Part shown: piece by piece, positions 1 through 64,000 of the stretch
How the letters are laid out: every line of letters starts with the position of its first letter
Position numbering within the stretch: the first letter of the stretch is position 1
Assembly: GCF_037042905.1 (NCBI RefSeq)
Contig: NC_087251.1
Coordinates: 38,442,001 to 38,506,000, forward strand
Length of the DNA: 64,000 bases
Origin: Lytechinus pictus
Taxonomy: Eukaryota
Direction of reading: 5' to 3'
Translations under genes and position numbers: made by a program
Notes under the pieces: model-generated
Databases searched by the model: none
Told to the model about the DNA's origin: nothing
The model's input: the letters and a program-made list of their open reading frames with translations, nothing else

Positions 1-945
1 ATTTACTTATTTATTTGTTTGTTTGTTTATTTATTTCATTTATTTATGTATGTATTTATTTATCTGGTTTATTTTTTTCTTGGGGGGGGGGTTACCCCTT
101 TGTACAGCAGTATACATGAAGTACAGTGCCCCCTGGGCAATCAGCTCAGGAGCACCCCCACAAGCCAAAATGCATGATATAAAAGGATGATGCACTGTTT
201 TATAAAGAGAAAAAAAATACTAGAAATTGATTTCAGATCAAGATTCAAGAATGATGTATTGAACTGAGTAAAAAAAATGAAAACGAAAATGAAAGAGTAA
301 AAGACTTTTTTAAAGGAGGGGGCAAACTTTTGATATTGTATTTCACCATATTTTGACTGAGTCTTTAACAAAAGTCTCAATTCACATGGGATGTTGACTT
401 GATACTTGCAGCATCAGGTCCAGCATTTAAGGTTTCAAGAGATGCTTGCTGGAATGTGAATTTTGTGGGGAGAGAGAGGAGGAGAACAAAAAGTACAAGT
501 GGGGTGCAACATTCAAGAAACTACAAAACACCCATTTTTTATCCTCCCCCATCAACGCATCATATTTGTGCCTTCTAGGGATTTATTTCCAGCGCTAACT
601 GTATCGGTAAATCACGGATAATAAGTTCTATAGCCCTGTAGGTTTCTGCGGCTCCTATATGTTCATGTGCAAAGTTCAGTGGATATTATTCGAAAGGGAG
701 GATAAACACTGAATTATGATACATTCCCATGGAAACCATATTGCAGAATATGTTTATGTAGATCAGAGTTATCCATGGTATATTGGATGGTAGATGTCAG
801 CGAAACTAAGCTCTTCTTTCTGGGTTGGCTGAAAGTTGATGTTCTGCAATGAGTTGTGATTAGTTTTGCAGCTTGAGAATGTAAACAAATATCTGATGAA
901 TGCAGAATATTGATTTTATGTTTTTGAAAGTCTGAGGTGTGTACT

Positions 946-1060
946 TCATCATCATCATCACCATCATCATCATCATAATCATCATCATCACCCCCACCAC
1001 CACCACCACCACCACCACCACCATCATCAACAACAACCTATTTATCATCAGTAGCATCAT
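946..1060. repeat. (CAT)n/(CAC)n trinucleotide microsatellite
   Basis: Directly visible catcatcat...caccaccac. Confidence 0.95.
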
Positions 1061-1134
1061 CTTTGTAATAAATATCTGTAAATAATTATTTTATATGATA
1101 GTAAATTAAACAATTATTATTTTTTCACCTGCAG

Positions 1135-1209
1135 GCCAAGACTGGCATCAAGTACACCAACAACAGCAAATTCAACAGCAGATGGATGGCCTAATTCTAT
1201 CAATACAAG
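1135..1209 (+). CDS. Candidate 75-nt internal exon (upstream isoform of the bHLH-PAS gene, or exon of another gene)
   Basis: Strong acceptor ttttttcacctgcag and donor AAG|gtatat. Open in phase 2-2 (PRLASSTPTTANSTADGWPNSINT-R, compatible with the bHLH exon) and in phase 1-1 (QDWHQVHQQQQIQQQMDGLILSIQ). Confidence 0.5.
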
Positions 1210-1314
1210 GTATATTTTCATTTGTTTTCCTTTTATTCACAATCAATGGCTTATAGATGAATTATTACACATGGAAGTATCATTAGGTAGCAGTTCTGAT
1301 TCTTGCCTTGTAAT

Positions 1315-1620
1315 CAGAGGGTGTGTCGGTATTTGAATCCTAGCTTATCCTAGCATCCTCTGGCAAGGCATCAATCCACACTTTGCCACTCTCCACCCAG
1401 GTGCTGAATGGTACCCGGTAGGATACGAATGCCTATTTTTGTATCCCTAGCAAGTATGAGTTTGAAAAATCTTGTTGGAATGCTCCCCAGGGAGTGGAGA
1501 AAGTACATACATTGTGTGCTAACAAGCCAGGATCCAATGACCAGGTGGGATGATAATATCTGTGAAGTGCTTAATGACGATTCGATGTAGCGCTGTATAA
1601 AAGTGGAATGTCATTTCACT
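1315..1620 (+). mobile_element. tRNA-derived SINE, degenerate
   Basis: B-box-like tttgaatcc, then core ggcaaggcatcaatccaca...ctccacccaggtgctgaatggtacc shared with copies at 19.5, 30.0 and 52.4 kb. Confidence 0.65.
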
Positions 1621-3872
1621 ATTTTAGAGAGATACATATATATGGATGTAATGAATTAGATTGAAAGGTACAACCTACACAGTAAAAATGCTTAAAACAA
1701 CCAGAGCGTTTCATGAAAGTTGTCAGCACGACAAGTCGGCTTTCTCTGACAGTTACCATAGTAACAGTCAGAGGCAAGTGCCTCACAGCCAATCAAAACC
1801 AAGGATTTTACTAAAATTGTCAGCACTGACAATTTAGTCAATGTTGACAACTTTCATGAAACACTGGTTTACTATATGAACAGATCTTGTACTGTTTAAA
1901 TTTAAAACAAAATGATTTAGATATAAAAGCCATGTACAGATTCTGAAATTTATTGTTGAACATTGTTGTTTGAATTTTAAAAAACATTGATTTAAATTCT
2001 TTTTAAAGAATTAATCACATGTTCATATTGTAAACCAAGTTGTATAACATTTATACCTTTATTCAAATTTTGTTTTTACTTTCTTTATTCAAGTGTTGGT
2101 CAGTGTGATTGCATAGAGACAATCCCACAAAAGTATGAAATAAAGATATACAGTAAGGGAATGGAGTTGGAGGAATAAGGTGATTATATGAAAGCATTTT
2201 AATTCAAAACTTCTTATAACAGCTCCACATAGTAGAATGTTTGATTTAATGATAAAATTGCTATTGTGTGACAATAAAACAAATGATTGAAAGGAATGGA
2301 GGGAATAACTCTTCTAAACAGCTTTGATTTGTCGGAATCGTTAGAGCACTTGTCAGAGCGTTGATTCGGTGAATTATCACAGGAAAAATATCGGGATTGG
2401 AGCCGGCTGATGGAGTCATTTATGCAGTATTACAGACCAAACATTTATCATCCCATTTTGCCGTAATTAAATCATCCTTATCCCCCTAGTTATTGAATTA
2501 GTCTTCCTCTCCATGCCACCCCTCGCCAGTGCATTTATAGCCGCACACATTTAAATCCAAGCCCCGGCTTATTTCCGTCAACCTTCTAAATCGGACAGAT
2601 GACAGCAAGTGTCATCAAAAATAATTCTCCTACCCTTCTTTGTACCTCGGCATTTGCTCCACTCAAACATATGTTCAAATAGCATAAACAAACCAAGCTT
2701 ATCAATGTAAAATGAGCAGTGTATTGGTTTACCCATTTTGTTGCAGGACGTAAAATGTACATGTATATAAAGTTGCAGTTCATTAATATGTACATGTAAA
2801 TTTTGATGGGTAAAACTTCTGAACCTAGATGAGAAATTGATTCATTTACTTGGGACTATCTGAATGATACAAATAGATTTTTTTCACTTAAAATTTATGT
2901 ATAATTTATTTATGTAAGCCATATTATTAGGGGTTGTTTTTAAGATATATTCTCATATTCTGAAGAAATATTTTTGAAACGTTTTGAAATGTGTCTATAT
3001 TAAAAATGTTTCATTTTCAGATGTTTCAACAAATTATCTTCAGAATTGTTTACGACTGAATCACTCATAGCCTAAAGCCAATACAAATCCATATGAAACA
3101 AAACACCTGTAAATGTTGAAGCCTTGTTGTCATCTAGCACTGGGGGGAAAAAAATTCCCATCTAGGCAGCAAATGAAATAGATGGATATGTGTAATGCAT
3201 TGATTGAAGTAAGTCATAAATGAGTAATTAAGGTAGACAGCATTGTGTTGAAATGATGATATCATAGCGTTGTTCGTCAGGTGGTTTGGGCTTATTGCAA
3301 GGCCACTCCTACCTGTACAATGGATTTGCAGTGTAATCCTTTTATTAACGCTGGGCTAGAAGCCAAACACCACCGTGTTACCATGGAATTGTCTTTTATT
3401 TCCCTCGCCTCTCGTCCTCACTCGCGCTTTCGACTTTTGATTCTGACCTTTTACCCCTTTCATAGTCATACTTCATAGAATGTAGGAATTGAAAGGAGAG
3501 ATTGGGGCTATTTTGAACTCATTTTAGGCTTGGTTATTTGGCCGAGGCTTTTTTTGTTTATTTGGGAAGTGTTAGTCATGATTATACTATGTAGATAAAC
3601 AAAAAACATTTTGCTTAGATTTAGATATTATTGAATATAATTTTTTACTTGAAACTTTTGAAACTAACAACTTACAGATTCATTGATTTTTCAAGTTTTC
3701 CTTTCTCACATTGATTTTTTAAGTACGGAATGGACATTATTGTGCCTTGTGGATCAATGAAAGAGTCTGACAACATATCCAATGTCATCCTACACTTAAA
3801 TGTAGATTGTAGCATGTGTAATATCACTTGAGATTTAAGAAAATCGGTACAATTTGATGAATTAAACCCAAA

Positions 3873-4371
3873 TTAAAGGGGAAGTTTATCCTTACAATAA
3901 GTTAGTTTTAATAAAAGCAGAAAAATTAGGAGAAAGTATTGGCAATGGCATTATGAAATATTATCAAAGAAAAAGAGCTATAAATTATCAAAGTTACACA
4001 TTTTTTAAGTTTTAAATTTGTGATGTCATATGTGAACAGCTCTGTTATATAATATATATGCCATTACATTATTTAAAATAGAACATTATGAATGAAATTA
4101 CATTTCGTACAGAAGGCTGTATGAAATGATGTCTGTGATGATGTATTCCTACTCCCTAGCACAAATAAAATCACTTTCAGATTAGGCCTATTGAGAAAAT
4201 GGCATTTTAGTGAATTCATAATACACAACATAGACCTAATGGAGGAGCTACTCGTCTTTGATATAAGAAATCAAAACTTTAGAAGTTTTTACAGTCATCA
4301 AACCTTCACTAATATTTTTCTCTATTTTGTCTGCTTTCATTCTTATTGTCATGATGAACTTCTCCTTTTAA
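3873..4371. mobile_element. Degenerate non-autonomous DNA transposon with TTAAAGG...CCTTTTAA ends
   Basis: ttaaaggggaagtttatc at left and gatgaacttctccttttaa at right. Internal similarity to the 11.6 kb, 19.8 kb, 40.7 kb and 53.2 kb segments. Confidence 0.55.
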
Positions 4372-6041
4372 AGAATTAAGGATCTGAAGATTTCTCTGAA
4401 AAATTTTCCGGATAAGACTTAATCCTGTCCTGTTTGCATAGTAAATGTGGAAGGAAGCATATATTCTCCTGAATAAAGAATGAAATAAGTTTCTCAGTTG
4501 CGAGTTTACTTTTTATTTTTTCTCCAAAATAGGATGTGTCTTTGCTTATCAGCATGTAATTAACGTATTGAATGGCTCAGTTATCCAGGTCAATAAGTGA
4601 TTAAAAAAACTTGGTCACCATATGCCGCGTAGTCTGATTGAGTTTCTCCAAATCAATTTCTTCATTTGTCAAGAATTGAGTGACCTGAGAATGACCCTTT
4701 ATCAAGAGACACGCCCACTTACCCCCATGTACACCCACACTGTGGTTGGTAGTCTACGGTAATTACAGACCTGGGTCAAGTAATATAAAGCTGAGCGAAG
4801 GATCGTGGGGTGTCTGTTTACGATTGATTATACGCAATAATCAATGCAATCAATCGTGTAAATCAGCCCCACGGTCAATCGCTAAGAGTATGTTACATTG
4901 CCCTGTGTGAAGTGCCAAACATGGTTTGTTGAAAGTCACTGAAGAAGTCTGAATTTCAGACTAAGAGATCAATTAGGGCTGTGCACTTAAAGCTCTAGCA
5001 AGGGTTTAGTCAATGGGCGGCATTTGGCATCCAAGACAGACCTATTTATTAAAAGTTATACATACTCCTATAAAGTTTGTATTAGGGTCTGTCCATGCAG
5101 ACTAAGAAATAGATACAGAGTCATCATTACACATTGTTTGGTTATCTCTTTTTATTTGGTGATAACATAGTACATGTACATTTATCTTTTGATTGGTGTT
5201 TACTCAATGAAACCATTTTAATCTTGTTGCGCCCAATGAAGAGCGTAACTCCTACCCATTAACATGAATCTATGTACCCCATTCACTACTTTGTGTGTAC
5301 AAACTGGGTGGGAACTAGTTCTTGTAATGATACAAGTCTAGGACCTGAATAGTCCAGACTATTGGAGTTCTGCTAAATACTTGGTCCACACTAAAGATGC
5401 ACACGACCTCATCTCAGAACAAATTAATTGAATTTTGTAATAATACAGACCCTGTATTCAAAGATCGCTTGTTTTCCACGTGCCGCGGCAGTGCATTTTG
5501 TACAATCGATCTGAATGAACACCGAAATTGTGAGCTTTATCACCAGCAGTTACCTTGCCGATAATCCAAACTAATTCCTTGCAGCACTCGTAGAAAAATA
5601 GTGCGGACTATCTTTGAAATAATTAGGCCCCTTATCAATTATTGTTGCCTTGTCCACAATATCAAATGCCATTAGCGTAACGGGGGGGGGGGGGGGGGGA
5701 GGATGCACAGAGTGAACCCTAGGCAGATTTTTGTATGACATGACCCCTTCTATATGTTTTACGATGAGGGGGTGGGTGCTTCCAAAATGTTGGCGACCTT
5801 TGACCTCTTTTATTTTTGTCAGAATTTTTTACATTCTGTTTTGAATAGTCATTCACATACTGATCATTCATTCTACGAGTGGAAAATTTTAAAATTTTCA
5901 GATTCAATTTTATTTCAAGCATTTTTTGTTATCTTTCACTGGTTTTTATTCTGGTTTTGGCAAATGATTTTCTGGTTTTGACCTGTTTGCTGCTTGTCAA
6001 AAATTTGTTGTCTCTCCTTTTCAAGGTATGCAACTCTCATA

Positions 6042-6472
6042 GACACTATTCTCATTATATTTTCTAAATCTAGTTTACTGGAAACCGGTTCAGGAAACTA
6101 GTTTGGAAGATCGCTTTGCTAGCGTTTCCATTTGATCACCCGAAAGTGGTTTTCAAAACCACTTCATGTAAAGCGGTCTTGTTGCTATGGGAACACTCTC
6201 AGTGGGGTGACATGTTTCGTGCGAAATATGAAACTGCAGCGTAGGCATTCCACATACAGTGTGTGGAATAGCACGCTCGAAATGTGCGAAGATCGCTTCT
6301 CGAAGAATGGTTGTGTCCTCAATTATGCAATAAACCAGTTTAAAGAGAGAAAGCAATCTTCAAAACTACATCGTGAGGTGGTTTTCTGAACCGCTTGGGC
6401 TTCGACCGTTCTCATTGCACGTTAAACTAGTTTCCACTAAACTAGTTTTAGGACGGTAGTGAGAACGGCGTC
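6042..6472. mobile_element. MITE (family A), 3-bp TSD ATA
   Basis: TIRs gacactattctcattat / gtagtgagaacggcgtc flanked by ata on both sides. Internal aaactagttt palindromes. A second copy is at 31635-32067. Confidence 0.85.
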
Positions 6473-8504
6473 ATATAGCTGAAAAATTGGGCCATATCAT
6501 ATGTTTTATAAATTGTGTAAAAACAAATTACCTTCTGAATGTTTTAATGTGAACTGTCAGCGTAAAAAACAACAGCAAACAACATGCATCACACAGTATG
6601 TCCGCATCATACATAAAGTTTTAATGACATTCTGGATCGTTTATTGAGATGATGAAGCTGTTGTCTCACAAAATTAATTTTATGAGAAACATTTATTTAC
6701 ACATGGGCGTTTGTGATTGGGCATAAAGTTATGAAATGGTTTATGGATCGGGTGTTTATGAGTGGTTACAAAATCATTAAATGTTTAATATTTTCTGTAT
6801 GGTTATTTTACATTTGTGAACATACATTATCACAGCTGTTTTATAATGTTCTTTTTAACTTTTTAATGGCCTACTGGTGGATCCATATCTTTTATTGCTT
6901 TTTGGTTTTATTTCTGTGAGAGAGAGAGGGGGAGTGTTTTCTATGTTATTAAGCTGCTACGTTTTTAGAAGATTCTATTGTGTATGATTAGAAGGAAATT
7001 TACTTCCTTTATCCTTAAACATACTAATGACTTTATGCTTTCAGACCAACTAAAAAAATGAGAATACCAGGCATTCTCTGATTGGGAAATTTACCCTAAT
7101 TCTATCGTGAACTCAAAATCTGAAAATTGTCTTAACACAGATATTCTTTTATCTTCAGAGTTACAAGAAAAATTTTATTCCAAAAATTCTTTCATATCTT
7201 CTTTTTACTTTTCATGTAACATTTTGAAAGAATGCATGATGTCATAGCTAAAATATGCATAAAGCTAAATAAAAAACAATGCATAAATTTCTCTGTGCGT
7301 AAGATAACATATTTTGATAAAATTTATTCTGAAAATTCTCTCACCTTTTTTAATGTTAACTTCTCAGAAATTACAACAAAATTTACAAGAGTTAGAGGGC
7401 TTTTCTAACCTAATGTTGCATGCAATATATTCTCAGACAAAAACTAATTAAGAGATGCTTTTATTGGTTCAGCTAATCATATATAATAATTATTTATTGG
7501 TGAAAAAAGAAAAATTGACGTTTTCAGAGACAAAATATGGGAAGCTGTCAGAGAGAGAAAAAATAGCTGAATACCAATTTGAGATGCTCTTGTTGAGATA
7601 ATATAAAAGATAAAGATAGAGAATTTTCAGAATACTTGCCCAGGTACTTTTGCCACTGTGAAAGCAAAATACATGTAATATTCCCAAAAGAAAATACCTA
7701 GTATTAGAATGTACCTGTCAACTTTACGCAGGATTTTTTTAAAGGTTGTGGATATTCTTGCAGTGTGGAGCAAATGTTACAAGAACTCTCCTACCCCAGG
7801 GTGTACGCTGGGCACGGAAGACGGACGCTCAGGGTGCAGTGGTAACTAGCTTGTCTTGGTAGCGAATTTAAATCACGCGCCTTGTTTGGTCTGCAAGTGC
7901 AGACTCATATTTGACACTTTAACCAATTATACCTTGTCTAGAATAAAGACTAGAAGCCAAACTCTCTTTGGTAAAGGCACCCACGGTACGTGATGAGTCT
8001 AGTCTCACTATGCGAATTGTGATAACCAAAGGTCTGTGCCTGCAGAATACGCCTTGTTTGCGTAGTACTCCCACCGTAATGTGAACATTCATAACTTTGA
8101 GAACTTACCCTATAAGGGTCTGATTTGGCTGAATATGAATCTTTCGACAAGGATATTCTGAGGACTGAACAATTTGTCATAAATTTGTAGGCATTTTGAT
8201 GATCAAGTCCATCTGAAAGCTCCTGTAGACAAACAAACTTGGACATGTTCCATAATTATGTTTCATGATCTTGCCTTTTTCCCCCACACATATCCTTGGT
8301 TATATAAAATTACGTAATCAGTTTGTCAAAAAGTAGGATGCGAATTTCGATCGAGGGACCTTTTCAAACCGTTATTCTTTACTGGTAAATATCATTTTGA
8401 GAGGAAAGTAGATAGTGTGATTCATTCATTTTCATTTAAGATCATACATGTATCTGGTTTAGGCAAGAAAAATAATCTGGAACTTATGCAATATTAAATA
8501 TTCT

Positions 8505-8815
8505 GGCCCGTATTCTGATAGCAGGTTTAACTTAAACTCAGGTTTAAAGTTGTGATTTAAGTATGGATAGCCAATTGTTACATAAATCACTAACAGTAGA
8601 GATATCATATTTCAGCTCATTTGGCTCTCAAATCATTCATAATTGTCTAGAAAGTATAAATAGATGATTGTCTTCACTATCGGTGAATCAGGAAAGAGCA
8701 CAGTAAACATAAGAAACATACAACTTAATAAAAATTTTGATACTTTTGGCTTCCCATACTTAAACCACAACTTTAAACCTGAGTTTAAGTTAAACCCAAC
8801 TTCAGAATACGGGCC
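8505..8815. mobile_element. MITE with ~60-bp TIRs, TSD TCT
   Basis: ggcccgtattctga..ggtttaacttaaactcaggtttaaagttgtg and its reverse complement at the right end, tct on both flanks. A degenerate relative lies near 61115-61390. Confidence 0.9.
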
Positions 8816-9389
8816 TCTGTCTTTAAGATAAAAGATTCATAAATGAGATCATTTGATGTTCTGTTTGTGATTCCTGGTCAATTTTTGTGAATTTCTGAAA
8901 TAAGTGAATATATATGTAACATTAACTTCTGAATTGCGCAAAGGAAAATGACCTCACCTTTCACCAAATGCGATTTCACTGCACTTGTTACCCTCTCTAT
9001 AGTCTGCAGACTCAGACCCCGATTGAAACTTTGCTCAACAAGTGGGTCTTCACACAAGACTAGCACATTAAACTTGCTGTGAGGCCTTCAGTACACATTA
9101 TTGTAGGCTGCATATTCAGGCCACTTAGACTTGAGTTAAGGGTTTGCACAGCAGACTACCCTCTCTCTATGGGCTATTGGGATATTGGTATAACCTGTGA
9201 AGTCAAAGCCATAACCATGGGCTGCCAAAATAATACTGAATACATGTAGAGGAATGTTGACATTTTTTGTCTTGTTTACTTATCTTTCATTGTGATATTA
9301 AAAGAAAAACTTCACATTACTCCCATTTTTCACAACAAACTTTATTTTTACAAGTATAAAAGTATACATATGTAAGATGGAAATACCAA

Positions 9390-9769
9390 TACCCCTTTCA
9401 TAAACCTATCCTCCAATTAGCCGCCTAATAGTAATGCGGATAGTTCAATAAAAATTGCGTTCACAAACTCCGAAAATTATCCGCATTATTTTTACGAGCG
9501 CCCGTCCTGAAAAAGGCGGATAATCGTCATGACAACTGGACACGCCCCCTCCGATGCGGTTGTGTTGGAAAAGGGTGACCTTGTGACCGCACCATGGCAA
9601 TTATCCGCATTATTTGGAAATACGTTCATAAACTCAAAATCTTGTCCCGATGCTGCTATTATGCGGATAATTGCAGCATCAAAATAATGCGGATAACTCT
9701 GGTCCTCCTCTGATTTTACGACCAAATTATGCTGCTATTAGCCGCATAATTGGGATTATGAAAGGGGTA
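9390..9769. mobile_element. MITE, TSD CAA, with multiple TTATCCGC/GCGGATAA subterminal motifs
   Basis: tacccctttcataa ... ttatgaaaggggta flanked by caa on both sides. Confidence 0.88.
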
Positions 9770-10500
9770 CAAGTTGATTAAAATGATACAAATATGGGAT
9801 AGTAATATGTAGGACTATAAGCATTCATTATCTTCTATATAATTCATTCTCAGCTGGCTTTATTAAATTACTCTGTATCATTATTATTTATCATTAAAAA
9901 AAGCCATGAGCTTCCTGGGTCAGACCATTATCTCCAATCTGTAATAAATTAAAAAAAAATATTTTTAAATGAATTATTTTCCATCTCTTGAAGCTGAAGA
10001 AAAGATGTGAAAATGACTGATATTGCAAAGGAAGGTATTGGGGCACATCATAAAAAAAGAGAACTGAATGACGATTTGGATTGGATAAACGTGTAATAGG
10101 GATCTCATTTGGAGATGAATACTGCTTCCATTGGTTCAGGTGTTGCGAAAGACGGATTAAACCCCATAATGTTCTCGCTGAAGTATTTATATGCCATTTC
10201 ATAACAAAGAATAAAAAGCAACACGGTGATAATGCATCAGCAGTCGGTTACCTCACAGATAGACACAGCAATCAATAGATTTTCCCCTCTATTCAAACCT
10301 TTCATTATACCGTGGGCCACTCCCCACTAGGAAGCCGCTTCTTAAAGGGATACCTCACACTTTTCAAGATCCGTTTTATTCTGTCAGAGTTTTGAAAACT
10401 TGGGGTAAAATACTGACTCTTTCCTTTATTTTGTCATTTTGAAGAAAGGACAGCATATTCCAACTGTTTCATCGATGGAAATAACAGTTCTCAGTTGAAA

Positions 10501-10766
10501 ATAAGATAAGATAAGATAAGATATTCATTCGTCTTTCTTTCTGCACATACATTTTATCTTACAAGTATGATTTCACATTCTACAAATGAAAAAAATCAAT
10601 TAACCATAAATCATTGTTACAGTAGAAAAAAAGATAAGATAAGATAAGATAAGATATTCATTCGTCTTTCTTTCTGCACATACATTTTATCTTACAAGTA
10701 TGATTTCACATTCTACAAATGAAAAAAATCAATTAACCATAAATCATTGTTACAGTAGAAAAAAAG
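10501..10766. repeat. Tandem duplication, 2 x 133 bp, each starting with (ATAAG)4
   Basis: Copies at 10501-10633 and 10634-10766 look identical by eye. Confidence 0.92.
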
Positions 10767-11579
10767 AAACATAGCAAATAACTAAACGTATTGAGAGAAA
10801 GACAAGGAGAACCCCTGAAAAAGCAAGGCTTGTAAGGCTAGGGTCTCCTTTGTTTCAAGTACATGACTGAATAGTATTCAGTGTTGACATGTAATATCTT
10901 TAAAAATACAAAAGAAAAAAAAAATGCAACAATAAAACAAAAAAGACAAACTAAAACTAATCAATGACAAAAAGCACACACTAATAGAATACATTGCTTG
11001 AATGTACAGTTATGAAGTCTAATAAACTAACAACAATATGATATAATTAAGTGATATATGATGGAAGAGGAAATAAGTATGGATAACATGGCATGAAGAA
11101 AAAGAGGACGATCGTATGTATAAATAATAATAGTAAAGTAAAAAAACAAAACATGACAAAGGTAAAAGAAACACAAGAAAAGAATACAAAAGGAAAAAAA
11201 CATGGGCTGACCCTCTGCAGAAGAATCCAGTTAGACAAGATACAAGATAAATATATATTGATATATCATAACATTCTCCAGTCTTATATACAGTTTTATA
11301 GGCTCCAAAATTAAAAATAACATAGTATATAAAAGCATATCTTAACCTAGAGCAACTCACAAATAACAATTAAGAAGATAACCTTTAAGTACACGCTGAA
11401 AAGTATAAATAGTATAAAGTATAAATAGTATGAGAAATCAAAGGAAATTAATTAGAACTTCATGTTTATTCTCAATATGTGGGGAAAATGTGACAAAGAA
11501 AGGACATGTTATTATTAGATTGCTAAATCTCTTCAAAGCAATGTTGAATTGAATTAAGAAAAAAAATACATTGAGACAT

Positions 11580-12188
11580 TTAAGTGACAAGTCCACCCAA
11601 ACAAAAAGTCGATTTGAATAAAAAGAGAAAAATCCAACAAACGTAACACTGAAAATTTCATCAAAATCGGATGTGAAATAAGAAAGTTATGATATTCTAA
11701 AGTTTCGCTTAATTTCACAAAACAGTTATATGCACATCCTGATCGGTATGCAAATGAGGAGACTGGTGACGTCATCCACTCACTATTTCTTTTGAATTTT
11801 ATTATGTGAAATATGAAATATTCTAATTTTCTCCTCATTGTCAAGTGAAACAACGATCAATTCCGCCCTGAACATGTGGGACTAACATTGTTTAATACTA
11901 TATGGCTCAGTCAAGTTGGTCCTTATTGTCGAATCCGTAAAAAATTTATTATTGTATAATTCAACAATAAAAAACAAAAGAAATAGTGAGTGATGGACAC
12001 CATCGACTGTCTCATTTGCATGCAACTGAGTTGTGCAAATCACTGTTTTGTGAAAATAAGTGGAACTTAAAAATGTCATAACTTTCTTATTTTACATCCG
12101 ATTTTGATGAAATTTACAGCGTTATGCTAGTTTGATTTTTCTCTATTTATTCAAATCAACATTATTTTGGGGTGGACTTGAACTTTAA
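11580..12188. mobile_element. Non-autonomous DNA transposon with ~130-bp TIRs and TTAA ends
   Basis: ttaagtgacaagtccaccc...gaaaatttcatcaaaatcggatgtgaaataagaaagttatga mirrors tcataactttcttattttacatccgattttgatgaaatt...ggggtggacttgaactttaa. Confidence 0.88.
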
Positions 12189-15100
12189 TAGTTAAAGTGA
12201 AATTTGGAGTGATTGCTAAGACCCCTTTAAGGTTAATTCAGAATGATCAGTGTCCTGGACTAAGGTCAGATCCCCAGGGTAGCTGTCCAGTCAGGCTGGA
12301 TAGGGGTGCTTTTCAGTATCCCCGATGGCTCCCCATTCCCATGTTTAGATCTCCGTGAAGATTTATGAATAGATTTCATCCTATTTAGTAGGATTTTAAG
12401 GGGAAAGTGGTACTAACTAGCATTTTCCCCTTAGAAATATATTTTTTTAACTTTAAAGAATTATTGTTTTGGTATGTTTTTAAAAAAATTTAAAGAAAAA
12501 TAGGATTTCAGGATTGAAATTTGAAAATAGGATTTTTTCACAGTTAAGGTTTGCAGCTCTTAAGGATGCAGTCCTGTTTCTTGGAACCAGCAAACCCACT
12601 TTCTGCGATTATTGCAGTGCTTGAAAGACATGCTGTCACAGTCATAAAGACATGATTCCCGACCCCGTCCCGACTGTATTGAAGTTTCGAAAACAGTGTG
12701 TAAGGTGAGCTTTACAAGCACCACAGACATAGCTCTTTATCACCTCAGGATGGCAGAATGTTCTGTACATTGTTGAGCGAAAAAATTCTTAATTTACAGG
12801 TCCATGAGAGATGATGAGACTACAATTCTCTGAGACAGGTCACGGAAAATCATTGCCCTTAGAATTTCATTTTTAATACAAATATACTGTATAATTGGAT
12901 CTTGCAATTTTTGTTATCATTTAATGTTGATTTTCCCCCTCTTTTTATTTATAAAGATTATTACCCCCCCCCCCCTTCCTCTGGTAATGAACATAGATTT
13001 CTATTTTTTCTTTACAATGATGCAATAGTCAATACGATTAAAGTACTTGTAACAAGACAATAAAATATAACTACATTCTATGTTGATTATCATGAAAATA
13101 AAAATAAAAGCCAACAGAGATTAAACAAAAACAATGGAATGGATTGTCATATATAGCAAAACAGAACTCCCTTTTTAGAAATACTACCTCTGTAACAAAC
13201 AAAAAATTGAAATTTTGTTACTTCCTGTGAAGTGTCTTAAAATAGAAAATTTAAAAGTAATCTACTTTTAATTGATACTAGAATACATGGGTGAACAACA
13301 AATGCACTTAAATAAAACGGGGCTTCTCTCATATCTTGTTGTTATGCATGATGTAACTTAGTCTGATCTAGTTTGTCAGTTATCAAAGTAGATCACCTAG
13401 TTTTGGGGGGTGAAGAGAGGCTCAGACAGATAGGTGTTTGTTTTGAGGTGTATCTGATTGGTCTGGCTATTGATTCACGGGATAACACCCCCCCTATACT
13501 CACCCATTCAGATCCGTCTATTGTCAAAAGTTTATTTCGGTAACTTTTCCGTTGTTGTCTCCTACATGAGTGGTCAGGTCAATAATAGTCTGCACACTAA
13601 TTGTAGTTGAAATTGATACATGCGTGTGGGCCTGTGGGACTATTATTTTTAAATCATGTTCTTTGATCAGTTTCACATCAAGTACATTATTAGTTTTGAC
13701 CCGCAGGATAATTTCATGATTTTTGTGTCGATGATAGAGGAATAAAACAGTAAGATAAACTTTACATGTAAATTCAGTGCACTCCATGTTATTGCAACTA
13801 TGTCTTTGAAACAGACTATGACAAAGACTTCTATAAAGACTCATGCGTTCACCCACAAGTTGGTTTTCTCTTCTCCACCCCCTCCCATAGTCCCTTCTCC
13901 CCCCCCCCCACCCACCCTCATCGTTCATCATCTTGCTGTCTTTTGGGGGTTCCTCTTATACCCACTCCATGGTTTTATTACATCTCTTGTTTTTTAAATT
14001 ACCTAATTTATTATCTAAACTCAGGCCAGACATACATGAATTTTTGCCTTCTGATTTCCCCTATTGGGCAGTCATGGCTTTTGGTTTTGTTATAATTGCT
14101 GTACGAAAATGAGAAGATGATTCAAATGTTTAGAAATACAACTGAAAATGCTGATATAATATGAATACATAAAAGAAGTGTGGATGGGTACATGGAACTC
14201 TATGCAGAGCCGTTTTAAGAGGTTGAAAGCTTGGAAGATTGCATATCCTATAATTTTCCTTTTATTCACTGAACAACAAAAATAATTGCATTAAAAATGG
14301 TGTGAAAAAGATTGCAACTCATCTTCATGCAAATGTGCGATCATGTGTGTTACACTTCGTTTCATTCTTGAATTTCACGTCATTTTTCAGTGTTCTAAAT
14401 CACAGTGAAAGGTTGTATCACTATCGTTTCACTGAGATGATAATATAAGTTTATAATTTTGATATTTTTGGTAATTGTATTTAATAGATGGAGATAAAGA
14501 CCTATGATAATTGAAGATACAAATAATTTTCTTGTTACTACTTTTATAGCTGCTGCTGTTCAGCGTTTGTGATTGTCATATCTTGTAGAGGCTGTATGAT
14601 AATTTTTGTGATTAAGGAATTTCTTGTAATACCACTTGAAATATTTATTCTAATACTAACTTTTTGGTTTCCATTTTCCAAGATACTCACTGAATTGGTC
14701 TTATTTCTCACTGACTTGGTCTTACCTTATATACAAAAGTTTTGATAACTGAGCATGTGCAGTTGTAACGTAGTCTTCCTGGCCTTTCTTACTGGTCTCT
14801 TCTTCATGGGGTTGCACAGTTTTTATCCAAACAGGGGGCAGATGGCTCAAAGGCTTGGGTGTCTTCTAGGTTCTGAACAGCTAGGGGGCGAGAAGGAGGG
14901 TGAGAGGGGATAAAGAGAGTATTTAGATTAGTTACATATGTCGTGACACCTCTCTGCTCCTTTAAACATGTTGATTATCTATGCGGATTCCGAATGTGTA
15001 CCAAGAATATCCAGCCACACTTCCATGAATATAGACCCACATAGAGTTTGCAAACTTTAGCTGCTTGATCTTTTGCACTTCTCTGTATCAAACTGCTGTG

Positions 15101-16420
15101 TACTGTAGGGCCTACAAGATTCTGTGACTTGTTACATTCTTGTATATTTTTTTGAAATATGTTTGTTCAGAATTTTAAATTAGGAAATATGAATTAACTA
15201 GATTTTACAAAAGCGGTAACAGCATGGATGTAGGAAGGTTAAATTACTAACCAAACCATGTTTTTATCTCCTTGCATGCTGAATCAATTTTTTAAAGGAT
15301 GATAAAGACCATTCTTTTGATATTTTATTTCTTGTTTATTTCCTTGTTTCACCAGATTATTCAAATTAATTTGTAAGATGTTATTGAAGAATTATAGGCT
15401 TCCTAAGCTTCACTGGCATACAAAGATGAAAGAAAAAAAGTAAAAGGCCATATAGTTTGAAAAATTCACATGTATATAAAAGTTTGATGGAAACTAGACA
15501 TGGATGTCAAAAAGAAGTATTAACAGGTGCGATTAGCCTACATGTACATAATGGCAGTAATGTTAACTGCGTTCATAGCACCATTAGTTAGGCAAAAGAA
15601 TTTAACAGTTCGTAAGAAAAACAAATGAAGGACATTTCGAGACAGTACACCCAGTGCCAGTGCAAGAAGCTAGGTTCTAGAGTTAGAAGTGGACACTCCA
15701 AGGGCTACCAAACTGTAGTTACTGCATGCTATTCAAATGTACCCACTAATACACAACTAACTCCTTAACCTACAAAGAAACTAAATCAATATGGCTTATT
15801 AGGAAAGGAGATTTATGCTCCATCCGAAACATACCAATTGAATTAGACCCGACACCCCCCCCCCCTCTCTCTCTTTCTAGAGCTGAGTTTGACTGCTTGT
15901 ATCCTGTTAGGAGTCTTTGGACACTGATCTCATCTTGTGGCTGATTGTCATTGTTTACCCTTTTTGCCCTAAAGTAGGTCACTTTTTTGTTTGTTGCATG
16001 AATTGGTCACTCATGGTCAAGCCCTACAGAGCAGGTGATAGGTTGGTTTATCGATGAGTTGCACTTGTTTGCTTCCTTTCAATCATGGACTAGGAGGGTC
16101 CATGTGTCAATGGACAGTTATAAGTTTATATCACACATTCATGGGATCCACTTTGCCGTCGTCGCCTGCCACGAACTTTGAGTACGAACCCGACAGTTGC
16201 CTGGAATCATACATTGATGAGATATATCTGATAGTGGTATTATTTGTGTGAGTTGGCACAGTGCACTCATGATTTTTGTTCCGATTTGGGAATGGCTGAA
16301 TCGAGGTGATCTACATAACATGATTTCTACGACTGGGCTGCTGCTGTGGTATCGCCATTTGGAGCTCAGTACGCAAGGAATTTTGTTGAGCAAGTGAGAA
16401 CTGATGTTGATGCGTTCTAC

Positions 16421-16515
16421 ATGCCTTCGTACAAGGTATACAAAGGGAACCATGGGACGAGCAGGACCCATGGTGCCTTGCAGTCGGACCAGGACATTCC
16501 TTTCTTCAGTCAGAT
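16421..16515 (+). CDS. Candidate alternative first coding exon (MPSYKVYKGNHGTSRTHGALQSDQDIPFFSQ-M)
   Basis: ATG at 16421 in a locally GC-richer, non-repetitive island. The 95 nt end at AT|gtatgt, a phase-2 donor that would join in frame to 31308. Confidence 0.3.
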
Positions 16516-19504
16516 GTATGTATAAATGCTTCATCCATCCTACACGAAGCAATAACATATTCAACTTTTTTTTCATTATGTAGTTGGAGAGTTTTAAGCA
16601 TATTTACATATTTCATTTTCATGTTATGTATTTCCACCATATGAGAAAAATTACAGTTTTCACATCTCAAAATCATGAATAATACAATCCTAATTCCTTT
16701 AAAGTATAACAATTCAATATCAGAGTAATTGAAAGATTTTTGATATAATGATGTAACTTAACCGCTGTGCTGTGCATTTTGATAAGAGGTAGAAAAATCA
16801 AAGAAGTTTATAAGAAATACAGGCTAAAAGTGAAAATTTAATGGAAAATGGATGAGGAGTAAAATGTCGAGAATTATGAATATTTCAAGTTTTATTTTAA
16901 GGCCTATGTGATGCTTGACCATCTCCCCCCTGCACTGGTCGTTGACATTCTCATGATGAATTAATATATGCGCATAATTCTTCTTGGTTGAAGCATGGTC
17001 TGCGCAGCCTCCGGCAGACTGGGAGTGAGTTAAATAACAAACCGTGTAGTGATGAGGTCTCCTTGTGCCTAATCGCCGAGAGGGCAGCTTTACCGAACTT
17101 TTTTTTTGGCAAGAAATTGAAAAGTGTAATTTGAGGAGCAGTAAGAAGGAAAGAAGGGGTTGTAGAAATTATCTGTCTGAGTAATGGTAGTTGCAAGTTG
17201 AAGGAGAAGGGTCAAGGATGGCCGTGACGTTCCGCCCCCTCGGGGCCCTCTTTTTATCACCACCTTCTTCGCTTTCCCTTCCTTTAGTTTAAATCGTATT
17301 ATTGCCGCTCTGTGCCTTGCATGTATGCATGGGGAGATGTAATGTGGGCATCAATGCATTTATTATTTTGAGGTTATCATTGTTCTGCTGTCTAATGTGT
17401 TAGGCCTACGTTTGCGCTGATCATATGTTCATAAGTTTAGGCTGTTGTCTTTTGTTCTTTTTGTATATATTAAAAAAAATCTTATGTGCAGTTTAGTTGA
17501 AACCAGAACTAAAAGTACTTGATGGAGCAATAATGCTCACATGAAAGAGAGAGTTTCTTCAAATTTGTTTATATTGGCTTATATGTTACCTGAAATATAC
17601 ATATTGATTTTGATCTTTCGCCCATGTTTGGAATGAAGTCTGGTGTTAGGAGACTACACTTGCAGAGGTTATGCAACATCCATGAAAAGGGAGACTACCC
17701 CCTACTGTGCATAGGAGCATATGTTAATTATTGTTTTAGTTGTAGACATATCTGTCTAGACAGTTAATCAGTGGATACAACATCATATTCCTGGAAACAA
17801 TAATATTCAGCTGGTGCTGCATGGGTACAGGGAACAAAGAGAGTATATAATCAGGGAGCTACTATAGTAGTTATTATAGTCAGATAGTATAATCAAGGAG
17901 CTTCAAACAAAATCAGGGAGTGGGGAGTATACTCCAGCACCCCCCCCCCCCACCTTACAGAGAGTTAGGATTGATCCAATCAACCTAAACTCTATGAAAA
18001 GAAAATCCAACAATGTCGTATTCTTTCCTCCAGGACGATGAATGTATGATTGTACAGCATATCTTGAAAATATTTTGAACAAACATCTATTTTAGATTGA
18101 CATTGCTGGCTTTCCATATTTGTGGTTGATCGGATCAATCGTAACTCTGTGTATTAAAGACGGGACCCTGGTATTAATTAAAGCAGGCCTAAATGGTTAC
18201 TTCTACAGAACAGCTTCTATTGATGTTGGCCCCTATATTCTACCCACTGAGCAGGTCTACAGCTTTGGAGGTAGTGAACCTCTCTATTCTTGTTACCATG
18301 GCAACATAAGGTCATGCCATCATAATTTGGTACTTTTCATTGGTCCCATGGATAGCCGACTTCCAATGAAATATGTAGAGGTAGACAGACTCAAAGTTGG
18401 TTGGATGACAATTTGTCCCTTTCTCCATTCAATGTATGATACATACATGTAGGCCCAATTCCAAGTTCAAGACTTATGATAGACTATCAAGAGGTGTTCA
18501 CTGATAGTCTCAACTAGTAATATGTATTGCTGCATGATTATAATTCTTTTTTTTTTGTATTTGATATCATTAGTTATAAAAGCGACTTATATCCCTCATG
18601 AATATTGTCAATCAATGATAAAATATAGGTGCTAATTATGTTGTGTTCAACTTGGACCGGGATAAAGAAGAGAAACATTCGATGGCAAAATTTTGGGAGA
18701 CATTAATACCACATTTCTTCTGCTCTGGTGTAATCATGTAATGGGGAGGGTTTCTTACACTTATCATTATCAATTTGAAGCAGTTTTCTCGTCTGAAACT
18801 TTGATTCCCTTTTTAAAATAATATTGTGAGAGGTGATCGTGTAATTATAAAACCTGACATTGTTTACTAATTGAAGCTTCACTGTCATCATCGACATTAT
18901 TTATCTTTTTACAATCTTCTCGTTGATTGCAAGTAGCATTATATCTTTGCCTTAAACTGTTTGGTTGCTTTATATTCCATCCCTATAACGGAACAAACAA
19001 AAAACACCAACATGCATATTATTATTTTTTATAATGAAGCCTTAGGATAACACCTTTGTACAGTAATAACTAAGAGAGGCAGAGGTAGCTCCACTATAAA
19101 TATGGTATCATAAGGAGATGTATATATTACACAGCTAGCATATACGTCTGGAATAGCAATTAGCACGATCTTTCGGGATTAATTAATACTTTCTTTTGGT
19201 GCAGTAGAAGACAGATTTCCCAGTGGCAAGGGGAGCCAGGGATGTGTATTAACACCATAGCCAATTGACACTCGGTGTAGAAAAAAAAGGGGAAATTTTA
19301 TATTATCGTATGCAATGATGTGTGGAAGTACCCATGCCTAACTGCTTTATCTAATAGGGGGGATGGAGGTGTGCAAATGTCATTATGACAAGATTAGGCA
19401 TTTATGGGACTATCGTGGCTGAACTAATGCATCCCATCTTGTACTTAACTTGATACTCGACATAAGATCCAATATGCATATCAGCGTACATGATCATAAC
19501 TAAG

Positions 19505-19786
19505 TAATAATAATAATAAAAGGCATTATAGTGCCATCAATCTAGAAATATTCTATTCCGAGGCACGTTGTTGTTATTATTATTACCTCGGCTTTAGCAC
19601 GAGCTGCCTTTCAGCTCATGCATTCAAGGAATTAATCCTGCCGGGTACCCATTCACTTCACCTGGATTGAGTGCAGCACAATGTGGATAAATTTCTTGCT
19701 GAAGGAAACTACGCCATGGCTGGGATTTAAACCACGAACCCTCTGTATCGAAGTCAGAAGACTAATCCACTGGGCCACAACGCTTC
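19505..19786 (-). mobile_element. tRNA-derived SINE
   Basis: Reverse complement reads gaagcgttgtggcccagtggattagtc (A box), ggtttaaatccc (B box), core atccaggtgaagtgaatgggtacc and a (TTA)n tail. Homologous to 30019-30331. Confidence 0.85.
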
Positions 19787-20358
19787 ACATAACTAAACAA
19801 TTGCTTGTTGTATAAAAGAATCACTTCCCCCACCTCTTCTTGAAGTTGAGTATATTTTGATTAAAGCAGAAAAAGGAGAAAAGCATTTGAATTTTCATTG
19901 GGAAAATGCATTGTTAAGTAATGGTGTTGTGAATTTCAGAGTTTTAATGTTGTGACATCACATGTGAGCAGTTCTTGATGTCAAAATTGTAATATGAATT
20001 CTATAAAGTCCCTTTTTTTCTCATAAAATTGAAGTAATTTACTTACAGGTGTATTTAATACATATTGATTTTATTTAGTGTATGCTTTTTATTTACAATC
20101 TAAATCCTATCTTCCATTCACCAATTTTGTTATTGTAATTTGTTTTTCATTTTTATTAATATGTATAAGGTTTGAATTGAAATGAAAATAAAAGTCTAGA
20201 AAAGTCTGGAATCTGTAAAAAAATATATTCAATTGCCTTAAGCCATTGAAGTTGACATACAGGGGTAACTGATCATAGATCTGTGTTATGAAATAAAAAC
20301 TGTGGGACTATAGCTCTATACAATGCATGTATCAGTTTCTACTTCAGACTGAAACTTG

Positions 20359-20760
20359 TTTAAAGGAAAAAGATAGAAGTTGCAGTGAACAATTATTTCA
20401 TGAGAAAGTCTTTGAAATCAAGATTAATTGTCACCGTATTATCATATATTTACATCTGGTACATTTATGTAAACTTATCTTTGTGAAATCATGAAATCTT
20501 GCTGCTTAAAACCAATAATTCTGATAACTAACACAGAAAGGCATATGTGGCACAGTGTATTAATATTGATCGGAAAAATACCCAACATTTGATGGAATTC
20601 CGTGCTTATTTTGCTCATTTCTCAGCAATTACACATTTTCTTCCAGTGCCACTTGGCACATATTTTTTTATTCAAAGATACAAACACTTAAGTGGTAAAT
20701 TTATTGGATTCTCTTCGGACTCATTTTGAGATCATTACCACAACTGGTATTTATTTTTAA
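20359..20760. mobile_element. Degenerate TIR element with TTAA ends
   Basis: ttaaaggaaaaagatagaagttgcagt ... accacaactggtatttatttttaa imperfect inverted ends. Confidence 0.5.
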
Positions 20761-21554
20761 TCTATATAATCACAACATGTAAAAATATTAGACGTGCAAT
20801 ATCATGGAGATGAAAGTCTTATAGAGCATAGGAATGAATTCAGAAATAGGACTGGGAAAGTTAATTGTGTACTGGGTAAAATTTACATGGGGGGATTGCT
20901 TGGAACAATTATCCCCCAAATGCTCCCAAGAGCCCAAGAACATTTGAAATAGAGACACAGAATTTCCCATAGAATCCAACCAATGCAAATTATAATACAA
21001 TTAATGTAGGAATCTTTGGCTAATGAGCTCAAAAATATTAGCGCCAGTATTTTTTTTTCTGTATACTGATATGAAATTTATGATGATGTAACAAACGTTT
21101 CCACCATTAAATCTTTATATGTGGTAATTAAATCAATTGAATTGTAATTGTGTGAAACATCATTCAGTTAAATGTAATATGTTAATGATCTTCGACATTC
21201 CGGGACGTACATGTAGGCTACACTCCCATGACCTAAATACGCAGTAAAATCAATATCAATATTAGAACGTGGTGTACACCATCGCACACAAAACATATCA
21301 AATCAATACTTGCATTCATCTTCATAAAAATTGATGTAATCATTGTTTTAGAAGAAGAGAAGAAGAGAAATCAATGAAATAGATTGTCACATATTGGGTC
21401 AAATGTGTCCTAACCTATTTTACTTTATGATAATTTTTATGTATGTGTAGGAGTGTTTGAAATGTTTTCCTGTCTGATTGTAATTACTTGCTAATGATAT
21501 GTATTTTTAGAACTCCATGATCTGTGAAGCTATAGAAAATCCTTTTCTAGGTTG

Positions 21555-21960
21555 TTAAATGTTAAGTCCAACCCAGCAAAAAGTTGATATCAGATAAAAA
21601 GATGAAAACTTAAATAAGTATAGTAGTAAAAATGTCATCAAAATTGGATGTAAAATGAGAAAGTTACAATATTTTAAAATTTTGCTTAATTTCATAAAAA
21701 GGTTATATGCGCATCTTTGTATTGCCAGTAAGGGAACCGCTGACATCCATTCACTATTTCTTTTTTTTAAATGAAATATAGAATATTGAAATATTTTCCT
21801 CAAATATGTTGGTTCCTCCCAGAATATGTGGCATTGTCATTGTGAAAGCTATTGTGATTCAATGAACAGTCTCCTTATTGACAGATCTGCAAAATTTGAG
21901 ATATTCTTTAATTCATATAATAAAATACAAAAGAATAGTTAGTGTATGACATCATCGCAG
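21555..21960. mobile_element. Truncated copy of the 11.6 kb TIR element
   Basis: ttaaatgttaagtccaacccagcaaaaagttgat...catcaaaattggatgtaaaatgagaaagtt is collinear with 11580-11990. The right half is replaced by a tandem array. Confidence 0.75.
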
Positions 21961-22620
21961 GGACAAATAAAAAAAAACATTGGGACTCGGGGCTATTTCA
22001 TCCCCCAGATCTGCAAAATTTGAGATATTCTGTAATTCATATAATAAAATACAAAAGAATATTTCGTGTGTGACATCATCGCAGGGACAAAAAAAAAACC
22101 CACTGGGGCTCGGGGCTATTTCATCCCCCAGATCTGCAAAATTTGAGATATTCTGTAATTCATATAATAAAATACAAAAGAATAGTTAGTGTATGACATC
22201 ATCGCAGGGACAAATAAAAAAAAACATTGGGACTCGGGGCTATTTCATCCCCCAGATCTGCAAAATTTGAGATATTCTGTAATTCATATAATAAAATACA
22301 AAAGAATAGTTAGTGTGTGACATCATCGCAGGGACAAAAAAAAACCACATTGGGACTCGGGGCTATTTCATCCCCCAGATCTGCAAAATTTGAGATATTC
22401 TGTAATTCATATAATGAAATACAAAAGAATAGTTAGTGTGTGACATCATCGCAGGGACAAAAAAAAACCACATTGGGACTCGGGGCTATTTCATCCCCCA
22501 GATCTGCAAAATTTGAGATATTCTGTAATTCATATAATAAAATACAAAAGAATAGTTAGTGTGTGACATCATCGCAGGGACAAAAAAAAACTCACTGGGG
22601 CTCGGGGTTATTTCATCCCC
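21882..22620. repeat. Minisatellite, 6 x ~123 bp
   Basis: Unit cagatctgcaaaatttgagatattc...cggggctatttcatcccc starts at ~21882, 22006, 22129, 22253, 22376 and 22499. Confidence 0.95.
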
Positions 22621-22826
22621 AATACGCCTTAAAGAGCCCTGGAAAAGTCCTATTCACTACAATGTTAACGATTATCCAATGATGTAGATTTATGCAATAG
22701 GTTTTGTAGCTCCCCAAGAAAATTATTTTTGGGCCTTCATCATTATGATCTCTATTTTTCATATAACTCAGTCAATACATAAAGTCGTGCATACTTTACG
22801 AACAGCGTTATGAAAATTGCCACCTG

Positions 22827-23313
22827 GTATACAAATGGCGAATAGGCTGCGATGGTGCGAGATTTCGCATGAGGTGAAAGAAAGATGCTCTATTCAACGA
22901 GGCATTAGCCGAGTTGAATAGAGTGTCTCTTTTTTTCACCAAATGCGAAATCTCGCATCATTGCACGAATAAGAATATTTGCTATTTTTGTTGTACAACG
23001 CCTCAGAGTTTAGCGAAAATATGAAAAAAACAAAGAGTTTTTCCCTGCAGTAATCTATGAAAAGGGAGCAAAAATATTGAAAGCGAAAAGCAAAATCCCA
23101 CAAGCGCATATGACCTCGGGCAGCATTGCACATTTAGCCAGTAGGCTATACGCGTATTTCACCTTCATTTATTACTGAGCGCAATGAATTGAATCATATT
23201 GTGACGTTACCTCCTAAAGCCGTGCGACGGTACATTTTGGATGGTATGTCGTATGTGCAACGTGCAGCCTCCCATTTGCTCGCGTATAACACGCTAAGTA
23301 GGCGTTGTACAAT
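22827..23313. mobile_element. Probable non-autonomous DNA element with internal ~95-bp hairpin
   Basis: tgcgagatttcgcat...ctctattcaac / gttgaatagag...atgcgaaatctcgca inverted pair at ~22857-22958. CpG-rich relative to flanks and ends in ttgtacaata. Confidence 0.55.
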
Positions 23314-23949
23314 ACAGGTTGGTGTTTCATTTTAAGCTGTTCATAAGTTGCAAACGAAACACCCACCAGACTCCAGAGGAATATATGCTTCATGGTCCTA
23401 CTCTGGATCAAGGCAGTACTGATCGATTGGTGAAGAAATGAGACTGTGAGCAGGGTTTCATGGGGCATTGCAACAAACTTACAATCAATCGCAAATCTAT
23501 TTGCAATCATACTCATACATCTTGCAAGTGATTACTGATTCGCTTCTGGAAACACAGAATGTCGTCTGATTTGCTACAGCCAAAATTGATCTATCAAGAG
23601 TAAATTTGCAACAGAAATGTACGCCTTGCAATTCATTGCTGTTCCGCTTCTGGCAACACGGATTGAAAACTGATGTGTTAAAGCTGAAAATGATCAATCA
23701 ATTAAATTTGCAATAGAAATTTAGGATTGATTGCAAATATTTTCTTGCAAAACTCCTTTAAGACTTTCTCCTGGTATGTCATGTGCCATCAGTGTCTTAC
23801 GGTGCTCTCGTTTGGCATTGAGATCAAGATCGTGATGTGGAGGAAAGAAAGCAGAATGATCATGTTCTGTTATCCTCATCACCAGGAAACAGGATTTCAC
23901 ACCCAGTTTTTTTAGATGACATTACTTTAACATGAGCATGGTATATACA

Positions 23950-25075
23950 TCACTATTGTACAAGATATTAAAGAAGAATATTAGATTGTGTGAAGAAGGA
24001 TGCGGCGTTGATGTATATTTAGCATGAACTGGTGAATTATTTGGGTATTTATCAGGCACAAAGAATACCAAAACACTTGATGTAATAAATGAAGAAATTA
24101 AATAACCCCACAAGCAAGGATTTTCGAGAAGAATATTAGATTGTATAAAGGAAAAGTATTGATGTATATTGAGCATGAACGAGTAGACTGAAATGTATAC
24201 ATGTATAATTGTATTGGTATTGACATCAGGCATAAAGAAACCTCAAACATTTTTAGTCATGAAGAAATTAAATAAACAAACAAGCAAGAATATCAAAGAA
24301 GAATATTAGATTGTGTAAAAGAGAAGCATTGATATATATTGAGCATGAATGAGTAGACCGAAATGTATATTCATCATCTTGTACATGGTAAATTGTATTG
24401 GTATTTACATCAGGCACAAAGGAACCCCAAACACTTTTAGTTTTGATGAAATTAAATAAACGAACAAGCAAGAATATCAAATACCCTTTTTACACACGCT
24501 AAAATTTCCTTAACCCCGTACTATAGGTGGGGCTAAATTGCCATTTAGCCCCACCTATAGTACGGGGTTAAGCTTAGCCCACTTTCTTTTTACACAGCAT
24601 TTTTGCAAAGTGGGCTAACCCCACCTTTAGTACGGGATTATTTGGCCCTGCAAAAAAGCAGGGTTATCCCAGCAATTGCGGTGCTAAGAGCGATAGTACG
24701 GGGTTAAGATCGCTAGTGTAAAACGAAAGTGGGCTAAGCTTAACCCCGTACTATAGGTGGGGCTAAATGGCAATTTAGCCCCACCTATAGTACGGGGTTA
24801 AGGAAATTTTAGCGTGTGTAAAAAGGTACGAGTGAAGTACTTGTACTACGAATGATCGACAAAAACCACTAGTCCGGGGTTAGCGAGTTTCGTGTGTGAA
24901 AAGCAAGCATTCCTTATCCGGGGTTAGCGATAACAATTTGGCATGTGTGAAAAGGAAAAAAAATAGTACGGGGTTAAGGATAGTACGGGGTTAGCGATAG
25001 TCCGGGGTTAAGAAAATCCTGTGTAAAAAGGGTAAAAGAAGAATACATTGTGTAAAGGAGAAGTATTGAGCTTGA
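23950..25075. repeat. Degenerate tandem repeat (~165-185 bp unit, 3+ copies) interrupted by a MITE
   Basis: aagaagaatattagattgt...tcaggcacaaagaa...aaattaaataa recurs at ~23970, 24127 and 24297, and resumes at 25035. Confidence 0.8.
24482..25034. mobile_element. Young MITE with nested palindromes, TSD AAA
   Basis: taccctttttacac ... gtgtaaaaagggta. Removing it and one aaa restores the host repeat aagaatatcaaagaagaata. Confidence 0.9.
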
Positions 25076-25184
25076 GCAACTAGACAATAAGTTACATTTA
25101 ACATCTTATTTTGGTGAATTTTCTTTATAGTGTTTACATTTGGCACAAAATCCAAACAATTGATGTTATAAAGGAATTATATAA

Positions 25185-25540
<356 letters not shown>

Positions 25541-25979
25541 AGCTTTGGATATGAAAACACAGGCTTGTAAAATATTCATAATCAATTTTGCATTCCACTG
25601 CAACATTTCATGTTTTGCTGACAAGAAATGTAACAAGAAACTACTTCAGAAATAGGTCATGTACTATTTAAAAGAGTGGCTTAACCAAATCTGTTGTTAT
25701 GATAATCATTCTTCATTAGGCAGATAGTTAAATCTAGGTCAATATGCTCTTTTCTTTCTGTGAAAAATACCAGTTGAAAACTTGAAATGTTCTCTGTGAT
25801 GACACAGACGAATGGTGCTCTACTTTTAACGAAAGCCAATGACCAGTGTACATGCGTGAGTTAGACTCACCTTGATCTACTTTGTACAGGCAGGAATAGG
25901 CTGGCTATAGTCTAGGCCACACCCCTTCATTACTCTAGATCATATTAAACTCATGTTCGTTGTAAACATGAGGGTGCCT

Positions 25980-26045
25980 GGCCACTCAGCCAGGCGCTCT
26001 GATTGGCCAGGAGTTGAGCGGTCAGCTCATTCGTGTATTAAATGA
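25980..26045 (+). promoter_or_regulatory. Candidate proximal promoter (inverted CCAAT box plus TATA-like element)
   Basis: GC-richer patch with ctgATTGGcc at ~26002 and TATTAAAT at ~26036, about 480 nt upstream of the ATG at 26519. Confidence 0.3.
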
Positions 26046-26518
26046 ATGTTGCCTGGGCATTGTCCTTGAGGGGCTTTTCATCGCTCCAGACCAGTCTCGC
26101 CCAGTCGCACACACAAATGTACACACATACATTGATGTGCAACCTATTCATGCATGTGTGCGTTGTTTTTTTTTATTTTCTTTTTTATTAAAATAACTGG
26201 CCCTTCCTCAGCAGGCAGAAGAATGGTGCATTGATTATGTATGCTCGGAGGAGAGTTACTGCGTGTGTGTGTGTGTGTGGAGCTTGGGAGCATTATGTCA
26301 TTTTGTGTGGTCAGTTGTTGAAATATTATACTGGCTTGAGTGGAACTAGTAATAACCTGAATGTTTCTTCCTGCGTCCGCCATGTTTCTGCCGTGATGGT
26401 CATGTGAATAGGAGAAGTGGGCCGGAGAACTTTTTCACACTTTCCTTGCTGTTTGGAATTTATTGACTTTACTACTTCCACTTGTTCATGCTGCTGATGT
26501 AAGAGTTTATAGTCCAAA

Positions 26519-26526
26519 ATGATCAG
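26519..26526 (+). CDS. Candidate first coding exon end (Met-Ile-Arg, split codon)
   Basis: aaaATGATCAG|gtaaat: A at -3, good donor, phase 2. Gives MIR-AERSRHAAK when joined to 31308. Confidence 0.55.
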
Positions 26527-27039
26527 GTAAATCTTTAATAATTCTTATACTGAGACACTATAAGCCCTACATTTTTATTTGCAGAAAGTATCATCAGGAA
26601 TAAGATGATGTCACTTGTGTCTGTATGTCCATTCTTAATAACTTCAGTTGGGTTTATGATATCTACAATGTGGTGCAACTTTTTCCTGTATAATTGTTTT
26701 TGTCACCCATTTCTTGAGCATTTTCAAAATGTTCATCTTATGAAGAAAAACATTAGGTTCGCTTTATTGATTGAAAATGGGTAACATTTATGGGGTGTAA
26801 TACATGTGTGTAAACCTGTTTGGATCGAGAGGCTTCGAGTTAAAAAATGTTATGCCATGGCAGTTTCTGAGGATAATACCCCCCCCCCCCTCTTGCTCTC
26901 TATCTGATATTGACTTTTATTGATAATGATTATATGTTTGGTTAAAAAAGGAATCCTGTCACCATTCTGTGACATCTAATTGGCTCTGGCAGACACACAC
27001 ACAGATGCATAATATCACAACCCACAGAAACATCAATCC

Positions 27040-27600
27040 TTTCACTATTGGTCTTAAATCATTTAGTCTAATTAAAAGGTTTTTTTGAAGCTTCACATGG
27101 TCTAGATTAAAAGTGATTTTGATTTACTATCACTTGATCTACAACACTTGGTTTGATTAAAAGTTTGTTGACCTTTATATGGTCCCACTTGGTTTAAAGT
27201 TATATCGGTTCACTATCATTTGGTCTCCTACCACTTGGTCTAATTCAAAGTTTATTGAACTTCACATGGCCTATTAGCTTCATCTAAAGTTGTTTTGGTT
27301 CACTGTCACTTGGTCTCCTACCACTTGGTCTAATTCAAAGTTTACAAGGTATTGTTTAAAAATGTAATATTTAGCAAATTAATAATATAGTTACAGTGTA
27401 AGCATTGGATCTATCCCTAATATTTTTCATACTGTCTAAATCTAAAGTTTTTTTAATTACTATTACTTTGTCTCCACTCATGTTATCTTATCAAAAGTCT
27501 GTAAATCTTCATTTAAAGTAATTTAGGCCATTCTCACTTTGGTCTCCTACCACATAGTCTAATTAAAAGGTTCTCAAGCTTCAAATGGTCTAACTTTCAA
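27040..27600. repeat. Degenerate tandem repeat built on cacttggtct / ggtctaattcaaag motifs
   Basis: ttggtctcctaccacttggtctaattcaaagttta occurs at ~27220 and ~27310, with decayed copies around. Confidence 0.7.
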
Positions 27601-29988
27601 CCAGTTTGTCTACATACTTCCACTTGATTTGAAAATCAGTTCATCTTATATCATATTTGGCTCAAGAACTTGGGCTACGTTTGATATCAGCTAAGACAAA
27701 ATAGTAATTAGACAAGGGATTGTTTCTTCTATATAAATTCATTTTATTAAACATATAGTGTGTGACAATATCTCTATGTAATCAACTTGTTGTTTGAGTG
27801 GACTTGACATTTTTAAAGTGAAAATTTAGTGATTGTGTTATCATATCATATCTGTGACAATCTTTCTTATACAGTAGGCCTATTTAGACACCTGATGTGG
27901 AAAAGGCTTTAATTCCAATTTACCTTGAATACATGTATGATATCTCATTGGAGCATGTTCTCTGTAAACCTGTCTATTAAGACCAACTGTAAACACTCTC
28001 AGAAATATTTTTACCCCCAAAAAATAAGTTGGTTAAAATATGTACCCACCAGCTCTTGGGTAAAAACAAAATTGCATGCAAAATGAATATAAAGGATATT
28101 AAAAAGTTATTTGTTTTCATATAATCACACTATCAACATGTAAGTCTACGGTATATAAATAATACAATTAAGAAACTAAAAAAAATGTTGATGATAACCC
28201 TTTACAAGGAATATATTGCAATTTAAAGTTTTGTTTTGTTTTTCCTTCTTAAATGTGCATTTTGTAATATTTGCGGGGCCAGGCTCGATTAGCACTTGTG
28301 CTATTTTCTGGTCCCATTTACCATCATATTTTTATACATGTGTAACTGTTATGCAATTTGTTTCATCACCTGTAAACATGTGAATATTGCTGGTAAATAA
28401 ATAAATCAAATCAGATTTAACCAACAGTTGGTTGGTTCATATTTTAACCAACTTTTTGGTGGGATAAACAATTCTGAGAGTGTTATAAAGATTACTTTGA
28501 TTTTTTCTAATGTGATAGATACATGTCACACATTACATCTTTTCAGTCTCTTTATTTAGTAGTAGTTTGCAGTTTTGATTGTACACAATTCATTTTATGG
28601 GAAAACATCTATTCAATTCAACACAATTCATTTTATGAGAAAACATATATAGTGTATATATGTTATCCCATAATATGAATTGAATTGTGTACAATTATAA
28701 CTACAAACAGCTAAAAGAGACCAGTTTTTATTTTTTTTATGTTTTTCTGAGCATAGGTAGGGTCACTTATGAGGAGTTGAAGACTGTATAGGCCTATGCA
28801 GTTACACATTTACCCTCAAAAATCATTTTAAACACTGTTTTGTCCCAGCATGGATATAAAAACAATTCCTTGATCTATCTTGGTAAACTTTGAAATATGA
28901 TTAGGCCTGCACTGAGACAATGTTGCCTAGCTGGGACGTTCCTATTCCTTAAAATGTTAAACTCTATGTAAAGTGGAGACGAGCGGAGTAATTCCCCTCA
29001 TCCTCCTACGCGGAAAAAAGTCCCTGTGAAAACGTATGACCCTTTTATCCAATTTACTACCAATAGCACTGCTCTGCCTGAAAACAATTTACCACATCAC
29101 TTTTGGTCTCTTTGCCAATCAAATCTCTCAACGTTGCCATGGTAACAGAGGTGAGGGCTAAAGCACTTTCATATCTTCATTACAGCATTTTTGAAACATA
29201 CCGAGTATATGGTAGGCTCCAAGTAAATTCGGTTCAGCGTTCACTGTGTCAGTTAACACGGGATATAATGGTGTCAGAGATGTATTTTAGGTCATATATG
29301 ATATATTGTGTCATATAATTATCCCTTTGTCGTACAGATGAAGATATAAATTCCTTTGAACAATGTCAGTTGAGGTATTTGCTGAGGTATTTCCTGTTGT
29401 AGACTGTGCATGACGAATTTGAACATGTTCATAGCCACAATTTGACCTTTTTCACACATCTGTTATATTTTTGTTTTTTCCCCTGAAAGTAAAACCACAT
29501 ATTCATGAATATCCAACATTTGAAGATAAGGAGTCATTTTTTTTTAAATTTAGTAAGCAGATAAATAGATGAAACATTTTCATAACCCACAAGTTGAACT
29601 TTTTCATATATCTAAGATATATATTTCTTTACCCTAAATGCAAAACCCACATAGATTGTTCATGAATATCCAAAATATAGCTGTGAATCCAGTTTTGATT
29701 TTGTAAGCAGATGGTTTCTCATTTCTCAATGATTGAGTCTCGATCTTTTTATCTTTCAATAGTTTTTTGCCTGGTTCTCAATGGAAAATGGAATGAGAGA
29801 AACTTGGCTGATATCCATATGACTTCACAATGGTGAATGTGTATTGTCAATCAAAGCCTATTCAGTATTTTAATGATGTCGCAGTTTCTCTCATTCATGA
29901 TTCATGAGATGATTGTTTGTGAGTTTCAGCATGGACCTAGGTCCATGGTTTCAGTTATGCATTCCAATGACAAGATTATACATCTTTA

Positions 29989-30782
29989 GGTGGTTTCAAA
30001 CCGCCTCGATCATAAGAAGCGTCGTGGAGCGTTGTGGCCCAGTGGATTAGTCTTCTGTCTTTGAAACAGAGGGTCGTGGGTTAGAATCCCAGCCATGAAG
30101 TAATTTTCTTCAGCAAGATATTCATCCACATTGTTCTGCACTCAACCCAGGTGAGGTGAATGGGTACCTGGCAGGAATTTATTCCTTGAAATGTGTGTGC
30201 GCTGTAATCTTAGTAATTACTGCTGCCAAGCTACAGCTGGGGTAATAATATCCAAGTCCTTTGGAAGCGCATAGAGACATTATTCACAATGTGACGTGCG
30301 CTATACAAGAACTGTATATTATTATTATTATTAAGAATCCCCGTTAAATTACGAGAACTTTTTTAGGCTAAAGAATACCCATGAATTATTCCTGCATTCA
30401 CACCGCCACGAAACGTCCCCTTTTGGATAAGTTCCTGAAGTTACGAGCATGCGCAGTATGGTCTGATAGGCAGGCAAGGCGCGAGATTCAAAATCACTAG
30501 CTCAGCAGCCACCCACGGCGCCCGCGCCTAACTACACGCTGGGCTTAAAGTTCCCATAAATTGCTTTCACATTGCCAAAATACCTGCGACCTTGGAAAAA
30601 TCCCCGCGAAAGTTCTCGTAATTTTGACAAGTACCTACTATTTAGTGGGTATTTTATTTCGGGGAGATAACGCGTAATTTGCTTTCACATTGCCAATATT
30701 ACCTGGTATTTTCTGATCGGGGTAAATTTCCCGATCAGAAAATACCTGGAACTGATGAACTTCGAGGCGGTCTGAAACCACC
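29989..30782. mobile_element. MITE (TIR ggtggtttcaaaccgcctcga / tcgaggcggtctgaaaccacc) carrying a nested SINE
   Basis: 21-bp TIR pair with tta/ttt flanks. Internal repeat ttgctttcacattgccaa occurs twice. Confidence 0.88.
30019..30331 (+). mobile_element. Full-length tRNA-derived SINE with TSD TAAGAA
   Basis: A box tggcccagtgg, B-box-like ggttagaatccc, core acccaggtgaggtgaatgggtacc and (TTA)n tail. taagaa at 30013-30018 and 30332-30337. Confidence 0.9.
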
Positions 30783-31307
30783 TTTTGATGATGTATGAAT
30801 CTTGATGATGTACACTTCACACTAATAATCTGGGGTGTTACAAACATACACCAGTTGGTGCTTCTAGAGGACCACGTCCTGAGTTGTTAAAATTACACGG
30901 TAGAAATTGAACGAATCAACAATTCTGATGAAATTAATAAGTAATATATATTTCTTATATAGATTTGATATCAAATCACCGAGTGCTTTTGAAGCTTCAT
31001 ATTATTTCAGATTATGCTAATAATTTGCAATGAACATAAACATACAGGCTCTCAAAGTTCAAAGTTCGTCTTTATTCATCCATATCAGAAAATTGTTTTG
31101 TTCACAACTTTGAGTCAATAAACATCAAAATACCATATTAAACATATAAAGCTATTATTACATAAACATATACAGTGAATGTGAACACACGTTTACATAA
31201 TGGCTACAAACAAATAATGTACATAAAGCCTCCATTTGATATTATAAGTTACATAGATTATCTCTTAAAAATGTTTTCTTGTTTTGCACTTCTTTCTCTG
31301 TTGATAG

Positions 31308-31480
31308 GGCGGAACGATCTCGCCATGCTGCTAAGATGCGTAGAGACAAGGAGACGGAGGAGATCTCTGCGCTATCCAAGCTACTTCCTTACCCGGAGGA
31401 AGTCACCAGGAGACTCGATAAAGGCTCCATCATCAGACTCACTACCAGCTATCTGAGAATGAAGAAGTTTTCACAGAGAG
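31308..31480 (+). CDS. Exon: bHLH domain
   Basis: ttctttctctgttgatag acceptor, GAG|gtaaga donor. Translates (R)AERSRHAAKMRRDKETEEISALSKLLPYPEEVTRRLDKGSIIRLTTSYLRMKKFSQR, matching the class I bHLH-PAS pattern SRxAA.xRRxKE...LP.P......LDKxSI.RLT.SYL. Confidence 0.95.
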
Positions 31481-31542
31481 GTAAGATAGATATTGATGGG
31501 TAAGAAGTACAGTGTGTTCCAGAAAAAGGAATAGTGATTATT

Positions 31543-32570
31543 AGATATCTTAGCCCTCTCCAAGCTACTTATACTGGATGAAGTCACCATGGGGGCTAGA
31601 TAAAGGCTCCATCATCAGACTCACTACCAGCCATGGCCCGTTCTCATTACACTTTCTAAAACTAGTTTACTGGAAACCGGTTCAGGAAACCAGTTTGGAA
31701 GATCGCTTTGCTAGCGTTCCCATTTGATCATTCGAAATTTATTTTCAAAATCACCTCATGTAAAGTGATTTTGTTGCTACGGGAATGCTCTCATTGAGGT
31801 GACACGTTTCATGCGAAATTGGAAACCGCAGCATGGGCATTCTACACACAGTGTGTGGAGTAGCGCGTTCAAAATGTGCAAAGATCTCTTCCTGGAGAAC
31901 GGTTGTGTTCTCACTTACGCTAAAACCTGTTTAACGAGGCAAAGCGATCTTGAAAACTACATCGCGAGGTGGTTTTATGAACCGGTTTGGAAGATTGCTT
32001 CCAAGATCGCTTCGACCGTTCTCATTACGCATTAAACTAGTTTCAGGAAGGTAGTGAGAACAGTGTCCATGTGAGGATGAACAAGTTTTCACAGAGAGGT
32101 AGGGTGACTGTAAAAATAAGTGTTGATGGGTAAGACACTAGCCTACAGTGTGTTCCAGAAAAAGTAATAGTGATTTTTAGATATTGTGGTTCTCTCTATT
32201 TCCTTACTGGAGGAAGTTACCAGGAGACTAGATAAAGGCTTCATCATCTATCTTAGAGGATGGCGAGTTGTATATTAAAAAAAATAAATGGTAAAACTAC
32301 AATGTGTCCCATGAAAATAAGAAATATGACTGCTAGATATCACTATTATCAAATATGTTTCTGTCTATCTGAGAATGTAGAAGCTATCAGATAATGGTAT
32401 CTTCACCCTAGCCTACCTTTATTAAGTTATTCTCATATCAAATAATTCTGAATTAAGTTACAAGCTACTTCCTACAATGAAAGTTATAGAGATTGGCGAT
32501 TGTGCTTTGCCTGTATGTACTCACAAGAAGTAAAAATTGAGGCACCACCAGCCAGCCATCTCTGAATAGA
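31543..32570 (+). pseudogene. Tandem decayed duplicates of the 3' two-thirds of the bHLH exon plus donor and intron start
   Basis: ccaagctactt...gaagtcacca...gataaaggctccatcatcagactcactaccagc at 31560-31631 continues after the MITE as aagttttcacagagag|gtaggg. A third copy is at ~32179-32340 and fragments run to ~32570. Confidence 0.88.
31635..32067. mobile_element. MITE (family A), TSD CAT, inserted in the duplicated bHLH exon fragment
   Basis: Collinear with 6042-6472, with cat on both flanks. Confidence 0.88.
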
Positions 32571-34095
32571 TGGGAATTTAATTATCTTGCAGTAATTGAT
32601 CATAGATATTTATTTGATATCACAAAGGCATCAACATATAGAGGTTTTCAAAGGATACGTAAATTCTGTCTCATTTTTTTTTGTATTGTCTTGATGGTGA
32701 TTTTTTTTCCTGATTGCTAAGAAAGCATGAATGCTTGTAAGCAAGCAACCAGAGGACCGACGGCTTAAGGTCCTCTCCAAAGGACCTGGTACTGAGGATT
32801 AATGCCTTACCAAAAGGCACTAGCTTTTCAAAATATAACGTGAGAATTTATTATGTTTATAAGATGGGGGGGGGGGGGGGGGTATTGGGAAGACCATTTT
32901 GCTTTTCCTGTTTTCTCCTTTTGGGTTGATTTGTATTTTGTGAAGTCTGCAGTCTGAGGTTGTGATCGACCCGCATACCCCCAATCAAATCATTTTAATT
33001 TGCCACGTTTTGACAGAATATTACGTCTTCATGGCTATATAATTATAAATTGCTTCAGAATGCTTAGTTAGATACCTTGTCTATAAATATCACCACTTTC
33101 ATGCTCTCTTGCAACTTGAACAGTCGTCTGACCCTCAAATCTCCAAGCTAAATGGAATTAGGCAATCTTGAATAGCGAAAATTGATTAATTAGTGCCAGT
33201 TTAGCCTTGATCTACAAGCCCTGTATCCATGATTATGCATGCTTTGTTGATAACATCTAATTGATGGGGTAATCTATTTTTCAAAGACTTGATCAATAGC
33301 CCCAAAGCAGGTTTTGTATTTTCACCCCCGTGATCTTGATGTATTTATGCAATTTAGTTCCGTAAATCGGCAACCGTTTTATAGTATCTGCTCAAAAACA
33401 CTTTAATTCTGTGAATACCTTTGTGTGACATTGTTGTCGGGACTCCATGACAAATGACAGTGCAATTCAGTGGGTCATGTGTGAGATTTGCATGGATGGA
33501 ATTTGGCTGTATAAAGCTATCGTTACTCCATTCTTCGCGTAACTCCACACCAACAAGAGAGCATTTCAAAGCTCCATGCACTCATACAGTAGAGAAGGTC
33601 ATAGGCATAATTGAGTTGTATTTCATCCTTTCAAAGTGTGCACAATTGAGTAAAATTTGTATTAAGGTCATTCTCCATCCGTATATAGCGCCAATCTTGC
33701 CACCGCTGGTCTCTACACAGTATTATTGCTGTTGATGGGATGGTGTAAATACGATGGAAAAAAAAATGGGGGAAAAATGCTGGAACAAACGGGACATCAA
33801 AATGTCATTGAACTGATATAGGCTTGAATGGATGGATATAAATAACAGAATTTGATGATAGAAAAGATTAGGATATTCTTGATGTTATTTCATCATCTTT
33901 TTTATATAGTGGGATATCATTTCTTGTGTGACATCATAGCTAGGAATAAAATCAAGAGTGAAGAAAATGATAGAGTTATGGAGGGGGGGGGTAGAAAAGG
34001 ACGAGTAAGAGAGAGGGGTAGTGAAAACAACATGTTTTTTTTTTTTGGGGGGGAGGGTTGCACTAAGTAACGTAATTTCTGTTTCTGATTATGAA

Positions 34096-34481
34096 TTAAA
34101 GGTATTGTTTAATTTTGTGAGCAGCCGATTTAAAAAATTCTCAAACCAAGATGAAACATGTGTACAAGTGCATGTATTAGAACTAATAAACCCTGAAAAC
34201 AACCATTTTTGAGAATGAAAAGCTAAAACTACAAGGCAAACCCCGATTTTGTAAATAGGCGTCTTATAGACGCCTAAATAGTACACATAAGTGTATGGGA
34301 TGAAATTATGATGGTGTTTCCGGTCACTTTATATTCCAATTTTTGAAGCACTAAATAATTATTTTCAAACGCAATTTTTTTGGGGCTTCATTTTTGTAAC
34401 ATATCACAGACACAGGTGACAAGTGTGACCTTCTAGCTCAGATTTTTAAAAAGTCAAACCAATGTTAACCAATCACTTTAA
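34096..34481. mobile_element. Probable TTAA-ended non-autonomous element
   Basis: ttaaaggtattgtttaattttg ... caatgttaaccaatcactttaa imperfect TIR. Confidence 0.45.
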
Positions 34482-37400
34482 GTGTGATTGGAAAGCCGTA
34501 GAGTTAAAAATTACTTACAAAGCTTCTTTTATGGGGTAAGCACAGTTTTTTTTTTATTGTTCAGTTGAGTGAAAGTGGAGCAATCATACATTATAATACA
34601 CTATAATTAGGGACATCTATGGACCTTGAAGAACTGTTTCCGTTGTGTAATCATTGAAAAGACCTTAACGAGAAGTCTAGCATTAGCTAAAGTCTGGTGT
34701 AGTTGGGTAAAAATTTGCTAAATTTCGTATAAGCCTAGATGTTTGAATGGTAGACAATATTTAAGGGGTTAATTATGATCCAAGCAGAGAAAAAAAAATC
34801 ACACAGGGGATCGGGGCAATGTTGCCTCCCAGGTGTTTTATAATTTCATTTCTAGATCTTTAGTAGAGTCTCTTCTTTAGCAACTCCTTTCCTTTTTGTT
34901 TATGTATGTTTGAATGTTTGCGTCATTCTTTTGATTCTCTTTTTGAATTACCTTGAATTTTTTTCAATCCATCCTATGATTCAATCCGTATTTCTGTAAT
35001 TCTTGTTCAGTTTAGTAGTTAAAATGTATAAAGCACATTCAATTTCAGTTTCAATTCAATTTCAATTGATTTATTGTCCATTAAAATCAAACACAATTTT
35101 ATGAGGGAAAGGCTGATTTGCATTTGATAATTCATCTGAAAAGGCATATTTTGATTATTATCGGGTGCAGATGTGCATGTGTTCATGCATTCATAATCCC
35201 CATTGAGTTGGTAGATCAGCGTTTGTCTCGAAAAGTAGGTCAAAAGAGAAGTGAATGGTTGTCTGAAGAAACTGCATCTTAAGACGTCTTTCTAAGGAAA
35301 GATTGTTCCAGTGTCTGTCTATTTTTACGTCTTGCAGGAAACACCTGTTGATAGAAGAACTTCTTTTAAAGGAAATATCAGCCCATCGGAATAGGCTTCT
35401 CGTTTTATTCATGTATCCATTAATGACCATTAGGACTGAATTCAAGATTCACATAAGCCCAGACTTTTTAGATTTCATTGGAGAATTTTTTATACGAAAG
35501 GATATCTTATTTCGTTGATGAGGTGCACTGAAGTAAGGGGGATCAGAAATTCTGAGGAGATTTGTGACATTTTCAGTTGTCTTCACTATGGGGCAGAAAA
35601 TGAGGTATAAATACTTGTTTTTAAGTATTATATGAGTCATTACACCCAGCTGATTTTCTTTTTCAATATGATAACCCAGTATACTACTACTTTCAAAACA
35701 GAAAAAAAAAATCCCGGTTGAAATGTGTAAATCACAATGAATCCTGGCTAATTATGTATATGCAAACCATTATTTTTGTACATGTATGTCATCTCCCTGC
35801 AGAACTTTGTGAATATGAAATTTGTAATATATGTATATATATACATGTATATATATATATATCTGCAGTTAAGGCAAATTTTTTGTCTTCTTTCAATGTT
35901 CGAAATGTACCTTAACGCCCTCTACCTTCGACTTAACGTCTAAATGTGTATTATAACAGAATAAACCCATTCATAGACTTCGCCCTTACTTAGGATGTAT
36001 GCATATATTATATGTATTATTGAAATTGATTTGTGAATGAGATTGATTGAACTTTAAATTTCAGTTCCTTGAATTAAGGTCAGACAATAGGCAATGAACA
36101 CAATGGCGCAAATATTCACTAATGAATGATACGCGCCGTATAAGCTAAAACAACAACAACAACAACAACAGTTTTGAATTAATTTTTTTTTTTAGCTGAT
36201 AATGTTTACAGAATATTCTCTGCATGATTTGCACTTTTCAGTCATGACATTTTAATCATATATTGTATTATTTGAGAAGTCAGGCTACACTCCACATTAA
36301 TTTTCTACCATATATACAATTTGGACTGTGTATGTTAATTTATGAAAAATTCATGTTGCATTCTTCAGTCGTATACTGTACGTGCAACACAAAACCCTTG
36401 GAAGTCGGATATAAAAATGCATCCCCATGTTCTATAGCACGGTATAATGAAGACGCTGAGGCACTCAAAAGCTCGCCTAAGTGCAATTTCAGGCTCCGAA
36501 ATGGAGGAATAGAGAGGGTTAGGAGAGAGTAGGAAAGCGGGTTAATCTCATTTGGCTGTCTGCTCTTGTAATCTACGGAGTAGTGTTCTAGCCCTATATC
36601 TGTATGTCACATCTCATCATTAAGAACATCACACAGAGGAGAGTTTGAGTCATGAAGACACAATCACATCTGATCACCTTCTATTACTCCTGCTCTATGT
36701 CCCGACTTGACTCTATCCTCCGTCGTTGTCGTCGTCGGCAACCCTCGACTCGAAGTGACGGAGGGAAAAAAAAAACACATAGCATTCCCATCGTGGTAAT
36801 AACTCTGTATGGTGTAACTGGTAGATTTTATCAAGGATAAAGAAGAAAGTGTGTTGTGGTATTTATTACATATATGAAATGTTACTTTGTCACTGACCAG
36901 GAGAAAATGATTTAAATTTTTTACTATAATCTAATGAAATTTGAATTAATGGGGTTTTTTATGCAGTGTGCACCTTATACCTTTGAGAAGCCCATAATAC
37001 CAAATTATTACGGTAAATAAAATGAATATGGATAAACAATAAATGATAAATTAGTGATTAGCTTTATTTGTATTGTGTTCTCTCCATTATATTGATTTGC
37101 TGAATTAGAAATAAAAAGTAATAAAATCAGTGAACTTAATATAGATCACTTAAGATCAGTTATTTGTAGTTTCAATCTGTAGTACGTAGGCAATAGCCAA
37201 GTATCGGCCTTTCATTGTTATGCCATTGTTCTTTGCAGGGGTCATGAAATTACAAATATATCAATATGAGATTGACTTTATAATTTTTTTATACTATTCA
37301 TCATTGTTTGTCAGTCAAAGAAGAGTTTTTCTTTCCTATTCCATTCCAATTAAAAGAAATGAATATCAAATTTGTGTGTATGCTATAAATTGAAAATTCT

Positions 37401-40400
37401 ACATACATGTATATTTCTGTGTGATAATTGTGTGTTACAACTCTGTGAGTCATGTGATTGTAGGTGCACGGCAGTGTAGAGGCTGACTGTGACAAAGAAT
37501 CCATCGTTCAGATAATTAGAGATTTGCTATATCATTGCCTTAATCAATTATCCAGTAGCTCTTGAAAAATGGGTTTTTAATAGAGCTTGCCATCAGCTTT
37601 CACATTGGGATTATCCCACAGTGAAGAAACTTGTCTATCATTAAAAAATATGATATTTCGTGGGTACGATCAACTAGCTTATATGTTGTTTGGTGAGAGG
37701 TTTAATTGTAATGATATCCCATTTAAATTGTTCAGAGTAGGCTATATAGGCCTAATCTTCCAAAGTGAAGATCATGGGATCATGATATAACTGAGGAGGC
37801 GATGGTACGTCTCCTTACTTGAAAACAGAAGGTTGTCATTTGCTTTATCTTGAGTTTTATTGAATGTTTAAGCTTTGAGCTACAATGTGTTGTACTAAAA
37901 CAATCATGTTCAATTTTATTTAATTGGAAAAAAAATGAAGTGGAAATCTCTATGACTTAAAGTGTATTCACATTTGATAATTTCTATATTATCTCTGGAT
38001 TGGTCTTTCTGATTAATAGGTTGATGATTTACGAAGTAGCGTGGTATTGAAGAAAAAATAAAATGAAATAAAAAGGAGCAACTCTTTAAATGAAAGAAAA
38101 AGCCCACAAATTTTACAATTACCCAATTGTATTGGGAGGGTGGGATAGCCCCTAAAAATAAAATTATTTCCTATACCCTGATCTGATAGGGGGATAATCT
38201 GAAAAGTTTTCTGGCCATCTTCCCTCAAAAGTTCTCTTCTATGCCATCCATTGGTCCCTGTATAGTCTCTACCAGCACAAACTTTGTATCGCTTCTTTAT
38301 TGTTTATTTTCATCAATTTCCACTTGATCTAGCTTATTTAGTTGTTGCCAGTACCAGTTCAGTTCTGTCAATTACCAGTGAAGTTTGTATTTGCGTGGGG
38401 GTATCCAGATGCATGCTGGGTCATTCGCAATGCAAAGTTCATCCAGTGGTCACGAAGCAGCAAAGGTTTAGCACCATCACCAATCCGACCCAATAGCTCT
38501 TTTGTCCTCAATGTGCATTGATGAAGTTAGGCATACAATAATTAGCTATGAATTATCAATTGACTCTGCAAAGGGGGGGGGGGGGGGGTGATTAACTATT
38601 TAATTCATGCAGCAATGAAGCAAAACTTCTATTATCTACTAATTGAAAAACCTTCCTTTACTTTAAATGAGTTTATTCCCGGAGGCTGATGAAAAGACGA
38701 GTTTATACTTGTTGATTTGGAAAGAAGAGAATTAATTGATATTATTCATAAGTGCCCTTTTATACTTTCGTTGTGAAATTATATAGTTTTAGTTGTGTGA
38801 TTTGCTTTTTTATCTTAAATCCTAAGTCTTTATTATTTCCACCAGTTATAATCCAATTTCAAAGATATTAATGGTGTTGTTGTAATAAAGGAACTGACAG
38901 TCTAATTAGAGAATTACAGCAAGATTTTCTTTTTATTGATTATATTTCTATTTTGCTTTATTATCATGTAGCATCATAATTGTTAATACACAATGTTGTG
39001 CACAAAATTAAGCCATTACTGTATATCAAACAAGTGCGTGTTTGCATTACTCACGTCATATACAGGCTGACTCATGCTATTTAATTAGTTTTCCTTGGAA
39101 ATGTGAAAAAAATGCATTCATTGTTTCAGTTCATGAGCATTTTAAGCAGAGGTATCCTGTAAAAAAAATGGATGAAATTGAAAATACAATACAACCTGTC
39201 TTTAAGACCACCGAAGGGAAATAGAAAAAAGTGCACACTGGAGGCAAGTGGCCATTATAGGTAGGTTATATAGCACATTCCTTTAGAATGGGGACAAGTT
39301 TGGTGGCCACTGAAGACAGGTTTCATAAAGGATATGTAATGACCACCTAGACAGGTTTTACCATGGTTTTACCGTGTAATGATAGTCATTGGCACTGGCT
39401 TTTCACAGATTGATGAAAGTTGTCGTAAAATTTAAAAGAGAGACTATGGCTGCGTTATGATTGTCTTCACTGCTGCATGGATATCCATGACACCACACGG
39501 TGTACCAATTATCAAGTCTAAGGGCCTGCTGACGTATAACGTATAACCCTGATACTTCTGTCATGATAAAGATGGCATTCCTATCAGTTTATATTAATTG
39601 CAAATCAATGCCAAATTATCAGTTAACAACGAGGCCAGTGGAGTACCCTCACTTGTCAGTGCCGGCATGAAATCTTACACAATTTTTTGTCAACCAACGC
39701 TTTCATACACCTTAAATGTTTCTTTTTTTTTGCCTTGAACATTAACTGGTATGATATTTTATTGTCCTACTCAGCAGGAGTGATCTAGTCCCCGTTTCAT
39801 AAAAGATGCAAATTTTCAATAACAGTTAAAAGCTACTGAAATTCTTCAATTTGAATGGCTGATGGGAAACTTGTTAAAGATCGTCATGTTTTTATTTTCA
39901 TCATAAAATGTCTTAGAGACGGGACCCATGCAGATCGGAGAAAAAGTGTAAGGTACCCGGTCACATAATAGAGAACATACATGCAACTTTCTGAAATGGG
40001 ATTCTCGCTTTCAGAGTTCCTTAACAACATGTGTGATTTTTTCCAAGAATTACATTAAAAAAGTGCAGTGTTGATGAGGTCATCACACTATCCTGTTGTA
40101 TTATCATGTCTAGAATCATGACTTTTTAAAGAAAAACATACTTTTTATTATCAGTTAAAATGAGACTTTTTTTAAGTTCCTGGTATAGTCATTGCAGGGT
40201 CCCGTGCAAGAAGGAATGGCGTTGGGTTTCATGTTAAATATGTAATGGCAGATTTTATCCTTGGGTATTATCTGCTGGTATATCGTCAGAATACCTTGTT
40301 TATCTCTGCCATTACTGGCTTTTATAATTGCAATCATGATTTCAATTCATTTAAATGTTATTTTTTAATTAAGAATTTAAGTGATTGCATGTGGGTTCAG

Positions 40401-41019
40401 CAAGGGGATTCATCACTCGGTCTTTTGTATTCCTATGCATTATTAATGTATGCGTTTATTAACAAGGTCATTTTTTCATACTGTGTTCATCTCATGATGT
40501 TTATATTTTGATGATACCTGTATATATTCCCAATCATGATGAACATTATCAGTGTAAAGTAAAATCATCCTTAGTAATAATTTTTCTTGTTGATAGAGGC
40601 ATGATTTATGAGAACAGTCATGGTTGTTCGATTGCAGGAATGAGTTGTTCAAATAACTCTATATTAATTAATTCAGTGTTCTTTATTTTCGTTCTTCTTT
40701 AAACGTTAAAAGTTATGAATAGACTTGAAGAGGAAGTCCACCCTGGCCATTAGTTGGTTTTAATAAAGCAGAAAAATTAGGGGAAAATGAGTCCATGGAC
40801 TATTTTCAGTTAGTTAACTATAGAACGTAAAAGACTGGATCTGCAGTTAAAATGCAGATCGAAGGAAAAATCAGCTGATACCTATAACTAATGAAACACC
40901 GGTTTATCAATTGTGACGTCACTGCGCATGGCATAAAATATGCGCAGATCATAATGCGCACAAACATATCTGTGGAACGTCCTTAAAGAACTAGCTGAGT
41001 ACAGGGTCATAGTGATGTT

Positions 41020-41295
41020 TTTCTTCCATCTGGTAGAGCTCCATGAGGTTCACCAAACTTCTTCACAGAATTTTGAAATTTTGAGTAGAAAATTATTTAC
41101 GCTAATTTATACGAAATGTATTCATAAATCACAGAAAATGCCTTTTCTTTATTTGTTGACCGATATTGATTTTTTTTTGTTCCATCTGAGAGCTATACGA
41201 GGTTCACCAAACTTCTACACAGAATTTAGAAATTTTAACTAGAAAATTATTTATGCTTATTTATACAAAATTTATTCATAAATCACAAAAATGCT
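41020..41295. repeat. Tandem duplication, 2 x ~140-155 bp
   Basis: ttccatctg..agagct...gaggttcaccaaacttct.cacagaattt...agaaaattattta.gct.atttatac repeated. Confidence 0.85.
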
Positions 41296-41860
41296 TCTTC
41301 TCTGTCATTTCTTCATCAATTTAAATTCTGTTTCCTCAATATATGTCTCCAATATAATTCACTACAATGTCAACTGGGCTGAAATTAAAAATTGTGTTAC
41401 TTTTTTTTGCGAGATGCCGGATGAGCTCCACATCATTGATGAGCTAGTTTAATTAATAAAAAGATGGGGAGTGATTATAATAAGTTAATTTTAATTTCAA
41501 TCACAGATACGTGACATGTGATTTTTTATGGTTTCTTCAGTGTGAGAATTGTATCAAGATGGCCTTATTTCATGTTTATCTTTATTATTTCTTTAATTTT
41601 TTAAAATAAAATGATGAATCTTTTAATAAAATATTCGCTTCTTTTAAAAATGTTATTATATGAATACTTTGTATGGAAAAAAAATGTTGCGTTCCATTTC
41701 AAGACAATGTATTTTTCATGTTTTTCTTGGGAACAATGTTTTGTTTTATTTATTTTGGGAATAAAAATGTTGAATACTTTGTTCTTCCTCAAAAAATGAT
41801 GTGTTTTGTTTTTCATGTTGAAAATAAGATAAACACTTGAATCTCTTGTGTTTTTTGCAG

Positions 41861-41976
41861 AAGGAACAGCGTTATTGGATGAGCTGAAGAAAAAAGCGAT
41901 TACAGCTGGACCTACAAATGAATCCTGTAAAGATAACGAAAAGTCACAAGTCAATGAAGGTGCTCTTATGCTTCAG
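41861..41976 (+). CDS. Exon: bHLH-PAS linker
   Basis: ttttttgcag acceptor, CAG|gtaata donor, phase 1 to 0. EGTALLDELKKKAITAGPTNESCKDNEKSQVNEGALMLQ leads directly into the PAS-A start ALNGF. Confidence 0.85.
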
Positions 41977-42000
41977 GTAATAATCATACTTACAAACCAG

Positions 42001-42755
42001 GGGAGTGTTTCACCGAGATATAAATCTGATTAAAATTTGGTCTTGAATTCACGGTTTCATCCAGTATATAACTGCATCACCACAGATTACGGGTATGTTG
42101 CAAAAAGGGTTGTGTTTAATCAAAACTCAGGAAATCAGGGGGGTGTTTCACAAAGATTTAAGTATGACTTAGAGTCGTACTTATATACCTAGTTGTGTTG
42201 TTATGAAAGGCATGACCGCATTGCTCAGATCATACCAAGAGGATGCGCAAAACTGTGTATTAATCAATAAGATTGCGCCTTGCATATCATGTATGCGTCA
42301 GCATTTAAGTGCAACTCTAAGTCATACTTAAATCTCTGTGAAACACCCCCCAGGTGCAAGTCCACAATGCAGATACTTCTGATTGGTTGAATACCAAGAA
42401 CTGTGTTCGATTGGAGTTGTATATTATTGCAAGATTTCTGCATGAGGTAGTTTTTTCATGCTCACGGGACACCGTCTTCTGCTTATAGACCGCATGCATG
42501 TGACATCATAATCTCATAGCGCCCTCCCTCCGAGGATATAGGAATCCATGTTGATGGAGGTGTCAGAGATGTGCCAGCTGCAGATCATCAACGCATGCAT
42601 GGCAATGGCTTCAGCCTCTAAGATGGCGGCATGATGACGTCAGTGCATAAGGTCTATTAAACAATGAGATGGCGCGTTAAGCATATACATGTATGTATGA
42701 TGGCACTTAAGCATGACTATTAGTCGGAGTTAAATCTTTGTGGAACACCCCCCCC
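42001..42755. mobile_element. Stack of nested MITEs just downstream of an exon donor
   Basis: Outer TIR gggagtgtttcacc.agatataaatctgattaa / ttagtcggagttaaatctttgtggaacacccc. Inner element 42139-42350 has ~45-bp TIRs and TSD CAG. Another at ~42485-42657 reads tagacc..atgca.gtgacatcat / atgacgtcagtgcataaggtcta. Confidence 0.75.
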
Positions 42756-43791
42756 CCCCTGTTCATGATTTGTAATACCTCACAAGAAAGCTCTTATATA
42801 ACCTGTTAAATACAATTTGATCTAAAAAATGATGTTTATGACAGACATGCCTATGGATTAATTTGTGCTTAACAAATGGCCCTGGAATGAAGCAAGAATT
42901 ATTATTTTTTATATTTAATCCAAATTCTATTTCTTATGTATTATAAGAATTATGAAGTATTTAAATTTTCTCATTGTCATGAAACACGTGACTTGACCTT
43001 TAATGACAGGAATCACAGGATGTTGGGGGTATGGGTGTGTTCAATGTTGATTTGTAAAATTAAAACGTGAATCGTGATTGAAAACGCAGTTACAAAACAC
43101 CGATATAATAATACACGAAGGATGTGTCCCCTATTCGCGGTTGTAAAAGCAAACATCTTTCTGATCTTAATTTGGAGGAAAAATTTCAATGCTTAAAGAA
43201 GGTATGTTTTGAAATAAGATCAGCATAGATTTTTTACGACCTTCAGTATCGCAAATGCAACAAAATGTGATACTGTACACGATTGAGTAACGTCTTTAAA
43301 TGTGCTCTCGCAGTGGAAGCTGTGCTGACATTAGTTTTTGAGAGGGGGATTGACTTGTAATCAGCTTTAAAGTTTCAACCTTGAACGGTGTACCGCTGTG
43401 TTTTGTAATTGCATATCGAATCCTGATTCATGTTGGTGTTTGACGTTGAACACAGCCTATGTAACATACAAAGTAATTATGCACTTCAAGTTGTTTTCAA
43501 GTAAATTTTCAAGTAATGAAGCCATAGAAATATTGAAACTGTAACAAACAACATTACGACAGTATGAAGCTTGAATGTAAATGCCATTAAGGTAATGTTC
43601 TCGAAATCAGAAATGAGTTTAATCATCCGGTCTTTAAATCTACCGGTACTTGAGTGCAGCTTTAATCTTTATCTCAATGGCCTTGGTATACTTTCTAGTC
43701 CACACGAATATCTGTGATCACATTATTTTTTATGTGACTCTTATAACATTTTGATATGGTATTTTTTAAAATGTTTTTTTGGTCATTCCAG

Positions 43792-43881
43792 GCTCTGAAT
43801 GGATTTATACTCTTTGTGTCGCGAAAAGGAGGGATTCTTTACGTCTCAGAAAACGTAGGAAAACAGATTGGAATTCACCAG
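43792..43881 (+). CDS. Exon: PAS-A N-terminal part (not in ORF track)
   Basis: cattccag acceptor, CAG|gtaata donor. ALNGFILFVSRKGGILYVSENVGKQIGIHQ matches the LQALDGF...G.I.YVSE.V...LG..Q PAS-A motif. Confidence 0.93.
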
Positions 43882-44602
43882 GTAATATGACATCAATTTT
43901 ATCTCACTTTTTTCTTGTCATTTAGAGAATCGTTTAGCAGATCCCTATCATTCTTTGAATTACATACAAGCGAATTGTCTGAATACGCAGACTATGAATT
44001 CAAGGCATCTGCATTTTCATATGTAAAATGATCTCTTTTTTTGACGTTTAAAATTTTATGAAAAAGTTACTATTTAAAAAATGATCACTAATTGACACGT
44101 TACATTTTATTGGCAAATGCTACATGCGGTCAGTGGCAATATGAATTGCTTTTAAAGAATTTCCATCAGATTTTCGTATGAGCCAATGAAGGCATAGACA
44201 ATTAATAATCAATTCTGTCATGTTGTCGCCTGGTTGTCATAAGGGCAGAAGGTTGTGCTTGTACCGCAAATTTAAATTCTTCTGCAGTTAACATAAATGC
44301 ATGAGCTAAAGCATGTGCTATGTGAATGTACAGCACCCTTCTATTTGACCAACAAGAATAGCAATTGATTTACGTATAAATCATAATGACCTGCTGCAAA
44401 CTAGGCAGCAATGTGTGTAGCAATCTTTATTAATTTCAGAAGAATTCAAAAATTCATTCTGTTTTGCTAAATGCTTCTAATCGTAGGTGGTTATTCTTCA
44501 CATGTTTTTCAGTCAATCAATATCATCTCGATTTTGAATCAGTTAATATCGACAGGATTTTCAATCAACATCAGCATGATTGATTTTCAATGAAAATCAT
44601 GA

Positions 44603-45141
44603 TTTTTGTCTCGCCTGCATAGCAGAGCGAGACCATAGGCGCCGCTTTTCCGACAGCGGAGACGGTGACGGCAGCATCATCAACATTGAAATCTTAACCA
44701 AGGTTAAGTTTTTGAAATGTCATAATAACTTAGAAAGTATATGGAGTTAGTTCATGAAACTTAGACATAAGGGTAATCAAGTATTACTAAACATTCTGAA
44801 GAGTTTCAGGCCACATGACCAAGGTCATAGGTCACCTAGCGTCAATGAACTTTGGCCATGTTAGGGGTATTTGTTTAATTGGCATCATACCTTAGAAAGT
44901 TTATGGACCTCGTTCATGAAACATAGACATAAGGGTAATCATGTATGAATGATTGTAGTGCACACGTCTTAGGTCACATGATCATGGTCAAAGGCCATTT
45001 TAGGTCAATGGACATAGTATTTTATTATCATATGAATGTTTTCTTTTTTCAATAATTATTCAATAGCTGTTTTCAAATTCAGCATTGCTGCTATATCAAA
45101 TCGCGTAATGCAGGCAAGACTGCCAGAGGCATTCCACTCGT
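44603..45141 (+). mobile_element. Tsp/pearl/HINE-like non-autonomous element
   Basis: Starts in a T-run with gtctcgcctgcat and its nearby partner gcgagac. Has a short GC-rich repeat tract, two ~160-bp internal tandem repeats (cttagaaagt.tatgga...gttcatgaaac.tagacataagggtaatca at ~44730 and ~44892) and a 3' inverted copy atgcaggcaagac followed by a small hairpin (tgccagaggca). Confidence 0.75.
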
Positions 45142-45352
45142 GAAATTAATGTTATGATTATTAATCAATTATTATTATGATTTTCAATCAATGTCATGAT
45201 ATTCAATCAATCAATGTTATGATTTTTTTTAAATCAACATCTTCATTATTTTCAGTCAATCAATATCATCATGACTTTCTATCAATATCATCATGATTTT
45301 CGATCAATAGATATCACCTTCAATCCGATGTTCTTTGATTCAATCTCCACAG

Positions 45353-45524
45353 TATGACATGATAGGTAATTCCATCATGGACTTCATCCATCCCGATGAC
45401 CAGAAGGAGCTGGCCAAACAGTTTGTAGTTCAGTTTCCCGGGCACCAGACCTTCAAGGGTTACGGCATGGAGAAACCCGACGACTCCCCTACTGCAATGA
45501 ATATTAACTTCTTCGACGAAGCAA
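45353..45524 (+). CDS. Exon: PAS-A core plus loop
   Basis: tctccacag acceptor, A|gtgagt donor. YDMIGNSIMDFIHPDDQKELAKQFVVQFPGHQTFKGYGMEKPDDSPTAMNINFFDEA contains the G.SI.DF.HP.D motif. Confidence 0.93.
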
Positions 45525-46083
45525 GTGAGTGATTTCTTCAGTCCAGTTGGTCATTCACCTCTATAAGCGTTTGATAAATGCGCGTGATTAAAATAGATAA
45601 TTGGACGTGGGGGCTGTTTCATGAAGCTGTTTTGGACGTTCTGCCTTACTCAATGTTCAACTGGTGGCGTGTGTCTTATAAAGCCATTCGTTAAGTTTCT
45701 CTAGACTTGATGCACGACTGGACCATTTTCTCAGGTACAAAGTCAACTACAGAGGGACCATTTAAACCATGAAAGGATCACCATTAGTGTCTTAAGTCAT
45801 TCGTAATTTACAAAAAAGCTTTATGAAGCACCCACCAGGGCCCCATTTCATAGCAACTCTTGCTGGAATGTCAACTTTCATTGGAAGAGCCAACCAAAAA
45901 GCAGAATTGTCCTTGTTGTCATGGTAGTTGACATTCCAGCAAGACTTGCTATCATAGCAATTTTTTATGAGACGGAGCCCAGTTCTTGCACCAAATGACA
46001 TGTCTCATTGTGCTTGTAATGCTTATATAATTGGTAATAATAAATGGTTTTATGCAATTCTTGATCTGATCTTGATTTTACAG

Positions 46084-46205
46084 AGAGGAAAGAAGAGAAT
46101 CCAGCTATAACAGATTTCATCCAAGACAGGCATTTCTTCCTGCGTATGAAGTCGGTTGTGTCCAGACGTTCTATCGGCGGGAAAGGAAAAGTTGTGGGAT
46201 ATCGG
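46084..46205 (+). CDS. Exon: PAS-A C-terminal strands (not in ORF track)
   Basis: ttttacag acceptor, CGG|gtaagt donor. KRKEENPAITDFIQDRHFFLRMKSVVSRRSIGGKGKVVGYR contains the R.FFLRMK motif typical of HIF/SIM/Trh. Confidence 0.93.
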
Positions 46206-47739
46206 GTAAGTAGATGGACAGTAGAAGTAGAATAACTTGTTGATCAGCTTTGGATAGAAAGAGGATGCATTATTGTGTGACTGGGTTTAATTAATTGTCA
46301 CACCGTGATGGCTGTGATGCTCAGGGGAGCATCTCATGAAACAAATAGTCATCGATGTTCGCTGGCTCTTTGTTATATGCTACTGAAATCTTTGCATTGG
46401 ATTGACCGATCGAGCAAAATTTGTCTGTGGAAGTCTCTTGCACGATTATTCATGAAATATTTCCATGACATTTGCTCCGCCGACGATCCCTCCGACGGAG
46501 AGTCTGCACGTGAAACCAAACATCTAACCTCCAAAACCAAATAACCTTAATCCTTATCTTTACATTATTCTGAACCAAAAACTCTATTGCAATTAATCCT
46601 AACTCTAACTCTATGCCCTCTGAGATTTTAAGACCTGAGCAGATGTCGAAGGAGTAAATGTAGTTTCACCCATGAAACTCTTCCCTGGTATCCAAACAAC
46701 TTATCTGAGGCAACTGAATACTTTCCGCTGCATATGTCTGCTTAAATGGAGAACCCGATGTAGGGGCCTGTTCCATAAATAGTTACAACTATGGTAACTT
46801 TGCTATGATAGCAAAAACCATGGTAACGGCGCTCTGCAGCCAATCGCAATTGAGGTTTCCATGGTAATTGGCATAGTGGCAAAGTTACCATGGTCGTATT
46901 AGTTTTCATGAATCAGGGCCATGGCTTATTGGACGTTGTTGCATTAGATCTGTGTATACATAAAAGAAGTATTCCAATCAAGTCATTGCATCTATTAAAG
47001 TATATTATTATCACAATTCAATTAGTATTAATGTTGATTGATACTTGTTTCAAGATATGGGTATAAATATCCAATTATGAAGATCTGTTTTGTCCTAAAA
47101 TGTGGTTCATGAATTAATTACTTTACTTATAGAATATGGATAAATCAAAATGTATGATGTAGAAACAAATGGAGGACACAATTCACATTACCTTGTTTTG
47201 TATGAGATATATTAATTAGCTGATGGTTTTATCGTACTACAAATGTGTGCAAGCCATGTTAGCTCATCACATTGTTCATTAATTACTAATGGAAATAAAA
47301 GTAATTGAAAAAGTGGTGTTAATTACCCATAGGGCAACATCATTGATTGATAAGTGATTGATTTTTGAAAGCTGCAAGTCAATTCAAGTCTTTCATCAAC
47401 TTCCTCGGGGCCCTGTAACACACAGCTTTGCAATCGATTGTAAGCTGATCGTTGTGATTGCTCATGTTCAATCCTCAATGCGATCAATTTTAGAACCAGC
47501 CCCATGATCAGTCGCAAAGCTTTATGTTACAGGGCTCAGGATTTCCTGATATTCCCTTGTCTCTGTAATTTGTTTAACAATCATTTTATTTGTTTTAGCT
47601 TTGATTGTAATCATGGATCTTCCTAATCGTGCATTATAACATGAACTAGAAAACATGTAATATTCATTCTAACATTATGATGTTGCAATAGAAGGTTTAG
47701 GAGGATTGACAGTAGAATTGTCATTGAAATGTCTTTGAT

Positions 47740-47928
47740 TAGTGTAGTAGGTTTCACGGTACACCATGTATCTTTCATTTGCAAGTTTTGGTTCTGAAAA
47801 GGACCACCCAATCTCGACATTTCTACGACAAGAACACGCTTGTCGAAACGTCGAGATTGGGTGGTCCTTTTCAGGACCAACACTTGCCTAAGAAAGATAC
47901 ATTGTGTACCGTGAAACCTACTACACTA
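47740..47928. repeat. ~190-bp near-perfect palindrome (foldback/MITE-like)
   Basis: tagtgtagtaggtttcacggtacac...ctgaaaaggaccacccaatctcgac mirrors gtcgagattgggtggtccttttcag...gtgtaccgtgaaacctactacacta. Confidence 0.92.
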
Positions 47929-48737
47929 TTCTTCTTCGCCATGGAAACCTTCAGAAGTTACATGTCTTTAATTGTTATTGCACTCAGTATATTTTATAAA
48001 GTTGTTGATTAAACTGGCATTTGTATCCATGCTCTTTGATATTTCAAGCAAATGTCAAGATGGATGTTTGTTCTTCAAAGTGCCATTTTTTTTTCATTGT
48101 AAATTTCCTTCGTTTTAAATGAATAACTTGATCGGAAGTATATTTCAAAGTTGTTGTGAATACCATCTTCGACAAAGTTATGGCATATCTCAGGGCCCTT
48201 CATAAAGCTTAGAGATTGACAGTTGGGCTGAGTTTTACGATTAATCATACATGATATAATCAATGCTATCAATCATAGGAATCAGCCTCAAGATTGACCA
48301 CTAAGCTCTATGTTACAGACCCCTATCATGAATGTCTAGTCATACAAGCCAGTGATGGAGTAGCTGAGCAACACAGGAGAGGTTTATTTCTGTGCAAAAC
48401 TTGAAAAAGGAAAAAAAACTTGTGGCAGTTTGTGGATAGAAGTTGAAACGGATGAGACAATCCAATTGCTACACGTCAACATCAATCATTATTGGTTATG
48501 GTTTTATGCATAGCTCAATTAAGAGTTTCCCTCCTCCCCTCGTTCCCATCGGACTAAGCCTTATTACGCTGTCAGTGAATACGAAGGGGTCATGCACTTT
48601 ACTCATATAACACCAATATACTTACAGAACTTGAATCTATCAGTGTGAGTTATGCTTATCATTTTATGAGTATATTCAGACTAATAACTCATATATAGAA
48701 ATCAGAGACAGATTGAGGAAGGAAGTAAGGAGTTTTA

Positions 48738-49536
48738 GGGTGCGTTTATCCGCCACTTTTTCACCCTAGAATCATGATCTGAATCATGATTCAAATCATG
48801 ATTCTGCAGAATCACGATTGCGTTTAGTCGAAATTGAATATAATCATGATTAGAATCACAAACATGAAACACGAAAAAAGGGGCGTTTGGAAAGACGTTT
48901 CTGCACAATCACGTACGAAAATGTTCGAATAAACGATATCGTGATTTGAATCATGATTATATGACCTCACTGTGTCGGGCTACTTTCGGTTTGACTCTTG
49001 CCAAGCTCAAGGCTCTCTATATGCTCATTGTATGTACATGATTACTCTGCATTTCTTGTCATGTTCAAATTCTGTGTTGGTCATCGCATCGTCCACTACT
49101 TTTCATTTTTTGGTCATGTCTTCAACTTCAAGTTCTAGTAAATGAATTAACTAGACAGACAATGATCTCAGTTGTTGTTGAGTATAGAGTGTCAATATTA
49201 AATTGGATCTACGCTGAAATTCACTTCCGAACACCATTTTGGATAAACTAACAAGATGAATAGAAGCATATGGACCCTATATGATAGAAGTAAACAAAAT
49301 TAGGTATAGACTGAATTCTGGAAGAAAAAGATTTTTCGAGAGCCGAAACACGTACGAAAAACTTCCTTTGTCAAACTGCGCACTAGTGATGCGCACTGGA
49401 TTGGCCGGAATCTGAGGAGAAACAGCATTGGAATGAAGGTCGTCTGAACGCTGATTCTGTGATATCGTGATTCATGTTTGTGTTTTGAATCATGATTCAA
49501 ATCATGATTCTGGCTTGAGGTCGCATAAACGCAGCC
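48738..49536. mobile_element. PIF/Harbinger-type (Tourist-like) MITE, TSD TTA
   Basis: tta|gggtgcgtttat ... ataaacgcagcc|tta, with multiple subterminal GAATCATGATTC palindromes at both ends. A TWA TSD is typical of PIF/Harbinger. Confidence 0.85.
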
Positions 49537-50582
49537 TTAGGCTTTTAAGATATTCCCCTTTTCGTTTATTGTCCTTACTGATGTCATGAATGTCTTTAAA
49601 GATTTTTATTGATTTATTGATTGATTATTTACATACTGTTTTAATTTATATACTGTATATATTCACTAAACATTGTTTCTTTTGACTGCCAATACATTTT
49701 AATCAACATGAATATCATTTTTTTTCCATTAATATTGTACTGATATGTTTCTTTGTAAGTGATGTAATGTTAATTTTACTGACAAAAAGTGGCCTGTAGA
49801 CATATTGTATAGAGAAAACTCTAAACTTTGCCTTATTTAATTCTCCAAGCCAAATTATTTTGGTTCTTCACTTCTGTTTGCTAAGTTACTATATTTTCCC
49901 CCTTTTTCAGAAGTCATGTAAACATTTCTTTGCACTTTTTAGTATAATGTAGAGGGGGATATGACGGTAAAATGCGATGTGAAATGATTGTGTATATTTT
50001 CTTTCTATACTTCAGTCAGGAAACTGATAGTTTCCTCCTCTCTTGCATCGGAGGAAATAGAATCAGTCTCTTGCTTGAAAAAACAGACACGAATTGAAAG
50101 GAAAATTGAGAAAAAGAAGACATAGACTTGTGTATCAAAGTGGAAATAATAAGTGAAAGCACATCTGGTTTGTGTTTGGATGGACATTGGATATAAGCAG
50201 ATATTCACTTCAAGAAATATTGCACTTTTTTTTATGGAAATCATATTCAAAAACAGTTCTTGTGTAATTGGAGCTGGTCCCTGGTCTTATTCAAGAAAAA
50301 TTGAAGAAAAAAATATCCTGATTGGGGTATTAAAAGATGGGTTTGATAAAGACCACACACAGTTCATACAAATTTCATGTGGTATTTGTGCATCATATTT
50401 AGTGAGTACATACATGTAAGGCAATCTTATCAAGCAGTTACTGGATTATTCTTTTATTGTTAATACATGTGTGAGCTTTGGTCAAGTGATATTTTCAAGA
50501 ACCATAAGTGGAATAGGTTTTTTTTTAGTGTTAACGATTAAAGTCTTAAAGATCTACATTTAGATATGATCTCTGCCCCAAA

Positions 50583-51096
50583 GGGCCACTTCCTTTGACG
50601 AGTGGATATCAGGCGCGACCAAAGAAACACATAAAAAAGATATCTTTTTCAAGATTGGGCACGTTACGTACATAATGTAATAAGGATGTCAAAAACACTA
50701 AAATAATGAAAAAGGGGTATATATTTCGCTAGAAAAGCTACGTGTTTACGGTCAAATTTGTGAGGGTATAATAAGACTGAATACTTTATAAAGGATGTAC
50801 TTTTAACCCCAACACTATGTGTTCAGAGTCCGATTTAAGCGAGGTGTAGGAGGTGGGGCAGTACTTGGTGAAGCCAAATGGGTAAAGCCAACAGCTGTGA
50901 CATAACAATTAAAATATCGCTGTACTTGTTTAGGGGGTCATTTCAGGGAATAATTGTCAAGGGTACCATTTTGTTTCCAATACTTGTTAAAGCGCACGCC
51001 AATACTTGCATTTTAAGAATACGGAAAATACTTTTAGGGTGCTTTTCAAAACCCCATGGTCACGCCTGGTTTCCACTCGTCAATGGAAGTGCCCCC
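50583..51096. mobile_element. Non-autonomous DNA element with ~40-bp TIRs
   Basis: gggccacttcctttgacgagtggatatcaggcgcgacca mirrors tggtcacgcctggtttccactcgtcaatggaagtgcccc. Confidence 0.85.
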
Positions 51097-51489
51097 TCCC
51101 ACTGGGATCTCTACAGCAATTAGTACACAAGCTTGTCATATTATTAGCAATAACACCTAAAATGATTCATTAATGAATGCATGCTTTGGGGATTTACACT
51201 TAATATTGTTTCATAGCAAGGTTTATTCAATTACAAATCAAAATATTCACATCATTTTGTAATAATTGGGCCATTCCATGGAATATGTGCATCTGACAAC
51301 CTATATTTGGTACTTTCCGGCAATGATTCCTCTCTGCGATCTAGTTCGTATGAAGGTTGTTATGCATTGTAATTATCTTGACTTGAGTAGTTAATGAAGA
51401 GCTGGAAGGAGGAAGAGAAGTGGAGCTCGAACGTACAAAAAGATTAATTGTATTCTAGAATTGTATAGGCCTAATCATTATCATCAAAT

Positions 51490-52214
51490 GGTTTTATTTC
51501 TCTTGTTCTTATGTTGTAAACTTCTCAGGGTTTCTCAAGCTGAAAGACGCAAACAACAGTAATTAAGTTGTTATTATTATTATCATCATAATTGCAATCA
51601 ATTTTGTTCTCTTTTCTTAGGTTGTGACCCTCACTAGGCATCTCAAACTGAAGGCACGCAGAAACCGTAATTTTTATTATTATTATTATTGTGATGAATT
51701 GTTGTCGTCCTTATCATTTTTGTGATCAACTGTTTTGTTTTATATTATCATCATTATTTTGATCAATTTTGTTCCCTTTCTTAGGTTGTGGACTTCTCTG
51801 GACATCTCAAGCTAAGAGGACAAGCAACAGTAATTATGTTATCAACATCACTGTGATCAACTTTGTTGTTGCTATCACCAATATTGCGATCAATGTGGTT
51901 ATTACCATCAATATTGCAATCAATTTTGTTCTCTTTCTTAGGTTGTGAACTTCTCTGGTCGTCTGAAGCTGATCAATTTTGTTGTTGCTATCACCAATAT
52001 TGCAATCGATGTGGTTATTATCATCAATATTGCAATCAATTTTGTTCTCTCTTAGGTTGTGAACTTCTCTGGTCTTCTGAACCTGAAAGGATCAAGCAAC
52101 AGTTATTCTGTTATCAAGATTACTGTGATCAATTTTTGTTGTTGCTATCAGCAATATTGCGATCAGTGTGGTTATTATGATCAATATTGCAATCAATTTT
52201 GTTCTCTTTCTTAG
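51490..52214 (+). repeat. Tandem array of duplicated 3' splice site plus first ~30-48 nt of the 52215 exon
   Basis: caattttgttctct(tt)cttag|gttgtg with AG ending at 51620, 51784, 51941, 52055 and (functional) 52214. A more decayed copy lies at ~51500-51562. Confidence 0.92.
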
Positions 52215-52399
52215 GTTGTGAACTTCTCTGGTCGTCTGAAGCTGAAAGGATCAAGCAACAGTAAGGGGTACTGCGTGGAGGGCTTGATCTGCCTGTGCCG
52301 TCCTATCCAACCGCAGCCCATACTAGAGATTCGCATGGATGGCAACATGTTCATGAGCAGACATGGTCTGGATATGAGCTTTACATTCTGTGACCCAAG
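52215..52399 (+). CDS. Exon: end of PAS-A, linker, start of PAS-B
   Basis: ttctctttcttag acceptor, AG|gtacgt donor. VVNFSGRLKLKGSSNSKGYCVEGLICLCRPIQPQPILEIRMDGNMFMSRHGLDMSFTFCDPR contains F.SRH.LDM.F..CD.R. Confidence 0.93.
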
Positions 52400-52404
52400 G
52401 TACG

Positions 52405-52640
52405 TAATGACGGGTTATAAGTCTCCAGGCTTTGAACCATGAAGCCTTGGGTTCATATCCCACAGCAGCACTTGCATCCTTGGCAAGACATTGATCTACA
52501 TTTGTAACTCTCTACCCAGGTGTAGTAAATGGGTAAAAGGAAGAAATATGTCGATGCTCGAGTGCCTGATAAATGCTTTTTGTTTGGCTAAAGCCAGGGT
52601 TATAGTATGTAGCACTTAGGAACATATAAATATTGCATAT
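52405..52640 (+). mobile_element. Degenerate tRNA-derived SINE immediately after an exon donor
   Basis: B-box-like gggttcatatccc, then tccttggcaagacatt...ctctacccaggtgtagtaaatgggta core. Confidence 0.7.
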
Positions 52641-52793
52641 TATATTTATTCTATTATTATCTTTCAAAGTTCAATCTAAATTTGCATCTGATTGGCTCAG
52701 AAAAAATAGTCAATGAATCCACTAATTATTTGTTGGTGCTCACTAATGTTTATGAAATGCTTCCTTGATCTTTTTTATTTAGAAATAAATGAT

Positions 52794-52901
52794 GGAGCAA
52801 ACTTGTTTGTCCTGTCATTAATAATAAAAGAAAGGGCAAACTTGTTTGTCCGGTCATTAATGATAAATGAAAGGGCAAACTTGTTTGTCAAGTCATTAAT
52901 T
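52794..52901. repeat. 3 x 36-bp tandem repeat
   Basis: gcaaacttgtttgtc..gtcattaat repeated three times. Confidence 0.85.
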
Positions 52902-53011
52902 ACAAACTGCAATGAATTAAACTCATTCTTGTTAATTTTATCTTATGGCAGTGTGTTAAATTTCACGTTGTGATTGTGTTGGTGATGAAACTTTCAATCT
53001 TTGCTATGCAG

Positions 53012-53118
53012 GATCATAACACTAGTAGGCTATGAACCTCATGAAGTGATCGGGAAGACTGCTTACCAATTCCATAATCCGCTGGATGCTCGCAAAGTCA
53101 GTGATTGTCACTCCAAAC
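53012..53118 (+). CDS. Exon: PAS-B core (not in ORF track)
   Basis: ttgctatgcag acceptor, C|gtaagt donor. IITLVGYEPHEVIGKTAYQFHNPLDARKVSDCHSK contains the GY.P.E..G...Y.F....D motif. Confidence 0.93.
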
Positions 53119-54729
53119 GTAAGTCTAGCTTCATCTCTCATTCGTCAGCAAAAGGAGATTAAAACCCTCAAACCAGATTATGAAACAGAAAAACCCAAAG
53201 AAACAGATTAATGAAAGTTTGAGAATAATTGGATAAATAATAAGGAAGTTATGAGCACTTAAATGTTGAGATAATGAATGCTTTTGATATCCTCCCATTG
53301 GCAATGTGAAATGAACATAGATGCCACACATGCATATCTCCCCCTTTACTTGTATACATATTGTACTTAATTCGTCACTTAAGTTAAGTCTATCTGTATA
53401 TCAGTTATTAGTTATTTATTGTAAAGCACTTTGATCATATTTTTGGTAAAGTGCTATATAAGTACCTGTTATGTATGTATGTATATCAGGGACCCGTTGC
53501 ATAAAACTTATGCCATAAAAAAAAAACTCTGGCAAACAAAATTATGCCATTGAAAATTACACATTAAAAAAACTCTGGCAAAAAATTTGCAAGATATTTT
53601 TTAATGGCAAAAACGATGGGAGGGCAATGTAATAAATATTTTTAAGAATATATATCCTTGAAAAAAAATTGGAATTAATTGGAATGAGCAGTTGGGGGGG
53701 GGGTATGAATTTGCCATTATCCAAAGGGGAGATTTATTAATGTTGGATATCACATGTCTTGGTCACATTAATCCCATTTGTAAGATCTCCTTAGCATTAG
53801 TTTTTTGGACAGTCAAATGCTCATAATCTTTTGTATTGTTTGTCCAAGTGTTTTCAAGCTTTCATTGAATTTAAGCTCTGATTGATATGTTTTCATACAA
53901 ACTAACTAATTCCTAGGGTTTCATTCTCCTTTGTTAATAATTGTAGTCTCATCACAGCTTTGTTAACAGATATACAGCAGGATTGCAGCTGTATTCAAAA
54001 GACAAATCATATAAACATGAGTATAATATAAATGTCACAGTGTTTGATGTAGGTCAGGACTTGGGTCATGTATATTGAACCAAGGTCATCCAGTTTGACT
54101 GGAACATTTTGAGCGCTTGTGTATGTTCATACATCAATGTCAGTTTTGAAACCAGTATGAACTATATACATTTGAACTGAGTAATATCAAAAATTCTAAA
54201 TTTCATTTATTTATTTATTTATTTCAAATATTTAAAAGAAGGGTAGCCCAATCAGAAACAAGCTGGTTTTCGTTGGGACCCTTCGTAAACAAACACAAAT
54301 ATAAAACATGGTGACATATTCTGGATCAATAAAAATTAGGAAAACATGATTGAAGTAACTCCTTGACTCTTGTTGCTTTAACAATCAATGTAATGATTTT
54401 TTTTTAATTCAATGTTTAAGATATGTTTAATAATAATAATTATTTTCCAAGTCCTCAGGATGATAGAATGACCGGTATGAAAAGAACTTTGGGGGCCAGA
54501 TGCAGAAAGAGTTGCGTTATAAAGTCAAAATATCAAGCGCAGGTCCCAAATGCATGCTGTTCATTGATTGAAAATCAAGTTGCGTTTGATATTTAGAGTT
54601 GTGTTTGATTGCATCTCTTTCTGCAACTGGCCCCAGAAGTAATAATCTGTACTGTCAGTCTCATGAGAAGTCAATGTTTGAATACTATTTTCTTCCAAGT
54701 TATTCTCTTTCATCCCTTCTTTTCTCCTG

Positions 54730-55220
54730 TATTTATCTGTCTGTACTATCTTCCCTTTTATATTCATCTGTTTATTCATCTATCTATCTTCTCTTTGTAT
54801 TCATCTGTTGATTTATCTATCTATCTTCTCTTTTATATTCATCTGTTGATTCATTTGTCTATCTTCTCTTTCATATTCATTTGTTGATTCATCTATCTTC
54901 GCTTTTATATCCATCTGTTAATCTATCTATCTTCTCTTTTATATTCATCTGTTGATTCATCTATCTTCGCTTTTATATTAATCTGTTTATCTATCTATCT
55001 TTATATCTATCTATCAATCTATCTATTCATATGTTGATTCACCAATGTATCTTTTATATTCATCTGTTCATTCATCTATCTATCTTCTCTTTTATATTCA
55101 TCTGTTCATTCATCTATCTATCTTCTCATTTATATTCATCTGTTCATTCATCTATCAATCTTCTCTTCATATTCACCTGTTTATTAATCTATCAATCTTT
55201 TTTATATTCATCTGTTAATC
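54730..55220. repeat. Pyrimidine-rich degenerate minisatellite (~35-40 bp unit) abutting the PAC-exon acceptor
   Basis: ttcatctatctatcttctcttttatattcatctgtt repeated more than 10 times. Confidence 0.9.
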
Positions 55221-55231
55221 CAATGGTGCAG

Positions 55232-55376
55232 TGATTGTGAAGGGAAGTAGCATGAGCAAGTACTATCGCTTCTTGGGGAAGCTGGGAGAATGGGTGTGGA
55301 TGCAGACGAAGGCCACTATCATCTACAACACAAACAATGTGGCGCAGTATGTGGTCTGCATGAATTATGTTATCGG
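55232..55376 (+). CDS. Exon: PAC motif of PAS-B (not in ORF track)
   Basis: ggtgcag acceptor, GG|gtgagt donor. LIVKGSSMSKYYRFLGKLGEWVWMQTKATIIYNTNNVAQYVVCMNYVIG. Confidence 0.93.
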
Positions 55377-56173
55377 GTGAGTTCAATGCACTTTGTGTTT
55401 CCAGTGAATAATAATGATAATAATACATGTAGTACTGCCACCACCACCACCAGAGGTTGGTAGGTCTGGTTTTGGGGGTTGTGGGTGGGAAGTTCCCTTT
55501 TTTCAATTCGAAATTCTTTTTTTTTGGCCGTTATGATTCCTTCTTTTTTTAGCACAAGGTTGGCAGCTCTGTTGATTAAGCTAAAGAATTATACATTCAT
55601 ATCTTCTGAAGATGACAACTATAAAAGAAACATTTGCCTCATTTTTTATTTTCTGATTTGATTTTGACCCAATATTGTTATCTCAATTATCTGAGTTGAT
55701 ATGTGTAGAAAATTGAGTATTTTATTATGTATATAGGGCCTTTAAAAAGTGCATTTGCCTATTAGAGTGTATTGCATAATACAGCAAAAGCTGACATATT
55801 CCCCATCTAGGTTTATGTAAAAAACTTGCTGCGCAATTTCATGACAGTTGGCAAAGTCTAACACAGTCTAATCAATAAAGATGACAAGAAGTATAATGGA
55901 TGTCTTTTCTTCATAGGATACCAGAAATATTTAACGTTGGGCCGATATTGCACTCATCCCTGAATTGTGCAATATTCCCTAAATCATGGAATATTTCTGG
56001 TAACCCATTTGAGCCTTCGAATATGATATAAATATTCAGGTCTTGGTGAGGATGATGACTTACCTACTTGCTTATTACTTAAAAAACAGGAATGCTATAT
56101 TATTTGAAATGTTATGATGAATTAGTCGGAAGATTAATTCATTTCTCATCTTGGTATCATTTTGGTAATGTAG

Positions 56174-58709
56174 GAAAGACGAAGGTGAACGTCACTTGCT
56201 GATGGAGCAGATGCAGCATTCGTTGCAGGGAGTCCTGATGAGCGATTCGGATAGCTGCGGGTCTCCCTGTACCCCAGGCACACCTGGAACCCCCGGTACC
56301 CCCACCACCCCTGGGACCGGATCGTGCTCGGACTTTGGAGAGGCCTCTCCCAAGATTGTCGAGCTCAAGGAGGAGGAGTTGGCAGAGCTGGTGCCTCAGC
56401 CGGTGAGGGAAAACCAGGTGATCTTGAAACCAGTCGATGAATCAAGCTCGGTGTCCTTCAAGGATCTGATTAAGGAATCTAAGCAATCCAAGGAGGAAGT
56501 CGCAATGGATGTTTGTGTGAAAAGTGATAATGATGAGGAGAGCAAGATGCAATGTGATGACGCGGTTGGTGTTGCTGACAAAGAAAATTGTCAAATGGAG
56601 AGCGATGCCTCGTTTGAGACCATGGAAGACAAGCATCCCTTCGCAGAGGAGATTGTGCCGTTAAGTAAATCTGATTCGCCCGCGAGTGATGTGGACTCAT
56701 TGTCCAGTGGTGGCTCAGGGTCGGTTTGTTCGCCGCCATCTCAAGAGCATAAGAGACTCAGTAGCTTCGGTGAAGCTGAAGAGAGGGAATTGCTGAACTT
56801 GTTAGACATTACGACAGATAAGCCCTTGTCTCCTATGGGTGATCTCTCAAGGATATCGACATTGTCATTTACCGTACCGAGTCCAGATAATCTCAGCCAG
56901 ATTCTTAGTAGTCCGGGCACGACAAGTCTTTGTGCAGACGGAGAGGTTCAAAGTCCCAACATGTCATGGCTGGTGGAAGACGATGAGGTTTTCACTGATA
57001 AGTTAAAGTGTCCGGCCAATAACATTCTTCTGAACTTACTGAATGAACCTCCCATCACAGAAAAAATGATGAAGCATGAAAATGCACATCAAACAATTAA
57101 ACAATTATTACTGTCTTCGGGGAAAAACACAGACACTTGCAGAAATGGGAGTGGGTTGCCAGCTGATCTAGCTGACTTTTCTTTGGAGTACGCTCCGAAT
57201 GGATCATGCAACCAGACACCTGTTACGATTTCACAAGGAGATGAGTTCCTTGGTGGTGTCACCAAGGTTTCTGAAGGAACCACATTGCCAGACATTGTAG
57301 AACCACAAGTTACCAATGCTATGAACTCTGCTTCTTTACAAACTTCTATCTCAGTGGCGCAACCCACCAGCTCTTCTCAGTATTCAGATGCAACTTCTGT
57401 GGTCAACAGCTTTGTGGCCCCTGTATGCAGTGGACAGTCCATCCCACCCACCAGCAATGGTAATCAGGTACCTGTAACCTCCTGCGACTCACATGTTGTT
57501 ACTGAAGGCATGTCTAAGCTGGAAATACAGGACCTTCAGAATCAAAAGACAATGCATTCAATGTTGAAAGCGCTGCTCACAGGAGCTGAAAAGAACCCTC
57601 TGTCCACACAAGTTCGCTCAATTCCTCAACAACTCCAGCTTCCTGTCAGTGATGGTATGGACATCAACGATGTGTTAGGACCCATCACGCCGTCCACTAA
57701 AGCTGCGGTTGATACGTTAGACTCGCTTATCCAGGACCACACCAGTCCTGACAGAGATTTCTCTATCAACAACAACAGGATTAATCACGATGATCTGACA
57801 CTGTTGCAACAACAGCAGCAACAGAAGGAGATCTTGGAAAGGGATTTCATGCGACAGCAGCAAATGTTGCGGGACAATCACCGGCGCCAGCAGCAGATGA
57901 TGGAGGAAGAGCACAGGCGGCAGATCATCCAGCGCCAAGCTTTGCAACAGCAAATGGCCAAACAGGTGCAGCTCAAACTTGTAAATGGGAGTGTTCAGAA
58001 CGGATTGCCGCAAAACATACCGCATAATGGTATCACCCAGAACGGAACGCCGCAAAGCAATCTGCTGCAAAATAACTTGCAGCAACAGAATGGACTACCG
58101 CAGCAGAACGGTCTCGCTGAGCAGAACGGATGTAGCCATGGGCCAAATGAAAATGGACTTGATATCACAGGAATCAGTGATTTTGACTTTCAGCAGCAAT
58201 TGAATGCTGTCATAAATACCCCTCCTCAGCAGCAACAGCAGCAGCAACAAGCAATGTTCCAATCCAATGGTATGTACAATTCCTTGCCAAACTACCACCT
58301 CCCTCCACAACAGCAGAATGGATTCTCCAGGCAACCAGCGCCATACCAGCAAGGAAGCCCTCCCATTGGCCTCTCATCGTCGCAGCCCAACAATTTCCCT
58401 CTTCAGTCCAGCCAGAACTCTAGTTTATTAGCTGCCTGTCTCATGTCTACCTCACAGCATCAACAACCGCAACAGCAGCAGCAACAACAACCCATCCAAC
58501 AGTCGCTTCCACCACTTCCCTTCCAGCACCCCAACAACTCCTCCTCTTCAGGCTTCAACCAGCAGTCCTCGCCCGTCTCGCATACCACGTCAACGTTAGC
58601 CCCGTCAGATTGGCAGGGTAGGGTTTACATGGGTAGATCGACCGGCCCTTCTCCCGACATGAACAGCTTTCCAGAACCATGTGTGCTTGGTCAGCAAATA
58701 CAGTTCTAA
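56174..58709 (+). CDS. Terminal coding exon (2536 nt): acidic/Ser-Pro-rich then Gln-rich putative transactivation region
   Basis: taatgtag acceptor gives G-KDEGERH-LLMEQ in frame with the 837-aa ORF 56196-58709. Elevated GC, poly-Q runs, TAA stop. Confidence 0.92.
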
Positions 58710-59188
58710 GAATATCCATCCTGTTGTGATGCTACAGACACACCAAAGAAACTGACTCCAAACCGACCAGTGACATGCCATTGGTCGGTTTGGAATTGGT
58801 TTCGTCGATGTGACTGTTGCATCACCCATTTATTAACTTTCTTAACAACTCCTTGGGAAATGTTTTATCTAATCCTTAGATCTGTAGATTTGAAAATGAG
58901 ATGTGTGTTTTTTTTTCCAACAATATAAAATAAGTAATTTGTCTCGTAGGCTGTATCATAAATTAGTTCCAGTACCAGTTATTAAACAAACAATTCTCTC
59001 TTTCAGTGATTCATGCAAGAGATGCAAGGTTGCAATATATATATCAAATATAAAGTGAGAGTATGAAAGAGTTTTTGGAAATTCCCGCAAGATTTATATG
59101 CTATGGAATTAAATCAACTTTATGCTAATGGCGATGTGAATGAAAACAAACACATCTGTCATTAATGAACTTATTTTACATTTGAAAG

Positions 59189-59194
59189 AATAAA
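59189..59194 (+). terminator. Candidate polyadenylation signal AATAAA
   Basis: AATAAA about 480 nt after the stop, followed by T/GT-rich sequence. Another lies at 61032, and the true 3' end may be farther downstream. Confidence 0.25.
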
Positions 59195-59701
59195 ATGTTG
59201 TGTTCTATAGAATACAGTGAAAGAAGAAGTCATTAATACTCCTGTCAAAGATTTCAAACATCACATGTTTTAGTTACTTCTCTACATATATCCAGTTCAT
59301 ATAGATTTGATTCGAATGAATGAAGGTTGTCTTGGATTTTATTTTACAAGCAAGTATTTGGAAATAGTATTTACATTTGAGCTTTTTATAAATGTCAAAT
59401 TACTTTGATTGCAACCAATGTGTGATATCTGCAAGACTCTCATACCAAATCATTTTAATCTTTCCTGACTAGACTCTTCATTTAACGAGACCATATCTTT
59501 GAAATGCAGCATTTGTAGGCAAACAGAGTCAAGGATGTCTATGTTTCATAAGCAAATGTTCATGCTATATTACAAAGGCTGTATGACAATTCATTCTTAC
59601 CGATTGGTACAAATCTAAAAGCTCTTCCTTTCTTTTATCTAATTAGTTATTATTACAATGAATTCCCACTATTGTTTCAATACATGGAATAGTAGTCTAC
59701 A

Positions 59702-59900
59702 TGGGCTGTGTGGTCTAGCGGGTAGAGCATTTGGACTCATGATTTTCAGGTAGTGAGTTCAAATCCCTGCTTGGCCATCATCTCCACTTTAACCAAACAG
59801 GCCAGAGAGTGGTTTCTGTCATCTATAATATCAGCCACTAAGACTGATTATCTTAGATGTAAGATGTTTTTGATGTAATCTGTTATACTAGCTTGGAGTA
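59702..59900 (+). mobile_element. tRNA-derived SINE head in the presumptive 3' UTR/downstream region
   Basis: A box tggtctagcgggtagagc and B box gagttcaaatccc at tRNA-like spacing, but the stems do not pair cleanly. Confidence 0.6.
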
Positions 59901-62900
59901 AACCTGCGGTGCCAAGTTCCTATGGGAGTAACCTAGACAGAAAAAATGAATCTTTGCAGATGTTCTTTGACTTGGTAGATAAATGTATATGAAGTATCTC
60001 TAAAAAGAACCTTATATAGCTTGCCCTTATTGGGCAACTTAGTGCTTCTTGATATTGAGTTTGATGCTGCAATTTATTTGTTAAGTGCCTTGTGCATATG
60101 TATAAAATAGGGAACCTATGAAAATGGTTTATAATGAAGATTAAGTATGAGTAACTCATTCAGCTGGAATTACAATTTTTGAAAGATGAGCGGTTGTTTC
60201 ACAAAGTCTTAAGTGTGAATTAGAGTCATGCTTAAACTCCAAGGTGCACATGGTATCGAATGCATAACTTAATTGATAACCACACAGCAGTGCGCGTCCT
60301 CTGGGCATGATTGGTCTATTACAGTGATGCATAATTATATACCACTCGCAAATGGGAATTTAAGTGTGACTTTTCGTCAAACTCAAATCTTTGTGAAACC
60401 CGCCCCTGGTCCCTGTTCCATAAAGACTTACAATTATGGAAGCTTTGCTATTATTGTAGGTACCTACATGTTCCATGGAAACCTTTATTTGGGTTGGATT
60501 CTGAGCCTAGCTGGTTCCACTGTAATTATAATAATGGCAGGGTTACCGTTATCATAAGTCTTCAGGAAACAGGTGCCTGGAGGTATGTTTCACAAATATC
60601 AAGGGTAAATGAAATAGAATGTAATTATGGCAAGTCATTCACTCCGTATTTTCTGGGTGATTTTCTTCAATGAACTATCAAAAATGTAAATTCAGTGGTA
60701 ATTAGGGCCCACAAAATATTCCATTCTTGGGTATATTATTATCTCCTTGTTTAGCAAGATGATAGGAAAATATATCGCCCCCTGATGGTAAAGTCAAGCA
60801 ATTTTTTGCCATGTTTCATTGTCAGGGATAAGAGTATATACTGTAGAGGATAAACATCATTAGGCATTAGTAAGAATGACAAGCACAAGATACCTTTGGA
60901 ATAATTCTAACATGCCAGAGACAGAGCCGAGGGCATTTGGACTTATTTTAATGGTAAAAAAGTATGTGACCATCATTTACCTACCTGCTCCCAGAATTGT
61001 GTATTGAAATTTGGTTCGGATGGCTTGCCATAATAAATTGCCTTCTTTGTCAATTCTTAACTAAACATCAGTTAGAGTGATAAACATAATGCAGAGTTTG
61101 GACATAAAGACGATAGTATTCTGAACTCTTGTTTAACTTAAACTATGGTCTTCGCCTAAGTAATAGGTTGCCAAAAGTGTCAAGACTGCGTTTGCACTCT
61201 AAATTTCTTATCTTATCTTTACTTGGATCTTTATCATGCCTTGGTGGTGGAAAAGACAACAGAAGTTATAAATCCTTGATATTTTTAAAACATTTGCTCA
61301 ATATTTGTATGCCCACGTTTGGCTTTACAAAGTTTAACCAAACATATAGACCATGGTTTAAGTTGCATATGAGTTCAAAATACAGACCAATTCATAATTC
61401 TGCTATGTATGACCACAAAAAAGATATGTTATATTTTAATTTAATCAGATTCAATCAATGTTTCGGTTAAGAAGAGGATGCATATTTTTAATACGTTCTA
61501 TGAATGCAAACTGATGTCAATGCATCACTGTCCAAAGCTTGGAATTCGTTTACAAAAAGTTGATTGATAAGTGGATCCTATTTGCAAGGAAACCAATTAA
61601 ACAAAACTTTCCAATGTTAAAGGGTTTAAAATGCTTTTGGTTCTGTTGTTGTCAGATAAGAATAATGTTTACAAATTACATGATATCAGTTGTATTAAGT
61701 AACACAATGTAAAAACATATATGTTATAAAGGCATTGAAAAACATGTGTAAAATACCAGTATGTGATGGATTTTATTGGTGTAATGTTATCATGCTAAAT
61801 ACTATTGTTTGTGTGTTATTTGCACTGTTCAGTTCGTTAAGAATAGAAAGTAATGATTTCAAAAAAAATCATTGAATATGATTAGCGCCACTTCATGTTT
61901 ATTTTAATGTTTTCTTCAAAATATGCACTCAGAATATATTGTAGCTATCGGAAGATATCTCTTTTGAAAGAAAAGATGCAAATTTCATATTTTGCAGCTG
62001 AGATGGGTTAAGATGTGAGGTTTTCGTTTGAAGGCGACAGTAAGGCAGCTTATACACAAAACAAACTTCTATTTTTGCTTTATGTATGTTGCTATGAAAT
62101 GTCTATGTGGTATGTATAATGAAGGCCATGCTGAGTTTTGGGTCTTGGGGGTTATTGCAAGAAACTTATGTTCAAATCCCAATCATATAAACATTTAACA
62201 TCAATTGCAACACAACAACCGTATTGATTTCAGGATTTCATTGGTCTACTGTGAAACCAGGACCATGCTTTACGAGACTTGTTATAAATGGCAGCTAGTT
62301 TATGAGCTTCTATCATTAACCACTTAAATTGGTGCAATTTGATTGGTTGATATAAAAAAAAATTCATATAGTCCTAACATTTGTTATTGATTTTATAACA
62401 GGTTTGTAAAATGGGGCATGGAGTCCTGTTTCACAAAACTTTCTGTCAATCACAGATGCCAGGTAATGTGTGATAAATATGCTCTTGGCCAATCAAGTAT
62501 CAGGATTTTAGTAGCTTATTACATGGCAGATGCTTGTAAACTACCTGGAGAACTTGCTTTGTGAAACATGGTACAGAAGATCGTGAAAGCAATTTTTTTG
62601 CATTCACACCTGGGCAATTCCATAAAATTATCAACCTTTACGTCCGACCCCCAATTTTCTCAAGTCTTAATTCACTTTTTAAACTGACAGTCATGGTCCT
62701 TTGAGAACATTACAGACTGTCAAAAGAAATCAGAGACAGAAAATTTTGTGTGAAGATCCCACGTATAGGGGGGTCGGACGTACATATTTTATGGAATTGC
62801 AGCGAAAGCGACTCCACACTGACCAAAGCTATTACGTTATTCCCATTGGCATGCCATTAGTCAGGTCAGAGTCAGTTTTGTATGTGCCTGACACCCTATG

Positions 62901-64000
62901 GAGTGTTGCAAGAAACTAGCAATTGATCGCAAGTCAATTTTAGGTCGCAAAGTCAGTTTTAAATCATGCATTTAATTGCAAAATTACAACTGATTGATCT
63001 GCTTCTTGCATCAACAAGTATAAATTTATTTGCTTTATTCAAAGTTGATCTATCAATTGTAAATTTTCATCTGAAATTTGCAATCGATTGCAAATATTTT
63101 CTTGCAACAACCCCCCTTAGACAGGTTAGATATACAGTGGAGGGAACAACAGGAATGAGTGAAATTCCACAAAATACAAATTTCTGTATAAATTCAGCCA
63201 TTGAATTCAACATTCATATGGAACAAAGAGTATATATGTGTCATAAGGTGCAACAAAAATACGTTCAGTAAAAGGTAAGTCCCAATACTAAGCGTAATTG
63301 GGCATTGCAAGAAATTTGCTTTTATTCAAAGTAAACCTGCTTGACTTTTGGCCTTACTCTTGATTTGGAATTGAGTGTAAGTTTGTTGCAACTTCACAAT
63401 AGAAAGTGAGTTGATGTTTGTAGATTGGGTTTCTGGAAGTATATGTATTTTTGTGTAGTGAAATAGAAACGTGCACAATTATGGATCATATAGTATAGTC
63501 TTCTTTACATAGGATTAGACTTATATAAGTAGTGTGCTCATGCATGCTACAAAACACGATGCGAACCAAGTCGTTCTCTCTCACTGTTTCTGTACAGCTG
63601 AATGTAGTATAAAATACTAGTAGTTCCCTATTTTTATGTAAATTCTAGAATCATGTATTTGTGTGATCTATTTACAAATCTGCTATCAACCGTTTTCATT
63701 GTTGTTGTTTTTTTCTTTTTATAAAGGTGTGTGAACTCTCATTGACGATGAGAAATAATATTGAGATATTTTTGGCCATCTTACTGCACTCTCAAAACAA
63801 TTCTACTGTACAACATATATATCTTTCATGTATTGTTTGAAAATCATGTGAAATAATATGAAAATGTTCTAAAATCATGTACATATTACAATGTTATATG
63901 AATGGTTTGTACAGATTGTCTGTAGTACTCTGTACTATAGACAGTATAGTGCACATATTTTTATGCTTTTCTAATCTTGTGCAGAGATTAGATACCATCT

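What the first reader, a model, noticed from the sequence alone, without database searches (positions are those of the whole stretch)
31308..58709. Divergent orphan class I bHLH-PAS factor: HIF/SIM/Trh mosaic without oxygen-sensing motifs
Seen: a complete bHLH-PAS-PAS protein whose basic region reads RAERSRHAAKMRRDKETEEISAL. The strongly conserved equivalents are KEKSRDAARxRRxKE in HIF-alpha/Trh and KEKSKNAARTRREKE in SIM (recalled from family knowledge). PAS-B has HIF-like SRH.LDM.F..CD.RI and ATIIYNT, but SIM-like NMFM and YYRFL, and PAS-A has a Trh-like RMKS and long loop. In the 845-codon tail I find no LxxLAP(Y/F)I prolyl-hydroxylation degron and no CEVNAP-type C-TAD; the nearest matches are only SLEYAP and TSTLAP. 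Inference: this is a separate invertebrate HIF-alpha-like/orphan lineage, probably an ARNT partner with altered half-site specificity that is not controlled by PHD/FIH. Orphan bHLH-PAS genes have been reported in some invertebrates, so it may be poorly characterised rather than wholly new.
Basis: partly seen in the sequence, partly recalled or inferred. Interest (0 to 1): 0.7.

Follow-up and report, generated by a model that had tools for sequence, protein, structure and literature searches.

The report
Overlooked ancient relative of HIF-alpha
This sea urchin gene is the counterpart of a little-studied oyster transcription factor related to the oxygen sensor HIF; it lacks HIF's oxygen-switch motifs, and its family, published as limited to molluscs, annelids and brachiopods, also occurs in echinoderms, acorn worms and amphioxus.

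Summary
The gene is real and spliced. Nine GT-AG exons give one frame identical over 1214 aa to an uncharacterised Lytechinus pictus protein, and five junctions are seen in three RNA runs. There is no ODD or C-TAD. It is neither an orphan nor a mosaic. It is the ortholog of oyster CgHIFalpha-like (Wang 2016), the same oyster gene that Bao 2017 named LtclockHLH and called lophotrochozoan-only and Clock-derived. [quoted passage not shown] Nesting in bilaterian HIF is rejected; a sister position to HIF, SIM or Trh is not. Four relatives carry a separate canonical HIF-alpha. Best reading: an ARNT partner on HRE-type sites without canonical PHD/FIH control. New here: the wider range, two conserved tail boxes and a near-frozen PAS-B pocket.

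The parts
1135..1209 (+). Upstream coding exon 1a (phase 2 to phase 2), matches the Diadema ortholog's N-terminus; its own start-codon exon was not found in 1-1130
   Evidence: tblastn 62% over 29 aa, E 5e-12; AG/GT seen; no start exon; no RNA laid here
16421..16515 (+). Alternative first coding exon 1b, matches L. variegatus isoform X1
   Evidence: 31 of 32 aa identical to P0067; open frame of 1246 aa with the core; no RNA laid here
26519..26526 (+). Coding end of alternative first exon 1c (start codon of P0001)
   Evidence: junction to 31308 in 8, 2 and 10 reads of X20-X22
31308..31480 (+). bHLH exon
   Evidence: PF23171 E 1.4e-11; junction reads
32077..32098 (+). Possible first exon of a bHLH-less isoform, inside an intronic copy of the bHLH exon's 3' end
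41861..41976 (+). bHLH to PAS-A linker exon
43792..43881 (+). PAS-A exon 1
45353..45524 (+). PAS-A exon 2 with long loop
46084..46205 (+). PAS-A exon 3
52215..52399 (+). End of PAS-A and start of PAS-B
53012..53118 (+). PAS-B exon 2
55232..55376 (+). PAS-B/PAC exon 3
56174..58709 (+). Single tail exon with stop: acidic, Ser/Pro-rich then Gln-rich; family box 1 (LP-x-D-hydrophobic-x-DF, P0001 residues 701-712), three LxxLL boxes including the LLTG box near residue 840; no ODD or C-TAD

Best explanation
A class I bHLH-PAS transcription factor of the CgHIFalpha-like/LtclockHLH family, an old lineage beside HIF, SIM and Trh/NPAS1/3. Shown here: gene structure, expression, family membership, and absence of ODD and C-TAD. 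Shown for the oyster ortholog only: ARNT binding through bHLH-PAS, binding to an EPO HRE, and HRE-dependent activation. Inferred: the urchin protein pairs with ARNT, binds ACGTG-type sites shared with HIF, and activates through short amphipathic tail boxes (the acidic LP-x-D..DF box and the LxxLL boxes). With no canonical hydroxylation sites, its activity would be set by promoter choice, by competition for ARNT and perhaps by a PAS-B ligand, not by PHD/VHL and FIH. It would therefore give oxygen-independent input to part of the HIF regulon.
For: 46.5% identity over 404 columns to CgHIFalpha-like, E 1e-113 (P0072 = ANB50083.1), against 27-55% per domain to HIF/SIM/Trh. The nearest solved structures are NPAS3 (214 bits), HIF-2alpha (203), HIF-1alpha (200) and NPAS1 (187), ahead of AHR (149), CLOCK (99), ARNT (91) and NPAS4 (46). 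In the 29-row ML tree HIF+SIM+Trh are split from the family at 94/97, and at SH-aLRT 100 in the 58-row quick tree. The AU test rejects urchin protein + echinoderm HIF (p 4.6e-63) and family + bilaterian HIF (p 0.016). A mollusc-built profile of tail box 1 finds 10 deuterostome members (E 5e-8 to 0.026; window 0.026) and 0 of 7 HIF/SIM/Trh controls. AP[YF]I in 0 of 41 and EVNAP-type in 0 of 41 proteins. Separate canonical HIFs with a Pfam C-TAD exist in Diadema antillarum, Acanthaster planci, Amphiura filiformis and Branchiostoma belcheri. In the basic region, Arg-Arg is kept in 17 of 17 family rows, the preceding Ala in 16 of 17 and the Ser in 12 of 17. Oyster experiments: PMC5096685.
Against: No functional test exists for any deuterostome member. 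The oyster protein rose 1.94-fold under 1% oxygen and some of its mRNAs about 8-fold. The oyster EMSA used the recombinant protein with no ARNT mentioned, which is unusual for a class I factor. Family monophyly is only 68/66 in the careful tree with two distant flatworm AHRs as outgroup. LxxLL enrichment is not specific: 40 observed against 8.65 expected in 24 family tails, but also 11 against 2.8 in 8 HIF tails. Three basic-region positions differ from HIF/SIM/Trh. No Lytechinus HIF, SIM or Trh was retrieved (one search lists the best 120 of 1848 hits; no genome held).
Confidence: 0.62

Rival explanations
1. It is a second hypoxia-responsive factor, stabilised or induced by low oxygen through an atypical degron or through transcription (the oyster paper's reading).
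For: Oyster protein up 1.94-fold in hypoxic HEK293T cells, mRNA isoforms b and c up about 8-fold (PMC5096685). Tail box 1 loosely resembles the distal half of the CODD, and 5 of 23 members have a Pro three residues before the box's conserved Pro.
Against: The CODD resemblance is at chance level: 103 of 200 column shuffles score as high. The window protein has no Pro in that register. CODD profile scores are negative or absent for all 25 family proteins scanned. The oyster result is from overexpression. RCGTG near the first exons is 0, 0, 3 and 4 per 2.2 kb against about 2 expected.
Confidence: 0.3
2. It is a ligand-gated sensor in the manner of AHR or Met: a small molecule in PAS-B controls ARNT pairing.
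For: PAS-B is the most conserved domain in the family (mean identity 65% against 51% for bHLH), the reverse of HIF, SIM and Trh. At 22 positions taken as pocket-lining, the window protein matches amphioxus at 22 and oyster at 21, while the Diadema and amphioxus HIFs match at 14. The positions were mapped from HIF-2alpha by recall through the alignment.
Against: No cavity was computed and no ligand is known. Conservation could reflect protein contacts. Within Ambulacraria all domains, not only PAS-B, are more conserved than in HIF. The oyster protein was active in HEK293T cells with no added ligand.
Confidence: 0.2
3. It pairs with ARNT but reads a different half-site from HIF.
For: The family has Asp after the Arg-Arg pair in 16 of 17 rows, mostly Lys or Gln where HIF/SIM/Trh mostly have Arg, and a variable residue where they have Asp/Asn.
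Against: The oyster ortholog, whose basic region is further diverged, binds the EPO HRE, is not competed by the mutant site and drives the HRE reporter 25-fold.
Confidence: 0.2
4. It is an early duplicate of HIF-alpha (sister to all HIFs, cnidarian included) that lost ODD and C-TAD.
For: AU test not rejected, p 0.134. PAS-B is 44% identical to HIF against 34% to Trh. The LLTG box resembles the last C-TAD helix.
Against: The best trees put it outside all three families. Sister to SIM (p 0.156) or Trh (p 0.101) is equally unrejected. The C-TAD resemblance is matched by 3 of 60 shuffles.
Confidence: 0.2
5. It arose in lophotrochozoans by duplication of Clock (Bao 2017).
For: Reported linkage to Clock in some genomes (PMC5381572). 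Two members carry automatic CLOCK-like names.
Against: Members occur in deuterostomes and Priapulus. CLOCK scores 99 bits against 181-214 for the near-full-length HIF/NPAS1/3 chains. CLOCK itself was not in my trees.
Confidence: 0.02

Closest known systems
CgHIFalpha-like of Crassostrea gigas (Wang 2016, PMC5096685; ANB50083.1) = CgLtclockHLH (Bao 2017, PMC5381572; XP_011448459)
   Same: bHLH-PAS-PAS core 46.5% identical, PAS-B pocket positions 21 of 22, tail box 1, an LLTG-type box, no LxxLAP or C-TAD asparagine, several 5' isoforms.
   Different: Deuterostome host; longer Gln-rich tail (1217 against 888 aa); the LLTG box is internal rather than terminal, and its homology is weak (the mollusc profile misses the window protein); box 1 lacks its second half in echinoids.
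HIF-alpha (HIF1A/EPAS1/HIF3A, Sima)
   Same: Domain order, Pfam bHLH_HIF1A hit, PAS-B 44% identical; the ortholog binds an HRE. Intron positions look like those of HIF1A (recalled, not tested).
   Different: No ODD or C-TAD; outside bilaterian HIF; coexists with a canonical HIF in four relatives.
SIM and Trachealess/NPAS1/NPAS3
   Same: Class I factors without an ODD; bHLH 54-55% identical; NPAS3 is the best solved-structure hit.
   Different: A separate group in every tree; Owenia has both a family member and a Trh-group protein.
Sponge and ctenophore HSN-like proteins (Mills 2018, PMC5800844; also the Amphimedon gene in PMC1828162)
   Same: [quoted passage not shown]
   Different: Orthology was not tested: no named sponge or ctenophore sequence was retrieved.
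Amphioxus bHLHPAS-orphan / Met group (Li 2014, PMC4066832)
   Same: Invertebrate bHLH-PAS group said to be lost in vertebrates.
   Different: That gene has a 2418-nt CDS, BMAL1 as best human hit, and groups with Met. The Branchiostoma members here are 1312-1341 aa and fall with this family. Its sequence was not compared directly.

Membership tests
class I bHLH-PAS | bHLH + PAS-A + PAS-B in order | tested here: met
   Pfam; PDB
class I bHLH-PAS | Heterodimer with ARNT | not testable with these tools
CgHIFalpha-like/LtclockHLH | Groups with CgHIFalpha-like apart from HIF/SIM/Trh | tested here: met
   Split 94/97, 100, 98.6-99.8 per domain; the family's own stem is 68/66 with the AHR outgroup and 91 for 18 of 20 rows in the quick tree
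CgHIFalpha-like/LtclockHLH | Shared tail box 1 absent from HIF/SIM/Trh | tested here: met
   weak for the window itself (E 0.026), strong for hemichordate and brittle star members
CgHIFalpha-like/LtclockHLH | No LxxLAP ODD, no C-TAD asparagine motif | tested here: met
CgHIFalpha-like/LtclockHLH | HRE binding and activation | not testable with these tools
   Basic-region residues are compatible
CgHIFalpha-like/LtclockHLH | Linkage to Clock | not testable with these tools
   No genome held; the gene fills most of the window
HIF-alpha | CODD motif L[D/E]x[L/R]AP[F/Y]I (as given in PMC5800844) | tested here: not met
HIF-alpha | C-TAD (PF08778) | tested here: not met
   0 of 19 members, 0 of 5 against 4 of 4 canonical HIFs
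HIF-alpha | Nests in the bilaterian HIF clade | tested here: not met
   AU p 0.016 and 4.6e-63; sister to all HIF not rejected
SIM | Nests in the SIM clade | tested here: not met
   SIM 99/100 without it; sister position not rejected
Trh/NPAS1/3 | Nests in the Trh clade | tested here: not met
   Trh 99/97 without it; sister position not rejected
CLOCK / Met / NPAS4 / AHR | Closer to these than to HIF/SIM/NPAS1/3 | tested here: not met
   Bit scores only; of these only AHR was in the trees, and Met was not compared

The most novel reading that the evidence does not exclude
This is a fourth, unrecognised branch of the HIF-SIM-NPAS superfamily. It split before HIF acquired oxygen sensing, may be the bilaterian survivor of the sponge/ctenophore HSN-like lineage, was lost in vertebrates and most ecdysozoans, and senses an unknown small molecule through a PAS-B pocket that has barely changed since the protostome-deuterostome split, feeding the HRE regulon independently of oxygen.
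Probability: 0.15. Interest if true: 0.8.

Novelty: new member of a known kind. Interest (0 to 1): 0.47.

Why it matters
Two papers describe the same oyster gene under two names and with different origins, and one restricts the family to lophotrochozoans. The sea urchin gene and its relatives make the family at least bilaterian in age and add a bHLH-PAS gene that is not among the ten in the amphioxus survey. Databases label members as HIF1A, EPAS1, 'similar', NPAS2 or CLOCK-like, which can mislead invertebrate hypoxia studies. A sea urchin member allows knockdown and genome-wide binding tests of whether an HRE-binding factor without an ODD acts beside HIF, and bears on what the pre-HIF ancestor did.

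Tried and rejected
Own-genome search: no genome is held, so separate HIF/SIM/Trh genes in this species were not checked; one search listed no Lytechinus HIF among the best 120 of 1848. Mosaic origin: rejected by per-domain trees. SLEYAP and TSTLAP as degrons: the first Pro is not conserved, and neither site scores against the CODD profile. Tail box 1 as a CODD remnant: chance level, 103 of 200 shuffles (that script crashed in its last part, which was rerun). LLTG box as a C-TAD remnant: 3, 4 and 1 of 60 shuffles as high, a lead only. LxxLL boxes as a family hallmark: also enriched in HIF tails. HRE enrichment near first exons: none. The careful 58-row tree did not finish in two runs, so the quick tree and a 29-row careful tree were used; the 29 rows dropped included the four long-branch family rows, Owenia and P0021. 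Ten of 184 rows were dropped for low coverage. ESM Atlas gave only generic bHLH-PAS clusters. A single-exon structure prediction was useless (pLDDT 49); no fold search, cavity calculation or complex prediction was run. The run index listed no holder on record as RNA; raw-read runs were laid instead. Earlier scan notes: nothing found. Outgroups beyond two to four flatworm AHRs (NPAS4, CLOCK, ARNT, NCOA, Met, sponge HSN-like) were not available as session sequences, which leaves the root open.
Full report
Observation. The window holds one large animal gene on the + strand. Nine exons from 31308 to 58709 give a single open frame that is 100% identical over 1214 aa to P0001, named in NCBI as an uncharacterised Lytechinus pictus protein. 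[quoted passage not shown]

Family. A PAS-B exon search returned 21 of 21 candidates from echinoderms, a hemichordate, molluscs and unnamed records. The core search gave 65 hits among 2855 candidates; 41 of them, at 35-100% identity, formed a group that adds amphioxus, and the rest were one Trh-side protein, four flatworm AHRs and bacterial PAS proteins. The search of 1.84 billion representatives and the cluster look-ups added Owenia, Paralvinella, Lingula (partial or fused model), further gastropods and Priapulus. Priapulus is long-branched and its placement is moderate (SH-aLRT 84-91). One member's cluster contains ANB50083.1, oyster CgHIFalpha-like; window against oyster is 46.5% over 404 columns. 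The supplement of Bao 2017 shows that CgLtclockHLH is the same oyster gene. That paper lists the family as 'Lophotrochozoan only' and infers duplication from Clock. No named vertebrate, arthropod, nematode or cnidarian member appeared, but only 30 proteins were looked up by name, so these losses are not established.

Position. FastTree on 174 rows, the quick mixture-model tree on 58 rows and the careful tree on 29 rows all separate the family from HIF+SIM+Trh (0.984; 100; 94/97), and each of those three is recovered. Reference groups were assigned by motif and tree, and only some rows carry names. AU tests reject the urchin protein as an echinoderm HIF (p 4.6e-63) and the family inside bilaterian HIF (p 0.016). 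They do not reject a sister position to all HIF (0.134), SIM (0.156) or Trh (0.101). The only outgroup was distant flatworm AHR, so long-branch attraction may affect the root, and the family's own stem is weak (68/66). Each domain alone gives the same split, so the 'mosaic' look is best read as retained ancestral residues (inference). Diadema antillarum, Acanthaster planci, Amphiura filiformis and Branchiostoma belcheri each have both a family member and a canonical HIF-alpha with a C-TAD. This could not be checked for the window's own species.

Oxygen motifs. Among 41 proteins scanned (40 family, 1 not), none has AP[YF]I or an EVNAP-type motif and one has an isolated LxxLAP. SLEYAP lies at the end of a conserved tail box (LP-x-D-hydrophobic-x-DF-x-hydrophobic-x-aromatic) whose following proline is not conserved. 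This box is shared by molluscs and deuterostomes and absent from 7 HIF/SIM/Trh controls; it was not detected in the amphioxus or Priapulus members. Its likeness to the distal CODD is at chance level. A second box (LxxLLTG) occurs in many members; its likeness to the last C-TAD helix is not significant, and the mollusc profile does not find the window's copy. LxxLL boxes are enriched in family tails (40 against 8.65; 19 of 24 tails) but also in HIF tails (11 against 2.8; 6 of 8), and not in SIM or Trh.

Mechanism. For the oyster ortholog, Wang 2016 report ARNT binding by yeast two-hybrid through bHLH-PAS, EPO-HRE binding by EMSA, 25-fold HRE-dependent reporter activation, no LXXLAP and no C-TAD asparagine, yet a 1.94-fold protein rise in hypoxic HEK293T cells (HIF control 1.87) and mRNA induction. 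The window protein keeps the Ser, Ala and Arg-Arg of the HIF basic region; that these contact bases is recalled. I therefore infer an ARNT partner on ACGTG-type sites that activates through its tail boxes and is not switched by canonical hydroxylation (0.62). Atypical hypoxia control remains a live rival and is partly compatible with this reading (0.3). PAS-B is the family's most conserved domain, unlike in HIF, SIM and Trh, and 22 pocket-equivalent positions chosen by recall from HIF-2alpha are nearly invariant from urchin to amphioxus and oyster. That hints at a ligand or a fixed partner; it is an inference with no structure behind it.

Literature seen. PMC5096685: parts 2-5 of 7 of the text (methods, results, discussion). 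PMC5381572: passages and three supplement searches. PMC4066832, PMC1828162, PMC5800844: passages only; their tree figures and supplements were not seen and might include members of this family. All other papers: search listings only. Nine searches found no paper describing a deuterostome member or equating the two names, but the library lacks most subscription journals, including the sea urchin genome transcription-factor catalogues (recalled).

Verdict. A real, expressed gene and a new member of a known but neglected family. The added value is the range extension, the link between the two names, and testable features in the tail and in PAS-B. Interest 0.47.

Noticed in passing
window 31544-31634 and 32069-32248: Degenerate intronic copies of parts of the bHLH exon (76-89% identity). 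One supplies an ATG and donor (32077-32098) matching the start of NCBI's bHLH-less isoform P0068, which parallels oyster isoform d.
   Followed up: partly
window 51498-52264 and 54730-55222: Tandem repeats (periods 273 and 38) that copy the acceptor regions of the exons at 52215 and 55232; they could give cryptic splice sites.
   Followed up: no
window 21882-22620, 25184-25511, 10501-10767: Six copies of a 123-bp repeat, an (AATG)n microsatellite of about 83 units, and a perfect 133-bp duplication.
   Followed up: no
window about 29900-30400, 32700-32880, 44600-45000: Intronic repeats that attract many RNA reads from elsewhere; the loose ends at 32824 look tRNA-derived, suggesting a SINE (inference).
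   Followed up: no
window 6049-6472 and 31641-32067: A dispersed repeat of about 430 bp, 81% identical, in two introns.
   Followed up: no
proteins P0229, P0121, P0022, P0023, P0113: Family members carry misleading names or models: 'MON2 homolog' (Lingula), a 2276-aa model (Elysia), 'CLOCK-like' and 'HIF1A' (Branchiostoma), 'NPAS2-like' (Priapulus).
   Followed up: partly
proteins P0035, P0112: Two unnamed, long-branched proteins fall at the base of the family side of the tree and might represent deeper lineages.
   Followed up: partly
proteins P0014, P0025, P0027, P0038, P0234: These five of 23 members have a proline three residues before the conserved Pro of tail box 1, the spacing seen in the HIF CODD; the profile test was not significant.
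   Followed up: partly
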